Positions 1-64,000 of a DNA stretch of 64,000 bases are shown piece by piece. Source of the DNA: Blastocatellia bacterium. Lineage in GTDB: Bacteria > Acidobacteriota > Blastocatellia > UBA7656. Each line of letters opens with the position of its first letter. Position 1 is the first letter of the stretch. A program made the translations under genes and the position numbers. The stretch is taken from assembly GCA_963765495.1 (NCBI GenBank), contig CAVXWP010000008.1, positions 864,001 through 928,000 on the forward strand, given 5' to 3'. The notes beneath the pieces were generated by a model, which did no database searches, had not been told where the DNA came from, and was given only the letters and a program-made list of their open reading frames with translations.

Positions 1-80
1 GAGAGTGCCTGTACGAGTCCTGCAACATGCACTTCGCCGCCGCCCATCCTGCTTGCGGAGCATACTTGAAGAATCTTCAT
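1..80 (-). CDS. Glycosyltransferase family 4 (GT-B) protein, N-terminal fragment running off the window edge
   Basis: Reverse complement reads MKILQVCSASRMGGGEVHVAGLVQAL, the typical GT4 N-terminus (MKILxV...GGxE). Confidence 0.7.
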   Translation of the reverse strand, partial: MKILQVCSASRMGGGEVHVAGLVQAL

Positions 81-109
81 AAACGAGAGACCGGATATCA
101 GGCTAAAGC

Positions 110-138
110 TTGACAATACCGCGCCGCGCTAATTTAAT
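110..138 (+). promoter_or_regulatory. Putative sigma70 promoter for pilD
   Basis: TTGACA (110-115), 17-nt spacer, TTTAAT (133-138). Confidence 0.55.
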
Positions 139-240
139 CCCAGATGAGCGGCGGTAGCAAATCAATTATGACTGGCTGCCTGCCTTTCAGGATCGCCCCC
201 GATAGCTTTATCGAGCAAACGAGTAGCAAGAAAGGTGACG

Positions 241-1110
241 ATGGAATACCTCCCGGATTACTTTATTGGGATTTCGATATTTCTATTTGGGTTGTTGATT
301 GGCAGTTTCTTAAACGTAGTGATATACCGGCTGCCCAGACGAGAATCTATAGTCTTCCCAGGCTCTCACTGTCCCAACTGCGAGGCTGAGGTCAAGCCTT
401 ACGATAACATCCCCGTGCTGAGCTACATCATCCTGCGCGGGCGCTGCCGCAATTGCGGCGCAGGCATATCGCCCATCTATCCGGCTGTCGAACTGCTTGT
501 CGCATTTCTCTATCTTGCGCTGTTTTTCAAGGTCAGGGGGCAGTTCCTACCGGATGAAAAATCTTTCTGGCCGATGTTGCTTGCCGATATAGTATTTGTC
601 TCTCTGATCGTTCCACTGGTCTTTATCGATCTTCGCCACAAGCTGCTGTTGAACGCAATCACATACCCCGGCTTCTTTATTCTGCTAGCGCTTCGCGCAA
701 TCGCGCCCGATCCGATCATCATAGACCAGACCGCAAGAATGCTCGGGCTGAGTGCGTGGCCCGCGTGGGCGGTCTCTCTTGTAGGGTCAGCCCTTGGGGC
801 ACTGACGGGAGGCGGAAGCCTCTGGTTTGTCAGGTGGGCTTACTTTAGATTGCGCAGGGTTGAAGGGATGGGGTTGGGCGACGTAAAGATGATGCTGATG
901 GTCGGGGTCTTCCTCGGGTGGCAACTCACCCTGCTTACGATCTTCCTGGCTTCGCTGCTCGGCTCGCTTGTTGGCATATTGCTGATAGCGGGCAAGGGCG
1001 GCAACATGAAACTGGAATTGCCGTTTGGTGTCTTTCTCGGCCCGGCGGCAATTATCGCCCTCTTTATCGGCCAGGGTTTGATTAAGTGGTACATCGGAAT
1101 GTATACATAA
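241..1110 (+). CDS. pilD: Prepilin peptidase / N-methyltransferase (peptidase A24)
   Basis: GSFLNVVIYRLP, two CxxC pairs (HCPNC, RCRNC), GMGLGDVKM and PFGVFL motifs, multiple TM segments. Confidence 0.95.
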   Translation: MEYLPDYFIGISIFLFGLLIGSFLNVVIYRLPRRESIVFPGSHCPNCEAEVKPYDNIPVLSYIILRGRCRNCGAGISPIYPAVELLVAFLYLALFFKVRGQFLPDEKSFWPMLLADIVFVSLIVPLVFIDLRHKLLLNAITYPGFFILLALRAIAPDPIIIDQTARMLGLSAWPAWAVSLVGSALGALTGGGSLWFVRWAYFRLRRVEGMGLGDVKMMLMVGVFLGWQLTLLTIFLASLLGSLVGILLIAGKGGNMKLELPFGVFLGPAAIIALFIGQGLIKWYIGMYT

Positions 1111-1114
1111 TTGA

Positions 1115-1209
1115 ATGATGCGCGATGCGTGATGCGTGACTTTTATGGAGATTGCCTGTTATAGACAAATTGCAAGTCTGATAAATCACGAATCACGAAT
1201 CACGAATCA
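1115..1209. repeat. Heptamer-armed hairpin element, GATGCGT/TCACGAA family (copy A)
   Basis: (GATGCGT)n left arm, 46-nt spacer (1140-1185), (TCACGAA)3 right arm. Confidence 0.85.
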
Positions 1210-1240
1210 GTCTCGCATCGCAGAATAAAAGGTATAGGCT

Positions 1241-2941
1241 ATGAAAAAAAGCTGCGCTTTGTCACTCATTCTCTTGATCGTATCGATTGCGCCCGTTGCG
1301 CCGCGCGCTGACGAGCGCGAGCCGGTTCGCGCACGGCACGGCATGGTGGCATCTACGAGCGAAATAGCCTCGCGCGTCGGGATTGACATCATGAAGCGCG
1401 GCGGCAATGCCGTTGACGCGGCCGTAGCCGTAGGGCTTGCGCTCGCCGTTGTCTGGCCTTCGGCGGGGAATTTAGGCGGCGGCGGGTTTATGATGATTCG
1501 CCGTGCAGACGGGACATCGGAAGTGATCGATTACCGCGAGCGAGCCCCTCTTGCCGCAAGCCGCGATATGTATCTCGATAAAGAGGGCAACGTCATCAAA
1601 GACGCATCTACGGTTGGATACAGGGCGGTGGGCGTGCCCGGGTCGGTTGCGGGCTTTGCGCTCGCGCTCGAGCGTCACGGCAAGCTCAAATGGGCCGACG
1701 TGGTAGAGCCTGCGCTCGAGCTTGCAGCGGAAGGATTCACGGTCAACTACCACACGGCACGCAGCCTGACCGGAAGCCAAAGGCTTTTATCGAAATTCCC
1801 CGAAAGCCGGAGGATTTTCCTTCGCGACGGCAAGCCTTATGAAGAGGGCGAAAGTTTCAGACAGCCTGATCTTGCGGCTACGCTAACTAGATTGAAAGAG
1901 AACGGCCCGCGCGAATTTTACGAAGGCAAGACCGCCGAGATGATCGTCAAAGACATGAAAGAAAACGGCGGTTTGATTACGGCAAAGGACCTGGCCGAAT
2001 ACAAGCCCACGGTGCGAAAACCGCTGAGTGGAAATTATCGAGGGTACGAGATCATCACCATGCCGCCGCCCTCATCGGGCGGGGCCGCGCTGATCGAGAT
2101 GCTGAACATGCTTGAGCATTACGACCTTAAAAAGATGGGCCACAACGCATCGGCTGAACTTCACGTACTGATAGAAGCGCAGCGACGGGCTTTTGCGGAT
2201 CGGGCAGAATTTATGGGCGATGCCGATTTCGTCAAGGTTCCGCTCGAAGGGCTGGTATCAAGGAAATATGCCGCCGATCTTGTAAAGACTATCAAGAAAG
2301 ACCGGGCGACTCCGAGCAGCGAAATCAAGGCGGGCAAGCCGACCGGCTATGAGTCACCGAATACGACTCACTTCACCGTGATCGACGGGGAAGGCAACGT
2401 GGTGTCGAATACCTACACGCTGAATAACAGTTACGGGTCGGGCGCGACCGCTCGCGGCACAGGCGTACTGCTCAACAATGAGATGGATGATTTTACATCC
2501 AAGCCGGGAGTGCCAAACGCCTACGGGCTGCTTCAGAGCGAGAACAACGCCATCCAGCCGAGCAAGCGCCCGCTTTCGGCGATGACCCCCACGATAGTTT
2601 TGAAAGACGGCAAAGTGGCTTTCGCCATAGGCAGTCCCGGCGGGCCTACGATCATCAACACGGTCCTACAGGTGATTATCAACGTTATTGATTTCGATAT
2701 GAACATACAGCAGGCGATTGATGCGCCGCGATTTCATCACCAGTGGATGCCGGACGAAATCCGTTGGGAGCCCTACGGATTGAACAACGACACGCGGACG
2801 GCGATGGAAAAGATGGGTCACGTCTTTTCTGAAAGACCCGGTTACATGGGCGACGCCGAAGGCATAATGATAGAACCTGAAACCGGAATGAGATTGGGAG
2901 CTTCCGACCCCAGGCTTGGCGGCGTTCCCGTAGGCTACTGA
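1241..2941 (+). CDS. ggt: Gamma-glutamyltransferase
   Basis: Signal peptide, GGNAVDAAVA, catalytic Thr in NTTHFTV, LNNEMDDF, KRPLSAMTP, GSPGG. Confidence 0.96.
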   Translation: MKKSCALSLILLIVSIAPVAPRADEREPVRARHGMVASTSEIASRVGIDIMKRGGNAVDAAVAVGLALAVVWPSAGNLGGGGFMMIRRADGTSEVIDYRERAPLAASRDMYLDKEGNVIKDASTVGYRAVGVPGSVAGFALALERHGKLKWADVVEPALELAAEGFTVNYHTARSLTGSQRLLSKFPESRRIFLRDGKPYEEGESFRQPDLAATLTRLKENGPREFYEGKTAEMIVKDMKENGGLITAKDLAEYKPTVRKPLSGNYRGYEIITMPPPSSGGAALIEMLNMLEHYDLKKMGHNASAELHVLIEAQRRAFADRAEFMGDADFVKVPLEGLVSRKYAADLVKTIKKDRATPSSEIKAGKPTGYESPNTTHFTVIDGEGNVVSNTYTLNNSYGSGATARGTGVLLNNEMDDFTSKPGVPNAYGLLQSENNAIQPSKRPLSAMTPTIVLKDGKVAFAIGSPGGPTIINTVLQVIINVIDFDMNIQQAIDAPRFHHQWMPDEIRWEPYGLNNDTRTAMEKMGHVFSERPGYMGDAEGIMIEPETGMRLGASDPRLGGVPVGY

Positions 2942-2947
2942 TTGATC

Positions 2948-4159
2948 ATGACTATAGACGAACAGATCGCATACTTAAAAAAGGGCACGGTTGATTGCAT
3001 CCCGGAAAACGAACTGCGCAGCAAGCTCGAACGCGCGGCAAAGACGGGGAAACCGTTAAGGGTCAAGGCAGGCTTCGACCCAACCGCGCCCGACCTGCAC
3101 TTAGGCCACACGGTGTTGATCCGCAAGATGCGCCACTTTCAGCAACTCGGCCATCGGGTGATCTTTCTGATAGGCGATTTCACCGGGATGATAGGCGATC
3201 CGTCGGGCCGCTCGGCCACGCGCCCGCCGCTTACCACCGAACAGATAATCGAAAATGCCGAGACCTACAAGGAGCAAATATTCAAGTTGCTCGACCCCGA
3301 GTTGACCGAAATTCGTTTCAACAATGAGTGGATGTCAAAATTCAAGGCGGCCGATTTTATAAGACTCACTGCGGCGGCTACGGTGGCGCAATTGCTCGAA
3401 CGCGATGATTTCAAGAAGCGGTTTGAGGCGTACACACCTATCAGCGTCCACGAGTTTCTCTACTCGTTTGTTCAAGGGTACGACTCGGTGGCGCTTGAGG
3501 CCGATGTCGAGCTTGGAGGCACGGATCAGAAATTCAACCTGTTGATGGCGCGACAGGTGCAGCGCGAATACGGCGTGAGCGAGCCTCAACTGATAATGAC
3601 TACGCCGTTGCTTGAAGGGCTCGACGGCGTGCAGAAGATGTCAAAAAGCCTCGGTAATTACATAGGCATCACCGAGCCTGCGCGTGATATATTCGGCAAG
3701 GTCATGTCCATAAGCGATGATTTGATGTGGCGTTATTACGAGTTGCTGACCGATATGACACCACGCGAGGTCGAGGAATTGAAAGAGGCAACCAGCCGGG
3801 GCGAAAAACATCCGAGAGATTTGAAAGCCGCGCTCGGTCGCCGCATAGTAGCGGATTTCCACTCCGAGGCCGAAGCTCAGGAAGCGAGCGACGAATTTGA
3901 TCGGATGTTTCGCGAGCATCAGGCTCCCACAGATATTCCTGTCTTAGAGAAATCCGTCGAGGCAGTCAGGCTTGTAAAACTTCTCGCTTCGGAAAACCTC
4001 GCTTCGTCTGTTTCAGAAGCCCAGAGATTCGTCGCACAAGGCAGCGTACGCATAGACGACGAGCGCATAAGCGACGTAAAGCACGAGGTAGGCGAAAGCG
4101 CAGGCGAGATATTGATTCAAGTCGGCAAGCGGAAGTATCTCCGCGTGGTTTTCAAATGA
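2948..4159 (+). CDS. tyrS: Tyrosine--tRNA ligase
   Basis: [13 protein letters not shown] (HIGH motif), [14 protein letters not shown]-terminal S4-like domain. Confidence 0.97.
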
Positions 4160-4211
4160 AGCAGGTTTTTTCCAGGGCCATTCAGTTTTCAAATTGTAGA
4201 TAAGGAAAAAG

Positions 4212-4302
4212 GAAATAGGCCGCGGATGACGCGGATGCGACGGATTTTCGCGGATCTGACATTTTATGAGTTAATCCGCGTAGATCCGCCGCATCCGCGT
4301 CA
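4212..4302. repeat. Palindromic element with ~9-bp CGCGGAT repeat arms (copy 1), right arm truncated and fused to a TCACGAA arm at 4310-4340
   Basis: GAAATAGGCCGCGGATGACGCGGAT...ATCCGCGTCA; homologous to 7025, 9863 and 17698. Confidence 0.85.
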
Positions 4303-4358
4303 ACGGCATGATAAATCACGAATCACGATTCGCGAATCACCTGTGATAAAATGCTTAT

Positions 4359-5930
4359 GTGGCAACGTTGAGCGATCAAAATCCGTATGAGTCTTTAATG
4401 CAAGAGCCAAAGTCAAAGCTGATCCAACCGGCTGCTAAAACCACAAGCCCCGGCGCACTTGTCCCGCTTGAAGGGGCTCCGGTACTCGCAGATTCTAAAT
4501 CACAAGATACGCGAATGGGTGTGAAGGGCTATCTTCGGTTGCTGCGGATAATGCTCTCTCTTATGCTTTTCGCTGCTCGCGTCTTCGTCAATTCGCGGGG
4601 CTGGCTGGGAAAGAAGAAGACGCCTCCCGCAGACCTGCGACACAGCGAAGGCGCTATTCTCAGAGGCAAGCTGCTCCGCCTGGGGCCTACGTTTATCAAG
4701 ATAGGTCAGACGCTCGCCACTCGCGCCGACATCCTCCCCGTCGAATACATTCAGGAACTTTCAAAGCTTCAGGATGAAGTGCCGCCCTTCCCTACCGTGG
4801 AGGCTCGCGCCATCGTCGTACGAGAGCTTGGCGCTCCTATCGAAGACATCTTCGCGAGCTTTGAGGACGCGCCCGTAGCGGCTGCGAGCCTCGGGCAGGT
4901 CTATCGAGCGACTCTTCAAACCGGGCAGACGGTCGCCGTTAAGGTGCAGCGACCCGACATCCGCGACCGCGTCGAATTCGACATCCTCGTGCTTCGCCGC
5001 GTGGCGAGAATTCTCGACCGCTACCCAAATTTGATTCGCGGCGTAGACTGGCAGGGCACGCTCACCGAATTCCACCAGACCATAAACGAGGAGATGGATT
5101 ATCATCAGGAGATCAGCAACGCCGAGATGTTCAGAAAGAACTTCGCGGAGTGGAAACAGGTCTACGTGCCGACGATCTATCAGGTATTCTCGACCCGTCA
5201 GTTGATCGTGATGGAGTTTATCGAGGGGTTGAAGGTTACGGACACGGACGGGCTGAGAGCCGTGGGGCGCGACCCCCACGAAGTAGTAAAACTGCTTGCG
5301 CGAACATACCTCAAGCAACTGCTCGAAGACGGTTTCTTTCACGCCGATCCTCATCCGGGGAATCTGCGCGTGATGAGCGACGGGCGGCTGGCTTTCTTCG
5401 ATTTCGGCATGGTAGGCCGCCTGCCTATCGAGCTTCAATCAAATCTGATAAACGCCTTCTTCCACATCGTCGAGCGGGATGTTCACGGGCTTGTAGAAGA
5501 CATGGTGCGGCTTGGCTTTATAGAGTTATCGCCCGAAGAAGAGGACAGATTCAAACCGATTATCGAGAAGCTGTTCGACAGATATTTGAGCCGGAAGCTT
5601 GGTGACGTGCAGTTCAAGGAATTGATCTTTGATCTGGCGCATGTGATTTACGAGTTCCCTTTTCGAATACCGGCGAGTTTCACCTACATCGTGCGGGCCA
5701 TCATGACGCTTGAAGGCATAGGCACGATGGTTGACCCGAATTTCAATTTCTTTGAGGTGGCGCGTCCTTACGCAAAAGGGTTCATGTTCAAACGCGAGGG
5801 GCGGTACCTGCGAACGCTGCTGGTCAATCAACTGGTTCGCGGCGAGTCGGGCAACATCGACTGGGGTAAAATGTGGAAGCTGGCAAAGATGGCTTTCAAA
5901 TACTACGTGCGCGGCGAAAACAAGCTCTAA
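4359..5930 (+). CDS. ABC1/UbiB (AarF) family atypical kinase
   Basis: LGPTFIKIGQ, AAASLGQVYRA, VAVKVQRP, FFHADPHPGN, DFGMVG. Start may be 4398. Confidence 0.93.
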   Translation: MATLSDQNPYESLMQEPKSKLIQPAAKTTSPGALVPLEGAPVLADSKSQDTRMGVKGYLRLLRIMLSLMLFAARVFVNSRGWLGKKKTPPADLRHSEGAILRGKLLRLGPTFIKIGQTLATRADILPVEYIQELSKLQDEVPPFPTVEARAIVVRELGAPIEDIFASFEDAPVAAASLGQVYRATLQTGQTVAVKVQRPDIRDRVEFDILVLRRVARILDRYPNLIRGVDWQGTLTEFHQTINEEMDYHQEISNAEMFRKNFAEWKQVYVPTIYQVFSTRQLIVMEFIEGLKVTDTDGLRAVGRDPHEVVKLLARTYLKQLLEDGFFHADPHPGNLRVMSDGRLAFFDFGMVGRLPIELQSNLINAFFHIVERDVHGLVEDMVRLGFIELSPEEEDRFKPIIEKLFDRYLSRKLGDVQFKELIFDLAHVIYEFPFRIPASFTYIVRAIMTLEGIGTMVDPNFNFFEVARPYAKGFMFKREGRYLRTLLVNQLVRGESGNIDWGKMWKLAKMAFKYYVRGENKL

Positions 5931-5936
5931 TTTTAT

Positions 5937-6003
5937 CAGACAGGATTTACAAGATTTTTGAAGTAAGAGCGCAAAATCCTGTTGATCCTGTAAATCCTGT
6001 CTA
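5937..6003. repeat. Hairpin with ACAGGATTT/AATCCTGT ~9-bp repeat arms between convergent genes
   Basis: AGACAGGATTTACAAGATT...AATCCTGTTGATCCTGTAAATCCTGTCT. Confidence 0.8.
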
Positions 6004-6014
6004 AATCTCGCGTC

Positions 6015-6845
6015 CTATTCCTCTATATCGAAGGAGATTGATTTCGCGACCGAGGTCGATTCGTTCATATTGAGATCGACTCGGTAAGTACCTACCGGGA
6101 ACCCATTGGTTGGCTTTGTGATCGTGAAATCGATGTAGTTCTGCTCTCCCTCCAGGGTGACCGAAGTCTTTGCAATTTCGTAATTCGGTTCAACCCCCTC
6201 GGCCTTTTCGGCTATCCAGTGCGCGGTCACCTTAGTGCCGGGTGCAGGCCCTGTAAAGCGGACGCGGCAATAAATCTTTGCCGTGTCTGTGCCAACAGAT
6301 TCGACAGCGTCTCCGCCCTCTTCCGTCGCAATTCTGACATCCGAAATCGTGGCGCTTGAGCTTCCCGTCGGGCTGGCGCTTGAAGGCGCACCGGCTCCGC
6401 TTCCGCCCGTGACGGTAAAGGTCAGAGTTTTATCGGGGGCCTTTTCTTTATCCGCCGTGGGGTTGAGGAATATGTCTACTTTGTAATCGCCTGGAGGGAG
6501 GCCGCCCGTTGGTGTCAATGTGAAATCAACGATGTTTTTCCCTTGTGTCTTGATTTCAGTTTCGTCAATGTGATGATTTGGCTCAAATCCCTGGACCTTC
6601 ACCGCGGTCCATTTCGCTTTGACCCGCGTGTCATCCGGCGCATTGCCGATCTCTATGACCGCGTGTATAACGGGGTCGGTAGACTCGAATGTAGTCGTGG
6701 GGTTGACGGCTTCCTTATTGTCATTTACGGTCTTCGACATCTTCGCATCGGTTATATGCGCCGTAGAAAAATTGAAATTACAGGCACCGGCTATCAAGAA
6801 AAGAACCAAGATTGCCAGTGCTGATACTGATTGCTTTCCGCTCAT
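6015..6845 (-). CDS. Hypothetical lipoprotein with two tandem beta-rich domains
   Basis: Lipobox LIAGA-C; two ~100-aa repeats (T.V.A.W.A.K..G.EPN..I...G.P.G.Y.VD...N) joined by a Gly/Ser linker. Confidence 0.8.
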   Translation of the reverse strand: MSGKQSVSALAILVLFLIAGACNFNFSTAHITDAKMSKTVNDNKEAVNPTTTFESTDPVIHAVIEIGNAPDDTRVKAKWTAVKVQGFEPNHHIDETEIKTQGKNIVDFTLTPTGGLPPGDYKVDIFLNPTADKEKAPDKTLTFTVTGGSGAGAPSSASPTGSSSATISDVRIATEEGGDAVESVGTDTAKIYCRVRFTGPAPGTKVTAHWIAEKAEGVEPNYEIAKTSVTLEGEQNYIDFTITKPTNGFPVGTYRVDLNMNESTSVAKSISFDIEE

Positions 6846-6958
6846 CCGTTTTTCTCCTTTTTGATCTTCGCACACAGTTATGCTGCAAACCATATTGGGC
6901 AAGATCGTATGGGTCATCCGTGGCGTAGCATCCTAGCAAAAGCGCGTCCAGGTCCACA

Positions 6959-7252
6959 AGACAGGATTAACTAAATCGAAATGCACAAGCCTGGTACAAA
7001 CGAAACTCCAAAGTAGTGTAATTAGAAATAGGCCGCGGATGACGCGGATCGGGCGGATCTACGCGGATCTGACCCTGTATGACCCAATCCGCGAAAATCC
7101 GCCCGATCCGCGTCATCCGCGGCCTATTCCGATCTGCCTTTCATTCAAACTCATTTGTACCAATCTCTTGCGGAGTGATTTAGATTCGATAGGATCAGAC
7201 AAGATTCTTTTTAAATCCTGTCTAATCCATCCAAATCCTGTCAATCCTGTCT
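6959..7252. repeat. ACAGGAT/ATCCTGT-family hairpin interrupted by a MITE-like insertion
   Basis: Left arm is split (6959-6970 and 7184-7206); right arm AATCCTGT repeats at 7214-7252 reach the permease stop codon. Confidence 0.7.
6971..7183. mobile_element. MITE-like element (copy 1) with ~33-bp imperfect terminal inverted repeats and an internal CGCGGAT palindrome (7025-7130)
   Basis: Left CTAAATCgaaatGCAcaagccTGGTACAAAcGA versus reverse complement of right CTAAATCactccGCAagagatTGGTACAAAtGA; second copy at 9808-10023. Confidence 0.75.
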
Positions 7253-9692
7253 ACTCGTATCGGAGCGCGGTCATCGGGTCCACTTTCGCCGCGCGGCGCG
7301 CAGGAATGAGCGTCGCTATGAAGGCTACGAGTGAAAGCAGGAGAGGAGTAGCGAGGAAGGTTATCAAATCGGTTGCGCTTACACCATAGAGCAGGCTCGA
7401 CAGGAAGCGCGTCAGACCGAAAGCGGCAAGAAGGCCGATTGCCACTCCGATCAAGGCAAGCATCATGCCTTGCCTTACCACGAGTTTTAGCACATCCGAA
7501 GTTCGAGCGCCCAGCGCCATGCGAATTCCTATTTCATGAGTTCGCTGCGATACCGAATAAGTGATGACTCCGTATAGACCTACCGAAGCCAGCACAAGGG
7601 CGAGCATCCCCAGTATGCCTAGCAGTGTGGCTGCGATGCGTTGAGGGAAGACTGAGATGGCGAGATGATCGGTCATGGATTTTATCTCGTAGAGGGGCAG
7701 GTCGGGGTCCATCGCTCGCACTTCCTGGCGCACGGCGGGGAGCATCTCTTCGGGTGGCCCCGATGTGCGAATCTGAAGGACAACCTCCGAGCGATAGCTT
7801 TGCGCGATTGGCATATACATAAAAGGCTTCGGGTCTTCTCCGAGGAACTGGTACTTGCCGTCTCGGGCCACGCCAACGACTTCCAGTTTTGTATCGCCTA
7901 TTCTTATCTGCGAGCCAAGCGGGTCACGGTCTCCCCAGTACCGTCTGGCCATTGTCTGATTGATGACCGCCACCCTGTTCGAATCCTTATTATCTTGCGC
8001 GGTAAACTCTCGACCCTCGGTAAGCGGGATGCCCATCGTGGCAAAATAATTCAAGCCGACATTGTTGGTAAAGATGTTTATCTCTTCGCCGGGTCGGGGT
8101 TGGTATCCGTCTATTTGCGCGTGTGAAGAGCTTGACCCGCCAAAGCCGAGCGGGACGCGATGGGCCACTGTAGCCGATTCCACGCCGGGCATAGCCTTAA
8201 TTCTTTCTACCATCTGGTCGTGAAACAGCGTACCTCGCTCAGGCGTGTACCCGTTTGGGAAGAGGTCATAGCTAACAAGCAGCATGTTGTTTGGATTAAA
8301 ACCGGGGTCGAGAGTCTGGCCGTTTTTCAGGCTCTTTAGGAACAGCCCCGCGCAAATCAACAGCAGAAGTGAAAGGGCTACTTGAAAGACCACCAGCAGA
8401 TTGCGGAGCCGCGATCTTGCCTGCCCGCCCCCGCTTCGCCCGCCCGCGTCCTTGAGCGTGTTGATCAAATTCGGGTTGGATGTCTGAAGCGCCGGGGCGA
8501 GTCCGAAGATCAACCCTGTCAGGACTGAGACGACAAGTGTAAAGATAAGGATGCGACCGTCAAGGTCGGTCGCAAGCTTTACGGGGATATCGGTTGTAGG
8601 AGCAAAGGCCAGCAAGAGGCCCGCTCCCCAATAAGCTACAAGTAATCCGCCAAGCCCGCCTACAAGAGCGAGTAAGACACTTTCGGTCATCAACTGACGT
8701 ATAAGCCGCAACCGACTGGCTCCAAGCGCCAGCCGAATGGCGATTTCCTTTCTGCGGCCCACGGCTTTCGACAGCAATAAATTGGCCACGTTGGCGCAGG
8801 CAATCAGAAGTACCAGCCCGACTACGGCGGTCATCACGAGCAGAACGGGTTTGAGAAGGAACCCTGCTCCCCACGGAGAGTTCCACAATGGATATAGCGC
8901 GGCGGTCATTCCTTCGTTCGAGCGAGGGTATTCCTGAGCAAGCTGACCGGCCACCGTGTTTATGCTCGACTCTGCCTGTGAGATAGTCACGCCGGGCTTT
9001 AATCGAGCCAGCGACTGCAACCAGCGATTCCCTCTCTGTTCAAGCAATTTGTCGCCCGGAACCACCTGTTGCTGCATCATCATCGGAACCCAGATATCGA
9101 GACCGAGACCTACAACCGTTCCTCCGAAATTTTCAGGAGCGATGCCGACGATAGTGAAGGGGTGGCCGTTTATCGTCACTGTTCGGTTCAGAAGGCCGGG
9201 ATCGGAATTGAACCGGCGTTGCCACAATCCGTGGCTGATCACGGCCACGGCATGGCTGCCGGGATCGCGATCTTCTTCGGGCAAAAAGGTCCGACCGGGC
9301 GAGGCCGCGACTCCCAGCACGTCAAAGTAATTGCCCGACACAATCGCGCCATAAACGCGCTCGGCCCGTCCGCCGTCGCTCAGGCTCATGGCCTGCATGT
9401 CGAATGTGGTGACGCCTGAGAAAACTTCGTTATGGTCTCTGAAATCGACGAAGTCGGGGTAAGAACAACTGATGGGTGACCCGGAAGGCGACTTCGTAGC
9501 GAGTACGACCAGGCTGTCCGGGTCAGACACTCCCGGCAACGGGCGCAATAAAACGGCCTGTACCCAACTGAATATCGTAGTATTTGCCCCAATTCCAAGG
9601 GCAAGAGAAAGGACCGCGATGCCCGTCAGACCGGGATTTTTTAAGAGAGTGCGAAAGCCAAAACGGATGTCTTGAAGCAGGGTGTCAAACAT
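7251..9692 (-). CDS. ADOP-family duplicated orphan ABC permease (MacB-PCD/FtsX x2)
   Basis: QDIRFGFRTLLKNPG, LLIACANVANLLL, RTHEIGIRMALGA, ends DPMTALRYE; no ATPase gene nearby. Confidence 0.95.
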   Translation of the reverse strand: MFDTLLQDIRFGFRTLLKNPGLTGIAVLSLALGIGANTTIFSWVQAVLLRPLPGVSDPDSLVVLATKSPSGSPISCSYPDFVDFRDHNEVFSGVTTFDMQAMSLSDGGRAERVYGAIVSGNYFDVLGVAASPGRTFLPEEDRDPGSHAVAVISHGLWQRRFNSDPGLLNRTVTINGHPFTIVGIAPENFGGTVVGLGLDIWVPMMMQQQVVPGDKLLEQRGNRWLQSLARLKPGVTISQAESSINTVAGQLAQEYPRSNEGMTAALYPLWNSPWGAGFLLKPVLLVMTAVVGLVLLIACANVANLLLSKAVGRRKEIAIRLALGASRLRLIRQLMTESVLLALVGGLGGLLVAYWGAGLLLAFAPTTDIPVKLATDLDGRILIFTLVVSVLTGLIFGLAPALQTSNPNLINTLKDAGGRSGGGQARSRLRNLLVVFQVALSLLLLICAGLFLKSLKNGQTLDPGFNPNNMLLVSYDLFPNGYTPERGTLFHDQMVERIKAMPGVESATVAHRVPLGFGGSSSSHAQIDGYQPRPGEEINIFTNNVGLNYFATMGIPLTEGREFTAQDNKDSNRVAVINQTMARRYWGDRDPLGSQIRIGDTKLEVVGVARDGKYQFLGEDPKPFMYMPIAQSYRSEVVLQIRTSGPPEEMLPAVRQEVRAMDPDLPLYEIKSMTDHLAISVFPQRIAATLLGILGMLALVLASVGLYGVITYSVSQRTHEIGIRMALGARTSDVLKLVVRQGMMLALIGVAIGLLAAFGLTRFLSSLLYGVSATDLITFLATPLLLSLVAFIATLIPARRAAKVDPMTALRYE

Positions 9693-9807
9693 GCAGCCCC
9701 CAGATGTCTAAAAGATTGTAGGTTCACTGCTGCATTACTAATCGGGAGGGGATTTGGTTCGATTATTTTTTCCTGACCTCCAAACCTCAAGTGTCAAATA
9801 TCAAATC

Positions 9808-10023
9808 CAGAATCGAGATGCACAAGCCTGGTACAGACGAAACTCCAAAGTGGAGTGATGTAGAAATAGGCCACGGATGAACGCGGTTGCGACGGATTTT
9901 CACGGATCTGATTTTATATGAGCTAATCCGCGTAGATCCGCCGCATCCGCGTTCATCCGTGGTCCATTCCAATCTGACCTTCATTCAAATTCATTTGTAC
10001 CAAACTTTTGCGGAGTGTTTTAG
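9808..10023. mobile_element. MITE-like element (copy 2) with internal CGCGGAT palindrome (9863-9970)
   Basis: Colinear with 6971-7183 along its length (ATGCACAAGCCTGGTACA...TCATTTGTACCAA...GCGGAGTG.TTTAG). Confidence 0.75.
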
Positions 10024-10024
10024 A

Positions 10025-12487
10025 TCATTCGTATCTGAGAGCTTCCATCGGGTCTACCCTCGTAGCCCGTCGCGCAGGCACGAAACAGGCTGCAAGCGCC
10101 ACTCCCGCCAATATCATCGGCACCATCACAAACGTCATCGGGTCTGTCGCGCTCACCCCAAACAGCAGGCTGCTCATCACTCGCGTCAACGCATAGGAGG
10201 CGGCTAGCCCTGACAGTATGCCGGTAAGTATCAGCGCCATCCCCTGCCCCACTACCAGTCGCAGGATGTCTCCGGTCTTCGCTCCCAGTGCCATCCTTAT
10301 TCCGATCTCGTGCGTGCGTTGAGCCACCGTAAATGATACGAGTCCGTAGATCCCAACAATCGCCAGTATCAGCGCGACCGCGCCGAATGTGCCCATTAGA
10401 ATCATGTTGAATCGCGGCTGCGCGATAGCGCCTGCCAGTACCTGTTCCAGCGTTGTTATCTCTGAGATGGGCTGGGTTGCATCTATCGCGCTTATTTCAT
10501 CTCGAATCGCCGGGATGAGGGATGAAGGATCACCTGTAGTTCGTATCAGCGCCGTCATATCGGCCAGAGGAACCTGCCGCGCAGGCAAATAATATGCAGG
10601 CTCGATCTCGGCATCCAGACCCATAAACTTCGAGTCTCGCACGATGCCTACTATCTCGAATGAAGTAGGGACAGCCTTTCCCCAGAGGTTTGATGGAGTT
10701 GTGATCTGTACTCGCTTGCCAAGCGGGTCTTCGTCTGAAAAGTAGCGGCGAGCCAGGGCGTCGTTTATGATGATCACACCGGGGCGGTCGGTGTCATCCT
10801 GCTCGGTGAAGAGGCGGCCTCTTTCCAGTTCCATCCCAACCGTGCGGAAATAACCGGCGCTTACGGGGCGGAATCTGCCGGAGGGATGTTCACCCGGCTC
10901 AGGTTCGGGGCGCCCTTCGATTGAAAAACTGTCTATCCAGGTTGATTTCAACGGGTGGTCATAGGCCACGGCAGTGGATTCGACTCCCGGGATGCGGTTA
11001 ACTCGTTCGAGGAATTCCGCATAGAAATCTCGAATCTGATACCAGTCGGCATACTTTGATTGAGGCAGGGTGAGATCAAACAGCAGGACCCCCTGCGCAT
11101 TAAAGCCGGGGTTCACACGATTTAATTGCCAGAAACTCCTGATCAATAAACCGGCAGCCGTCACAAGAATGACCGCAAGGCTCACTTGAGCCACAACAAG
11201 AAGGCGACGAAACATCTGGCGGCTCGTCCCCGGTTGCAGGCTCCGCCCCCCCTCCTTGAGCGTCTCTACGAGATCGGGTCTGGAAGTTTGCAGGGCCGGC
11301 ATCAATCCGAATACGAGACTGGAAAGGAGGGAGATAAGCAGGGTGAAGCCAAGCACGTTCGAATCAACCCTGACCTGATCGAGCCGGGGGATTTCCTGTG
11401 GGATGATCTTCAGCAAGAGGTCAATGCCAAATAGCGCGAGCCAGATGCCCGCAGCGCCCCCGACAAGCGCAAGTAACAGACCTTCCACAAAAAACTGGCG
11501 CACCAGCCGCAGTCTGCTCGCGCCAAGCGCCGCGCGAATCGCCACCTCTTTCTGGCGTCCCGTCATCCGCGCAAGCAGGAGACTCGCTATGTTGGCGCAG
11601 GCAATCAGCAACACTAACCCGACCGTGCCAAGCAGGATTAGCAGCGCCGGTCTCACGCTTCCAACCACCTCATCGACAAGCGGGCTGACCAGTATGCCTT
11701 CATTCCTGTCTTCCGGGTATTGCTGTTCAAGGCGGGCGGCGATCACATCCATTTCCGATTGCGCATCTTTAATAGTAACGCCCTGTTTGAGGCGACCAAT
11801 GACCCCGAGTACGTGCGAATTGCGATTTGCGGCACGTTGTTCATTTAGCGTGAAAGGGATCAGATAATCCTGATGACTCGGCTGGAAAATTATCTGCGTG
11901 GATGTCATTGGCCACGTGGGATAAATACCTGCGGGCATCACTCCAACAACGGTGTAGCTGGTCCCATCCAACGTGATCGCCTTGCCGATAATATCGGGAT
12001 CGGCTCCGAACCTTCGCACCCACAAACCGTGCCCAAGAATGATCACGCTGTTTCTGCCCGGCTGCCCCTCTTCGGCTGAGAATGCGCGACCCAGAATCGG
12101 TGAGAGTCCCAGCGTAGCAAAATAGTTTGTGCTGACCCGCGCGCCCAAAAGCATTTCGGGTTCACCACTGCCGGTCAGGTTCATGCCGGACGCGCCGAAA
12201 GTTGCTATGTTTTCAAAAAGGGTGCCCTGCCTTTGCCAGTCAAGATAATTCGCGGGCGTTACGCGCGATCTGTCCCCTCCCCGGTCGATCCTGGTTTCCC
12301 AGAGCGCAACAACCCGGTCAGGCTCCTTATATCCCAGAGGCTTGAGCAAGACCGCGTTGACTACGCTGAAGATCGCCGTGTTTATCCCGATCCCCAATGC
12401 CAGCGTCATTATTACCACGGCGGTGAATCCGGGATTTTTGACCAGCAACCGCATTCCGTACTTCACGTCCTGCCACAGATTGTCCAT
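10025..12487 (-). CDS. ADOP-family duplicated orphan ABC permease
   Basis: MDNLWQDVKYGMRLLVKNPGF...DPMEALRYE; RBS AGGAG before ATG 12487. Confidence 0.95.
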   Translation of the reverse strand: MDNLWQDVKYGMRLLVKNPGFTAVVIMTLALGIGINTAIFSVVNAVLLKPLGYKEPDRVVALWETRIDRGGDRSRVTPANYLDWQRQGTLFENIATFGASGMNLTGSGEPEMLLGARVSTNYFATLGLSPILGRAFSAEEGQPGRNSVIILGHGLWVRRFGADPDIIGKAITLDGTSYTVVGVMPAGIYPTWPMTSTQIIFQPSHQDYLIPFTLNEQRAANRNSHVLGVIGRLKQGVTIKDAQSEMDVIAARLEQQYPEDRNEGILVSPLVDEVVGSVRPALLILLGTVGLVLLIACANIASLLLARMTGRQKEVAIRAALGASRLRLVRQFFVEGLLLALVGGAAGIWLALFGIDLLLKIIPQEIPRLDQVRVDSNVLGFTLLISLLSSLVFGLMPALQTSRPDLVETLKEGGRSLQPGTSRQMFRRLLVVAQVSLAVILVTAAGLLIRSFWQLNRVNPGFNAQGVLLFDLTLPQSKYADWYQIRDFYAEFLERVNRIPGVESTAVAYDHPLKSTWIDSFSIEGRPEPEPGEHPSGRFRPVSAGYFRTVGMELERGRLFTEQDDTDRPGVIIINDALARRYFSDEDPLGKRVQITTPSNLWGKAVPTSFEIVGIVRDSKFMGLDAEIEPAYYLPARQVPLADMTALIRTTGDPSSLIPAIRDEISAIDATQPISEITTLEQVLAGAIAQPRFNMILMGTFGAVALILAIVGIYGLVSFTVAQRTHEIGIRMALGAKTGDILRLVVGQGMALILTGILSGLAASYALTRVMSSLLFGVSATDPMTFVMVPMILAGVALAACFVPARRATRVDPMEALRYE

Positions 12488-12541
12488 TTGATCTCCTAAT
12501 CTCAGCGAGCGCATCTCAAATCTCGAATCTCAAATCCGAGA

Positions 12542-14959
12542 TCATTCGTATCTGAGAGCTTCCATCGGGTCTATCCTCGTAGCGCGTCGCGCAGGCACGA
12601 AACAGGCTGCAAGCGCCACTCCCGTCAATATCATCGGCACCATCACAAACGTCATCGGGTCTGTCGCGCTCACCCCAAACAGCAGGCTGCTCATCACTCG
12701 CGTCAACGCATAGGAGGCGGCTAGCCCTGACAGTATGCCGGTAAGTATCAGCGCCATCCCCTGCCCCACTACCAGTCGCAGGATGTCTCCGGTCTTCGCT
12801 CCCAGTGCCATCCTTACTCCGATCTCGTGTGTGCGCTGCCTGACCGAATAAGAAATCACGCCGTATATTCCTATGCTTGCCAGAATCAGAGCTATCGCGG
12901 AAAACATGGCAACGAGCAGCATGTTGAAACGCCGATCCGAGACCGATTCTGAAATCAGGTCGGTCATCGGGGCCACGTTGTAAATGGTCAACTCTTTCTC
13001 AAGCCCAAGCATTTGTTGGCGAACATTGCTTACCAGGGCCGAAGGGTCCCCGGTTGTGCGAATCGCTATGAAAGGGCTGACCGGCGGCCCCTGTTTGAAA
13101 TACATGTAGACTTCGGGGCGAGCCGCGACATCAAGCCCGAAATGATTGACATCGCCTACGACACCGACGATTGTCCACCACGGAGCATTCGGGTCGCCAA
13201 AAAACCTGATTCTTTTCCCGAGCGGGTCTTCACCCGGCCAGAACCTGCGCGCCGCCGATTCGGTGACAAGCCCGACCCTTGGCGAATCAGGCAAGTCTCG
13301 TTCTTCAAAGACGCGACCCTCCTTCAAGGGGATGCCCATCGCCTGAAAGTAATCCTTGCTTACACGGCGGAATTCGACTTCGGGACGCTCGCCTTCCGGG
13401 ACGGGCTGGCCCTCGATTTCGAGTGTGGTCGTGACCCCATCCATATTGCCTAATGGAAGCCGCGTGGTCCCGCCCACGGCCTGTACTCCAGGCAGAGAGG
13501 CTATGCGTTCAAACAATTGATCGTAGAAGGCCGCTCTCCGTGCCGATTGTCTGTACTGTTCCTGTTCCGGCAGCATGATTTGCATCGTCAGGAGATTTTC
13601 CTGATTGAACCCCGGATTTACCTGCAACAGGCGAGAGAAGCTGCGTATCATAAGACCCGCGCCTATCAACAACACGAGCGCAAGGGCTACTTCAGACACC
13701 ACGAGCAGGCTTCGCAGCCGGCCTCTGCCGCTCGCAAAACTCGTCCTCCCTCCTTCCTTGAGCGATTCGGTCAGGCTTGACTTTGAAAATTGCATCGCGG
13801 GGGCGAGGCCGAAAATGATTCCGGTCAATAGCGATATTATGAGCGTGAAGCCAAGCACCTGAGAGTCAATAACAATCTCATCGAGGCGAGGCAAATTCTT
13901 CGGGCTCAGCGCGCGAAGAAGGCTCACGCCCCATAGCGAAAGCAGCAAACCGGCCGCGCCGCCTACAAGAGAGAGGGTAACGCTTTCGGTCAAAAACTGC
14001 CGAATGAGTCGCAGGCGGGAAGCGCCAAGCGCGGTTCGGACCGCGATCTCTTTCTCCCGCGCTGCCGCTCGCGCTACCAGAAGGTTGGCCAGATTGGCGC
14101 AGGCAATCAGGAGCACGAAACCGACTACGCCAAACAGGACGAGCAGCGCGGGTCGAACCTTCCCTGTGATCTCTTTGTGAAGAGAGACGACATTGCCGCC
14201 AAGCCCCGTGTTTATCTCGGGGTATTGTTGCTCTAGCTGTCGAGTGATTGTAGCAACCTCCGTTCCGGCCTGATCAAAACTTGCGCCCGGAGCGAGATGT
14301 CCCACAACGGTCAGAAAGCGTACGGCTCGCCCTCGCGGAATAACCGGGTTAAGCTGCAACGGGAGCCAGAGGTCTACGTCTTCAAGGAAGTGAAACCCGC
14401 CGGGCATTACCCCGATGATAGTTGTCTTTCTGCTGTCGAGCGTTATCGTTTTGCCGCAAACATTCGGGTCTGCGCCAAAATGTCTAAGCCACAAACTATG
14501 GCTGATCAATGCGAGGTCTTCCTTGCCGGGTTTGTCTTCGGATTCTTGAAAAGCGCGGCCTAGAATCGGCCTTACGCCGAGCAGATCAAAGAAAGAGGCC
14601 GAGACCCAGAACCCTGTCACGTGTTCGGGCTCACCGTCGCCTGTGAGCCCGAAATTCCAGACCGGCGTAATCGCAGTCATCTCATCGAAACTCTGGCTCT
14701 GGTTACGGATATCTTCATAATTCGGGAAGGAAATGGGGTCGAGTTTCCCGCCTTCCTTGAAGTTTTCGTTCCGAACAATCGCAAGCCTCGACGGGTCTTT
14801 GAACGGGAGAGGCTTGAGCAGCACGCCATTTACTACGCTGAAGATCGCGGAGTTCGCGCCTATGCCAAGAGCAAGAGTCAGCACAGCGACAGAGGTGAAG
14901 CCGGGGTTCTTAACCATCATTCGGAACGCGTATCGGATGTCCTGCCAGAAATTTTGCAT
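12542..14959 (-). CDS. ADOP-family duplicated orphan ABC permease
   Basis: MQNFWQDIRYAFRMMVKNPGF...DPMEALRYE; RBS GGAGG before ATG 14959. Confidence 0.95.
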   Translation of the reverse strand: MQNFWQDIRYAFRMMVKNPGFTSVAVLTLALGIGANSAIFSVVNGVLLKPLPFKDPSRLAIVRNENFKEGGKLDPISFPNYEDIRNQSQSFDEMTAITPVWNFGLTGDGEPEHVTGFWVSASFFDLLGVRPILGRAFQESEDKPGKEDLALISHSLWLRHFGADPNVCGKTITLDSRKTTIIGVMPGGFHFLEDVDLWLPLQLNPVIPRGRAVRFLTVVGHLAPGASFDQAGTEVATITRQLEQQYPEINTGLGGNVVSLHKEITGKVRPALLVLFGVVGFVLLIACANLANLLVARAAAREKEIAVRTALGASRLRLIRQFLTESVTLSLVGGAAGLLLSLWGVSLLRALSPKNLPRLDEIVIDSQVLGFTLIISLLTGIIFGLAPAMQFSKSSLTESLKEGGRTSFASGRGRLRSLLVVSEVALALVLLIGAGLMIRSFSRLLQVNPGFNQENLLTMQIMLPEQEQYRQSARRAAFYDQLFERIASLPGVQAVGGTTRLPLGNMDGVTTTLEIEGQPVPEGERPEVEFRRVSKDYFQAMGIPLKEGRVFEERDLPDSPRVGLVTESAARRFWPGEDPLGKRIRFFGDPNAPWWTIVGVVGDVNHFGLDVAARPEVYMYFKQGPPVSPFIAIRTTGDPSALVSNVRQQMLGLEKELTIYNVAPMTDLISESVSDRRFNMLLVAMFSAIALILASIGIYGVISYSVRQRTHEIGVRMALGAKTGDILRLVVGQGMALILTGILSGLAASYALTRVMSSLLFGVSATDPMTFVMVPMILTGVALAACFVPARRATRIDPMEALRYE

Positions 14960-14997
14960 ATTTCCTCCCGCCTCTATCTCAAATCTCATATCCGAGT

Positions 14998-17430
14998 TTA
15001 TTCATATCTGAGAGCAACCATCGGGTCCACTTTCGTAGCGCGGCGGGCAGGAACATAACAGGCTACAAGGGCCACGACGATAAGCAATAAAGAGACCGCA
15101 ATAAAGGTGACAGGATCGGTTGCGCTCACGCCGTAAAGCAGTACCGACAACACCCGCATCAAGGCAAGCGCCCCGGCAATTCCGCAAACGATTCCGGCCC
15201 CGGCAAAGCTCATGCCCTTGCCCAGTACGTTTCTTAGTATCGCGCCCTCGCCTGCGCCAAGCGCCATGCGGATGCCTATTTCGTGGGTCCGCTCAGTGAC
15301 CGAGTAAGAGATAACACCGTATATTCCTACGAGGGCGAGCACCAGTCCCACAGCGGCAAAAATGACCAGAAGCAGCGTGTTGAATCGCTGTTGCGCGATT
15401 GAATTTGCGATCAACTCTTCGATTGGCGAAATTCTGTAGACCGGCTGATCGGGGTCTACGGCTGCGACTTCCCCGCGAATTGCGGAGGCCAGGCTCATCG
15501 GGTCGCCCGAAGCCCTTACAACAAAGTTTCCCCACCCCCAGGTTTGTTGACGATGTGGGACATACATCTCCGGCAACAGGTCGCGCGAAAGTCCAGAATG
15601 GCGCACATCGCCGACTATGCCTACGATCTCCCAGATAGCAGGCTCGTTATCGTCTACATTTACGCCCACGTTAGAGATTCGCTGGCCGATAGGGTTTTCA
15701 TCCGGCCAGTAGCGACGGGCAAGCGTTTCATTGAGGATGACAGCGCCGATTCCGCCTTTTCTGTCCGCATCGGTGAACTCGCGGCCCTTCAATAAAGGAA
15801 TACGCATTGTTTTGAAGTAACCCGGTGTCACACCGCGAAGACCGGCTTCGGGTTCCTGTCCGGGCAATGAAGGCCGTCCCTCAATCGTAAAACCCGTGTA
15901 AACATTATTTCCGCTAAAAGGTGCGGGCGTCACAAGGTCGGCAGATTTTACGCCGGGGAGAGCCCTTATACGATCGAGCACCTGTTGAAAGAACTCTATC
16001 CGCTGCTGGTCTTCCGGGAACTTCGTGCGCGAGGTCGAGATTCGCGCCATCAACACGTTCTCAGGATCGAAGCCGGGATTGACCTGTCTGAGCGTGAAGA
16101 AACTCTTTATCAATAATCCCGCGCCGATCAAGAGCATGAAGGCCAGAGCCACCTCAGAAACTACAAGCAAGCCGCGAAGGCGATGGCGTCCGGGACCGGC
16201 GGTGCTGCTGCGGCTTCCATCCTTGAGCGATTCATTCATATCGGGGTGCGATGCCTTAAGCGCAGGCATCAGACCAAAGATGATGCCCGTCAAAATCGAG
16301 GCCGTAAACGTAAAGGCGAGGACGCGAATATCAATCCCGACCGCGTTTATTTGCGGCAGATTTGCCGGCGCGAAAGAGATCAGGAAATCTTTCCCCCACG
16401 CGCCGATAAGCAATCCGAGCGCGCCGCCCGCAAGTCCAAGTATCAGGCTTTCCGTGAGCAGTTGCCGCACTATGCGCCATCGGCTCGCGCCCAGTGCCGT
16501 GCGGATGGCGATCTCTTTTTGACGTGACGAGGCTCTTGCAAGCAGCAGGTTCGCCACGTTCGAACAGGCGATCAGCAACACGAAGGCCACAGCGCCAAAC
16601 AAGACCCACAGCGCGGGACGGACATCAGCGACAAGATCATCGTGTAATCCGACAAGCTCAATGCCGATGTCGGTATTTGTCTGGGGGTAGAGTTTTTCGA
16701 GGCTTGCGGCAAGATTGCGCATATCGGCCTGCGCCTGCTCGATTGTAACGCCGGGTTTCAAACGGGCTACTACCCGATTTGTCTTGGCTCCCCTCTCTTG
16801 CAGGTTGCCCCCTTCGAAGGCAATGGTTGTGAACACCTTCGCGTCGTCAACAGAGACCGGAAATTTAAATTCTGCGGGCAGGACGCCAATGATCGTGTAG
16901 GGCTCATCGCTAAGCATGAGGGTACGGCCAGGTACGGTTGTGTCCCCGGCAAACAATCGCTGCCATAGACCATAGCTCAAGACAACCAGCCGTTCTGAGC
17001 CGGGTTTGTCTTCGCCCGGAAGAAAGGTGCGGCCGAGTATCGGGCTTACCCGGAGAAGATCGAAAAAATTTGCCGATACGCTCCCGCTGTCGATCCGTTC
17101 GGCCTCTTTGAATCCTGTGAGAGTAAAACCGGTTGACCTGAAGGCCGCGACATCGTCAAAGACCTGGTTCTGCGCTCTCCAGTCTTCGTAATTCGGGAAA
17201 GAAGTCATGAAGCCGCCCTTGCCGATCTTTGTATCGAACTCAGAAGCGAGCACGAGACGATCGGCTTCAGCAAGCGGGAGAGGGCGCAGCAGGATCGCGT
17301 TTATCACGCTGAAGATTGCCGTGTTGGCCCCAATGCCTAAAGCCAGAGCGAGTACGGCGATCCCGGTGAATCCCGGTTTTTTCAGCAGAGTGCGAACAGC
17401 GTAGCGAATGTCTTGAATCAAACTCTCCAT
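14998..17430 (-). CDS. ADOP-family duplicated orphan ABC permease
   Basis: MESLIQDIRYAVRTLLKKPGF...DPMVALRYE. Confidence 0.95.
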   Translation of the reverse strand: MESLIQDIRYAVRTLLKKPGFTGIAVLALALGIGANTAIFSVINAILLRPLPLAEADRLVLASEFDTKIGKGGFMTSFPNYEDWRAQNQVFDDVAAFRSTGFTLTGFKEAERIDSGSVSANFFDLLRVSPILGRTFLPGEDKPGSERLVVLSYGLWQRLFAGDTTVPGRTLMLSDEPYTIIGVLPAEFKFPVSVDDAKVFTTIAFEGGNLQERGAKTNRVVARLKPGVTIEQAQADMRNLAASLEKLYPQTNTDIGIELVGLHDDLVADVRPALWVLFGAVAFVLLIACSNVANLLLARASSRQKEIAIRTALGASRWRIVRQLLTESLILGLAGGALGLLIGAWGKDFLISFAPANLPQINAVGIDIRVLAFTFTASILTGIIFGLMPALKASHPDMNESLKDGSRSSTAGPGRHRLRGLLVVSEVALAFMLLIGAGLLIKSFFTLRQVNPGFDPENVLMARISTSRTKFPEDQQRIEFFQQVLDRIRALPGVKSADLVTPAPFSGNNVYTGFTIEGRPSLPGQEPEAGLRGVTPGYFKTMRIPLLKGREFTDADRKGGIGAVILNETLARRYWPDENPIGQRISNVGVNVDDNEPAIWEIVGIVGDVRHSGLSRDLLPEMYVPHRQQTWGWGNFVVRASGDPMSLASAIRGEVAAVDPDQPVYRISPIEELIANSIAQQRFNTLLLVIFAAVGLVLALVGIYGVISYSVTERTHEIGIRMALGAGEGAILRNVLGKGMSFAGAGIVCGIAGALALMRVLSVLLYGVSATDPVTFIAVSLLLIVVALVACYVPARRATKVDPMVALRYE

Positions 17431-17532
17431 AGCCTTTTTCCCCTTAAATCTGTCAATGATGACTTCAATGATTGATTGACAGTGTTTCGATAATTGATCG
17501 CGAACGAAGGCGCTTTTCCCTGTGAAGGCTAA

Positions 17533-17548
17533 ACCAAGCGGCGTGCCA
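17533..17548 (-). promoter_or_regulatory. Possible sigma54 (-24/-12) promoter for the ADOP array
   Basis: Minus strand TGGCACG-CCGC-TTGGT: perfect -24, -12 is GG instead of GC. Confidence 0.4.
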
Positions 17549-17697
17549 TAGGTGTTGACTACTCTTAAGTGAATCAATAGCTCAAGTTGGCGGGGTTTAA
17601 TAAATCACGGGCGAGCATAACGGTGTTCGTTTCCTGGAAAGCCATTCCCAAAAACGGGCACGAATCAGTTTTCCCAATATCTTCAAAGGGGCGAATA

Positions 17698-17804
17698 GAA
17701 ATAGGCCGGGACGGTCGCGGATGCGGCGGATCGACGCGGATCAGACCATATTTGAGCTAATCCGCGCTAATCCGTCACATCCGTCGAATCCGCGACCTAA
17801 TCTC
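17698..17804. repeat. CGCGGAT-armed palindromic element (copy 4)
   Basis: GAAATAGGCC...CGCGGAT...TGAGCTAATCCGCG...ATCCGCGACCTA; just downstream of the M28 peptidase stop. Confidence 0.85.
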
Positions 17805-17813
17805 CACGATGCA

Positions 17814-19482
17814 TTAATTGTCGGTCAGTTCAGGCGGCAACTGCTTGTCTACGCGAGGGCGGGCCGAGGCGTTGGCCAGTTCCCAGGCGGTGGCAAAGAT
17901 TGTGCGCGCAACTTTCTGCATATAGTTGTAGTCAATCTTTTCGACCGAATCCGAGGGCTGATGATAGTCCTCGTGATCTCCGTCCATGTAAAAGATTATT
18001 GGGATGCCTTTTCGCGCATAGTTGAAATGATCGCTCCTGAAGAAGAAGTGATTCGGGTCATTCGGGGCATCATATCTGTAATTGAACCCCAGATTGAGAT
18101 ATGACTTGTTGACTCGCTCGCTCAATTCTCCGAGGTCCGTGCTCATCTTTTTTGACCCGATCAGATAAACTTCATTCGGTCCCGGCAAATCCTTGTTCGC
18201 GGGATTATTGTCGCCTTCCATCTTTCTTCGACCGATCATGTCAATGTTTAGTTGAGTCACGATCTGGTTTAGGGGGATTGTCGGATATTCGGTGAAGTAT
18301 TGCGATCCCCACAGTCCCTTCTCTTCCCCCGCGTGCCAGATGAAAAGTATCGAGCGCTTTGGGCGCGGGCCGTGAGCGAATGCCTCTGCCATCGCAAGGA
18401 CGGATACCGTTCCCGAACCATCATCATCGGCTCCGTTGTATATCGCGTCTCCATTGACGGGCGGTCCGATCCCTACGTGATCGTAGTGCGCGCCTATGGC
18501 TACGTATTCGCTCTTGAGCGCAGGATCACTGCCTTCAAGAACCGCCAGCACATTTTGAGTGTCTACCTGTTCGGATTTGACCGCGACAGTAAAGCTCAAT
18601 CTCTTGTTTGGATTCAATTGAAACGGGGGCAGAAGATCATCAGCCGCCATGTGGTTGAAGACATCAGAAGCCCTTTGCTTCTCACCTTGAAAGAGTGCGG
18701 CCAGCATTTTTGGCGAAACGATTATCGAAGGAATAGTGGGCTGGGAATCGGTCTCAAATTTCTCGACCGACACCACGCCGTGTTCTATGCCCAACTTACG
18801 GGTCTGATTCCAGTTTGCGAGCAATTGAAAATCGGCGAGAATGATAGTTCCAACCGCGCCATGCTTCTGGGCATTCCTGCGAGGCGTTTCCCAGTCTTCG
18901 CCCTGTTTGCCCGTCAGGTCTTGAAATGTAACGCCTTTTGGGAACCCGTTACCGGCAATAATAACGATTTTGCCTTTCACATCTAAACCTTCAAAGGCAT
19001 CCATTTTCTTCGACTTTATAAACCATCCGTGCCCGGCGTAAACGAGCGGCCCGCTGGCCGTCCCCGCGCCTGCCGCGCCAAAGGCTATCGAAGCCAGAAA
19101 GTCTTCGCCAAACGCAAAGCTCTGGTCTCCCATCTCGGGCATGAGTTCCGACGGGATCAACCGAGGCGCGCCGCAACGCGATTTTCTGAAAGTAAGTACC
19201 GTTGTCTCCGGCGGGCTTGAGCCCCCAGCGGGCAAGGTTTAAGGCGATAAACTTGGCCGCCGTATCAAGCCCCCGCGAGGGGGTGTCGCGCCCTTCCATC
19301 TCGTCGGATGCGATGAAGTAGAGATAGTCCCTTAACTGATCCGAAGTGATGGCATCCACGTTTCCAAACCGAGACTCGGACCGGGCAACGCCGCCTTTCT
19401 TGCTGCCGGGATGCGCAAACGTTCCAGCCTGTGGCACAAGCATGCCTAAGGCCAGAACAAGTACAAAAAAGATCTTTTTCAT
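17814..19482 (-). pseudogene. M28 family aminopeptidase with PA domain, split by a 1-nt frameshift near 19138 (real or sequencing error)
   Basis: N-part has a signal peptide and ASDEMEGRDTPSRG; C-part has GAHYDH, NGADDDGSG, GEEKGLWGS, RSDH, DYHQPSD. The frames join at CAT GCC [C] GAG ATG. Confidence 0.85.
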
Positions 19483-19537
19483 TTCTCCTCCATTCAGAAT
19501 TGCTTCTCAAATAATATTGCCGCTGTGGGGTTAGCTT

Positions 19538-20734
19538 TCAGGCAGCCTTTTTCTCAGATTTGCTGCCGATGACAATACGCGCAAAATCTGCGATGTATGC
19601 GCGCAAACCTTTCTTTAACCTGCGGCTCGCGTCGGTGTTGACCTGTATTGCTATCGAAACTCCGTACTCGGGGAAATACTCCATCTCTGAAAGGTAGCCG
19701 GGGAACCAGCCTCCGTGACCGTAGCTCGTACCCCACTCGCTTCGTCTGACCTGAACGCCGAGTCCGTACCTGTCGCCTGGTCCTGTCTTAGCCTCGACCG
19801 ACGTGACCAGTTGCCCCAGATAATACTTATTGAAGAGTTTGCCTTCATAGAGAGCCTTTGACCACCTCGCAAGGTCTTCGGCCGTTGAAGCGAAACCGCC
19901 CCCGGTCCATTCCATCTGGGGGTTGATTATGAACTTGCCGTCAATAATCGTCCGGCCTTCAAAGCCAAACGGGCTGTTTGGCATGGAATAACCGGGTATC
20001 AGCCCGGGTATCACCCGACTATCCGACGGCACGGTATGGTCAAGTTTTAGCGGCTTTAATATTCGCCTTGTAACTTCCGCGTAAAGCCTCTTTTTTGTGA
20101 CCTTCTCAAAGATCACGCCTACCAGTATGTAATTGGTATCGGCATAGGACCACCCCTGCCCGGCGGGAAACAAAGGTTTTGCATCGAGTATAAAGGCGAT
20201 GAGATCTTCGGGCTTCCATATCTTGTCGGGGTTGTCTTTCAGAGCCTTGTCGAAAGGTTTTGAGAGAACGTGTTCCGGGATGCCGCTCGTGTGATTCATC
20301 AACATTCGCAAGGTGATGTCTCTGGCATTGGGCAGGCGGTCGAACCAGGGCTCGTCTCCAAGCCATCGCTCTATCCTGTCATCGAGTTTGATTCGGCCTT
20401 CCCCGGCAAGTTGCAATACGACCGCTGAGACATAAGTCTTTCCTATGCTTCCGGCAAGCAACTTGTCGGTGGGCTTTAGCGGAATCTTGTTTTCGACATC
20501 GGCAAGCCCCGTCGATACTGAAAAGTGCCGTCCGTCCTTCAAGACTATCCCGACGGTCGCGCCCGGAAACTCGGCTCCGGCATGAAGTTCATCCAGCTTT
20601 TCCTGAACACTCCGGCGAAGTTGATCGAGCTTTTCGTCTCTGGGACGTGCGGGCCGTGCGACTGCTGAAGACAATAATAGAGCTATCGTCAGACCGGCAA
20701 GCCACGCTCGTTTGCCGGATAACAAGCTACGCAT
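19538..20734 (-). CDS. Serine hydrolase, beta-lactamase / D-Ala-D-Ala carboxypeptidase-like (S12)
   Basis: Signal peptide, SxxK (GSIGK), LMNHTSG, WSYADTNY, GHGG. Confidence 0.9.
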   Translation of the reverse strand: MRSLLSGKRAWLAGLTIALLLSSAVARPARPRDEKLDQLRRSVQEKLDELHAGAEFPGATVGIVLKDGRHFSVSTGLADVENKIPLKPTDKLLAGSIGKTYVSAVVLQLAGEGRIKLDDRIERWLGDEPWFDRLPNARDITLRMLMNHTSGIPEHVLSKPFDKALKDNPDKIWKPEDLIAFILDAKPLFPAGQGWSYADTNYILVGVIFEKVTKKRLYAEVTRRILKPLKLDHTVPSDSRVIPGLIPGYSMPNSPFGFEGRTIIDGKFIINPQMEWTGGGFASTAEDLARWSKALYEGKLFNKYYLGQLVTSVEAKTGPGDRYGLGVQVRRSEWGTSYGHGGWFPGYLSEMEYFPEYGVSIAIQVNTDASRRLKKGLRAYIADFARIVIGSKSEKKAA

Positions 20735-21031
20735 TTTCAATTTCTGATCTCCTCTCGATTGTTTCTTAAAGCTTTCTGTTGCATTCAAGTCGAAGAGCGT
20801 CTGCGGGCTCTTCCATCCGCGCGAAAACATCGGCTTTTCAGCATCTAACGTAAAGTCGCTGTGGTTTTCCGCAACTCTTTTTGCAAAAACTTGTAAAAAG
20901 CGTAAAAAAGTTGTCTCCCTCCATCCGTTGTGTTGCGGGATTTCGGTTCCTCATCGTGTTTGAACTCGTCCTACCCTCTTGCCGTTCGCGCTTCACCGAA
21001 ATTTATCTCTAATACTATTGACGCCAAATTG

Positions 21032-21061
21032 TTGACGAGGATTCCTGCAAGGGGCTAGAAT
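21032..21061 (+). promoter_or_regulatory. Putative sigma70 promoter for tRNA-Leu
   Basis: TTGACG-N18-TAGAAT. Confidence 0.5.
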
Positions 21062-21109
21062 GATTCACCTCAGAGGCGCAATTGAAAGCCCGTTGAAATC
21101 GGTTCTCCG

Positions 21110-21197
21110 GGGGATGTGGCGGAACAGGCAGACGCGAAGGTCTCAAAAACCTTTGGGATAATCTCCCGTGTGGGTTCGATTCCCACCATCCCCACCA
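21110..21197 (+). tRNA. tRNA-Leu(CAA)
   Basis: Acceptor stem GGGGATG/CATCCCC, anticodon arm AAGGT-CTCAAAA-ACCTT, long variable arm, GGTTCGATTCC, encoded CCA. Confidence 0.96.
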
Positions 21198-21233
21198 GCT
21201 TTTTTGCTTTACAAATCCTGCCCGCGGCCTCTT

Positions 21234-22118
21234 ATGAAGAAGCAAGAAATAGATTTCAGTTCGATTCCAGCCCCGGCCATCTCAGAGATCACCTTAAAGA
21301 TTTGCCTCAAGTGCGCGTTCGATTTTTTCACAAAACAACTGGGGTTTACGCCTCACACGGCCTACTCGGAGTTGAAAAAACACACACCCGAAGAAGCCGA
21401 TTTTACGGGTGCGGCAACTATCCGGCCTCACTTTTTCGATAAAGAGAAACTCGCTCGCTGCCCGTACTGCAACGGGGCAAAAAACTGGTTTGCCGGGTTT
21501 CACGCCACGCGAATAGATGCCAATCCCTCATTCGAAAAGCAGAGAAAAAGGCTCTGGACCGCGCTAAGGAAAGAACCCGACCGTGTCGCGCTCTGGAAGA
21601 GCGAACGGACTCAGATGGAAATATTTTCCGACTGGCTCGACCGACTCAAACGCAGGATCGATTTCGCCGACGATAGATGGCTCATCACGGTTGCACTCGA
21701 TTACGTAAAACGGTATGCGCCTTCAGGCGAAGGCTATGAAATAACGGACGATCAGGTGCAACGCGTACAGCTATCCAGACAACTCGACGGCCTCTGGAAA
21801 TATGAAAATCAATGGCTTTATGTCACTCCCTCGATCTATGGCGATGCATTGATCGTGCAGCATTTGCTCTCGCGCTCACAGCAGGCGGGCGGGCGCACCT
21901 TCGAAGGGCGTCTGACGCTTCAGGAGTTGATAAATCGGCTCAGACGCGTCGGATATTTTCAGGTCAGAGAGGTTGAACCGGGAAGCGCATTCGAAATATT
22001 GGAGCAAACTATAGCCTCGATAGTTGCTTCAGGCCCAAACGCCGTGTACTATGCCGTAGATCGTAGCGATTACCTGAAAAAACTCAAATCAGTTTACGAA
22101 AAGAAGCGTGGACGATAA
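21234..22118 (+). CDS. Hypothetical protein with two CxxC motifs (possible split zinc ribbon)
   Basis: 294-aa ORF with CLKC and CPYC about 50 aa apart; stop overlaps the next start (TAATG). Confidence 0.75.
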   Translation: MKKQEIDFSSIPAPAISEITLKICLKCAFDFFTKQLGFTPHTAYSELKKHTPEEADFTGAATIRPHFFDKEKLARCPYCNGAKNWFAGFHATRIDANPSFEKQRKRLWTALRKEPDRVALWKSERTQMEIFSDWLDRLKRRIDFADDRWLITVALDYVKRYAPSGEGYEITDDQVQRVQLSRQLDGLWKYENQWLYVTPSIYGDALIVQHLLSRSQQAGGRTFEGRLTLQELINRLRRVGYFQVREVEPGSAFEILEQTIASIVASGPNAVYYAVDRSDYLKKLKSVYEKKRGR

Positions 22119-22528
22119 TGAAGATCAAGTTTTTTTGCGCAACTATTCTGTTTTTTATGCCGCTCGTCGGACTCACTCAAGCACAGGATGCGACCCCGCC
22201 CGGTTTCACCATCTCGCTAAAGAACGGTAGCATGGTGCGAGGCCGCACGCTCACGCGTGATGAAGCGAGCGGGGCCTTGCGTCTGACTATGACGGAGACG
22301 GGAACGGGTGGACCAAAGAGCTACGCAATCATCGCCATGGACGACGCCGACAGCATTCGCGCCTCGACGACAGACGCGGATTCGATACTTGTAAAACTCT
22401 TTGGCGGAAGCGAGTTGCGATGCAAAGAGTTTGGCCTGAACGGCGATACGGTAACGGTCAAGCTTGGCACGGCGAGCCGCATAGATGTTCGATGGGACCA
22501 GATTCAATCAATCAGCTTCGCGCCCTAA
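22118..22528 (+). CDS. Hypothetical secreted protein
   Basis: Signal peptide ending AQA; two short internal beta repeats (ISLKNGSMVRG / VKLFGGSELRC). Confidence 0.7.
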   Translation: MKIKFFCATILFFMPLVGLTQAQDATPPGFTISLKNGSMVRGRTLTRDEASGALRLTMTETGTGGPKSYAIIAMDDADSIRASTTDADSILVKLFGGSELRCKEFGLNGDTVTVKLGTASRIDVRWDQIQSISFAP

Positions 22529-24103
22529 AAGACCCGAGACCACCGATCTCAGGCTATCCCAAGCAAGACGGACGTGTGCAGGCGTGGTCTTGATATTTCC
22601 AATCGCCAGCCGCAATGTGTATTTCCCGTTCAGTTTGGTGTGTGAAAGAAATACCTTGCCCTCTCGATTGACCTCTTCCATCAATCGTTCATTCAACCAG
22701 TCGAGACGAGTTTCGATCTCATCTTCGGATGCGCCGTTCAGGTCGTAGGGCCTGGCCCGGAAACAGACGAGGCTGAACGGCGTCGGAGCCATCCGCTCAA
22801 AATCCGGGCTCGCGTCTACCCACCCGGCAAATTCGCGGGCCATCTCTATGTGATTGCGGATGCGCTCGGCAATTCCATCCACGCCAAAATAGCGCAGCAC
22901 AAACCAGAGCTTTATGGCGCGAAAGCGGCGACCGAGTTGCGGTCCATAATCCATATAATTCTTCACTTCGCTTGAGTCATTCGAGCGCAAATACTCGGGG
23001 ATCAGACTGAAAGCCTGACCGAGCACATCCATTCTGCGGCAAAAGAGCGCGCTGATGTCTATGGGAACAAAGAGCCATTTATGCGGGTTCATAACCAGCG
23101 AGTCGGCTCGCTCGCACCCGGCAAGCACCCATTTCATCTCGGGCAGTATCGCCGCCGGTCCGCCATAGGCGGCATCTACGTGGAGCCATAAACCTTCAAG
23201 CTCGCAAATTTCGGCTATCTGAGGCACGGGGTCTATACTGGTAGTCGAAGTGGTGCCCACGGTAGCGACCACGCAGAAGGGCCGCCATCCGGCCTCTCTG
23301 TCCTCTTGAATCGCGCGAGCGAGCGCAGCCGGGTCCATACGAAACTCGGAATCAGTAGCGATCTGCCTGACGCCTTCCTGTCCTATGCCAAGCGTGATCG
23401 CGGCTTTTTCCACAGAAGAATGGGCGTGTTCGGATGTATAAAGCCGCAGCCGTTGAAAGATCGGCTCAATGTCCGGGTCTTCGTTCTCGTCTTTATCTTC
23501 GGCATCGGCCCCCAGGAACGGGTAACCCGGAAAAGATTCGACATCTGCTTCAACCGGCGGCTGACTGATGGAGCCCAGCCCCTGCTCGCGCACCCGAAGC
23601 CCCGGCACGGCCTCGCGGGCCGCCGCGATGGCGCAAAGCGTAGAAATCGAAGCCGTGTCATAAATCACTCCCGAAAAATCCTCGGATAAACCTATCATCT
23701 GCCGCAGCCAGTTTAGCGTGACTTCTTCGAGTTCGGTCGCTGCCGGGGAGGTGCGCCACATCATGGCGTTTACGTTGAATGCGGCCGAGAACATCTCTCC
23801 CAGTATCCCCGGAGCCGATCCGCTTACGGCGAAATAGGCGAAAAACCCCGGATGATTCCAGTGAGTTACACCGGGCGGAATCAGGCGGTCAAAGTCGGCA
23901 AGGATTTTCTCCATACTTTCGCCCGATGAGGGCGCGCTTTCGGGAAGGGCTCGCTTGAGCGCCCCCGGCTCGACCTGTGAAAGCACCGGGTAGCGGTCCG
24001 TATGCGAAAGATAATCGGCTATCCAATCAACGACTTTGTGGCCAAAGTGACGAAACTCTTCCGAATCCATGTCACCCGGTGAGGCGGGTTTGTTTTCATT
24101 CAT
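22508..24103 (-). CDS. PLP-dependent aromatic L-amino acid decarboxylase (group II)
   Basis: PGVTHWNHPGFFAYF, SPAATELE, WLHVDAAY, PLP lysine in NPHKW, GRRFRAIKLW. Confidence 0.93.
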   Translation of the reverse strand: MNENKPASPGDMDSEEFRHFGHKVVDWIADYLSHTDRYPVLSQVEPGALKRALPESAPSSGESMEKILADFDRLIPPGVTHWNHPGFFAYFAVSGSAPGILGEMFSAAFNVNAMMWRTSPAATELEEVTLNWLRQMIGLSEDFSGVIYDTASISTLCAIAAAREAVPGLRVREQGLGSISQPPVEADVESFPGYPFLGADAEDKDENEDPDIEPIFQRLRLYTSEHAHSSVEKAAITLGIGQEGVRQIATDSEFRMDPAALARAIQEDREAGWRPFCVVATVGTTSTTSIDPVPQIAEICELEGLWLHVDAAYGGPAAILPEMKWVLAGCERADSLVMNPHKWLFVPIDISALFCRRMDVLGQAFSLIPEYLRSNDSSEVKNYMDYGPQLGRRFRAIKLWFVLRYFGVDGIAERIRNHIEMAREFAGWVDASPDFERMAPTPFSLVCFRARPYDLNGASEDEIETRLDWLNERLMEEVNREGKVFLSHTKLNGKYTLRLAIGNIKTTPAHVRLAWDSLRSVVSGLLGREAD

Positions 24104-24160
24104 GCGAATGGTCCTTTAGCAGGAAAACTGGGGCTGACAAATCAAACCAGAGAAGGGGAA

Positions 24161-24260
24161 GTGATACGTGATACGCTCGATGATTCGTGATTCGTGACCT
24201 TCAGGCAGATAATTGTAAACCGCAGGCTACCTGCCATCACGCATCACGCGTCACGCATCA
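24161..24260. repeat. Heptamer-armed hairpin element, GATGCGT/TCACG family (copy B)
   Basis: GTGATAC/GTGATTC arm, 39-nt spacer beginning CCTTCAGGCA, TCACGCA arm containing the mqnC stop codon. Confidence 0.8.
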
Positions 24261-25353
24261 TCACATCCTGTCTCACTCTCACATAATCAGCCTTGCGCTT
24301 GCAGGGCGTAAAACCTTCAGAGATTATCGTTTCTCGGAGCATGGTCTCGGTGGCCTTATGATTTGCCCCCGCCGGAGAGATTACATTCTCTTCGATCATC
24401 GTGCTTCCGATGTCGTTGGCCCCAAAATGCAAACCGAGACGGCCTATATCAAGCCCCTGCGTAAGCCATGAAACCTGCACATTCGGGATGTTATCCAGAT
24501 AGAGCCTGCCGATTGCAAGCCATCTCAAGTATTCGCGCCCCTCAATACGATCTGGAAACACCTTGCCGATTGGCACATTATCGGGCTGAAGAGTCCAGGG
24601 AATAAAGGAGACAAAACCCGGGTTGCGGTCCTGAAGTTCGCGCAACTTTTCAAGGTGCATAAGGCGCTGATCGCGCGTCTCGCCCATCCCGAACATCATT
24701 GTCGCCGTCGTAGGTATTCCCATCGAATGGGCTACGTCCATAACGTTTAGCCATTCCGCGCTATCGCAGTGCGTTCTGCGCTTGCGGCGAATCTCATCTA
24801 CGAGTATCTCTCCGCCGCCGCCCGGGATCGAATCTAGTCCCGCCTCTCGCAGCGCGGCGAGCACACCTTCGACGCCAAGCCCCGTAATCTTTGCGAAATG
24901 ATCTATTTCAGGCGGAGAGAAACAATGCAGGTGAATGTTGTAACGCGACTTCAACTCGCGCAGCAAACCCGTGTAGTATTCGAGCGGCAAATCCGGGTGC
25001 AATCCGCCCTGCATCAAAACGCCGCTTCCACCCAGTTCGATCATCTCTTCGACCTTGCGGTAGATCGTCTCGTATTCGTGCACATAACCTTCGGGTGACC
25101 CGGGCTTTCGATAGAAGGCGCAAAAGGCGCAAACCGAGACGCAGACGTTCGAATAATTCACATTGCGGTCAACCACATAAGTAACCACATCGTCCGGGTG
25201 CAGCCGCTTTCGCAACTGGTCTGCCAGCCGACCGAGTTCATCGGTGGGCGCGGAGTCTTCAACCGCTTTCCACTCTTCAAAAGAGAGCCGCTCGCCCTCT
25301 TCGATTCGACTCAGCAATCCGTCCACATCTACTCTCTCGATTGTCTTTTCCAT
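24244..25353 (-). CDS. mqnC: Cyclic dehypoxanthine futalosine synthase (radical SAM, CofH/MqnC family)
   Basis: [24 protein letters not shown] (CxxxCxxC), [28 protein letters not shown]. Confidence 0.88.
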
Positions 25354-25621
25354 AAAGAAGCCTCGCCTGAGGATTATAACTAAATCCGGCGGAGGCGCAA
25401 AATTCCCGCAGTGAGAGTCGAGATTTACGACCGCGCTTCGACCGCCGCTATAAAGGCGCGCCAAATTCAAAGCCGAGCCTCGCTTACTGTCAAAGAACGT
25501 GGGCTGGACTTGGCACCCCGCGTATGATAAAGATTTCTATCGACATTGAGACCACGTTTTGCTCATCAGCCGGGCAACTTTTGGTTTTCGCCGATATTCG
25601 AATCTGTTACCAGAAGGCATA

Positions 25622-26539
25622 ATGGATTTATACAGAAGCGTTCAAAATCTATCCCTGATAATACAGCCCGGCGACAGTTTCTTTCCTCTCGTTGATGCGA
25701 TAGACAGCGCGACCCGCTCCATCAACATGACTATCTTTCGGATGGACGATCCCATAGTGCGCGATGCTTTGAGCTTTGCCGTATCGCGCAGAGTAAAGGT
25801 GCGCGCCCTGATAGCTCCCACATCGAAAGGGTGGACAAAACGCAATAAAAAACTTACCGATGAACTCAGCGCCCTCGGCATCGAGGTCAGGATTCCAAAA
25901 TCGCGTAAGGAAAAGCTCAGCCGTTATCATTACAAAATGATGATGATCGACAATCATCAATCGCTGATACTGACTTTCAATCCTACGAAAAAGAATCTTC
26001 ATTATGCCCGCGACTTTGGCCTCTTAATAAAAGACCAGGTGATAACGACCGAGTTAAACCGTCTCTTTGAGGCCGATTGGTCAGGAAAACCGTTTAAGCC
26101 TGCGGACCTTCCTCTTATCATAAGCCCTTATAACAGCCGGAAAAAATTACTCGCGCTTCTGAAGTCGGCCGAGCGCAGCATACGCATTATGGATGCAAAG
26201 CTACAGGATCAGGAGGTGATGGGCATGTTGCTGCGCAAGGCGGCCCTCGGGTGCGATGTCAAGATCATCAGCCGGGATTCGTACTTTGACGAGGTGGTCC
26301 CGAATTTCTATGTGAGACAGTTATCGCGTTACAAATTACATGCCAAGTGCATAGTCGTTGACGGGGTGCGTTTTTCCATAGGCAGTCAAAACCTGCGCAA
26401 AACGAGTCTGGACAGGCGCCGCGAGGTTGGCATAGTAGTCGAGGACCCGGCGGTCGCCCGCAAAATAGAGCGCGTATTTGACGAAGATTGGATACATGCT
26501 ACAGACCTGAACGCGATTCTTGAAACCAGGGTCGGGTGA
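25622..26539 (+). CDS. Phospholipase D superfamily protein (cardiolipin-synthase-like, soluble)
   Basis: Two HKD motifs (HYKMMMID, HAKCIVVD) and GSQN. Confidence 0.88.
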   Translation: MDLYRSVQNLSLIIQPGDSFFPLVDAIDSATRSINMTIFRMDDPIVRDALSFAVSRRVKVRALIAPTSKGWTKRNKKLTDELSALGIEVRIPKSRKEKLSRYHYKMMMIDNHQSLILTFNPTKKNLHYARDFGLLIKDQVITTELNRLFEADWSGKPFKPADLPLIISPYNSRKKLLALLKSAERSIRIMDAKLQDQEVMGMLLRKAALGCDVKIISRDSYFDEVVPNFYVRQLSRYKLHAKCIVVDGVRFSIGSQNLRKTSLDRRREVGIVVEDPAVARKIERVFDEDWIHATDLNAILETRVG

Positions 26540-26711
26540 TACGGCCTCCTTTGTGGAGAGAGGGTTTGAATTGTCGCAGGTGCCGCATAAAGATGGTCGT
26601 GATGAAACGCAGCTATCACAAGCAGCGCAAATGGGTCTGTCCCAAATGTGGCCGAACGCGTATGCAGACACAGAAGCCGCGTCCGCCCAAAGCCAGGAAA
26701 GGTGATTGAAT

Positions 26712-27005
26712 ATGAACCAGCGGAGAATAACAGAATATCGAAAAGGAGATGAAATAAGTTACGGGATGCCATCCGGCATGCTATACGGCACGGTAGTCAG
26801 GGTTCTTGGAGAAGGCGACACCTCGGCGGTCGAAGTCGAGTTCGAAGACGGTCGCAAAGAGATAAAGAAAGTTCGGGACCGCGCCCTGAGTCTACTCAGA
26901 CGCGCCAGCGGCAAGAGCGAGGAAGAGGAACGCCATTCCGACCGCGACCGCTTGCGCGATTATGACATAGAGCGAATCCGCCGCAGCGACCAGCGCAGAC
27001 GTTGA
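26712..27005 (+). CDS. Small hypothetical protein with Tudor/SH3-like domain and charged tail
   Basis: RBS AGGTGA; YRKGDEI...GTVVRVLGEGD...VEVEF pattern. Confidence 0.7.
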   Translation: MNQRRITEYRKGDEISYGMPSGMLYGTVVRVLGEGDTSAVEVEFEDGRKEIKKVRDRALSLLRRASGKSEEEERHSDRDRLRDYDIERIRRSDQRRR

Positions 27006-27026
27006 CAGGGTTTACAGGATTTCATT

Positions 27027-27545
27027 TCAAAAGAACCTGGCTAACAAATGAGACAACGGGCTGTTGTGAAAGCTCGCAGGGTTGTATAAGACTAGATAAA
27101 AGATTCGTGCCAATCCGAAAATCGCAAATGCAATCGCAAACAGGCGAACGGCCCGGACCCTTGTTACCACCCGTTCAAATGCAAGCGCAGGCCCCCACCA
27201 TTTAAGAACCACGCAAAGCGAACTCAGATATAAAAGCAAAGAGAATGCAAACAGCGGCGGCCCAATCAAATTGTAGGCGAAGGCCGCGCCAAGTTCCCCC
27301 TTCCCTATCGCGCAAAACGAATGCGTAAGACCGCAACCCGGACACGGAAGGCCCGTGAAATTCTTGAAACCGCAAAGAGTGAAATATTCGCCGTCAGCCG
27401 GTCGATAGATCAGGCTGATGATGTAGACAAGGCTGAGACCAACAAGCAAGACTATCGCAACTCGCCTTTTCTGACCCCAGATGGAGACATCAACCTGCCC
27501 TTCCGGGGCTAAATTCTGCTGATTTGTCCGGGCCGATGTGCTCAT
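27027..27545 (-). CDS. DUF2752 membrane protein
   Basis: LCGFKNFTGLPCPGCGLTHSF motif plus TM helices. Confidence 0.9.
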   Translation of the reverse strand: MSTSARTNQQNLAPEGQVDVSIWGQKRRVAIVLLVGLSLVYIISLIYRPADGEYFTLCGFKNFTGLPCPGCGLTHSFCAIGKGELGAAFAYNLIGPPLFAFSLLLYLSSLCVVLKWWGPALAFERVVTRVRAVRLFAIAFAIFGLARIFYLVLYNPASFHNSPLSHLLARFF

Positions 27546-28381
27546 AACAATCTTCTGGCCAGCGCCTGACTGATCCCCCGATAAGCTCCTCCGGCAAAGC
27601 TGTCTATCAACTTTGCAAACTGCTCGGGATACTCCAACATAGGCAGGAAGCCCGAACCCGTTACAGTCGCAAGCTTCCCCGCCTGCATGCGTGAAAATAT
27701 CTGGCGGGCAAGAACTGATCCGACTCTGTCTTTCTCTCCCGCCACTACCAGCATAGGAGAGTCGCTCTGCTCTATCAACTCTTCAAGCCGGGCGAAGGTA
27801 GCCGGGTCAGCCATAGAGAGCGCGGTTTCATAGGCCGCGCGCGGGCTGAGGTCTGCGAAATCATTAAACAGCCTGTCGCGCTCCGGTTGCGGTGCGCGGC
27901 GAAACCTCCAGCCAATTACGGTGCGGATAAAGGGAAATGCCGCGAGTTCGCGCAATGCAAGCGAGGCAGGCGTAAAAAGAGCCAGTTTTTTCACCTCTTT
28001 TTCGGAGATACCCGAACGCGGGCTGACCAGTACAAGGGCGCGCATATCCTGCGGATGAAGGCTAGCCAGAGCGGCTGTGACAAGTCCTCCTAACTCGTGT
28101 CCGATCAACACCGAATCGAAAAAATCGGCGTGAGTCAGTATGGAGTGCAAATCTTCGGCGTGGTCTTCGATGTCAAACCTCGCGTGGACGGATGCGGGTT
28201 GCGAGCGCCCGACGCCACGCGGATCGAAGATCAGACACCTGTATTTGCGCTCAAGCAATCGGACCACCGGTCGCCAGCATTCGCAACTCATTGCCCAGCC
28301 GCTTGAAAAAACAATAGGCGGTCCCGCGCCTGTGACCTCGTAATAAAGCGGCCCGTCTTTTGTTTTCAGAATTATCGACAT
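27542..28381 (-). CDS. Alpha/beta-hydrolase fold protein with degenerate catalytic triad
   Basis: DPRGVGRS, GHELGG, GEKD, GSGFLPMLEYPE; 4-nt overlap with the DUF2752 gene. Confidence 0.88.
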   Translation of the reverse strand: MSIILKTKDGPLYYEVTGAGPPIVFSSGWAMSCECWRPVVRLLERKYRCLIFDPRGVGRSQPASVHARFDIEDHAEDLHSILTHADFFDSVLIGHELGGLVTAALASLHPQDMRALVLVSPRSGISEKEVKKLALFTPASLALRELAAFPFIRTVIGWRFRRAPQPERDRLFNDFADLSPRAAYETALSMADPATFARLEELIEQSDSPMLVVAGEKDRVGSVLARQIFSRMQAGKLATVTGSGFLPMLEYPEQFAKLIDSFAGGAYRGISQALARRLL

Positions 28382-28482
28382 AAATTTCTTTATCGCACCG
28401 ATTACCTTAATCTGCAATCCGAAGCCGGTCAAGAACGACCGCTCGCCGCGCTCAAGTAGTATCTGTTCAGAAACGGGATAAT

Positions 28483-28552
28483 AGCCACAGAGACACAAAG
28501 ACACAGAGATTTCTTTTATATTCTTCTCTCTGTGGTTCTGTGGCTCTGTGGC
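28483..28552. repeat. Hairpin with 9-bp CACAGAG/CTCTGTG repeat arms (copy 1)
   Basis: AGCCACAGAGACACAAAGACACAGAG...CTCTGTGGTTCTGTGGCTCTGTGGCT. Confidence 0.85.
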
Positions 28553-28582
28553 TAATCTGAACTTCTCACCCCAGGAGAATTC

Positions 28583-28611
28583 TTGACACGCAGAGAGGCG
28601 ACGGGTAAGAT
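28583..28611 (+). promoter_or_regulatory. Sigma70 promoter for the tadA-tRNA-ffs region
   Basis: TTGACA-N17-TAAGAT. Confidence 0.7.
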
Positions 28612-28642
28612 TCGCATTTCGCCTGTGAGGCGGAAAGCTGTC

Positions 28643-29106
28643 ATGCAGTCAGCCGATGAAGATTTCATGCGCGAGGCCCTGGCGGAAGCCGAGACCGCGT
28701 TGCTGGAAGGTGAGGTCCCGGTAGGAGCGGTCATCACCCTCGAAGGCCGAATCATAGGCCGGGGTCATAACCGGGTTATAGGCAGAAATGACCCGACCGC
28801 TCACGCCGAAGTGATGGCGCTCAGAGATGCAGCGAGGCAGATCGGCAATTATCGGTTGACCGACGCTACGCTGTACTCGACTATCGAACCTTGCGCGATG
28901 TGCGCCGGAGCGATAGTCCACGCGCGAATTGCGCGGCTGGTATACGGGGCCCCGGACCCCAAGGCGGGAGCCGTAGAGACACATTTCGGCATCTGCACTG
29001 CGGATTTTTTGAACCATCGGGTGGGGGTAAAAGGGCGTGTCCTTGAGGACGAAAGCCGCTCGATGATACAATCTTTTTTTCGCCGGAAGCGGAAGGGCGA
29101 CATTGC

Positions 29107-29128
<22 letters not shown>
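28643..29128 (+). CDS. tadA: tRNA adenosine(34) deaminase
   Basis: [26 protein letters not shown]; stop codon lies inside the downstream tRNA. Confidence 0.95.
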
Positions 29129-29196
<68 letters not shown>

Positions 29197-29199
29197 CCT

Positions 29200-29283
29200 G
29201 GATTTTAGATTTTAGATTTTAGATTTTGGATTCTTTGGGAAACTCGCTTTGAAATCCAAAATCTAAAATCCAAAATCTAAAAT
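29200..29283. repeat. Heptamer-armed hairpin (GATTTTA)n / (TCYAAAA)n between the two tRNAs
   Basis: GGATTTTAGATTTTAGATTTTAGATTTTGGATT...AATCCAAAATCTAAAATCCAAAATCTAAAAT. Confidence 0.9.
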
Positions 29284-29285
29284 AG

Positions 29286-29375
<90 letters not shown>

Positions 29376-29389
29376 CCACGCTTTGCTTG

Positions 29390-29485
29390 ATCTCAGATTT
29401 GACATCTGAAATCTGAGAGATGGATTTCGAGATATTTGAAGAGTTTTGATTTGCCGGATCTCAAATGTCAGATGTCAAATCTGAG
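29390..29485. repeat. Heptamer-phased hairpin (CTCAGAT/ATYTGAV family) between tRNA-Ser and ffs
   Basis: CTCAGATTTGACATCTGA pairs with TCAGATGTCAAATCTGAG. Confidence 0.75.
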
Positions 29486-29495
29486 GTCCGTTTGA

Positions 29496-29597
29496 CAGGC
29501 TCCGGTCGTTGCGCAATTGCGCGGCTGCAAACCCCGCCAGGCCGGGAACGGAGCAACGGTAGCGGTACGCGGATGTGCGTGGCTTCACCGGAGCCTG
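29496..29597 (+). ncRNA. ffs: Signal recognition particle RNA (small, 4.5S type)
   Basis: Terminal stem CAGGCTCCGGT/ACCGGAGCCTG; domain IV motif CAGG-CCG-GGAA-CGG-AGCA; usual position upstream of dnaX. Confidence 0.93.
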
Positions 29598-29749
29598 ACC
29601 AGTCTTTCACCTTTGCAATGTCCACTTGCGACCTTCAAGCGGTAGTTCCTTTCATCTTGCAACTCGTGTGGCTACGGCTTAGACTGAATTGGAACGCGCC
29701 GCTCCGTGTCAGGGCGGCCCTTTAGTTTAATCCCGGAAACGGCTAGTCA

Positions 29750-31660
29750 ATGTCTGATTCACAGGTCATAGCAAGAAAATTCAGGCCGAAGACCTTCGAT
29801 CAGGTGATCGGGCAAGAGGCCATTACGCGCACCCTGAGCAATGCGCTCACCTCCGGGCGCATCCACCACGCATACCTCTTTACCGGCGCTCGCGGAGTCG
29901 GAAAGACAACAACCGCGCGCATCCTGGCGAAGGCGCTAAATTGTGTAAAGGGAATCACTATCGACCCGTGCGGAGAGTGCGCCTCATGCCTTGAGATCGC
30001 CGGGTCCAGGTCCATAGATGTGCTCGAAATTGATGCCGCATCGAATACGGGTGTAGATAACGTCCGCGAAGTTATTATCAATTCCATCCAGATCGCTCCG
30101 GCGCGCGACCGTTACAAGATTTTTATTATTGACGAGGTCCATCAATTATCAACGCCCGCCTTCAACGCGCTGCTAAAGACGCTCGAAGAGCCGCCTCCAA
30201 ATGTGGCCTTTATCATGGCTACGACCGAACTGCACAAGGTACCGGAAACGATACTGTCGCGCTGTCAGGTATTTGAATTCCGTACGATTACGATAAAGAA
30301 GTTATTCGACCAGCTTCGACACATTGCCGATAACCTCGGAGTAAAGATAAGCGACGCGGCATTGCTCGCAATCGCGCGAGCGGGCGAAGGCTCTATGCGC
30401 GATGCCGAATCTGCGCTGGATCAGGTTATAAGTTTTGCCGGACTGGTTGTGAGCGACGATGACGTATCGGCGGCGCTCGGTCTTGTCGATATAGAGACAT
30501 TAAATACGACCCTTCGCGCAATCGGCGAGCAGGACGCTTTGAGCGTCCTCAGAATCGTTGATGAAGTAGTCTCGCGCGGCTACGACTTGAGGAACTTCTG
30601 CCGCGAGATGATGACTCATATAAGGGCGCTGCTTGTCACAAAGATAGTTGGATTCGAACCCGAGCTGCTCCAACTGCCGCCGGGTGAAGGAGAGCAGATA
30701 GTCCGTCTCGCCGAGATGTTTTCCGAACAGGACCTCTTGCGTTTTTTTTCGATACTTACCCGAACCGAACAGGACATCAGGGTCTCTTCACAGCCGCGTC
30801 TTCAATTGGAAGTGGGGTTGATAAAGCTCGTTCATGCGGGCCGCCTGCATCTGCTGGAAGAGGCCCTCAATCAGATTCAGGAGCTAGGCTCTCGTCTTGG
30901 CGCTGGAGGGCAGATATCGGCGCGCGAGGTTCGTTCATCAGGGTACGCTCCGGCGCGGGAAAGCGCGAAGAGTTCCCCTCCACTTGCCCGCCCGGCTACG
31001 GGGCAGACCCCTACACCCGCAGACAAGATAAGCCTGCCGCCTTCGCGCCCTTCATCGAGCGCGGGTAAGCAAACCTCTGCAAGCGAGGCTCGACCGGCAG
31101 AAAGCTTGCCAACAGCGAGTCCGCGGAGGCGGGAACCACCTGCTCAAATGGAAGGGGCGCAACCGCCAAAGCCCGAGCCGCCTTCCGCGCCCCCGGGCTT
31201 TGATGAGCCGCCCGACATGTTTGAAGTCTCGTCACGCGAGGTTGATGAGTCAATGAAGGGTGAACCCGCTTCGGTTGCGAGCGGAGATGAGGTTGAGAGA
31301 ATTAAGAATGCCATTGAGGCCCGAGGGAAGATGATGTTGTTTTCGATCCTCAATCAAGTCGAAAGCATGAAAGTGGATGGGGATATTCTTAGGATAGTAT
31401 TTCCGGCGGTGGGGATTTTGTTTAAGAATAAGATTCAGTCCCGCGAGAATCAGAAATTTATAGAGGAGGTCAGCCGGGAAGTCCTCGGCCGTCCTCTGTC
31501 ATTATCGGTGACAATCAGCGGACAGGCCTCTGCCGGGGAATCAGCGAAGAAGACCAGCAAGACGACAGCCAACAGAAAACACGTCGAGGATGATCCTAAA
31601 ATTCGCGCCCTGGCTGATAAATTCCACGGCAGTATCGAGGTAGTAAAACCGGAAGGTTAA
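29750..31660 (+). CDS. dnaX: DNA polymerase III subunit gamma/tau
   Basis: [15 protein letters not shown], zinc motif, IDEVH, SRC motif, Pro-rich linker. Confidence 0.97.
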
Positions 31661-31757
31661 AACTCTACCCGCGATACTGTTTGCTTATTCGATTGTTACC
31701 GCGAGGAATTTGATAGAATACTTCAGCCAGGAACAGACACAGGAGGGTGAATCAGAT

Positions 31758-32078
31758 ATGAAATTGCCAGGTGGATTCGACATCAACCAGATGATGAAGC
31801 AGGCACAGGAAATGCAGGAAGAGATGCAACGCGAAATGCAGCAATTGCGCGTAGACGCCACCGCAGGTGGCGGCATAATCCACGTTAAGATGAACGGGGC
31901 CAAAGAACTCGTCGAGATCGTAATAGACCCGGAGGCCGTCAAGAATGGCGATGTCGAGATGTTACAAGACCTGATCGTCGCCGCCGTAAACGAAGCGGGG
32001 CGAAAAGTGGATGAAGGAATGAAGGGCAAATTAGGCTCGAAACTCGGCGGAATGGGTCTTCCAGACGGGTTGCTGTAA
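31758..32078 (+). CDS. ybaB: Nucleoid-associated protein YbaB/EbfC
   Basis: [29 protein letters not shown]; lies between dnaX and recR. Confidence 0.95.
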
Positions 32079-32100
32079 ATTCGATTTCAGGGAGAGACAT

Positions 32101-32142
32101 TCAGGCACCGCAAGCGGGTCGCAATCCGCCCGCGGTGCCTGA
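32101..32142. other. GC-rich intercistronic stem-loop between ybaB and recR
   Basis: TCAGGCACCGC / GCGGTGCCTGA arms with an inner GCGGGT/ATCCGC stem; no U-tract. Confidence 0.6.
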
Positions 32143-32154
32143 GCAGTAAAATAA

Positions 32155-32754
<600 letters not shown>

Positions 32755-32756
32755 GA

Positions 32757-32885
32757 GTGGGGGTCAGGGGTCGGGGGCCAGGGGCCGGGGTTAACGCTTA
32801 TTTCCCCACGGCATATAAAAATTTTTCTGGGTTCAAAATCGGCGACATCTGGAACCGGCCCCTGGCCCCCGGCCCCCGGCCCCTA
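32757..32885. repeat. G-rich heptamer-armed hairpin (GGGGYCR)n / (YGGCCCC)n between convergent genes (copy 1)
   Basis: GGGGGTCAGGGGTCGGGGGCCAGGGGCCGGGG ... CCGGCCCCTGGCCCCCGGCCCCCGGCCCCTA. Confidence 0.9.
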
Positions 32886-34463
32886 GTAAGTATTGTCGCC
32901 CTTCATCATCACAGGGACGGTCTTTATCATAATCTTCAGGTCCAGCCACGGCGACCAGTTTTCGATATAAAAGACATCAAGGCGGACCATCTCTTCAAAG
33001 TGGAGACGATTTCTTCCGCTCACCTGCCACAGCCCGGTTATGCCCGGCTTGACGTGAAATCGCGCCCTGTGCCAGTCCTTGTAATGGCGCACTTCATAAG
33101 GGATGGGTGGGCGCGGGCCGACTATGCTCATCTGGCCTATCAGCACATTTAGCACCTGTGGCAACTCGTCTATCGAGTAGCGGCGCATCCAGCTACCTAT
33201 CTTTGTCAGCCTCGGGTCATCTTTAACCTTGCCGTAGATGGGTTTTTCGGCAGAGCCTTGATTGACGTCTTCGCCCTTTATCATTCGCGCCATCAAATCA
33301 CGATGCGCCCGGTCTTCTACACCGTCTTTCATCGAGCGAAACTTGATCATCAAAAACATCTTGCCGTCCATCCCCACGCGCTCCTGTCTGAGAAAGACCG
33401 GGCCGCGTGATTCGAGTCTTATCAGGATGGCAAGGGCCAGCCAGAATGGCCAGCTTACAAGGATGAGCAATATCGCCACGACGACATCCATCCCCCGCTT
33501 GAGCGCCTTTTGCGGTCCCCGCAGAGGCTCTTCAAACAGCTTTATCATCGGCAGCGTGCCGATGGTCGCTATCTCGGTCTTGCCCGGCAGACAATCGAAG
33601 AGGTTGGGAATCACTCTGTACTTGATGTGATGATTGCGCCCGCATTCCATCAATATTTCGAACATCTTCCTCGGGTTGATGCGAGTGTCTGTGACAAGTA
33701 TCTCTTCAATGCCAAATCTTTTAACGAGATCGGGCAGGTCATCAAACTTCCCGAGCATCCTCACGTTGTAGCCTTCGAGCGAGGTGGCCGATTCGCGTGA
33801 GCCCACCGCGACAACCCCCACAAGCTTGTAACCGAGTCGCGGCTTTTCGGAAATCTCGGATATACACAACTGGGCCATCTCTCCGCTTCCAACTATGATT
33901 GTGGGAATCAGGTTGCGCTCGTTCGCGCGATAGATTATTTGAACGACGCGCACGACCGCTCTGATGGCCGTAAACACAAACAACGAGATCAGCCAGTCCA
34001 GAACAAAGACGAGACGTGAATAAGAAAAATCGAGATACTCGAGTTCACCATCCCGGTAAGAGAAGCCCTGCCGGAAAAGAAAGGCAAAAAGGACCAGCAC
34101 CAGAAAGGCGAGGGTCGCGGCTTTGAAAATCAGGAAAAAATCTCCCGAAAACGAGAATTCCCCTCTCAGTCTGTAGAGGCCGTATCTCCGCAAGGCATAA
34201 ATCTTTATCACCGGAGCAAGCAACAGGAGGCCGAAATAAGGCTCAAACTCCAGGGCGATGCCCAAAGGCAGAAACCCCGCATGAGACCATAGAAAGACGG
34301 GCGTTGAGTGGCGCAACTGGAATGACAGGATAAAAGCCAGAACTGAAAGGAAGAAATCCACCAGAACAAGCAAGGCTACGGGAATGACCGACCAGGCCAG
34401 ACTGCGCGTCCGCGCAAGCGGATTTATTGAGTTGTCAGCTACTGTGGCTGCCGTATTAGACAT
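32883..34463 (-). CDS. Polyprenyl-phosphate glycosyl-phosphotransferase (WcaJ/WbaP-like priming sugar transferase)
   Basis: N-terminal TMs, KRGMDV, KFRSM, DELPQ, GPRP, KPGITGLWQV. Confidence 0.93.
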   Translation of the reverse strand: MSNTAATVADNSINPLARTRSLAWSVIPVALLVLVDFFLSVLAFILSFQLRHSTPVFLWSHAGFLPLGIALEFEPYFGLLLLAPVIKIYALRRYGLYRLRGEFSFSGDFFLIFKAATLAFLVLVLFAFLFRQGFSYRDGELEYLDFSYSRLVFVLDWLISLFVFTAIRAVVRVVQIIYRANERNLIPTIIVGSGEMAQLCISEISEKPRLGYKLVGVVAVGSRESATSLEGYNVRMLGKFDDLPDLVKRFGIEEILVTDTRINPRKMFEILMECGRNHHIKYRVIPNLFDCLPGKTEIATIGTLPMIKLFEEPLRGPQKALKRGMDVVVAILLILVSWPFWLALAILIRLESRGPVFLRQERVGMDGKMFLMIKFRSMKDGVEDRAHRDLMARMIKGEDVNQGSAEKPIYGKVKDDPRLTKIGSWMRRYSIDELPQVLNVLIGQMSIVGPRPPIPYEVRHYKDWHRARFHVKPGITGLWQVSGRNRLHFEEMVRLDVFYIENWSPWLDLKIMIKTVPVMMKGDNTY

Positions 34464-35679
34464 CTGTATTTATTGAACCTCGCGAAAGGTAGAGACTCAA
34501 GGCATAAAGCATCCACGCTTGCGCCCATCTCATATAGGGAACCCTGATCGTATAAAAGCGGTGACGTTGAAAGTAGAAGAATCCGGCCTCATCTTGCAGG
34601 TTCGCGATGGCCCATCTGAGAGCCTGGCCGGCAAATTCTTCCGTCTGTGGCATCAGGTCGATCATCTCAACAAAAGTTATTATACTCTGCGCCGCGCTAT
34701 GCGCGTCTATCGGATAAAGCTTGTCATGATAATATTTGGGGGTGTAGTCCGCAAGAAAGAAACTATCGCGGTAAAATTTATAGCCCCGCTCAAGGTTTTC
34801 ACGCCAGCGGCTCTCTCCGAGGTATTCTATGATATGTCTTAGAGACACAAGGACAAATCCTGTGTGGAAACCATCAATCCAGGTTTGATTTCTGTCTTCG
34901 CCATAAGGCCACGATCCATCGGAAGCCTGTCTTGCGAGCGTATAGGAGACGGCCCGCCTCGCAGCGTCACGGTATTCCTCTTTTCCATTCCTGCTTGCGA
35001 CGCGAGCAAGCAACTCAGCCGCAAGCAGGTTCACATTATGCACGCGGGACCTGTCAAGCGGCGTATAGCTAAAACAGTGCGCGTCCGCGTCCATAGCGCG
35101 ATTGAGGCGGTCGAGTATAAATCTGCAACTGCTTTCGGCCACTTCTAGCGCCTCAGGGTTCCCGCTCATTTCAAACCAGTCGAGATAGGCTTTCGCGGCA
35201 AAGACCGTGCACACGACATTGGGCGTGCCTCGCGGGGCAAAGAATGCTCGCGATTGCCAGTCGAAATTATAGCCCCAGCAAGCTTCTTCATAATCCGCGC
35301 TTCGCAGCCTGTCGAGCGAATTGATCAAAAACTTAAGATCATCTTGCAGGTGGGCGGCGATTTCATTTGAGTGGTTGGAACCCGGAGTCCTGCCGTAGTG
35401 CCTTAGAAGGCGAAGGACGGCCCGCGATGAAAGGGCCACGCCTTTTGGGTTTAGTTCTTTTCTGATACCGAGGATCGGGCGAAGGTTTACGGGGCTTCGT
35501 TTTATCATCTGAATCAAGACGGTTCTGCCCAATTTGCTCCCGGCAGAGAGAGCGCCCGCGCCAAACGCATTCAACCCGTCATAGGGGTCATAACCCGCCC
35601 AGCCTTGCGCGCGGCAATACCGAATGAGTTTGCCAAGCGCCCGCTCGCACAGATTATCTGTATCGACCTCGGTGTACAT
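34456..35679 (-). CDS. Conserved hypothetical alpha/alpha-toroid protein of polysaccharide loci
   Basis: GYDPYDGLN, WGYNFDWQSR, QASDGSWPYG, WIDGFHTG, YMRWAQAW; overlaps the sugar transferase start. Confidence 0.75.
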   Translation of the reverse strand: MYTEVDTDNLCERALGKLIRYCRAQGWAGYDPYDGLNAFGAGALSAGSKLGRTVLIQMIKRSPVNLRPILGIRKELNPKGVALSSRAVLRLLRHYGRTPGSNHSNEIAAHLQDDLKFLINSLDRLRSADYEEACWGYNFDWQSRAFFAPRGTPNVVCTVFAAKAYLDWFEMSGNPEALEVAESSCRFILDRLNRAMDADAHCFSYTPLDRSRVHNVNLLAAELLARVASRNGKEEYRDAARRAVSYTLARQASDGSWPYGEDRNQTWIDGFHTGFVLVSLRHIIEYLGESRWRENLERGYKFYRDSFFLADYTPKYYHDKLYPIDAHSAAQSIITFVEMIDLMPQTEEFAGQALRWAIANLQDEAGFFYFQRHRFYTIRVPYMRWAQAWMLYALSLYLSRGSINTDV

Positions 35680-35802
35680 TGATACGTGATGCGTGATACG
35701 TGATGCGTGATGCGTGATGCGTGATTTATGAAGTTTGTTGTGAGCTTATCGACAGGCAATTGCCTGAAAGTCACGCTTCACGTATCACGCTTAACGTTTC
35801 AC
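35680..35802. repeat. Heptamer-armed hairpin element, GATGCGT/TCACG family (copy C)
   Basis: About six GAT(G/A)CGT units, 46-nt spacer (35725-35770), TCACG arm containing the upstream gene's stop codon. Confidence 0.9.
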
Positions 35803-36281
35803 ATCACCTCGATGGGAATATCTATATTGATCGTTTGCGGACGTAAACATGCCTGATCATTGCACGCCTGCACGGTGAGCTTTGCCTTTAGCGTCTTTTG
35901 GCCTGTAGCCATGGAAGGCAGTGCGCGGGCAGTGAATTTTACTATTGTCTTGCCCTCGAAAACCGACATTGGCACATTTGAGAATTCGAATTTTTGCGAT
36001 TTTGCTTTCGGGTAAATGATTTTGGAGATGGTAAATCCCGGCAGGCTTTCGAATTTTAATGCGGTTGGTATCAGGAATTTTTCAGCCGGGCGGTTGGAAT
36101 TTATGTGATACCCATCTTCTATGTTGATCACGACCGCAAGCCCTGCCGAGGAGCCTTTCTTTATCTTATAAACCGATTCGGCGGGGCTGGCCTTTACAAC
36201 TTTCGAAGATGTTTGCGCCAGCGCCGGGGCGCTCAAACAACCAAACAAGAGAAAAAATAATAGCCTGCTTAACTTCATCAT
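35799..36281 (-). CDS. Secreted DsbD N-terminal-like domain protein
   Basis: Signal peptide, GYHINSN, QACNDQACLRP; RBS AAGGAGG. Confidence 0.85.
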   Translation of the reverse strand: MMKLSRLLFFLLFGCLSAPALAQTSSKVVKASPAESVYKIKKGSSAGLAVVINIEDGYHINSNRPAEKFLIPTALKFESLPGFTISKIIYPKAKSQKFEFSNVPMSVFEGKTIVKFTARALPSMATGQKTLKAKLTVQACNDQACLRPQTINIDIPIEVM

Positions 36282-36403
36282 ACCTCCTTTAAATCAAATC
36301 TTTTGTAACCATAAGAAAAAGAGCATCCGAGCATCCGGTCTCTGCTACTTTGATATGATAAACGATTGAGCCGACAAGTTGCACGCTCGATTCAGGTCAA
36401 CCG

Positions 36404-36796
36404 TCAGTGCAGATATATCTCGATGACGCGATTCTGAAGTTCGGGATCATAAATTACCGAGAGCAGATCGCCGTTGTTGACTTCCGCCGCTGTTATGGTC
36501 TCTTCGTCACGGGCCTCATCGGTAAGCAGGCCGAACAGATCTGTGCCGGAAGCACTCGCCGGAGCATTGCCTACGAGATCATTCTCTCGCGCCAGCACCG
36601 TCACTTCCGCAAAGTCTCTTGCGGGCCTGATCGTAATGAGCAATCTCTCTTTTCCGAGTCTCTCAATTTTGACTACTTCCCCACGGACGGCCAGGAGTTG
36701 TTTTGGAGCGGTTGCTTTTTGACTTTGAAGCGCAGATGTCTTTGTGGATAAAAGTAAGACCGCGAAAAGAAATAAAAGAGCCTTGAAGGTCTGCAT
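36404..36796 (-). CDS. Hypothetical secreted protein
   Basis: Signal peptide followed by a beta-rich (OB-fold-like) body. Confidence 0.6.
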   Translation of the reverse strand: MQTFKALLFLFAVLLLSTKTSALQSQKATAPKQLLAVRGEVVKIERLGKERLLITIRPARDFAEVTVLARENDLVGNAPASASGTDLFGLLTDEARDEETITAAEVNNGDLLSVIYDPELQNRVIEIYLH

Positions 36797-37001
36797 GGTG
36801 GTTCGCTTCCCCGAGTTGATTTTGTTTTGAATCGCTAATAATCAAAACGGGGAGATCAGCGACTACGGTGTTTATACTACTACGCTATGACCCGGTCATC
36901 AAGCATCAGGAAGTAAGAAATGGGTGGGTGGAGGCTTACACATAGAGCTTTTGATTTGTTAGACTGTCGGCATTCAAATGCAATCTTGAGGAGGCTCATT
37001 T

Positions 37002-37898
37002 ATGCCACGAATAGTCAGATGCGGGTTGATACAGGCGGCCAATGAAGTTTCTGCCGACAGCCCCGTTGAGCGCATTAAACAGGCGATGATTGACAAGCAC
37101 ATTCGCATGATCGGGGAGGCGGCCAGAGGCGGCGTGCAGATCATCTGTTTGCAGGAACTTTTTTATGGGCCTTACTTCCCTGCCGAACAGAATCCGCACT
37201 GGTACGAGATGGTCGAACGCATACCCGATGGTCCAACCACTCAACTGATGTGCGAGGTAGCGCGTCAACATCAGATGGTCATCGTTGTGCCTGTTTACGA
37301 AGAGGAGATGACGGGGGTCTACTATAACACGGCGGCTGTAATCGATGCGGACGGGAGGTATCTGGGCAAGTATCGCAAGACTCACATCCCGCACTGTCTG
37401 CCCGGTTTCTGGGAAAAATTCTATTTCACGCCCGGCAATCTGGGCTTTCCCGTCTTTGATACCCGGTATGCCCGCATAGGCGTTTACATTTGCTACGACC
37501 GTCACTTTCCCGAAGGCGCACGCGCGCTCGGGCTAAACGGCGCAGAGATAGTCTTCATCCCCTCGGCCACAACCAAAGGGCACGCCGATTACCTGTGGGA
37601 GTTGGAACAGAGAGCGCACGCCGTTGCAAACGGATACTTCGTAGGCACTATCAACCGAGTGGGAACGGAAGCGCCCTGGAACGTAGGCGAGTTTTTTGGT
37701 TCATCTTATTTTGCAAACCCGGACGGGCAGATACTGGCCAAAGGCAGCGAAGACAAAGACGAGACTGTAATAGCAGACCTCGACCTTGAAGAGATTCGCG
37801 CGGTGCGAACTCACTGGCAATTCTATCGCGACCGCCGTCCTGAAATGTATGGGCCGCTTTGCGGCGGGGGCCAGGGGCCGGGGGTCGGGGGCCGGTAA
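37002..37898 (+). CDS. Nitrilase-family amidohydrolase, beta-ureidopropionase / N-carbamoyl amidase-like
   Basis: E-K-C triad: LQELF, YRKTHIP, ICYDRHFPE. Confidence 0.9.
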   Translation: MPRIVRCGLIQAANEVSADSPVERIKQAMIDKHIRMIGEAARGGVQIICLQELFYGPYFPAEQNPHWYEMVERIPDGPTTQLMCEVARQHQMVIVVPVYEEEMTGVYYNTAAVIDADGRYLGKYRKTHIPHCLPGFWEKFYFTPGNLGFPVFDTRYARIGVYICYDRHFPEGARALGLNGAEIVFIPSATTKGHADYLWELEQRAHAVANGYFVGTINRVGTEAPWNVGEFFGSSYFANPDGQILAKGSEDKDETVIADLDLEEIRAVRTHWQFYRDRRPEMYGPLCGGGQGPGVGGR

Positions 37899-38009
37899 AA
37901 TTTCAATGGACAAAAGGTTTTGCATAGATGAATGACGGATAGCCCCGCGATACCGCGTTATTTTCGGGGCTCGATCACTGGCCCCCGGCCCCCGGCCCCT
38001 GGCCCCTGA
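37866..38009. repeat. G-rich heptamer-armed hairpin (copy 2), with both arms inside coding sequences
   Basis: GGGGGCCAGGGGCCGGGGGTCGGGGGCCGG ... CTGGCCCCCGGCCCCCGGCCCCTGGCCCCTGA. Confidence 0.9.
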
Positions 38010-38997
38010 TGCCGAAGGTATCTATCATTGCTCGGACGTCATCTCCGAGAGGGTAAAGCACGGGGCAGGTGCAGCCTGCGTCGATGTATTCCTGAACTTT
38101 GGCGCGGCATTCATCCGCCGTGCCCGAGGCCGTGATGAGTTGGACTACATCGTCCGGGACCAGCCGCATGGCCTCGCGTATCTGATGCTCCTGGGCGGGC
38201 CAGGAGAGCACGCGGTTTATCTCGTCCAGCAGGTCCTGGCTCACGCCGCTTGCTTTCATGATATGTGGTTGCTGGCCTAAATACTGAGTAACCAGTTGGC
38301 GTGCAGCGTCGAGCGCGCGTGCCCGGTCACAGTCAAGTGAGCAGACGATCAGTTGCGGGCGGTCAATATCAACCAGTGAGCGACCGGCTCGCTCGGCCCC
38401 CGATTGCAGATGCGTTATCGCTTCACGGTTGTAAGCAGGAGAGACGAGATAATTCAGCAGAACTCCATCCGCGATTTCGCCCGTCAATTCCATCATCTTC
38501 ATGCCGGTAGCGCCTATGTAAATAGGCACTTCCTTTGGCGAGCGCGTACCGTGCACTATGTCTATCTCGACCTCTTCGACCTGAACGAATTCGCCCTTAA
38601 AAGTCACTTTTTCCATAGCGAGCAGGCGGCGAACAACATCTACGGTTTCGCGCATCGCCTGCATTGGCTTGCGGCGATTGACCCCGACCTTAGAGGCAAG
38701 AGGCTCCCACCAGACGCCAAGCCCGCAGAGTATACGGCCCGGCGCAAGATCATCGAGCGTAGAAAATGTCGCGGCAATCAGCGCAGCATTCCGCGTCCAG
38801 TTGTTTATCACGCCCGAACCAATTTTTATGCGCTCGGTCGTAGCGGCAAAGGCAGCCATGGGCACGATGGCATCACGCACAAGGCGCGATTCCGCCTGCC
38901 AGACCGCTTCAAACCCGCGCGATTCGGCGTACTGAACGTATTCGATTGCGTCACGGAGGGAATGCTTGTCCTGGAGGTAGAGAGCGACTCTGTTCAT
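37975..38997 (-). CDS. LLM-class flavin/F420-dependent oxidoreductase
   Basis: [37 protein letters not shown]. Confidence 0.9.
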
Positions 38998-39177
38998 GCA
39001 GGCTCCTTTATAATTGTTTTTTTGCGAAACCTGAGTTTAGCGCATTTACATGATTATGAGAATGGAGCCCGATATAAGGAACGGCCCGTACAGGCTGGTT
39101 ACAAACTCAGGGCGGGTCTATAATTCCTGTAAACACCGGCTCTTCCGGTGATCTTTTATTGGAAAAGAGAGGCTGAT

Positions 39178-39549
39178 ATGCTACCAATTCGTGGCCTGTA
39201 TGAGATCGCAATTCGTGTCAAAGAACTTCAAAGAGCTGAGCCTTTTTACAGGGAAGTGCTCGGATTGGAAGAGGGGCTGAGGGACGAGAAAAGGAACTGG
39301 CTATTTTTGAGAGCCGGGGGGCAGGCAGGCATGGTCGTGCTACAGGAGGACAAGGGGGAGTGGCCCCTGCAACACCTCGCATTCACCGTTGATGCAGCCG
39401 ATATCGAACGCGCCGCGTCAATGCTCAGAGAGCGTGGCGTAGACGTAGAGGGGCCGGTATATCACGAGTGGATGCCCGCGCTATCGCTCTACTTCAATGA
39501 CCCGGACGGCCACGCGCTTGAACTCTGCGCACCCGCAAATAAAACATAA
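39178..39549 (+). CDS. VOC / glyoxalase family protein
   Basis: FYREVLGL, HLAF, LYFNDPDGHALEL. Confidence 0.9.
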   Translation: MLPIRGLYEIAIRVKELQRAEPFYREVLGLEEGLRDEKRNWLFLRAGGQAGMVVLQEDKGEWPLQHLAFTVDAADIERAASMLRERGVDVEGPVYHEWMPALSLYFNDPDGHALELCAPANKT

Positions 39550-39569
39550 TTGAGTGACAACGAGAGAAT

Positions 39570-41195
39570 ATGAAGACCCCTACACTTGTCCTTAAAAGAG
39601 GGCTGATCGTAGACGGCACGGGCAGACCCGGCATTATCGGCGATGTGGCGATTCGTGACCGCTACATCGTTGCGATAGACGCGCCGGGGGCGCTTGTCGG
39701 CGCTTACGAGATTGATTGCAAGAGCCTTGTCATCGCGCCCGGTTTTATTGACACCCACAGCCATTCGGATTTGCGTGTGTTGATCGAGCCGCAACTCCCA
39801 ATGAAAGCGCGACAGGGCATCACGCTAGAAGTATTCGGACAGGACGGCATCTCGGTCGCGCCGATACTTGCGAAGGATAGAGAGCAGGTTTCGCGGCAGC
39901 TTGCGGGTCTGTTGGGGAGATTGGGGCGAGAGTGGAACTGGGAATCTACGGCTGAGTATCTGAAGGCAATCGAGGCGGCTTCTCCCGGGGTGGACTGCGC
40001 CTACCTGATCCCGCACGGGGCGATCAGGTTGCAAGCCTGCGGGATGGAAGACAGGCTTGCAACGCCCGACGAAATAGCGCTAATGCAATCGCTTATTCGT
40101 CAGGCGATGAGCGAAGGCGCTGTGGGTCTTTCCACGGGATTGATCTACCCGCCCTGTTGCTATGCCGATACGGCGGAGCTGGTCGAATTGTGCCGGACGG
40201 TGGCAGAGTTGGACGGGATATTCGTAGCCCACATGCGAAGCGAAAGCGATTATCTGGAAGACGCCGTGGCCGAAATGATCGAGATAGGCAAAGAGTCGGG
40301 CGTGCGGGTTCATATCTCTCATTTCAAGGCGGCCGGGCGCGAGAACTGGTCAAGAATCGGACGAGTGATCGAGATGATTCACGAAGCTCGTGGCGAGGGC
40401 ATCAGGCTGACAGCCGATCAATATCCCTATATCGCAGGCTCTACGATGCTGGGCGCGATACTTCCCCCGTGGGCGCACGCGGGCGGCGTGGACGATACGA
40501 TTGAACGGCTGGGAAGCGGGGCCGAGCGAGACCGCCTGAGAGCGGCACTGCTCGGCTCTGATCGTTCGGATTGGGACAATTTCTGGAAATGGTCGGGACC
40601 GGAAGGCATCATAATTTCCGACATACCATCCGGCAGGCATACTGATTATGTGGGAAAGAATCTGGCTCAGGCCGCGAGCTTACGTCAAAGGGCTGATCGG
40701 GTTAGCGAAGAAGAGGTGATTGAATTTGCCTTCAATCTGCTTGCCGAGGAACGGATGGGCGTAGCTATGATCTCCTTCAGTCAATCCGAAGAGATAGTCC
40801 GGCAGATAATGCGCGAGCCTTATGTCAACGTCTGCACGGATGGGTTGCTCGGAGGCAAGCCGCACCCTCGCGCATACGGGACCTACCCGCGCATTCTGGG
40901 CCGGTACTCGCGAGACGAGAGCGTGCTATCGCTTGAAGAGGCTGTGCGAAAGATGTCGGGTCTGGCGGCCGAAACTTTTCAGTTCAGACACTACGGCCGG
41001 GTTGCCGACGATGCTCGCGCAAACCTTGTGGTGTTCGACCCGGAACGCATTTCGGATCAAGCGACTTTTGACGATCCCAGGCAATACCCGTTAGGGATCA
41101 AACATGTAATAGTTGAAGGTCAGCCAAGTTTCTTTGATGAACCACCCGACGCGGGGAGAAGTGGCATCGTGGTGAGATCGAAATTGGCCGACTGA
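39570..41195 (+). CDS. N-acyl-D-amino-acid deacylase (D-aminoacylase)
   Basis: PGFIDTHSHSD, GLSTGLIYPP, HISHFK, ADQYPY, PHPRAYGTYPR. Confidence 0.92.
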   Translation: MKTPTLVLKRGLIVDGTGRPGIIGDVAIRDRYIVAIDAPGALVGAYEIDCKSLVIAPGFIDTHSHSDLRVLIEPQLPMKARQGITLEVFGQDGISVAPILAKDREQVSRQLAGLLGRLGREWNWESTAEYLKAIEAASPGVDCAYLIPHGAIRLQACGMEDRLATPDEIALMQSLIRQAMSEGAVGLSTGLIYPPCCYADTAELVELCRTVAELDGIFVAHMRSESDYLEDAVAEMIEIGKESGVRVHISHFKAAGRENWSRIGRVIEMIHEARGEGIRLTADQYPYIAGSTMLGAILPPWAHAGGVDDTIERLGSGAERDRLRAALLGSDRSDWDNFWKWSGPEGIIISDIPSGRHTDYVGKNLAQAASLRQRADRVSEEEVIEFAFNLLAEERMGVAMISFSQSEEIVRQIMREPYVNVCTDGLLGGKPHPRAYGTYPRILGRYSRDESVLSLEEAVRKMSGLAAETFQFRHYGRVADDARANLVVFDPERISDQATFDDPRQYPLGIKHVIVEGQPSFFDEPPDAGRSGIVVRSKLAD

Positions 41196-41413
41196 TGAAG
41201 TGAATTAATCGTTCTCTTTCAGCTTTTCCAAGAGGGTCGATTTGAATGCTCGAACTTGCCTTGTCAATTCTGCATATGATGACGCGTATTTAGAAGTCTC
41301 ACAAGGTGTTGCAAGCGATCGCGTTAAACCCCTGAAAGCATACAGCCCCGCAAGGACTTATAAGGAAATCATACAACCCGAACTGTTTTGTGAAGTTTTT
41401 CTCTTCGGAAAGA

Positions 41414-41914
41414 TTACATAATGAGGTTGGTCTCTTCAAAATTGCTCTCTCCCAACCCCGTAAGGTCAAGGAGTACCTCGCGTTCCTTTTCGCGCGCCAG
41501 AATCTCGAAGGGTATCTCTAAATAGGCTTCCTCACTGGTCAGACCCAAACGTCTGTTTTGAAGGAAGTACTTCAGGTACTTGACGGCAAAGGTCCAGTTA
41601 CCCTCTTGGCGGTATTGCCTACTGTGAGTGATCTCGTGCGCGAGCAGCGCGATGCCTTTCGCCGAGTGTATATCGTAATGTCCGGGCGCAAAGTAAAGGT
41701 TTTTGCCGAGCGTAAAGGCAGAGGGCTTGATTACGGCAAACCTGTTTACATACCAGGGCAGATGCTCGTGAATGCGAAGGCTTGTCAGGTCAAAATCAGG
41801 GAAGTGCGGGGCGATGAGTTTGGTGATTCGTCCCGGGAGCGGAAATGATGCGCAGGAATCGAACAATCGAATTACCTTTTGCCTTATATCCTTTGTATTT
41901 CGCGCCCGGCGCAA
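41414..41914 (-). CDS. DUF4157 domain protein (HExxH)
   Basis: AFTLGKNLYF and LLAHEITHSRQ; start uncertain. Confidence 0.8.
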   Translation of the reverse strand: MRRARNTKDIRQKVIRLFDSCASFPLPGRITKLIAPHFPDFDLTSLRIHEHLPWYVNRFAVIKPSAFTLGKNLYFAPGHYDIHSAKGIALLAHEITHSRQYRQEGNWTFAVKYLKYFLQNRRLGLTSEEAYLEIPFEILAREKEREVLLDLTGLGESNFEETNLIM

Positions 41915-42071
41915 CCCGAACGCGCTCGAATATTTGATTATCCTCTATTTGAAAAATTACAGCGTCTTTCCGATGAGCGCAAACATAGAACAACCACAGA
42001 GGCTGGAGAGGGATCAGCCCGACGCTTGCCAATCCTCTTCCGCCTCTGCGGTTGATTTCAATCTCTACCAT

Positions 42072-43127
42072 CTATCTGAGAGATTCCACATCTATACCGA
42101 AACGAAGGATCTTCATATTGAGAGTAGTCGGCTTTATCTTGAGAAGTTGGGCCGCCTTGTATTGCACGCCCCCACACTGCTTCAAAGCAGCGCATATCAA
42201 CGACACTTCAAACTCCTTGACCTCCTCCGCGAGATCGATTTCACCGGCGGGCAAACACGTCTGCTTGATATCTGCCGATTCAAGCATTCGCGAAGGCAAA
42301 AGCGACCGGTCAAGATAAAGCGGGCGCGACTGCTTGACCATGTTGTGGATCACCTTCTTAAGCTCACCGATATTGCCCGGCCAGTTGTATTTGCGAAAGA
42401 AAGACAAGGTTTCAAAAGAGAGTTCTCTAATCTCTTTTCCCAGTTGTTGACAGGTCTGTTGAACAAAGTATTTGCATAGCGGCTCGATATCAACCAGTCT
42501 CTGGCGGAGTGCCGGTATCGTTATCGAATCACTGACCGAGATGGATACCGATTCAGAGGCCGGGCCTGACTCCGAGCCAGGCTGGGAATTTTGAGAAGAG
42601 CCAAGGATTATGCGGATGTCAGCCGGTTCGAATCGCTCATCGCCCAGGCGATGAAACTCTCTATACTCGATCAACCGCGCAATCTTGGATTGCAGGGAGG
42701 GCGAGAAGGAAGAGAGACCATTGAGGAAAAGCGTTCCCCCTTGGGCCGATTCGACTACGCCCTTCTGCGTATAACTGCAACCTGACGAGAGAGTGCGGAT
42801 AGAGCCGAACAGGGTCGCTTCAATCGAATCGGTGGGAACAGAATAAAACGACATTGCCACAAAAGGGCCGTCGCGGCGGGCGCTGCAACGATGCACCAGT
42901 CGGGCAATATATTCTTTGCCCGTTCCCTGCTCGCCTTCGAAGATGATCGGGTCATCGGTTGCAGCGTGTACCTCTATTGCTGCTCGCGTATCCTCAGCCC
43001 AGCGACTGATTCCTATCAACCGCTCCTTTATAAACGAAGCCGCATCTTCTCTGGTAAGGCGAAAAGGCTGCGATTCATTGCTCAAGAGAGTGCGCTTATA
43101 AACTTGCATTTGCGAAATCCCTCTCAT
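42072..43127 (-). CDS. Degenerate sigma54-interaction domain protein with Fis-type HTH
   Basis: GEQGTGKE, WPGN and C-terminal AAQLLKIKPTTLNMKI are present; GAFTGA and Walker B are lost. Confidence 0.88.
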   Translation of the reverse strand: MRGISQMQVYKRTLLSNESQPFRLTREDAASFIKERLIGISRWAEDTRAAIEVHAATDDPIIFEGEQGTGKEYIARLVHRCSARRDGPFVAMSFYSVPTDSIEATLFGSIRTLSSGCSYTQKGVVESAQGGTLFLNGLSSFSPSLQSKIARLIEYREFHRLGDERFEPADIRIILGSSQNSQPGSESGPASESVSISVSDSITIPALRQRLVDIEPLCKYFVQQTCQQLGKEIRELSFETLSFFRKYNWPGNIGELKKVIHNMVKQSRPLYLDRSLLPSRMLESADIKQTCLPAGEIDLAEEVKEFEVSLICAALKQCGGVQYKAAQLLKIKPTTLNMKILRFGIDVESLR

Positions 43128-43290
43128 TTTGATTTTTTTTGCCGACGGTCTGAGCCACCTGCACGAACGGGGGCTCCGACCATTACGATTATAGGCGGAC
43201 TAATTTATTGGGCGAAGTTCAATGGGATGAGTGTGCAGGAATTTGTGGCGAATCGGCCTGCTCCGGGTATGAGTCTTGACTCGCAGGAGT

Positions 43291-43316
43291 AAAAAAGGGC
43301 GGCCCGAAGGCCGCCC
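43291..43316 (-). terminator. Intrinsic terminator of the TonB-dependent receptor gene
   Basis: Minus strand GGGCGGCC-TTCG-GGCCGCCC-TTTTTT. Confidence 0.9.
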
Positions 43317-43349
43317 ATGCAACAAATTGAATTACCGGATCGACGATTT

Positions 43350-46300
43350 TCAGAAGCCGTAGCGGAGTTGAATCCGCCCGTAACGGCCTACCGGATTGCC
43401 GGTCGGGCCGATTATTCCGCCGTCGTTTAGCCCCGGGTTGTTAAAGAACGGGTTCAACACATCGCCATTGCTGTTGTCTGAGCCGATGGCGGGGTTGGCC
43501 CACGTGTAGTTCGGGTGATTGAAGACGTTGAAGAAATCAAAGCGCACTTCAAGTTTATGCCCTTCAAACGGCATCTTGAATGCTTTGTTCAGGCTCAGAT
43601 CGAGCCGGTTGACTCTGGGAGCACGCAGCGTATTTCGACCCACAAGTCCCGTGCGGATAGAAGGATCGACCACGTAGCGTGCGCTGTTGAGGCTGATCGG
43701 ATTTCCGTTGGCGTCAACGTAACCCGTAGGCGATGTGATTCCAAACTCACTATCGAGAATCGCCACGGAGTTTGCCGGAGCAGCCGGATTGCTGATGGCA
43801 GGGCGATCATTGAAGGCGTTCAAGTCACCGTTCAAATCGATTCCCTGTACGGAAACTATATCCACAGCGCCCGACTGTATCCTGTAGATGCCAGATACCG
43901 TCCAGAAGCCCGCGATCTGTCCGAGCAGACCCGTTTTCGGACCGGGAACGTCCCAGACCATTGATAGAACCGCTCGGTGAGGAACATCGAATGCGGATAC
44001 GCTGCGGTCCACATCTCGATTAAACGGGTTTGATACGCGACTGCTTCCGCCCGTGGTGACAAAGACTTCGCTGAGGTTGTCTATTGATTTCGACCACGTG
44101 TAAGCAAACCGCGCAAGCAGACCTTTACTCAACCCGCGCTCGACCCTTGTTTGCAGCGAGTGATAATTTGAATCCCCGCCGTTTGTGCGAGCGACCACCG
44201 ACCCGCGCGAAGAATTGGCGCGAACTCCGTTTGTCGCTATATTCAATTGCTCATTGATGAATTCCCTCGTAGCCCGCGTTCCTACGTAAGCCAGATCGAG
44301 AATCGTATTCCCGGGCAACTGGCGCTGGATTCCGAAATTCCACGTATGAATCTGCGGATTGACCAGATCAGGTACGATGGTGGTTATAGCGGCTCTCGGG
44401 TTGAGTACAGCCGTTGTCGGGAGCGAATTCACACCGGCACCCGCAAATCCACGGCCTCCGACACTGCCTCCGAGCGTCGATACGGCTGCCACATTCGGAG
44501 ATGCCGACGCCGTATTGCTCAGGACGTTGTTGAAAAAGACATCATAGCTGATGCCGTACCCGCCACGGATGACAGTCTCATCATTGCCAAAGAGTTTACT
44601 GATAAAACCATCTCCGCCAAAGCGGGGAGTGTAGGCAAAGCTGAAGCGCGGAGCAAAGTTATTGTTATCGCGTTTCTGTTTGGCTACCGTGGTTATCGGC
44701 ACGTCGAAACCGGCAAAGGCCGGGAAAGAAACTACATTGAAAGGCGTGCCGTAGTTTTCATACCGCAGCCCCAGCGTCAAAGTCAGATTGGGCCGGACGC
44801 GCCAGCTGTCGTTTATGAAGTAGGACTGCTGGAACGCGTCAGGATAGACAACAGGGCTGCCAAAGGACTCGGCTGCAAACGTGCCCTGAGTGCCTGAGAA
44901 TGCATCGACAAAATTACCGAAGGTCGGGAACCCGCCGCCCGCAGAGTACGTGAGCGTGCCCTGCGCATTGAAGGGCACGAACTGTTTGGCAATCTGCCGC
45001 ACGAGGTCCGCGCCTGCCCGTATCGTATGGGTTCCAAAGGTCTTGGTAATCGTGTCCTGGAACTGATAGTTGTTAAAGATGCGCCCCTGCGGGAAGGTGG
45101 AGGAGATGCCTCCCAGCGCACCGATTCCTGTGACCGGGATGCCGCCGAAAAGAAATTCCGGGCCGAAAGCCAGAGTGGCCGGGTCGGTAGCTCCAAACAG
45201 CACGTTGAACCGCCCGTAAGAGAACCGGAATTCATTTGTCGTGGATGTGGATAAGACTCTGGTGTAGTTGAGATAGAAATTTTGAGTCTTTCCCGTCACA
45301 TCAACCCCAAACCCCGGGAACACGGTCGGGAATTGATTGCTGAAGGTCTGGTCTTGAAGCAGGTAGCGGAACGCAAAATTGTTGTCTGCGTTCGGTGCCC
45401 AATCAACACGACCCAGCACGTCATACGTATTTACGGGTTGAGCGGAAAATGTCGTCACCGTCCCGAATTCGATATCGGGGCGCCCGCCGCCAAGAGAGAC
45501 ATTCACCGGGTTGGTCGTTCCGCGCAGATCACCGATTACACTCAGATAACGATCCAGATTTGCGCTTGAACCCTGCGGGAAGAGGGCGCGAAGCTGGTTG
45601 AATCCGCTTGAGGTCGGGATGACAGCCGAGGCGGATACGCCGCCCGAACGGGTCAGCGTAGGCTGAAAGGTTCCAAAGAAAAAGAGCTTGTCTTTCATGA
45701 TCGGGCCCCCGAGAGAGAACCCGAAACTGTTCTGCGTGTAAACAGGCACGGAGGTCAATCCTTCGTTGACCTTCTGCCCGGGACTCAGTGAAGCAAGCGA
45801 GCTCGTGTCAATCACATCGTAGGCCGATCCGTGAAACTCGTTGGTCCCACTTCTGGTGACTACGTTTACGACCGCGCCGCCCGCTCGACCGTATTCAGCA
45901 GAGTTGTCTCCGCCCAGGACTGCAACTTCTTTGTAACCGTCGCGAAGTATCGGCTGAATCTGCTGCCCGGTGATCGAGTTATCGTTGTTGTCGGTCCCGT
46001 CAATCAACTGATTATTTGAGCGAGCGCGTAAACCGTTGATGTTGAACTCTGTGCCCTGCACAAATCCTCCCGCGAGGACTCCGGGGTCGGTAACGCCCGG
46101 CAGTGTAAAGACAAGGTTAACCGGGTTTAGCCCGGCCACGGGAAGATCAACAAGCTGTCGCTGCTCAAGCGTGTTGTTGCGCGCTCCGTCCTGCTGTTGG
46201 AGGATGACGGTCGAATCCGCCGTCACGTTTACGACCTCCCCCTGCGCGCCTATCTGTAGGGGAAAATCACTTGTAGTAGCCTGCGTAGCTACGATTGTCA

Positions 46301-46613
46301 CGTTTTCGCGCGTGAGGGTCTTGAACCCGGTCGCGCTGACCTCGACCGAATATGATCCGGGGTCAATTGCGTCAATACGGTAGCTGCCGTCTTCTTTAGA
46401 AGTCGTCTCTCGTACGACTCCGGTTGCCTGATTTTTAATCCTAACCGTTGCCTGCCCGACCACCGCACCGGCAGGGTCGGTCACTGTGCCAACCAGTATG
46501 CCTTTGCTCGATTGAGCGTAGGCGGTTCCCCCAATCACAGGCAATAGCGATGCCGCGAGCATCACAAATAAGGTAGCCAGTGTGAGGGATCTTATTTTAC
46601 GAAGGTGCCTCAT
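43350..46613 (-). CDS. TonB-dependent receptor, Oar-like, with N-terminal carboxypeptidase-regulatory-like domain
   Basis: Signal peptide, GTVTDPAGAVV, SAEYGR...TRSGTNEFHG, C-terminal QLRYGF. Confidence 0.92.
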   Translation of the reverse strand: MRHLRKIRSLTLATLFVMLAASLLPVIGGTAYAQSSKGILVGTVTDPAGAVVGQATVRIKNQATGVVRETTSKEDGSYRIDAIDPGSYSVEVSATGFKTLTRENVTIVATQATTSDFPLQIGAQGEVVNVTADSTVILQQQDGARNNTLEQRQLVDLPVAGLNPVNLVFTLPGVTDPGVLAGGFVQGTEFNINGLRARSNNQLIDGTDNNDNSITGQQIQPILRDGYKEVAVLGGDNSAEYGRAGGAVVNVVTRSGTNEFHGSAYDVIDTSSLASLSPGQKVNEGLTSVPVYTQNSFGFSLGGPIMKDKLFFFGTFQPTLTRSGGVSASAVIPTSSGFNQLRALFPQGSSANLDRYLSVIGDLRGTTNPVNVSLGGGRPDIEFGTVTTFSAQPVNTYDVLGRVDWAPNADNNFAFRYLLQDQTFSNQFPTVFPGFGVDVTGKTQNFYLNYTRVLSTSTTNEFRFSYGRFNVLFGATDPATLAFGPEFLFGGIPVTGIGALGGISSTFPQGRIFNNYQFQDTITKTFGTHTIRAGADLVRQIAKQFVPFNAQGTLTYSAGGGFPTFGNFVDAFSGTQGTFAAESFGSPVVYPDAFQQSYFINDSWRVRPNLTLTLGLRYENYGTPFNVVSFPAFAGFDVPITTVAKQKRDNNNFAPRFSFAYTPRFGGDGFISKLFGNDETVIRGGYGISYDVFFNNVLSNTASASPNVAAVSTLGGSVGGRGFAGAGVNSLPTTAVLNPRAAITTIVPDLVNPQIHTWNFGIQRQLPGNTILDLAYVGTRATREFINEQLNIATNGVRANSSRGSVVARTNGGDSNYHSLQTRVERGLSKGLLARFAYTWSKSIDNLSEVFVTTGGSSRVSNPFNRDVDRSVSAFDVPHRAVLSMVWDVPGPKTGLLGQIAGFWTVSGIYRIQSGAVDIVSVQGIDLNGDLNAFNDRPAISNPAAPANSVAILDSEFGITSPTGYVDANGNPISLNSARYVVDPSIRTGLVGRNTLRAPRVNRLDLSLNKAFKMPFEGHKLEVRFDFFNVFNHPNYTWANPAIGSDNSNGDVLNPFFNNPGLNDGGIIGPTGNPVGRYGRIQLRYGF

Positions 46614-46893
46614 ATTTCTTACTCCTTCCGAACTCCTTGTACGTGCTCTTTGTTTAGAGACAGGAATGGTGTTCCTTGACATACATTTACTTAGCCAAAG
46701 CGTTAGCCTCTGTTTGATCAGTATCCCCTGACGCTTCTATGAAGAGACTGCGTAGTAGATATCCTTGATACGGCAGGAGCCACGGGCTTTTACACGGGTT
46801 TTTAACATACAGATGCAAGTTTAGATTGCATCTCTGCATGTGGGAATGCTTATGGGACGAGCGCGCAAAATTCAGGGATGAAGAGGCCATTAA

Positions 46894-46993
46894 GCGTGAT
46901 ACGTGATGCGTGAGATCGGACATTTCCTCATTAAAGGAAGACCGTCTTTAATATCACGCATCACGCTTCACTTATCACTCCATCACGCATCAC
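46894..46993. repeat. Heptamer-armed hairpin element, GATGCGT/TCACG family (copy D)
   Basis: GCGTGATACGTGATGCGTGA ... ATCACGCATCACGCTTCACTTATCACTCCATCACGCATCAC. Confidence 0.85.
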
Positions 46994-47002
46994 TTGTGTG
47001 GA

Positions 47003-50000
47003 TCAGAAACTGTACCTCAACACAAGCTGGATTACGCGAGGGTTAGAATTCAATATTGATCCGACAGGATCATTTGTCGGATCGGCGTAACGCGGAGTTC
47101 CGCTAAACAATCGCGCGTCCTGAAAGCGGTTGCTTGTGACGTTCACATAATCGAGAGAAAAAGGATCGTCTATGATGAACTGCGGATGGTTGAACGCGTT
47201 ATAGAATTCAGCCCTGAATTCCAGTTGTTTCTTTTCCGAAATCGGAAATCTCTTAAATATAGAGATGTCCCAGTTATTGAGCCCGGGTGCCCTGAGCAGA
47301 TTGCGCCCGGCGTTGGCCTTCGCACCTGTGTCTGCGAAGACGAATTGAGCATTGGGGTCTGCGGCGACATAGCCCACGACCTGGCTCGGGTCTGCGGAAT
47401 CTCGCGGGACCACCTGGCCGTTTCTGAGCACCCAGTTTACATCTGTGCCCCGTCGCGGATCGCCGTTGAGATTTAATACGGTGCGGTCGCCCGCGTTGTC
47501 GAAATCTCCGTTGGCATCGTTGAAACTCAGAGCATCAACCGGCTGTCCGCTCTCGGCCTGATATACGCCGCTGATCTGCCAGTTGCCAAGTGCTTGCCCG
47601 CGAAAACCTCGCTCGTTTCGATAGAAGGGCAATTCATAAATCCACCCTACTACAAGCCTGTGCGGGCGAGAGAGTGTCGATTCGCCGCGTTCCGACCTCA
47701 GATCGAAATGGTTCTGTGGTCTTCGCGGATTGACGAAGCTCGTAAACAATTCGTTGGTGATGTTGTCAATCGTCCTGCTGTAGGTATAGGACGCATCGAG
47801 AGTTAATCCGCTGGCAAACCTGCGTTTCACGCTGAGCGAGCCTCCGTGATAGATCGAAGTGCCCTGCGCGGGAAAGACCGTGAAGTTTTGCAGGAACCCC
47901 AGATCGCTCAGCACACGTTTCTGAGCGTCAATAAAGTCCTGCTGCGAAGGCAGATTTCTGAGTGCCGCAGCCGCAGGTATTTCGGACTGGCTCAGGAAGG
48001 TCGGCAGGTTGAAAGAGGGCGGGAACCCGCTATTCAATCTCTGCTGCATAAACAGGTGCAATCCGCGTGTGCCGAGATAGCGGGCCTCGATTGACCAGTT
48101 GCGAAGGAACTCTCGCTGGAGGGAAAGCGACCAGGAAAGAGTGTAGGGCGTTTGAGTATCGAAGATCATCCCCTGAGTGAAAGCCCGCGCAAGGTCACGA
48201 TCGGTGAAGAACTCCGGCGGGACCGTACCCGACGGGATGCCCCCATTTTGAAGGAAGTTTGTATCGCTTCCAAAGACTCCGCCGCTGCCGGTAGAGGCAT
48301 CTATCTCCTGCTGGAATTGAGGCGGCAACTGCAACAGAACCAGATTCTGAAACAGCACATCATAGCCCATCGAGAACCCGCCCCGAATCGAGGACTGACC
48401 CGCATCCCCAAAAGCGCGCTTTAGCCATCCGCTGTGAAATTCGGGAGCCCAGGCAAAACCTATGCGGGGAGCAAAGTTATTCTTGTCCGTTTTTGGAACC
48501 CTGAAGTTTATCCCGTCGGGGAACAGTCCCGTGAGCCCGGTTCGCTGGCGAATCTGCTCAAGCACAGGGTCATCGGCGCTGACATTTGCGATGCTGTTGA
48601 GCGCCTGCAACCCGGCATCCCTCGCGTTTGATGTGTACTCGTAGCGCAACCCGAGGTTTATTGTCAGGTTGGGCCTCCACTTGAAATCATCCTGGAAGAA
48701 ACCATAGATGGCCCACTGATTTCCGGCAAACGCGCCCGACCCTACGCCGCGCAGACCGCCGTTTGAGCCTGTAGGTTTGATGTCGCGCAGAAAGTCTTCA
48801 AGCGTGCGGTAAGAGTATTCGCCTCGTCCGCGCGGAAGAAATACCTGCGGCGCGATTGCGTTTCTAAAATCCGCGCCGAATTTTGTCTGGTGACGGCCTT
48901 TTATCCAGCTCATGGTGTCTACGTACTGATAGACATTGGTCGTGCCGCCCTGAGGCGAATTCTCTTCCGGCCCTATGATGAGACCAAGTTCATCAATATT
49001 CAGACCGGGGAAATCTGCAAACGCATCGGGGACTGTGAAATCCTGAACCTGCCGCCTGTATCCGAATCGAAATTCGTTAAGAAGATCGGTGTTGAACTCG
49101 TGAATCTCTGTGAGGGAAACCAGCCTGTTATCATTTGCAAGCGAGCCTGTAAATTCAGGTCCCGGAGTGCCGAGATTGGGCTGACGGAAGCGATCATAGA
49201 AGAATCGTCCGTAGAGCCGGTCGCTTTGCGAGATGTTGTAATCAATGTTGGCGTGCCATTGATACAGGTTATAAAAACTCGGCACAAGAACAAGCAATTG
49301 CCCGGTAGGCACCTGTCTGCCAAGTACGTTGATCGTCCCATCCGAGACGGCAGCCGGAGAGACGTGTGACCTCAAGAGATCGAGCGTGAAGGGGCTGATC
49401 CCCGGTATGCTTTCAAGGATTGAAAACCCCTGAGAGGTAGGCGCGCCAAAGGTTTGTGTGGACCCCGCCTGCCCCCGGGTTTGATACTGGAATGCCCCGA
49501 AAAAGAATAGTTTGTCCTTGAATATGGGACCGCCGAAGTCGCCGCCTACCCGGTTGAAATCGTCTCGCGGGCGGCTATCGGGTTGAGCGCCTGCGGCTAT
49601 CTGCTCTTTGAACCTGTGATCGAGCGAGCGAAGATATTTGTTGATGTTGTACCACCATAGATCGCCGTGAAAATCGTTTGTGCCGCTCTTTGTAATAGTA
49701 TTGAACTGCCCGGCTGAAGAGTGGCCGAATTCGGCTGAAAACTGATTGGTCAGGACGGTGAATTCTTTTACCGCGTCCTGGATCGGGGCTATCTGAGGGC
49801 CGGTCAAGGTGATGTCGTTGTTGTCTATGCCGTCGAGCGTAAAAGAGTTGTTTCGCGGGCGGTTGCCTCCGACAGAGCCGCCTACCCCGTCAACGCCTGA
49901 GCCCTGATTTGTGACGTTGGGCGAAAGCAGCGCCAGTTGATTTACATCCTGAAATATCGGAAGCTGGATGACCTTTCGATCATCAAAACTCTTGCCCAGT

Positions 50001-50425
50001 TGAGAAGTGGTCTTCTCGACAAGTTCGGCTGCGCCGCCTGCGGTGACGGTCACAACTTCGGAGACTGAGCCGGGCTCTAGCGTTGCCGTGAGGTCGGTCA
50101 CGCGGTTGAGTTGGACCTGCACTTCGGCATTGGAGTAGGTCTTGAAACTGTCTGCTTCAATCGTGACAGTATAGATTCCGACAGGGACATTGTTAATTCT
50201 GAATGAACCGTTATCGGCGGCCTCAACGGTCCAGGTTCTTCCGGTCGCGTTATTTTTTGCAATGACCTTCGCAGAGGCTATGACTGCCCCTTGCGCATCC
50301 TGAACCGTACCTGCGATTGTGCCGTCGGTAGTACCCTGAGCGTGAGCGAGGGCCTGTGCAGCCAGGACAAGCGTCAATATCAGGCTCAGGAAAGAGTGAG
50401 CGGATATTCTTGATCTTGCTCTCAT
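47003..50425 (-). CDS. TonB-dependent receptor, Oar-like
   Basis: Signal peptide, SAEFGHS...TKSGTNDFHG, C-terminal RVIQLVLRYSF. Confidence 0.92.
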   Translation of the reverse strand: MRARSRISAHSFLSLILTLVLAAQALAHAQGTTDGTIAGTVQDAQGAVIASAKVIAKNNATGRTWTVEAADNGSFRINNVPVGIYTVTIEADSFKTYSNAEVQVQLNRVTDLTATLEPGSVSEVVTVTAGGAAELVEKTTSQLGKSFDDRKVIQLPIFQDVNQLALLSPNVTNQGSGVDGVGGSVGGNRPRNNSFTLDGIDNNDITLTGPQIAPIQDAVKEFTVLTNQFSAEFGHSSAGQFNTITKSGTNDFHGDLWWYNINKYLRSLDHRFKEQIAAGAQPDSRPRDDFNRVGGDFGGPIFKDKLFFFGAFQYQTRGQAGSTQTFGAPTSQGFSILESIPGISPFTLDLLRSHVSPAAVSDGTINVLGRQVPTGQLLVLVPSFYNLYQWHANIDYNISQSDRLYGRFFYDRFRQPNLGTPGPEFTGSLANDNRLVSLTEIHEFNTDLLNEFRFGYRRQVQDFTVPDAFADFPGLNIDELGLIIGPEENSPQGGTTNVYQYVDTMSWIKGRHQTKFGADFRNAIAPQVFLPRGRGEYSYRTLEDFLRDIKPTGSNGGLRGVGSGAFAGNQWAIYGFFQDDFKWRPNLTINLGLRYEYTSNARDAGLQALNSIANVSADDPVLEQIRQRTGLTGLFPDGINFRVPKTDKNNFAPRIGFAWAPEFHSGWLKRAFGDAGQSSIRGGFSMGYDVLFQNLVLLQLPPQFQQEIDASTGSGGVFGSDTNFLQNGGIPSGTVPPEFFTDRDLARAFTQGMIFDTQTPYTLSWSLSLQREFLRNWSIEARYLGTRGLHLFMQQRLNSGFPPSFNLPTFLSQSEIPAAAALRNLPSQQDFIDAQKRVLSDLGFLQNFTVFPAQGTSIYHGGSLSVKRRFASGLTLDASYTYSRTIDNITNELFTSFVNPRRPQNHFDLRSERGESTLSRPHRLVVGWIYELPFYRNERGFRGQALGNWQISGVYQAESGQPVDALSFNDANGDFDNAGDRTVLNLNGDPRRGTDVNWVLRNGQVVPRDSADPSQVVGYVAADPNAQFVFADTGAKANAGRNLLRAPGLNNWDISIFKRFPISEKKQLEFRAEFYNAFNHPQFIIDDPFSLDYVNVTSNRFQDARLFSGTPRYADPTNDPVGSILNSNPRVIQLVLRYSF

Positions 50426-50787
50426 TTTAGTGCCTCCTGATTCTATGTTCCGCCTGTGGCAGGTGATGCTCGGAACCTCTACACAACTCCGGCACCACTT
50501 ATTTGCAACGGGCTTTGCCACGGCGGTCAAGCGATGAAAAAGTTTAGGATGCGCGGCTCGCAGATAGAACACCTTTGGGACAGAGGCGGTTTAATTTGGG
50601 ATGGGAGTGTAAAATGTTGAGATAATGTCTGTGGATATCGAGCCTGAATCTGGCCGGTTTCAAGAATTTGTTCTTATCTCAATTTCTTGAATAAATATGA
50701 TTACAAAAATGAAGGTTGAAATGGCGTTGATAAACTCGTCGGAATCGGTCTGCGGTACAGAGCGGATGCCGATAGCCTGCCGAGCGG

Positions 50788-51567
50788 CTACAGCGGGCGT
50801 CCGAGGAATTCATTCAGTTTTTCACGATAGCTTCGTGAAAGAGTCAATTCCACACCGTCTTGAAGCACTATGCGATATTCTCCGTGAAACCACGGCTGTA
50901 ACTCTTGTATGCGGTCAATATTGACTATGGCCGAGCGATGGACTCGCAAGAAGCTCCTCGGGTCAAGCTGGCTCTCCATAGAGCTTATAGTTTCGCGCAG
51001 CAAATAGCTCTCTTTTCCCACATGCAATCTGACATAGTTGCCTTCGGCCTCGATCCAGTCGATCTCTTCGGCCTTGATAAAAAATATATGCCCGTTTGTC
51101 TTTATAACGAGCCTGTCCGTATGCACCGGACGCGATTTGATCTCTTCGAGCGCCGACAGGATTCTGGTGTTGAGGTTTCCGCTTGTCTTGTTGAGTATTT
51201 GAGATTTGGCTCGACGAACGGCCGTTTCAAAGCGCTCCCGGTCAAATGGCTTCAGCAGATAATCGAGCGCGTAGACCTCAAAAGCTCTCACCGCATACTG
51301 ATCATAGGCGGTGACAAATATGACTGCGGGCATGGCGTCTGAGTTCACACATTGCAGGACGCCAAAACCATCTCTCTCCGGCATCTGCACATCGAGAAAG
51401 ATCAAATCTGGTGAAAGCCGACAGACCGCCTCCACCGCCTCGGTTCCATTGGCGCATTCTCCGACGACCTCGATATCGGAATCGTTCTCAAGCATGTCGC
51501 GAATCCTCTCGCGAGCAAGCTGTTCGTCATCGACGATCAATACTCGTATATCCTTCTCCCCGACCAT
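50788..51567 (-). CDS. LytTR-family response regulator (AlgR/LytR-like)
   Basis: REC domain (VDDE, FLDVQMP, DYLLKP) plus LytTR domain (FLRVHRSAIVN). Confidence 0.95.
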   Translation of the reverse strand: MVGEKDIRVLIVDDEQLARERIRDMLENDSDIEVVGECANGTEAVEAVCRLSPDLIFLDVQMPERDGFGVLQCVNSDAMPAVIFVTAYDQYAVRAFEVYALDYLLKPFDRERFETAVRRAKSQILNKTSGNLNTRILSALEEIKSRPVHTDRLVIKTNGHIFFIKAEEIDWIEAEGNYVRLHVGKESYLLRETISSMESQLDPRSFLRVHRSAIVNIDRIQELQPWFHGEYRIVLQDGVELTLSRSYREKLNEFLGRPL

Positions 51568-51580
51568 ATGGACGCTCCTT

Positions 51581-51605
51581 TACGCCTATTAACGCACAAA
51601 GGTTC
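51581..51605 (-). promoter_or_regulatory. Possible ECF-sigma promoter directly upstream of the response regulator
   Basis: Minus strand GAACC-N16-CGTA. Confidence 0.35.
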
Positions 51606-51630
51606 GGGTTGGTTCGATTTTGCGTGAATT

Positions 51631-52725
51631 TTATTTAAAAGGGATCTCGAGCGTAACGGTTAGTCCGCCCGTTGGGGCGTTTTCCAGATCGAGGCGGTGA
51701 GCATTGCCGTAGATCTGCTGTAATCTGGCCTGGGTATTCCCAAGACCTACACCCTCTTTGATGATACTGCTGGAACTCCCGTTTGTCGGGATTCCGGGAC
51801 CGTTGTCGAGCACCTGCACCTGCAGAAAGCCATCAAGCCGTCGGGCTTCAATACCTATGCGTCCAGGACAGGACCTCGGCGCAATGCCATGCCGTATCGC
51901 ATTTTCGACTATCGGCTGGAGGATCAGATTTGGCAGCCTTGCATTGAGCGTCTCAGGTTCGATATCGAGGCTCACCATAAGCCGGTCTTGAAATCTGATT
52001 CGCTCGATCTCGAGATAGCTCTTGAGAAATTCCAGTTCCTGCTGAAGCGATACTTCCTGAGTCCCGGAGTTTTCCAGCGTCATACGCAGAAAATCACCGA
52101 GACGGGCAATCATCTTGTCGGCTGCGTTGATGTCCTTATAAAGAAGCGCGGAAATGGAATGTAGAGTGTTGAACAGGAAATGAGGATGAAGTTGCATCTT
52201 TAGCGCGCGGAGTTCGGCCTGCGCCAACTGGGCTTCGAGCGTCGAAGCCTTCGTTTCGCCTTCTCGATAACGATGATAATAGCCAAAAGCGTAGCTTATA
52301 AGCAGGATCAGCCAGTAAATCAGCACGCCGTAATCAAATATCAGGTAAACATTCAAGAGCAGTTTCGTCACCGACAGCGGGCGTTCGCGCGCCAGTATCA
52401 GATAATAAAATAGAAGGTCGTGTAGTATTCTGGTCGAAAACCCTATGATGAGACTCGCAAAGACATGAACGGTGAGATTGCGAAACCAGGAGCCGCGCTC
52501 AATGCGAAAACGATGTCCAAGCCATAAAATCAACGGGGTCAAAGCGGCCCAGACATAGGCATGCGTTATCTCAAGAAAGACAAGGCGGAACCACTGTATG
52601 GGCATGTCGGAGCGGGAGTATGCAATAAACAATTGACTGGCTACGAACCCGCCAAAGAGGGTCCAGACGCCGAGTATTACAACCCCTCGGAACCAGCGAC
52701 GCTGCCATAGTCTCTCTATTTCCAT
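51631..52725 (-). CDS. LytS-family sensor histidine kinase
   Basis: Four TMs, LKMQLHPHFLFNTL, LQPIVENAIRHG, DNGPG, GVGLGN. Confidence 0.94.
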   Translation of the reverse strand: MEIERLWQRRWFRGVVILGVWTLFGGFVASQLFIAYSRSDMPIQWFRLVFLEITHAYVWAALTPLILWLGHRFRIERGSWFRNLTVHVFASLIIGFSTRILHDLLFYYLILARERPLSVTKLLLNVYLIFDYGVLIYWLILLISYAFGYYHRYREGETKASTLEAQLAQAELRALKMQLHPHFLFNTLHSISALLYKDINAADKMIARLGDFLRMTLENSGTQEVSLQQELEFLKSYLEIERIRFQDRLMVSLDIEPETLNARLPNLILQPIVENAIRHGIAPRSCPGRIGIEARRLDGFLQVQVLDNGPGIPTNGSSSSIIKEGVGLGNTQARLQQIYGNAHRLDLENAPTGGLTVTLEIPFK

Positions 52726-53235
52726 CTGTTTATCAGCAGAATATATCACATCCCCGGCGCAAGCCCTCGTGACGAGGGCGAAACCATCCGGCCTTTTCCC
52801 TTCAAAGAATTCAACGCCGAAAAGGGTAATTAGTTGAGAAATGCCTGGTCTCAAACGGGTGGATCGAAGCAGTCCTTGCTATTGAACAACTCCTCCGATT
52901 TATGGCCGCAAGTCTCATTTTCTCTGCTGAAAAAGAATGAGCCTCGCACTTTCAAATCTGTAAACCGACTTCATGATGATGAATTCTCATTCTAATGCCT
53001 TGCGACCTGACCGGCAAACAAACATGGGACGAAACGGCTCAATGATGTGATAAGCCGGTTCCGACAAAAGCTCAGAGGCGGATGTGTCTCTTGATGATCA
53101 GATCGCCTTTGCCTCAACGCGAGCGTCAATCACCCGGTCTCATTTATAAGTATCCGTAACCCTCGCTCAGAAATATTCTCAAATTGACTATGCCGGCAAG
53201 TCGTCTCGTTGACCCCTTGAACCACCGCCTCATCC

Positions 53236-53312
53236 GGGATTTGAGATTTGAGATTTGTGAGATCAAAGATTGATCGCAAGATTACGAAATAAATTTCCAA
53301 TCTGCTCAATCT
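53236..53312. repeat. ATTTGAG heptamer array with weak complementary arm
   Basis: GGGATTTGAGATTTGAGATTTGTGAGAT. Confidence 0.55.
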
Positions 53313-53527
53313 CTTGTGCCCTATCCTCGATCCAATAGATTGGCTTTGATTCAATAATTTGTTATGTATTTTTAACCATTAGCCATTAAAGTTAGATAAA
53401 ACGTCCGAAAATATGAATAAAAATCCATGCTTCTGGATGAATAGAGAATTCAGATGGAAGTAGAGGCGGAAAGTTAAACACTCTACATACAGCAAGATAG
53501 AGAGGATTGTGGCAGTTTTTTTTGGTC

Positions 53528-53543
53528 GGGCATAGTTGTTGCA
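53528..53543 (+). promoter_or_regulatory. Putative sigma54 promoter for the third TonB-dependent receptor
   Basis: GGGCATA-GTTG-TTGCA with correct GG-N10-GC spacing, preceded by an AT-rich tract. Confidence 0.5.
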
Positions 53544-53731
53544 CCATTTTGAAGAGAGACTACTATTTCCATTTCAACGAATACCGTTCAGGTCAGGCCT
53601 CTGCCGGTTTTCCGTCCGAGCGCCATTTTGTTGGATGAGTTTGTTTATCGAAAGAAGGGCGGTTCCGCAAGCCTCTCAAGTATTCAATTTTGTGATCGAA
53701 TGCGGGACTTTCCTACAATGGAGGAGCTTCA

Positions 53732-56700
53732 ATGAAAAAAATGAAAGCAATAGGCAGTATCGCCTTGCTGCTTCTTCTCTTGCTCGGTCCCGAGGCCTCT
53801 GCTTTTGCAGCGGCGACGGCTCGCGCGCAGGAGGTATTTGGAAACATCGAAGGAACTGTAAAGGACTCTAGCGGCGCGGTTATTCCCGATGTAGCTGTTG
53901 TCGCAAAGAGTACGCAACGCAGCTACTCTGTGACCACAGACGATGCAGGTGCTTACAGATTCAACAACCTGCTGCCTGGCCTCTACACGGTCACTGTGAG
54001 CGGAACCGGATTTGGCGCAGTGAAGAGAGACGCTATAAGCGTCGAGATAGGCCGCACACTGCAAGTCAATTTCGAAATGAATCCCGTAGCTGCCGGGGAG
54101 AGCGTCACCATAACGGCTTCCGATCAGCCGATTGTTGACGTAACCTCTACCAAAACGGCTACCAACATCACCGAGCAAAAGATTGATGTACTGCCAAAGA
54201 ATCTGAATTTCACATCTGTTCTTGAGGTTGCTCCCGGCACTCGCAAAGAGGACCGGACAGGTGGATTTCAGGTAGACGGCGCGTCGGCTTCGGAAAACGT
54301 CTTTATCATTGATGGCGTTGAAGTGACCAATATTCTGGGCGGCACGCTTGGCGGCAAGGATTCGGAAGCCAGCAAGAACATACCGCTCGACTTTGTAAAA
54401 GAAGTGCAGGTAAAGAGCGCAGGTTACGAGGCCGAGTTTGGCGGCGCGACAGGCGGCGTCTTTAACGTAGTCACAAAGAGCGGAACAAATGATTACCACG
54501 GCGAATTCAGGCTGGAATACGAATCATCGAGATTTCGGGGAGACGACGCCCCCACCTTGAGATTTGACCCGCTCGACTTGAGCCAGCAGACGATAGAGTA
54601 CTTTGATAATCCCAGGGGCAAGGACAAGAGGCGTCTTCTGAATCCGGTCGTAAGCATTGGCGGCCCGATTGTCAAAGACAAACTCTGGTTCTTTACAAGC
54701 TACGCGCCCCAGTTCTTCCGCCAGCGGCGCTTCATCGATCTGATCCAGGACCCCAACATTACCGTAGCAAATGGCGGCAACAGTGTTGTGACCCTCGATG
54801 CAAACGAAGTGACCTACAAGCAGAAGTCAGACTATTTCATAGGCAGGCTCGATTATTCACCGACTTCGAAACTGTCTTTGTACGGCAGTTTTATCAACAG
54901 CCCTGTAAAAACGGAAGGGCCTTCTGATGTAGATTTAGGCGGCATCTCTTTATTGCAGCGGCAGACCAGCAGCATAAACGAGTTCAGGGGCAATATCGCT
55001 GGCGAGCCTTCGCTTTATCCGCTTCAGGGCGGTTATACGCCTTCGTGGCAGGCCGCGGGCGGGGCTATCTGGAACATCACCGACAAGATAATTTTCAGCT
55101 TCAGGGGCGGGCACACCTACCTCAACGATAAGGCTGGAAGTTACGGTTTGCCGACCGACAGGGCGCTCTTTATTATCAACGCAGGCCGCGCTTGCAGCAG
55201 CACGGTCACAGTGCCTGCCGGATTGTCTTGCAATCCCAACACGACCTCGGCAGGATTCCCGACCGGTCTTACAGTTCAGACCATAGCGACAAAAGACATC
55301 ACAACCCGCACGAATCTGAATTTCGACGGTACCTTCATAGCTCGCTTCCTTGGACAGCAGCATATATTCAAGGGCGGCTATCAGGTGAACCGTCTGGCCA
55401 ACGACGTGGACCGCTCTTTCCTTGGCGGCGCGAGATTGACATTCCTCTTCGGCGCATCGAGACCGGATCAGTTTACGGGCGAGAATCGCAGAGGAAGCTA
55501 TGGTTATTACATCGTTGATGACGTGCAGACCAGAGGCAAAGTCAACAGCACAAACCAGGGGCTCTTTATTCAGGATTCCTGGCAGGTACATCCGCGTTTG
55601 ACTTTGAATCTTGGTCTTCGCTCCGAAAAAGAGTTTCTGCCTGCGTTCCCGCTTATCCCCGAGTTCCATCCCGGCCTCTCGGCGGAGCAACTCGCGGGGG
55701 CTTCGACAAAACCGATTGACTTCGGTTGGGGCGACAAGCTCGCGCCGCGTTTCGGTGGAGCATGGGACGTATTTGGCAACGGCAAACTGAAGATTTCAGG
55801 CAGCTTTAGCCTCTTCTATGACACGATGAAATACGAGATTGCGCGCGGTTCATTCGGCGGCGAAAAGTTTATTCGCACCCGCCGAGAATTGAACACGTCC
55901 GACATCTTCGGTTTCAACGTCAACAACACACCGGGCGCTATCATCACAGGCCCGTCAGACCTCCGATTCCCCTCGAATCTGGCAGGCGAAGACAACGGGA
56001 TAGACCCGGACCTCAAACCTTACCGCGAGCGTGAATACACGGGAAGCGTAGACTATGCGCTAAACAACAACCTGGTGCTGAGCGCCCGCCTTACCCGGAA
56101 GAAACTTGACCGCGCGATTGAAGACATCGGCTTCTCGGATTCGACCGGAACCGAATTCTTCACAATCGGCAATCCCGGTTTTGGCCTTACGGCCTCAAAC
56201 GTTCCCCCGACGCCGAAAGCGACGAGGAAATACACGGGTCTGGAGATTCGCCTCGACAAGCGGTTCTCAAACAACTGGTATGCAAACCTCTCTTATGTTT
56301 ACAGCAAACTGAGGGGCAACTACTCAGGTTTGTCGAACTCGGATGAAGTGAGCACAGTGACAGGTCTTGGCCGCACGGACCCGAACGTGAGCAGGAATTT
56401 CGACCTGCCGTTCCTGAACTTCGATACGTTTGGCAACATCGTCGAAGGAGTGCTGCCCACGGACCGCCCAAGCACCTTCAAGGCTTTTGCGGCATATCGC
56501 TTCAACTACACCGGGTTGGGCAAGGGGATGAGCACAGAGATCGGCGGGTCTCAGTTTATCTATCAGGGAACGCCGGTTACGACCTCCGTAAACGCTTTTG
56601 TTGACGGAAGCAGCGCCAACGCATTCGTTCTTGGTCGCGGTGATGCCGGTCGTCTGAATGTGTTCACACAGACAGATTTGATCGTGACTCACTACATCAA

Positions 56701-56953
56701 TGTCTCTGAGCGCGTCAGGCTCAGATTCTCGGCGAATGTGCTGAATCTGTTCAACGAGCGGAACGAAACCGACAGGTGGACGACTCTTACCGCTCCGGGT
56801 GTGACAATAGCCTACAATGACTTGCAGGACTATCTGACCTCACAGGGCGACTTCCGGTCTCGCCCCGGGTTTGCCGAAGATCCGCGATTCAATAAATCGA
56901 GCTTCTTCCAGACCCCTATTCGAGCGCGATTTGCCTTTGGCGTTCAGTTCTAA
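53732..56953 (+). CDS. TonB-dependent receptor, Oar-like
   Basis: RBS GGAGG, signal peptide, AEFGGATGGVFNVVTKSGTN, C-terminal FAFGVQF. Confidence 0.92.
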   Translation: MKKMKAIGSIALLLLLLLGPEASAFAAATARAQEVFGNIEGTVKDSSGAVIPDVAVVAKSTQRSYSVTTDDAGAYRFNNLLPGLYTVTVSGTGFGAVKRDAISVEIGRTLQVNFEMNPVAAGESVTITASDQPIVDVTSTKTATNITEQKIDVLPKNLNFTSVLEVAPGTRKEDRTGGFQVDGASASENVFIIDGVEVTNILGGTLGGKDSEASKNIPLDFVKEVQVKSAGYEAEFGGATGGVFNVVTKSGTNDYHGEFRLEYESSRFRGDDAPTLRFDPLDLSQQTIEYFDNPRGKDKRRLLNPVVSIGGPIVKDKLWFFTSYAPQFFRQRRFIDLIQDPNITVANGGNSVVTLDANEVTYKQKSDYFIGRLDYSPTSKLSLYGSFINSPVKTEGPSDVDLGGISLLQRQTSSINEFRGNIAGEPSLYPLQGGYTPSWQAAGGAIWNITDKIIFSFRGGHTYLNDKAGSYGLPTDRALFIINAGRACSSTVTVPAGLSCNPNTTSAGFPTGLTVQTIATKDITTRTNLNFDGTFIARFLGQQHIFKGGYQVNRLANDVDRSFLGGARLTFLFGASRPDQFTGENRRGSYGYYIVDDVQTRGKVNSTNQGLFIQDSWQVHPRLTLNLGLRSEKEFLPAFPLIPEFHPGLSAEQLAGASTKPIDFGWGDKLAPRFGGAWDVFGNGKLKISGSFSLFYDTMKYEIARGSFGGEKFIRTRRELNTSDIFGFNVNNTPGAIITGPSDLRFPSNLAGEDNGIDPDLKPYREREYTGSVDYALNNNLVLSARLTRKKLDRAIEDIGFSDSTGTEFFTIGNPGFGLTASNVPPTPKATRKYTGLEIRLDKRFSNNWYANLSYVYSKLRGNYSGLSNSDEVSTVTGLGRTDPNVSRNFDLPFLNFDTFGNIVEGVLPTDRPSTFKAFAAYRFNYTGLGKGMSTEIGGSQFIYQGTPVTTSVNAFVDGSSANAFVLGRGDAGRLNVFTQTDLIVTHYINVSERVRLRFSANVLNLFNERNETDRWTTLTAPGVTIAYNDLQDYLTSQGDFRSRPGFAEDPRFNKSSFFQTPIRARFAFGVQF

Positions 56954-56982
56954 GCTCGGGCCATCTGGCTGATGCTTGAACC

Positions 56983-57020
56983 TCTGCCCGCTCTCTAGCG
57001 TGAGGGCGGGCAGATTTTTT
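56983..57020 (+). terminator. Intrinsic terminator
   Basis: TCTGCCCGCTCTC...GAGGGCGGGCAGA followed by TTTTTT. Confidence 0.85.
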
Positions 57021-57047
57021 GTATCTATCGAGAGCAGTGAGGATCTT

Positions 57048-57118
57048 GCCACAGAGGCACCGCAGACACGGAGATTATTTACGATCTTTTCTCTGTGTCT
57101 GCGGTGCCTCTGTGGCTA
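57048..57118. repeat. Hairpin with 9-bp CACAGAG/CTCTGTG repeat arms (copy 2)
   Basis: GCCACAGAGGCACCGCAGACACGGAG...CTCTGTGTCTGCGGTGCCTCTGTGGC. Confidence 0.85.
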
Positions 57119-57162
57119 TTATTTACTCGTACGAGTTTTGCTGTTTTCAGAATCGAGGCGAG

Positions 57163-58212
57163 TTATGATTTGGCTCTTTGTCGCAACCGCGCTACAAGTG
57201 CCTCGTATTTCTTGCGCTGTTCGGCGTACTCATCGGTCTTCGGGATGGCCTTTACATAGTTTTCCAGCGCGTCGGCCGCCTTTGTGAACTGGTTGTCTTT
57301 GCTGTAGAGGGCCGCAAGGTGAAGATAGACGGCGGGGATTTGATGATCGGCAAGCCGCGAAGCGTTCTCGAATACCTGTATGGCTTCGGCTCGCGTCTCG
57401 TCACTTTTGGCCAGTTCCATCCCCAGCCTCATATTCGTGTTGACGGAGTTCGGGTTCAATTGGAGCGAATGACGCAGGCTTTTGATTCCTTCGGCTTCCT
57501 GTTTCAACTCGATCTGGCTCACGCCAAGCACATAAAAACTTCGCCACGCGCCTTTGTTTACTTCGGTCGCGTGCACGAGGACGGGCAGCGCCGATTCATA
57601 CTGATGACGCTCCGCATAGTGATTGCCCAACAATTCGAGCGCGTCGAAATAATCCGGGAAGATTTTGATCGCGCGATTAAGGGCCTCGATAGCCATGTCG
57701 GAATCCTTATCTTCGAGGCTCTTGACCCCGCGAATATATTCCTGTCGCGCTTCGGGCGGAATCTCCTGAGAAAAGACCGTACCGGCGGGCGCAGTAGGAA
57801 GCTTGCTCGACGCGTCCTCAATTCGCTTAAGAACGAAATCTACGCGAAAAATCTCGCCCCCTGTCGCCTGCCCGTTTGGTGCTCTCCGCGCGTTGAAGGG
57901 ATTCGCATCGACGCGCTGAGTCTGCCTCTCGTATCCTTTTCCGACAGGGTCCACCTCGACATAGTAGATACCGCTTGAAACGTTTTGAAATTGATAACGC
58001 CCCGACCCGTCCGTGTAGCCTTGCGCGACCGGCGAGTAGGTATCACTTTGAAGAAAGACTCGTACATTGTCGAGCGGTCTGCGGTTGTCGGCCCTGACAA
58101 ATCCTTCGATTGTGTTTCGGGTCTGGGCAGCAGAGGCCGGAGGCAATCCAAGAAGTAGAATGGCACTGGCGCAGAAGGCTAAAAACATGACCACACCTCC
58201 TATTTCACGCAT
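57163..58212 (-). CDS. Secreted protein with carboxypeptidase-regulatory-like domain and TPR repeats
   Basis: Signal peptide, YTDGSGRYQF, helical repeats such as AIEALNRAIKIFPDY; start may be 58188. Confidence 0.85.
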   Translation of the reverse strand: MREIGGVVMFLAFCASAILLLGLPPASAAQTRNTIEGFVRADNRRPLDNVRVFLQSDTYSPVAQGYTDGSGRYQFQNVSSGIYYVEVDPVGKGYERQTQRVDANPFNARRAPNGQATGGEIFRVDFVLKRIEDASSKLPTAPAGTVFSQEIPPEARQEYIRGVKSLEDKDSDMAIEALNRAIKIFPDYFDALELLGNHYAERHQYESALPVLVHATEVNKGAWRSFYVLGVSQIELKQEAEGIKSLRHSLQLNPNSVNTNMRLGMELAKSDETRAEAIQVFENASRLADHQIPAVYLHLAALYSKDNQFTKAADALENYVKAIPKTDEYAEQRKKYEALVARLRQRAKS

Positions 58213-58214
58213 TA

Positions 58215-58265
58215 AAATCTCAGGTCTGAAATTCCAAATTCTAAATCTCAAGTCTCGAGTCTCAG
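58215..58265. repeat. Degenerate TCTCAAA/ATTTGAG heptamer array
   Basis: ATCTCAG GTCTGAA ATTCCAA ATTCTAA ATCTCAA GTCTCGA GTCTCAG, period 7. Confidence 0.65.
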
Positions 58266-58275
58266 GTTGGCTCGA

Positions 58276-59373
58276 TCAATCCGCTTCCCCGGCAAACGAG
58301 ATACCGAGATCACGTGACACTCCGATCAGATAGTGGTTCGCGGGGACGACCTTTAGTGAGGCTATACATTCATCCAGAGGTCTTGTGACCAGATCTCCGC
58401 AATGCAGGGCTACCATGTGCCCAAACTTGCCATGCTCGATGGCTCGCACGGCAGCAGACCCGTAACACGACGCCAGCACCCGGTCAAAAGATGTAGGGCT
58501 CCCGCCCCTCTGCAAGTGGCCGAGCACAACCACACGGCTTTCCTTGTTTGTCAGACGTGTGATGTCTTGAGCCACCTGTTCCGCGATTCCTCCCAGACGT
58601 GGAAGACGGTCCGTTGCCCCCGTTTCCTGATAAACGTTCTGCCCGCCCGCTGGTTTCGCGCCTTCGGCCACGACGATGATAGAAAAATGGCGTCCCACGC
58701 TTTCGCGTTCCAGAACCTTGGCGGCTACCTTCTCGGCATAGAAAGGGATTTCGGGGATAAGTATAACATCAGCCCCCCCGGCTACGCCCGATTGCAGGGC
58801 GATCCATCCCACGTGACGGCCCATGACTTCGACAAGAATAACGCGGTCGTGGCTTTCGGCTGTCGTGTGTAGGCGATCAATGGCATCGGTAGAAATATCG
58901 AGCGCCGTGTCGAAGCCAAAGGTCATATCGGTCCCGGCCAGATCGTTGTCGATAGTCTTTGGCACCCCAATGACCGGCAGGCCGAGTTTTGAAAATTCGT
59001 AGGCGATCATCTGTGACCCTTCCCCTCCAATGACGATCAGGGCATTCAGACCCATGCGCTCGAAATTGTTTGCGGCCTCCTGATATGCCATTTCATCCTT
59101 GACCAGATGTCCGTCAATTATTCGCGTAGCGAAATGGCCGCGATTGACGCTTCCAAGTATCGTCCCGCCGCGAGGCAACAGCCCTCTGACATCATCAGAG
59201 ATGAGCGGGCGGACTCGCTTCTCAAGCAATCCCTCAAACCCGTCTTCGATGCCTATTACTTTCCAGCCATACACTCTGGTCGCGGTCTTGACCACCGCCC
59301 GGATGACCGCATTCAGACCGGGAGCATCCCCTCCTCCAGTCAAGATTCCGATTCTTTTTATCTCTTTTGCCAT
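58276..59373 (-). CDS. pfkA: 6-phosphofructokinase (PfkA family)
   Basis: LTGGGDAPGLN, GGTILGS, PKTIDND, EVMGR, LGHLQRGG. Confidence 0.95.
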   Translation of the reverse strand: MAKEIKRIGILTGGGDAPGLNAVIRAVVKTATRVYGWKVIGIEDGFEGLLEKRVRPLISDDVRGLLPRGGTILGSVNRGHFATRIIDGHLVKDEMAYQEAANNFERMGLNALIVIGGEGSQMIAYEFSKLGLPVIGVPKTIDNDLAGTDMTFGFDTALDISTDAIDRLHTTAESHDRVILVEVMGRHVGWIALQSGVAGGADVILIPEIPFYAEKVAAKVLERESVGRHFSIIVVAEGAKPAGGQNVYQETGATDRLPRLGGIAEQVAQDITRLTNKESRVVVLGHLQRGGSPTSFDRVLASCYGSAAVRAIEHGKFGHMVALHCGDLVTRPLDECIASLKVVPANHYLIGVSRDLGISFAGEAD

Positions 59374-59533
59374 CGAACCCTTTCCAATCTAAAACCCCGA
59401 GTTTCAGATTGTACCACACCCGATTTCCCTTGCGAGATGGAGAGGCTTACATCAAATTGCGGATATGCGTTCGCCCGGCTATTATGGCTCAAGATAAGTT
59501 CAGAAGCGGTTGATCAAATAAATAGGAGCATTG

Positions 59534-59905
59534 ATGCAACACTCGGAAGGTTTTTTAAATATCGTAAACGACGCTAAGAGCCGCGTGCGCGAGACAACTC
59601 CCGAAGAAGTGCGAAGGAGACAGGATGGAGGCGAAAAATTCCACCTCGTCGATGTACGCGAAGACAACGAATGGGAGAAAGGCCGCGCCAAAGGCGCTAT
59701 CCATCTGGGCAAGGGCATTATCGAACGCGACATCGAAAATGCCATTCCCACCCGCTCGGATGAAATCATTCTCTACTGCGGCGGCGGATACAGGTCTGCG
59801 CTCGCTGCCGATGCTCTTCAGAAGATGGGCTATACAAACGTTATCTCTATGGACGGTGGCTGGAAGCGATGGCGCGAACTCGGCTATCCCATAGAATCCG
59901 ACTGA
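59534..59905 (+). CDS. Rhodanese-like sulfurtransferase
   Basis: LVDVRE, active-site YCGGGYRS, SMDGG. Confidence 0.92.
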   Translation: MQHSEGFLNIVNDAKSRVRETTPEEVRRRQDGGEKFHLVDVREDNEWEKGRAKGAIHLGKGIIERDIENAIPTRSDEIILYCGGGYRSALAADALQKMGYTNVISMDGGWKRWRELGYPIESD

Positions 59906-59913
59906 TTGTCATA

Positions 59914-61572
59914 ATGGAAACTATCGAAGCACCTCGCAAAGAAGAGACCCTCATCGACCGCCCCCACGTGATTCTCTCAAAGAAGAGAAGATGGGCGGTG
60001 ACGGCAGGAGTGATGCTGGGAATGTTCCTGGCCGCGCTCGAAGCCACCGTCGTGAGCACAGCCATGCCTACGGTCATAGCCTCGCTTGGCGGGCTCGACC
60101 GCTATAGCTGGGTCTTTTCCGCCTATCTTCTCACTTCGACCGTGACCGTTCCCGTCTGGGGAAGGCTTTCGGACCTTTACGGAAGGCGGCCTCTCTACTT
60201 CTCAGGCATTATTTTGTTCCTTATTGGTTCGGCCCTTTCAGGCGCATCGGGTACGATAAACCAGTTGATCTTTTTTCGAGCGGTGCAGGGGCTCGGCGCA
60301 GGCGCGCTGATACCTCTGAGCATGACGATCAATGCCGACATCTACACTTTGCGCGAGCGGGCGCGCATACAGGGGCTCTTCAGCGGCGTGTTTGGACTTG
60401 CTTCGATACTCGGGCCCCTCGTAGGCGGATTTATCACCGACAATCTTTCGTGGCGCTGGGTCTTTTATATCAACATTCCTTTCGGCCTGGCGGCGGCTCT
60501 GGTTGTGGGCGCTGCCCTTGTCGAGCCAAAGCGAACGACGAAACCTGTTATTGATTACGCGGGGGCACTCTGGCTGACTATTGCCATTACTCTGCTCCTG
60601 CTCGCGCTGGTCGAAAGCGGCGACCCTCATATGTGGACAAGCCCTCTGATGATTTCAGCCGTCACGGGCACGATTTTTTTTGCGATTCTCTTTGTCTGGA
60701 CCGAAAGGCGCACGCCGGAGCCTATCGTCCCGTTTTCGATGTTTCGCAACCGAATAGTAACAGTCAGTTCGATCACTTCATTTTTGATAGGCACGGCGAT
60801 GTTCGGCGCGATCTCGTTTATACCCCTGTTTGTTCAGGGGGCGCTCGGCGGCACGGCGACCGAAGCAGGTTCGGCGCTCACACCGCTTCTGATGGGATGG
60901 GTGATTATGGCGGTCGTGAGCGGCAGGATGATGTTGAGAATCGGTTATCGCCCTACGGTCATCGCCGGGCTTGTAGTTATGGCGCTCGGATTCGTCTTCC
61001 TGGCCATGCTTGGAAGGGAGACCCCGCGACAACTGCTCCTCGCCGATCTTGCGTTGATCGGTTCAGGGATGGGGCTGGTTCTGACAGCTCTAATAATCAC
61101 CGTTCAGAACGCGGTTAATCGCGATCAACTAGGCATAGCTACATCCGTCAATCAGTTTGCCCGCTCAATCGGAGGAGCGGTCGGAGTGGCGATGATGGGT
61201 TCTGTTCTGACCTTAAGCATCGGCTCTCATCTGGCCGAGATTCAAGCAGAGAGCGGGTTGCCGGAAGAACAGGTCGCCCACATAGCTCATAATCCGAGCG
61301 CTTTGATAGAACCTGCATCGCGTGCGGCGCTCCCCGAAGCCCTGCTCCAACCGATGGAATCGGCGCTTGCGGCGTCGCTTCACAACGTCTTTTTGATGGG
61401 GGTCGCGTTCGCCGCGCTCGCCCTTATAAGCGGATTCTGGCTCCCTTCCCGCTATGATGTCGAAGGCAAGCCCGGGGCTGAACCGGATAAGGAATCCTGC
61501 TCGCCTTCGGAATGCGAACGATTGCTGATGGGAGAGATGACAACGATTGACCCTGAGCACGAACGAGGATAA
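59914..61572 (+). CDS. MFS transporter, DHA2 (EmrB/QacA-like)
   Basis: GRLSDLYGRR, RAVQGLG, WRWVFYINIP, about 14 TMs. Confidence 0.93.
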   Translation: METIEAPRKEETLIDRPHVILSKKRRWAVTAGVMLGMFLAALEATVVSTAMPTVIASLGGLDRYSWVFSAYLLTSTVTVPVWGRLSDLYGRRPLYFSGIILFLIGSALSGASGTINQLIFFRAVQGLGAGALIPLSMTINADIYTLRERARIQGLFSGVFGLASILGPLVGGFITDNLSWRWVFYINIPFGLAAALVVGAALVEPKRTTKPVIDYAGALWLTIAITLLLLALVESGDPHMWTSPLMISAVTGTIFFAILFVWTERRTPEPIVPFSMFRNRIVTVSSITSFLIGTAMFGAISFIPLFVQGALGGTATEAGSALTPLLMGWVIMAVVSGRMMLRIGYRPTVIAGLVVMALGFVFLAMLGRETPRQLLLADLALIGSGMGLVLTALIITVQNAVNRDQLGIATSVNQFARSIGGAVGVAMMGSVLTLSIGSHLAEIQAESGLPEEQVAHIAHNPSALIEPASRAALPEALLQPMESALAASLHNVFLMGVAFAALALISGFWLPSRYDVEGKPGAEPDKESCSPSECERLLMGEMTTIDPEHERG

Positions 61573-61590
61573 GGCAAAGGATGCGGGATT

Positions 61591-61682
61591 AGTGATGCGT
61601 GAAGAGTGATGCGTGACTATCAGGTAAACCGCCTGTTAAAAAAATAGTGCTAGACAGGCAAATCACGAATCACGAAACACTC
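61591..61682. repeat. Heptamer-armed hairpin element, GATGCGT/TCACGAA family (copy E)
   Basis: GTGATGC arm, 46-nt spacer (61617-61662), TCACGAA arm; lies between convergent genes. Confidence 0.85.
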
Positions 61683-61689
61683 GCTTGTC

Positions 61690-62580
61690 TCAATGACGAT
61701 TCCTGAGCAGATCGAGCATCATTTTGGGGCTGTCTGTCTTGATCGCATCTACTCCAAGCGACGACATCGCTACCGCAATCTGAGGATCATCCACCGTCCA
61801 GACCCACACTTCGACACCGGCTTTATGTGCAAGGTCAACTATTTCCCAGGACAGTTTTTTATAAGAGACAGAGATCGAATGAGGCTTGAATTTCAAGACC
61901 TTTTCAAGCGATTCCTGATACGGGACAGTAACATCATAGCCCGGATTTATGTGCAATTTGATTCGCGGGCCAAGCTCGTCGCGGATGCGTTCGGCGGTCT
62001 TCAAATCGGGTGTTTCGAGGACCACGCGATCAAGAGCAGGAGAGGTCTTTAACGTAGCGATGGTCTTTTTAACGAGGTCATCGTATCTGGCATCGCGTTT
62101 GATTTCGATATTGAAGAGCCCGGACCTGACATCGGAGAGCAACTCATCGAGCGTAGGCACGCGGCGGCCTCCCGTGTCTTCACCCACCGGGATCAAGGTT
62201 TGCGCGGTCAATTCAGCGTAACTCATATCCGAAATCAGGCGGGTCCGTTGCAGGGGCGGCAATCCCTCGACCCGGCCAAACCTGTCATCGTGATAGATTA
62301 CGATAACGCCGTCGCGGGTCAGGTGGATGTCCGTCTCGATGCCGTCAGCGCCGATCTTGCCTGCTCGCTGAAATGCCCCGATTGTATTTTCGGTTGACTC
62401 CATCGCTCCGCCACGATGGGCTATGATCAAGGTGTGGTTCCCTCTCAGGGTCTGTTGAACGGTTGCTTTGATTCTTAGCGTGTGGCTCTCGGCGTTGACG
62501 AGTGTCGCCAGGAAAAGAGCGATCAATGCAAAGGCGGCGATGCGCCTCGCAGTCGGAGTTATCGTAGGATTATCTCTCAT
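61690..62580 (-). CDS. Glycerophosphodiester phosphodiesterase (secreted)
   Basis: IIAHRGG, ENT, IETDIH, HDD, NIEIK, VWTVD. Confidence 0.93.
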   Translation of the reverse strand: MRDNPTITPTARRIAAFALIALFLATLVNAESHTLRIKATVQQTLRGNHTLIIAHRGGAMESTENTIGAFQRAGKIGADGIETDIHLTRDGVIVIYHDDRFGRVEGLPPLQRTRLISDMSYAELTAQTLIPVGEDTGGRRVPTLDELLSDVRSGLFNIEIKRDARYDDLVKKTIATLKTSPALDRVVLETPDLKTAERIRDELGPRIKLHINPGYDVTVPYQESLEKVLKFKPHSISVSYKKLSWEIVDLAHKAGVEVWVWTVDDPQIAVAMSSLGVDAIKTDSPKMMLDLLRNRH

Positions 62581-62597
62581 AACAGACCTTCATCGGG

Positions 62598-63083
62598 TCA
62601 ATCCCCTTCGTCGAAATGTTTCTTCAGCTTATCGTAAGTGGTTTGCAGGTCTTCGGGCAGGACGCGGGTCTCGCCTATGATGGAGACGAAGTTGGCATCG
62701 CCCGTCCAGCGCGGGACTACGTGGAGATGAAGATGATCTGCCACACCGGCCCCCGCCGACTGACCGAGATTCATGCCTATGTTGAACCCGTCGGGGTTGT
62801 ATTCAGCCTCAAGCGCGGTCTGAGCGCGTTTGGTCAGCTCGATCATTTCTGTAGTGATTGCTTCGCTCAAGGAGGGGAAAGATGCAGTATGTTCGTAGGG
62901 CACGATCATCAAATGGCCGCTCGTGTAAGGAAAGAGGTTGAGGATAATGAAATTGAGTTTTGCGCGATGGACTATAAGGTAGTGACGATCTTCGCCCTGT
63001 TGAGCGCGACAGAAAACGCAGCCAGGTTCGCGTCCGGCCGAAGCGATATATTTGTAGCGCCAGGGGCTCCAGATATGTTCCAT
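62598..63083 (-). CDS. HIT-family hydrolase (Ap4A phosphorylase-like)
   Basis: IWSPWR, CVFC, HLHLHVVPRW. Confidence 0.93.
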   Translation of the reverse strand: MEHIWSPWRYKYIASAGREPGCVFCRAQQGEDRHYLIVHRAKLNFIILNLFPYTSGHLMIVPYEHTASFPSLSEAITTEMIELTKRAQTALEAEYNPDGFNIGMNLGQSAGAGVADHLHLHVVPRWTGDANFVSIIGETRVLPEDLQTTYDKLKKHFDEGD

Positions 63084-63107
63084 CTCTTCTTACGATAAAC
63101 AGTCGCC

Positions 63108-63155
63108 CAAAATGCCTAAGAGTGATGAGCTTGTCTGCTCATCACTCTTAGGCAT
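63108..63155 (-). terminator. Long perfect hairpin downstream of rpsA, probable terminator
   Basis: 19-bp perfect stem ATGCCTAAGAGTGATGAGC / GCTCATCACTCTTAGGCAT, 6-nt loop, short T-run on the minus strand. Confidence 0.7.
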
Positions 63156-63258
63156 CATTTTGAAACTATAGACCTACTCAAATCACTAGAGGAGCATGAT
63201 TTAGGAAGAAAGAATTAGATGCAAATCAGCAAGTCATTCATCCTTCATCCTTCAAAAG

Positions 63259-64000
<742 letters not shown>

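Follow-up and report, generated by a model that had tools for sequence, protein, structure and literature searches.

Paired short-period repeat hairpins in a soil acidobacterium: architecture, placement and rare gene-carrying copies

The intergenic hairpins that we analysed in a stretch of 64,000 nucleotides (the window) from a soil acidobacterium (Blastocatellia, genome 7.3 Mb) are probably, though by no means certainly, one class of selfish and mostly cargo-less palindromic DNA cassette. This would be the same kind of element as the ORF-bearing stems of 23S rRNA intervening sequences (IVSs), the paired heptamers of Xanthomonas and the cyanobacterial STRRs. The cassette is built as [G-rich unit]n - interior - [C-rich complement]n. 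Its family is defined by the arms, and the interior is free cargo: nothing, a family-specific core of 40-115 nt, another repeat element or a small gene. The evidence comes from the polarity of the arms, from their placement behind genes and from the few copies that enclose a gene.

Elements of the window and of the genome

Using TRF, sequence reading and a partner search we found 13 hairpins and 6 solitary arrays in the window. They are listed below together with the larger repeats that contain them; no strand is assigned unless one is named.

1116-1209, hairpin: GATGCGT/GATTCGT arms at 1116-1139 and 1184-1209, core of 44 nt; begins 5 nt past the stop at 1110
4172-4303, dispersed repeat of ~130 bp: contains a hairpin (4212-4303) with arms of four CGCGGAT+2-3 nt units each; other contigs carry copies at 83-95% identity
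4314-4340, solitary array (AATCACG) x3.9: neither TRF nor the partner search gave an inverted partner
5937-6002, hairpin of ACAGGAT-type ~9-nt units: fills the convergent junction 5930/6015
6959-7251, nested composite: ACAGGAT arms outermost, a repeat frame in the middle, a CGCGGAT hairpin (7034-7122) innermost
9800-10025, second copy of the middle frame: inner CGCGGAT-type hairpin at 9863-9965; sits between two permease paralogues
12513-12536, minus strand, solitary array: (TTGAGAT)n in the sense of a minus-strand gene stopping at 12542
17698-17800, hairpin: CGCGGAT type (unit plus 2-3 nt)
24161-24260, hairpin: GATACGT/GATTCGT arms, the 3' one overlapping a minus-strand gene's stop at 24244
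28481-28553, hairpin: CACAGAG type, CACAGAGA 8-nt units
29201-29283, hairpin: GATTTTA arms; fills the spacer of two tRNA-Ser genes except for 4 and 2 nt at its ends
29390-29420, small hairpin: ATCTCAGATTT / AAATCTGAGAG, between tRNA-Ser and SRP RNA
32757-32883, hairpin: GGGGYCR arms; covers the entire convergent spacer, its 3' arm overlapping a sugar-transferase stop codon by 1 nt with the conserved C-terminus of that protein intact
35680-35802, hairpin: 5' arm of 6.6 GATGCGT/GATACGT units, degenerate 3' arm, family core present
37865-38008, hairpin: GGGGCCR arms (GGGGYCR type); both convergent ORFs extend into the arms
46894-46995, hairpin: GATACGT/GATGCGT arms
53238-53257, solitary array (GATTTGA) x2.9: in a divergent spacer
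57048-57115, hairpin: CACAGAG-type units, found by sequence reading and missed by TRF; a stem of canonical terminator-like form with a T-run lies upstream of it, at 56990-57027
58215-58264, minus strand, solitary degenerate array: G-rich in the sense of a minus-strand gene stopping at 58276
61580-61680, hairpin: GATGCGT / GATTCGT arms; fills the convergent junction 61572/61690
63237-63254, minus strand, solitary array: (GGATGAA)n in the sense of a minus-strand gene stopping at 63259

Every site named in the original prediction holds the repeat architecture described there. Its claim that all or nearly all convergent junctions are occupied was overstated: by our crude gene calls a hairpin lies in 5 of the 8 convergent junctions of the window, plus one half copy at 27005/27027. 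It had also called the families unrelated, which not all of them are: GATGCGT, GATTCGT, GATACGT and GATCCGT form one superfamily with a common core of ~43 nt. At the gathering score, Rfam matched three tRNAs and the SRP RNA in the window and none of the hairpins. An intrinsic (Rho-independent) terminator has a short G+C-rich stem with a T-run right behind it on the transcribed strand; in the sequences that we read, most arms had no such T-run.

Across the whole genome we obtained ~580 hairpins from paired short-period arrays, with arm units of 7 to 10 bases. Period 7 dominated the 4540 TRF arrays (1641 arrays; periods 6 and 8 had 239 and 301). Of the 1861 short-period arrays, 1154 had an inverted partner no more than 260 bp away, whereas the reversed-sequence control gave 15, and adjacent arrays had reverse-complement units in 483 pairs and direct units in only 11. 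The hairpins folded with a mean energy of -51.6 kcal/mol, compared to -24.8 for mononucleotide shuffles. The excess of inverted arrays that the original prediction had proposed to look for is thus far past chance. Arms most often had four units (396 of 966), and the unit numbers of paired arms correlated weakly (rho 0.27).

GATNCGT is the largest family with 218 TRF pairs. Family-specific non-repeat cores recur: the same unit and core can be found together at dozens to hundreds of unrelated loci. Only families of the AGGGATG and GGGGCCG types have G3-G5 tracts at 7-nt spacing; G-tracts are missing from the commonest families (GATGCGT, GATTCGT, TAGGCAG, GAGTTTT and GATTTTA), which follow all the same rules. 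Among 31 genomes the unit families were patchy (reversed control: 0) and reached another bacterial family of the class. Much of the intergenic DNA of this genome consists of short-period repeats, and the samples taken point to the same in many Blastocatellia. The common architecture, polarity, four-unit arm mode and placement support a single class of element.

Polarity and placement

On either strand, the arm that is read first is G-rich and its partner is C-rich: G exceeded C in 461 of 483 5' arms, and the partner array lay on the expected side in 1094 cases versus 41. This polarity was constant inside every family, and stop-free families (GGGGCCG, CACAGAGA) keep it too. Read inward, 661 of 966 arms close all three reading frames; with the opposite polarity only 14 of 966 would do so.

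Genes were called with our own crude ORF caller, and the placement counts rest on these calls. Convergent spacers held 0.73 elements per kb; the density fell to 0.39 in tandem spacers and to 0.13 in divergent ones, where 33 elements lay. Of the 483, 74 were classed as 'genic'. The gap between stop codon and arm had a median of 1 nt over 549 flanks, and a gap of about this size was seen whatever the perfection of the arms. The suggested enrichment at gene 3' ends is therefore extreme. The stop codon and the first unit often share a phase, and where units reach into an ORF end the outer ones are degenerate. Convergent spacers with a hairpin were no longer than those without (107 compared to 99 nt), and the residual was 6 nt: the hairpin replaces the entire spacer. 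Solitary arrays beside stops were G-rich in the sense strand in 139 cases versus 26, compared to 34 versus 35 beside starts.

Gene-bearing copies

All four PF05635 genes of the genome (four-helix-bundle proteins, 23S-IVS/Avd-like) and its single PF13366 (GxxExxY) gene lie inside hairpins. These five copies belong to five different arm families and none is in the window. The original prediction had proposed a search for longer copies that enclose a four-helix-bundle or GxxExxY ORF, and the outcome was positive for 5/5 such genes; its remark that no candidate enzyme is encoded in the window stands for the window itself, with the five gene-carrying copies lying elsewhere in the genome.

The association was also visible in other genomes. 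In relatives, period-7 inverted arms flanked 26 of 44 PF05635 loci, leaving 18 at which our arm criterion detected none, and arms of period 8-11 flanked 14 of 26 PF13366 loci, none of which had period 7; the control gave 0/300. Of 8 four-helix-bundle loci on plasmids from other phyla, 7 lay between such arms; for the cyanobacterial plasmid genes that we fetched the count was 5 of 6. For GxxExxY the plasmid figures were lower: one of five loci was enclosed by tandem arms and two more had the motif beside or around the gene. Strict 7-nt arms go with the four-helix-bundle (S23p/Avd-like) gene, and arms of 8-10 nt with a CRCRGAK-like core go with the GxxExxY (PD-(D/E)XK-fold) gene.

The arms track the protein tree, as reciprocal best-hit proteins have a common arm unit. 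In all three such pairs tested the flanks were unrelated; gene and arms occur together at non-orthologous sites in different genera. Since they are shared in this way and are patchy among genera, the cassettes would seem, from sequence comparison, to be or to have been mobile as DNA. The interiors of the five gene-bearing copies showed no similarity (E<=0.01) to 405 cargo-less spacers and each is single-copy; the cargo-less copies are thus not simple deletion derivatives. We found no gene-bearing GATNCGT copy in this genome or among the 44 loci of relatives, and one relative (G015) has AGGGATG arrays and no match to PF05635.

A protein encoded by the element, or a host factor, may act in trans on the repeat arms, and cargo-less copies with the same arms could then spread. 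Slippage would make the unit number drift. Copies would survive only at harmless sites, mostly right after a stop codon, where the C-poor arm would close all three frames; once transcribed, the long stems probably serve as targets of RNase III or as 3' ends of a terminator-like kind. Neither the median 1-nt stop gap nor the unchanged length of convergent spacers follows from tolerance alone. We also put forward, more tentatively and as the weaker bet, a pan-bacterial class in which the dispersed heptamers (STRRs, Xanthomonas, acidobacterial hairpins) and the ORF-bearing rRNA IVSs are all mobile hairpin cassettes. The arms would be cognate multivalent binding or cleavage sites of the element's own protein, with a pentameric Avd-like bundle reading 7-nt units and a GxxExxY PD-(D/E)XK nuclease reading CRCRGAK units of 8-10 nt. 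These proteins might cause new copies to be made at the tips of hairpins and the ends of genes in a manner unlike known transposases, and the G-rich-first polarity would mark the mechanism. Parts of this are already in print (the Xanthomonas paired heptamers, the Coxiella IVS); the general link was not found in the literature that we searched.

Known systems and competing explanations

STRRs are tandem heptamers, dispersed and limited to a few sequences specific to the genome, that fall into several families, with partly complementary arms that lengthen helices and with nested small repeats. These heptamers and other small dispersed repeats of cyanobacteria were reportedly described by Mazel et al. 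in 1990, Vioque in 1997 and Elhai et al. in 2008. By this definition the acidobacterial arrays are similar, though in another phylum. To our knowledge, rules of polarity, stop codons and gene cassettes are not part of those papers.

The IVS of Coxiella burnetii, as far as it is described in the parts of Warrier et al. 2016 (PMC4990558) used here, carries an S23p ORF and a 28-bp stem that RNase III cuts and that has 2-3 GACAGAT heptamers, depending on the strain; Leptospira and others are cited there as having ORF-bearing 23S rRNA IVSs with an S23p gene. Our elements resemble it in the stem of terminal inverted repeats, in the tandem heptamers whose count varies by strain in Coxiella and in the PF05635 gene in the loop; the IVS is regarded there as selfish with an unknown mode of movement. 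S23p-type IVSs sit at a helix tip of 23S rRNA and are excised by RNase III; our elements differ in lying outside rRNA between ordinary genes (protein and tRNA genes in the window), in numbering ~580 with many arm families and nearly all gene-less, and in a second gene type (GxxExxY) that occupies a second arm class. For Xanthomonas campestris and X. axonopodis the sections of Rehm et al. 2015 (PMC4692102) used here give 70-75 convergent plus/minus-strand GGGAATC pairs, with a four-unit mode, rare between divergent genes, with the G-rich strand as coding strand and 0-50 bp from or overlapping the stop codon. The acidobacterial hairpins show the same convergent pairs, four-unit mode and G-rich coding strand beside the stop. 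The supplement table of that paper has a GGGAATC array overlapping the start of XCC0516, with no four-helix-bundle link drawn there; XCC0516 is a solved four-helix-bundle protein (PDB match).

Among the other explanations, host-selected RNA elements of 3' ends (bidirectional terminators, exonuclease blocks or RNase III sites, the families being interchangeable and small genes lodging in loops) would account for the convergent-to-divergent gradient, the 1-nt gap, the takeover of whole convergent spacers at unchanged length, the sense bias of solitary arrays near stops and the filled tRNA-tRNA spacer; RNase III cutting of the Coxiella heptamer stem fits as well (PMC4990558, in the part used). 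We still consider this explanation unlikely. Sense and antisense folds were equally stable (-51.6 versus -51.1 kcal/mol, n=335, p=0.25), the orientation of cores was random to transcription (53 versus 41), and a strand-specific RNA function is thus not supported. Canonical terminators coexist with the hairpins, as at 56990-57027. Elements also occur in divergent spacers and in 'genic' positions by our crude calls, and for one gene most of 47 relatives lack an array at the orthologous stop. Growth in place, in which slippage makes the units, intrastrand template switching copies one arm onto the other and slipped-register hairpins extend outward over neutral DNA to a constrained boundary without transposition, appears less probable again. 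It agrees with spacers that are filled to a few nt from stop codons or tRNA ends and not lengthened, with the phased stops and degenerate outer units, with the weak correlation of arm lengths, with the absence of target-site duplications in 30 AGGGATG copies inspected and with the strain differences in Coxiella heptamer number (same part of PMC4990558). Against it stand the uniform polarity, which it does not predict, the identical units and cores at unrelated loci, the genes with their arms at non-orthologous sites in different genera, and the patchy families that reach another bacterial family.

Regulatory G-quadruplexes, as proposed for the Xanthomonas and Nostoc heptamers, are very unlikely. 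The G-tract families, the placement and the four-unit mode agree with what Rehm et al. 2015 (PMC4692102) describe, in those sections, for a single G-tract family, whereas most of the many families here lack G-tracts: at least four of them, the quadruplex trait, are absent from GATNCGT, TAGGCAG, GAGTTTT and GATTTTA, and the complementary partner of each G-rich arm would compete with quadruplex folding. Elements of the REP/REPIN type, mobilised by a RAYT (Y1 transposase), are extremely improbable. They share with our hairpins the short extragenic palindromes in hundreds of copies, enriched behind genes and free of target-site duplications (Bertels and Rainey 2011, PMC3116915, as described in the part used), and this genome has two Y1_Tnp genes. 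Yet a REP is one palindrome of 20-40 nt headed by GTAG or CGTC, and our arms are tandem arrays. GTAG-headed REPs of its own surround the RAYT-like gene (C17:144080-144565), the second Y1 gene is of the IS200-like type and has end hairpins of its own, and heptamer arrays flank neither; the RAYT/REP option of the original prediction is thus not supported. We also rejected a MITE (DDE transposon derivative). The likeness lies in small, non-coding, dispersed families with terminal inverted repeats, but the AGGGATG copies lack the duplication, inverted pairs 300-6000 bp apart enclosed no transposase that could mark a parent, and gene-bearing and gene-less interiors are unrelated. The original prediction had offered a common mechanism or a shared RNA 3'-end function, and this is partly supported: the families form one element class with gene-bearing copies, neither RAYT/REP mobilisation nor a strand-specific RNA role was upheld, and a shared role at RNA 3' ends could apply as well.

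We know of no explanation for the cyanobacterial short-period repeats since about 1990, and the similar repeats of Xanthomonas and of rRNA intervening sequences likewise lack one. Strict polarity and a 1-nt stop spacing are quantitative rules, and no current model of repeat spread known to us accounts for them. The hairpins also affect annotation, as they provide stop codons, false gene extensions, broken assemblies and hidden structured RNAs. The rare gene-carrying copies link the acidobacterial hairpins to rRNA IVSs and cyanobacterial heptamers. They tie the repeats to two small, widespread gene families of unknown function, and both puzzles gain a testable handle.

Inverted tandem arrays in the window and the genome

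The window (C8:864001-928000) belongs to a host genome of 7.30 Mb (17 contigs, ∼54% G+C). Tandem Repeats Finder (TRF) returned 51 rows for the window, the majority with periods of 7 to 10 and arranged in pairs, and a partner search resolved these into 13 paired hairpins, with 6 arrays left solitary. The original prediction had described these elements as [unit]n, spacer, [reverse-complement unit]n; this is what the sequence reads at the sites it named, and each of its coordinates held when the window sites were read. Genome-wide we obtained 4540 arrays, with 1641 of period 7, 239 of period 6 and 301 of period 8. Adjacent arrays less than 300 bp apart carried reverse-complement units in 483 pairs and direct units in only 11. 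We then used a sensitive test, restricted to arrays of period 7-10 with at least 2.5 copies and a partner within 260 bp: 1154 of 1861 arrays had an inverted partner and 22 a direct one, whereas the reversed, uncomplemented control yielded 15 arrays with an inverted partner. The genome-wide scan proposed as a check thus places inverted pairing far above its controls. In total the genome holds ∼580 hairpins and 707 solitary arrays, and for 335 hairpins the mean RNA fold energy was −51.6 kcal/mol compared to −24.8 kcal/mol for mononucleotide shuffles. The tandem-repeat-armed hairpins are a real observation.

We counted 46 canonical units among the 483 pairs, several of which are variants of one another.

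The largest unit families, in pairs
GATGCGT: 116
GATTCGT: 58
AGGGATG: 52
TAGGCAG: 39
GAGTTTT: 34
GGGGCCG: 33
GATACGT: 23

Of the 405 spacers 25 nt or longer, 199 cluster by similarity and the clusters track the arm type. The GATNCGT superfamily has a common core of ∼43 nt, the AGGGATG hairpins share a core of ∼70 nt that is palindromic in its own right, and the TAGGCAG cores measure 72 or 115 nt, one of them also being found with GAGTTTT arms; the GGGGCCG spacers are mutually unrelated. Nesting is frequent, with hairpins lying inside one another or enclosing other repeats. A repeat frame of ∼200 nt around CGCGGAT hairpins is common to window positions 6975-7200 and 9800-10025, and one copy of this frame itself lies within an ACAGGAT hairpin. 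Three AGGGATG hairpins elsewhere in the genome (C10:136476, C12:48114 and C15:52386) have the same flanks on both sides and therefore represent a larger repeat that bears the hairpin at a fixed internal position.

Gene-bearing copies and arm polarity

Small ORFs were found between inverted arrays 300-500 bp apart. Whole-genome searches detected exactly four PF05635 genes (23S_rRNA_IVP; NCBIfam TIGR02436, 'four helix bundle protein'; the match to DGR Avd was weak) and exactly one PF13366 gene (PDDEXK_3; TIGR04256, 'GxxExxY protein'). Hairpins enclose all five of these genes, as anticipated by the suggestion that longer copies might contain such ORFs, and the arms are all different: GGGGCCA, GAGTTTT, AGGGATG, GATTTTG and CGCGGAT 9-mers. 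PF05635 is present in 23 of 30 related genomes and PF13366 in 22 of them. Contig ends interrupt a few of the relatives' loci. Among the PF05635 loci, 26 of 44 showed inverted arms of period 7 (at least 17 nt, self-match at least 0.7), the G-rich arm coming first in 24 of these 26. For the PF13366 loci we observed inverted arms of period 8-11 in 14 of 26 and of period 7 in none, with CACAGAG, CGCAGAG, CACGGAG or CGCGGAT-like units. None of 300 random 330-bp stand-ins had such arms. The CGCGGAT and CACAGAG elements of the window, whose units measure ∼9 nt, thus fall into a GxxExxY-linked class and the heptamer families into a four-helix-bundle-linked class, in this genome and the relatives examined.

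The arms follow a clear polarity. The 5' arm contains more G than C in 461 of 483 pairs, less in 10 and an equal number in 12, and polarity is uniform within each family that exceeds seven members. In the sensitive test the partner of G-rich arrays was on the right in 541 cases vs 15, and that of C-rich arrays on the left in 553 cases vs 26. As [X]-loop-[X'] is identical on both strands, the G-rich arm comes first whichever strand is read. A consequence of this polarity is that 661 of 966 arms read inward stop all three reading frames, whereas the opposite polarity would give 14 of 966. Frame closure is not the full cause of the polarity, since the stop-free GGGGCCG and CACAGAGA families keep it as well.

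Placement at gene ends and candidate explanations

By our own crude ORF caller (5253 genes, 84.6% coding), hairpin density for the 483 pairs is highest in convergent spacers (0.73 per kb), lower in tandem spacers (0.39) and lowest in divergent ones (0.13), and 74 of the pairs lie inside called ORFs. The median gap between stop codon and arm was 1 nt across 549 stop-side flanks (0-4 nt in 142 and −1 in 32, with the ORF ending 2-10 nt within the arm in 119), compared to a median of 23 nt for start-side flanks. The enrichment at gene 3' ends that the prediction had proposed as a check is hence present. At the junctions the stop codon is often at the position of the unit's own TGA or TAG. In the one case checked against orthologues, a sugar-transferase gene, the conserved C-terminus is kept and the array starts inside the stop codon. 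Convergent spacers have a median length of 107 nt with a hairpin and 99 nt without, and 6 nt are left once the hairpin is subtracted. Where a solitary array lay no more than 20 nt from a stop codon, it was G-rich on the sense strand in 139 cases vs 26; beside start codons the ratio was 34 vs 35. We rejected a model of erosion with age for the stop adjacency, as arm perfection is unrelated to the gap (Spearman −0.02).

Repeat hairpins occupy the spacers of RNA genes too, not solely those behind protein genes, and a hairpin takes up the spacer between two tRNA-Ser genes except for 4 and 2 nt. The window's gene content also includes CarboxypepD_reg and OMP barrel proteins, which together with the four tandem MacB/FtsX permeases indicate a member of the Acidobacteriota; the closest public contigs carry the label Blastocatellia.

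Window 29107-29596: RNA-gene cluster of tRNA-Ser(CGA), hairpin, tRNA-Ser(GGA), small hairpin and SRP RNA (Rfam RF00169, 29500-29596)
Window 7251-17577, minus strand: four tandem MacB_PCD/FtsX permease paralogues of 813-859 aa (two domain-scanned, two by ORF size), with spacers of 332 nt (nested repeat), 27 nt (solitary array) and 8 nt
Window 56990-57027: terminator-like G+C-rich stem followed by a T-run, immediately upstream of a CACAGAG hairpin
Window 63110-63160: terminator-like G+C-rich stem followed by a T-run

An RNA 3'-end role is a candidate reading of the hairpins. The antisense strand folds as stably as the sense strand (−51.1 vs −51.6 kcal/mol; sense better in 174 of 335, p = 0.25), and this test showed no asymmetry between the strands. 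The GATNCGT core runs along transcription in 53 cases and against it in 41, and canonical stem-plus-T-run sites were found alongside the hairpins; the stem directly before the CACAGAG hairpin indicates that ordinary terminator-like sites are in use in this genome as well. No hairpin of the window had a match in Rfam. Heptamer-type repeats flank neither of the genome's two Y1-transposase genes, and the suggestion of longer copies enclosing a RAYT was not borne out: one Y1 gene has its own GTAG-type REPs. This RAYT-like gene (C17:143950-144700, outside the window), with GTAG-headed REP palindromes on either side, constitutes a classical REP system that the genome carries separately from the hairpins. 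There was no target-site duplication at 30 AGGGATG copies and no transposase between inverted array pairs 300-6000 bp apart; apart from the five small ORFs, these intervals contain ordinary genes. Nor did a reverse transcriptase emerge as a partner of the Avd-like genes, as none of the eight RVT_1 matches in the genome adjoins a hairpin gene. Those matches (among them C2:555493-558553, C8:78-1508, C9:79-1506 and C9:34942-35232) lie in several cases at contig starts; judged by ORF size and by their position at contig ends, they resemble reverse transcriptases of multi-copy group II introns at which the assembly breaks.

A MITE-like origin by deletion would derive the cargo-less copies from gene-bearing ones. 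We rejected this model, as the gene-bearing interiors have no similarity to the 405 cargo-less spacers. The interior of each of the five gene-bearing copies is single-copy, no gene-bearing copy of GATNCGT, the largest family, is present at the loci examined, and one relative has AGGGATG arrays with no PF05635 match. All these observations speak against a simple relation of parent and derivative. The common part that defines a family is the arms rather than the interior.

Distribution and relation to known systems

Mutual best-hit four-helix-bundle proteins from different genera have common arm units: GATTTTG in a group of three (64-75% identity), TAGTCAG in another three (62-68%) and GGGGTCR in two (71%). 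In all three pairs tested the similarity ends at the element boundaries. Gene and arms travel as one. The unit families are patchy. Of 31 genomes, 7 contain (GATGCGT)3 and 7 contain (AGGGATG)3, the latter being most abundant in a genome from a different family within the class; every reversed control gave 0. In a 1.18-Mb sample of loci we detected 30 inverted pairs across 757 kb on Acidobacteriota-labelled contigs vs 1 across 420 kb in other phyla. The 30 related genomes include no closer relative, every one belonging to another genus, and in metagenome contigs the near-full-length matches did not exceed 77% amino-acid identity, with fragments reaching 90%.

The four-helix-bundle protein has homologues on 29 plasmid records, chiefly of Nostocales, and seven of the eight loci fetched lie between inverted tandem 7-8-mers with the G-rich arm first.

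Plasmid loci by encoded protein
Four-helix-bundle, armed (seven): Nostoc edaphicum, Anabaena sp. 90, Calothrix, N. punctiforme, Leptolyngbya, Gemmatirosa, Riemerella
GxxExxY, Bacteroides finegoldii: CACAGAGGA-type inverted 9-mers
GxxExxY, Treponema: one inverted CACGGATTCG
GxxExxY, Gemmatirosa: CGCGGAT hairpin adjoining the gene
GxxExxY, two further loci: one with direct repeats, one with none

STRRs are already published heptamer repeats. The GGGGCCA-armed protein matches PDB 2GSC, which is XCC0516 of Xanthomonas (E 4.7e-25), and the supplementary table of Rehm et al. (PMC4692102) places a GGGAATC array over the XCC0516 start codon. For the Coxiella IVS, strain-variable sets of 2-3 GACAGAT heptamers are described in a stem around the S23p ORF, a stem that is cut by RNase III (PMC4990558). 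Parts of the picture are therefore already in print, namely the paired heptamers of Xanthomonas and those of the Coxiella IVS. Our literature search on the PF05635 and PF13366 families together with repeats returned just the Coxiella paper and incidental mentions, and none of our searches yielded a general link of short-period hairpins to these two gene families.

The best interpretation is that the hairpins in the window and the genome make up a population of STRR/IVS-type hairpin cassettes. Two of the plasmid loci illustrate how tightly such cassettes lodge among functional genes: the hairpin-wrapped four-helix-bundle gene sits between two ribonucleotide reductase subunit genes in Nostoc edaphicum and between cas6 and cas4 in Anabaena sp. 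90.

Follow-up and report, generated by a model that had tools for sequence, protein, structure and literature searches.

In bacterial gene families, ectopic gene conversion is a well established process, with tufA/tufB in Salmonella and babA/babB in Helicobacter pylori among its examples, and a 2005 review by Santoyo and Romero reportedly covers it together with segmental concerted evolution. The locus described here, an array of ADOP permease genes, resembles the known cases of interparalog conversion in several respects: a short and sharp tract with identity reaching synonymous sites is shared by otherwise diverged paralogs of one genome, close neighbours are favoured as partners, and the boundaries lie in conserved segments. 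It differs from them in that the two genes involved, which we call B and C, are extremely diverged, with saturated third codon positions, and only the gene end is affected. Long-lasting concerted evolution has been described for 26 core genes in prokaryotes, in a paper whose abstract does not name ADOP genes (PMC6053082); in contrast to such a process, we found no evidence of lasting whole-gene homogenisation in B and C. A second point of reference is offered by the MacB-type (type VII) ABC permeases, whose major coupling helix, TM3, TM4 and minor coupling helix have their counterpart in the region of the tract, whereas ADOP proteins are duplicated permeases that have no ATPase fused to them or encoded next to them. 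In the literature searched, no paper deals with conversion among ADOP genes. The event in B and C is an ordinary one that involves no new mechanism, and the systematic bias of such events towards gene ends and junctions across the ADOP family is a modest new description.

An array of four ADOP genes and its repeated 3' end

The window, by which we mean the whole analysed stretch of 64,000 nt (C8:864001-928000), contains an array of four ADOP genes arranged head to tail on the minus strand in the order D, C, B, A, with spacers of 8 nt (D-C), 27 nt (C-B) and 332 nt (B-A). All four are full-length matches to TIGR03434, each covering model positions 1-803, well above the cut-off of 622.3 bits. The features needed below are the following:

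7251..9692, minus strand: ADOP gene A, 813 aa, last of the array, tail unconverted (1014.6 bits to TIGR03434; tail 62-64% identical to those of B and C)
10025..12514, minus strand: ADOP gene B, 829 aa, third of the array (1022.6 bits; Pfam MacB_PCD twice, FtsX twice)
12542..14989, minus strand: ADOP gene C, 815 aa, second of the array, immediately upstream of B (1049.4 bits)
14998..17577, minus strand: ADOP gene D, 859 aa (longest ORF), first of the array, tail unconverted (1050.3 bits)
12515..12541, minus strand: spacer of 27 nt from the stop of C to the start of B, with nothing but the 3 nt next to the stop lying inside the tract
10022..10318, minus strand: tract copy 1, at the 3' end of gene B, 292/297 identical to 12539-12835
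12539..12835, minus strand: tract copy 2, at the 3' end of gene C, found by alignment and by the repeat finder
10109..10299, minus strand: core of 191 nt, identical to 12626-12816 according to the mismatch positions

Gene B, the one member scanned against Pfam, shows both the MacB_PCD and the FtsX domain in two stretches each, and its C-terminal half aligns to the MacB structures 5gko and 5lil. A census with an HMM built from the four genes found 53 ORFs at 21 loci of this 7.3-Mb genome, one of them a duplicate due to overlapping contigs, which leaves 52-53 copies. The window holds no ABC ATPase, as none of the 71 PF00005 matches of the genome falls within it (the nearest one on C8 lies at 748001), and A-D are therefore orphans as the name of the family has it. 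Only 2 of the 21 ADOP loci are directly preceded by a small ORF for an ABC ATPase (C1:1166418 and C4:237762), and these two ORFs would be candidates for a shared motor.

The first-pass annotation of this DNA, made from the letters alone, had reported that two diverged ADOP genes share a nearly identical 3' end of 297 bp, a claim that we could reproduce in full. Direct alignment of 9900-10400 with 12417-12917 gives 5 mismatches in the 297 positions of 10022-10318 and 12539-12835 (1.7% divergence), synonymous sites included, and the repeat finder returned the same pair as family D1 (10022-10321 and 12539-12838, 98% identity, 2517 nt from start to start). The mismatches fall at window positions 10057, 10067, 10108, 10300 and 10313; two of them are synonymous (ACG/ACA for Thr, CGG/CGC for Arg) and the other three are conservative replacements (I/V, A/T and V/I). 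In each gene the tract takes in the final 97 codons together with the stop and the 3 nt that follow. Both limits proposed at the outset, that is, an inner edge within the codons for QRTHEIG(I/V)RMALGA and an outer one 3 nt beyond the stop, were recovered by alignment, with identity collapsing past 10318, where 6 of the 12 adjoining positions differ; a BLAST alignment of 394 nt that contains the tract drops to 89.6% identity. The differences cluster at the edges of the tract (P = 0.033 for a clean run of 191 nt when five differences are placed uniformly in 297 nt), a pattern that a single clean event does not predict and that is a weak sign of either a younger event nested in the older one or mismatch repair that was patchy.

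There is no third copy of the tract in the genome, where the next-best match reaches 71-82%, and among 40 related genomes, none of the same genus, the best match was 74%. Within the array, the 3' end of gene D is 62% identical to the tract, and its tail protein 64-66% identical to those of B and C. Such figures bear on purifying selection for a nucleic-acid element within the gene ends, be it an RNA or a regulatory site, an explanation for which we found nothing specific apart from the location of the C tail just upstream of the start of B. Under it, the other paralog tails, that of D in the same array included, would hardly be only 62-82% identical; moreover, the tail of B lies in a different downstream context, followed by its 332-nt spacer, and no Rfam family matches anywhere in 6500-18500, on which ground an embedded RNA was discarded. 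We consider this origin extremely improbable.

A more mundane source of near-identity would be an assembly or polishing artefact, in which one tail had wrongly been written over the other. The draft genome comprises 17 contigs and has overlaps between contig ends, and copy C has no independent cover in the sequencing runs X1-X3, whose Logan contigs leave 12504-13200 uncovered. Against an artefact stand the five differences between the copies, each in a unique and in-frame context, as well as a contig of 264 nt from run X1 that runs without a single difference from 9952, in the unique downstream flank of B, to 10215, and carries three B-specific variants. X1 is a public soil-metagenome run holding half of the region's sampled words, and it may be the assembly's own source; all three runs are represented by low-depth Logan contigs (pieces at about 3-5 depth), and X2 and X3 probably derive from other organisms, because their pieces are short, show 95-99% likeness and include large parts that do not fit. 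In addition, internal repeats of 1.4-5.7 kb at 99-100% identity were resolved inside contigs, so the reads should have spanned a repeat of 297 nt, and similar tracts occur in independently assembled genomes of other genera (see below). Altogether, an artefact is highly unlikely. In the same Logan contigs, of low depth and without cover of 12504-13200, no joint corresponding to a deletion or a circle of 2517 bp was present.

Diverged bodies and a common tail

Identity between the two genes changes abruptly at the inner edge of the tract. A codon alignment of the bodies of B and C (712 codons) gives 53.2% nucleotide identity and only 35.1% at third positions, which are essentially saturated, against 97.9% at third positions within the tract (n=97 codons). 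The two proteins are 43.7-44.8% identical over their bodies and 96.9% over their tails. Sliding windows show 96-100% over the last 93 alignment codons against 40-73% elsewhere. Among 157 ADOP proteins, the tails of B and C are mutual best matches at that 96.9%, whereas neither body appears in the top 12 of the other, from which it follows that the tract was exchanged between old paralogs that are not sisters. Tract and body thus show the phylogenetic incongruence by which gene conversion is recognised.

The strength of this signal was assessed with a maximal-segment score (+1/-6), which amounts to 257 for the tract. Column permutation of B and C reached a maximum of 26 in 2000 rounds, and 2000 simulations at a uniform identity of 75% a maximum of 75. 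When ADOP genes of different loci were paired (1210 pairs, or 1209 after removal of one contig-overlap duplicate), the highest value was 34, and therefore conserved motifs and codon bias cannot yield tracts of this kind. A chance origin of the tract is excluded. As for GC-biased conversion, it was dismissed, since the GC3 of the tract (0.68-0.69) lies inside the range of all tails (0.651 +/- 0.063).

Two direct repeats that flank exactly one gene body plus its spacer, at a spacing of 2517, also invite a reciprocal explanation, either Campbell-style integration into the C tail of a circular unit made of tail, spacer and B body, or unequal crossing-over. Unequal crossing-over should leave two near-identical bodies, and none exists, whereas integration based on homology needs a tail that is already identical, which merely moves the question back. 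Moreover, another organism carries an ortholog of gene B whose body is 60% identical (its neighbours there unseen), which makes B an old resident lineage. Nor is there any match to integrase or recombinase families among the 20 flanking ORFs scanned, a subset of those between window positions 235 and 26539. Taken as a whole, we judge a reciprocal event to be very unlikely. A related candidate, a site-specific mobile cassette with an att-like end, was rejected as well: the repeat is 297 nt of coding sequence ending at a stop codon, and no recombinase appeared among those 20 ORFs.

The ortholog just mentioned, L033, comes from a metagenome contig and is the only one detectable for gene B, with 60.2% identity to B in the body and 59.8% in the tail. 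The empirical relation between bodies and tails predicts a tail identity of 0.649 +/- 0.076 for pairs with body identities of 0.55-0.70 (n=64). The L033 tail falls inside the range for pairs of such body identity and is consequently uninformative about the donor, and a foreign origin of the B tail, considered on the basis of L033, was set aside because a tail of 59.8% beside a body of 60.2% is normal by the same relation. For gene C, no ortholog above 45% was found in the genome contigs searched (best 45%), and the genes with the most similar tails, compared in both tail and body, did not point consistently to a donor.

Near-identical tracts in other ADOP arrays

An isolated tract could have been a one-off, and the initial annotation had accordingly counted a lack of such tracts in other ADOP pairs as a refutation of its reading. 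Other pairs do carry them, both in this genome and in arrays of other genera. High-penalty megablast of each array against itself detected further tracts in an array of nine genes on contig C7 and another of sixteen genes on C9. Examples from the scan of these two arrays are a tract of 185 nt at 98.4% between 5' ends, and one of 124 nt at 99.2% across a gene junction. On C9, a block of 177 nt at 99.4% and another of 234 nt at 97.0%, with equal offset, form a single junction-spanning tract that is broken only by an intergenic core of 44 nt. In all five tracts of at least 120 nt in this genome, the partners are immediate neighbours. The search was then extended to eight genomes that belong to other genera of the same family and supplied nine ADOP arrays, picked for their many matches and not at random. 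Six of the nine arrays have at least one tract of at least 80 nt at 92% or more, and three have none. A relative with a genome in two contigs has a tract of 246 nt at 99.2% across a junction and another of 236 nt at 97.9% at a 3' end, and three other relatives have tracts of 154, 152 and 161 nt. The tract of B and C is the longest found here. The tract, its boundaries, the statistics behind it and its recurrence are all direct observations.

The position of the tracts follows a clear pattern. Among 22 pairs within arrays that score at least 35, there are 18 tracts at the 5' end, four at the 3' end and none in the middle of the gene, with the qualification that many of the 18 belong to one network on C7 and are hence non-independent, and that gene starts are longest-ORF calls, so some of these 5' coordinates may include upstream non-coding sequence. 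Mid-gene lacks tracts even though background identity between paralogs in the first FtsX domain, located there (nt 901-1080 of gene B), equals that of the ends (0.61-0.66 and 0.66-0.68, respectively). The tract of B and C, at nt 2197-2490 of gene B, starts in the peak bins 2161-2250 (0.66) and ends after 2431-2487 (0.68), so that it is enclosed by the two segments of the 3' region whose nucleotide sequence is best conserved. Where genes follow one another head to tail, a conserved 3' end is joined directly to the conserved 5' end of the following gene, and no other part of the repeat unit offers so long a run of raised similarity as these two combined. This geometry and the tracts that cross junctions both fit an explanation based on length of homology, and the tract of B and C could not cross its junction because the unrelated spacer of 332 nt follows B.

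The suggestion that breakpoints recur at the EIGIRMALGA motif did not hold. Seven other tracts of this genome that touch 3' ends start 30, 30, 30, 45, 68, 148 and 189 nt before the end of the gene instead of about 297, and those of the relatives begin 48-240 nt from it; one tract of 86 nt in a relative does lie across the region of the motif.

Probable gene conversion and the coupling elements of the permease

The tract most probably represents a recent and short patch of non-reciprocal recombination, that is, ectopic gene conversion, between adjacent ADOP paralogs that diverged long ago. A break or gap in one of the tails would have been repaired with the other tail as template, either the one 2517 bp away on that chromosome or its counterpart on the sister copy, with the pairing presumably anchored on the QRTHEIGxRMALGA codons and on the final ~60 nt of the gene. 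Copying would end at the stop codon because the sequences downstream are unrelated, and the five differences may be later mutations or the outcome of patchy mismatch correction at the edges of the heteroduplex. Both permeases would in this way have gained the same segment of the second repeat, comprising the MacB-type major coupling helix, TM3, TM4 and the C-terminal minor coupling helix, and their periplasmic domains would have remained different; B and C are still full-length ADOP matches despite the tract. RecA-type recombination would have worked poorly on tails only ~60-70% identical before the conversion, and it is just as possible that the template was switched or that conversion had occurred repeatedly. 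The route of recombination, the neutrality of the event and any direction of copying are matters of inference. Seen along with the other arrays, the event in B and C is one visible case of a continuing conversion, biased towards ends and junctions, among tandem ADOP neighbours.

A real conversion does not need to be neutral. Selection could keep identical modules for NBD coupling and for TM3-TM4 through long-term concerted evolution, so that several orphan permeases fit one ATPase while diversifying in their periplasmic domains, a driver already put forward in the first-pass annotation. The tract aligns to residues ~574-669 of MacB (5gko), a stretch that, with the assignments of a MacB review (PMC5985334), runs from the major coupling helix through TM3 and TM4 to the minor coupling helix, and thus includes the elements that contact the ATPase. 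The lack of an ABC ATPase in the window, the scarcity of ATPase ORFs upstream of ADOP loci (2 of 21) and the avoidance by the tracts of the parts that code for periplasmic domains would all suit such selection. Nevertheless, the coupling-helix region of the first half, with its FtsX domain, is equally conserved in mid-gene (0.61-0.66) and yet has none of the 22 tracts, while the remaining 3' tracts begin past the coupling helix, which most of them thus exclude. The tail of B and C is only 62-74% identical in protein sequence to the other compared tails of the genome, which indicates that no common tail is needed for function. Three of the five differences within the tract alter amino acids, and tracts elsewhere pass through non-coding junctions, as length of homology and not protein function would predict. 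Shared-ATPase compatibility as the force behind the tract is, for these reasons, unlikely. Of the earlier interpretation, what stands is a recent recombination that homogenised the final TM module of diverged ADOP paralogs; the recurrent breakpoints at the motif and the shared ATPase as its driver do not.

A wider version of the selective argument, which we likewise regard as unlikely, treats tandem ADOP arrays as cassette systems in which repeated conversion at ends and junctions keeps a block of head and tail shared between neighbours and fitting a scarce common ATPase, the bias towards the ends being itself selected and not a side effect of homology length. If that were true, the head block would consist of the N-terminal helix and TM1, and the tail block of the coupling helix, TM3-TM4 and the C-terminus, and the repeats would supply in-frame homology for expanding, contracting and reshuffling cassettes of periplasmic domains, as when the 2517-bp unit is lost or gained. 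Deletion or amplification of that unit through the direct repeat, as the annotation had envisaged, is mechanistically plausible.

Under the preferred reading of ectopic gene conversion, the tract shows how the very large arrays of orphan permeases in soil Acidobacteria evolve, which in one relative reach up to 35 copies in a single array. Direct repeats of 150-450 nt inside the arrays are potential sites of deletion, duplication and misassembly of short reads. ADOP genes are mosaics, because their periplasmic domains diverge freely while their ends are repeatedly overwritten by neighbours, and trees, orthology calls or primers taken from the 5' or 3' ends of these genes will mislead.

Repeated elements between and around ADOP genes

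The four-gene ADOP array of the window (genes D-C-B-A, duplicated permease family TIGR03434) lies among copies of a REP-like palindromic intergenic element of about 90 nt, which flank both the D-C-B block and gene A:

4212-4307, REP-like palindrome
7025-7120, REP-like palindrome
9864-9959, REP-like palindrome
17698-17793, REP-like palindrome

The arms of these copies read GCGGATC/GATCCGC, and the hairpins of the element have predicted energies of -44 to -65 kcal/mol. About 290 BLAST matches, a figure that counts each palindrome in both orientations, are spread over all contigs of the source genome.

A second kind of intergenic element is found between ADOP genes outside the window, on contig C9, together with 7-nt tandem arrays in ADOP spacers of two other contigs and a 76% identical pair detected in the window by the repeat finder:

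C9:371634-371677 and C9:374192-374235, 44-nt core
C11:8404-8455 and C7:798509-798578, 7-nt tandem arrays
window 1116-1203 and 61593-61680, repeat pair

Arrays of the heptamer GTTTTGA/TCAAAAC, inverted relative to each other, border the C9 core, which takes opposite orientations in two otherwise near-identical junctions, with inverted matches coming also from several further junctions of the same array; core and heptamers may form a small invertible or hairpin element. This architecture recurs in the window pair, where a centre of ~45 nt separates tandem heptamers (TGATGCG...) from their complement (...AATCACG).

The repeat finder also returned two tRNA-like direct repeats, 78% identical and 179 nt apart, which are probably tandem tRNA genes:

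29107-29205, putative tRNA gene
29286-29384, putative tRNA gene

Upstream neighbours and gene count

Six ADOP loci of the genome, the 16-gene and 9-gene arrays among them, carry a PadR-family regulator ORF directly upstream:

C9:387693
C7:173327
C8:698108
C7:661550
C5:173795
C1:999550

The window's array has no such ORF upstream, where an M28 peptidase gene is found in its place.

Several contig ends overlap (C10/C11, C11/C7, C2/C9 and C1/C8, among others): the terminal 8938 nt of C10 and the initial 8937 nt of C11 are 99.83% identical, and the final 12.7 kb of C11 align with the end of C7 at 99.8%. Part of the draft is therefore redundant and its contigs could be joined, and the count of 53 ADOP genes includes one duplicate.

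Tails and bodies across genomes

We compared 3' ends (tails) with the remaining sequence (bodies) in 158 ADOP proteins from this genome, eight relatives and a metagenome contig, the last contributing L033, an ortholog of gene B. Among cross-genome pairs with 70-78% body identity, which are probable orthologs, tails (64-89%) were often no closer than bodies, and distant paralogs with bodies 40-45% identical still had tails about 58% identical. This pattern reflects either frequent replacement of tails within genomes or fast saturation of transmembrane-helix sequence.
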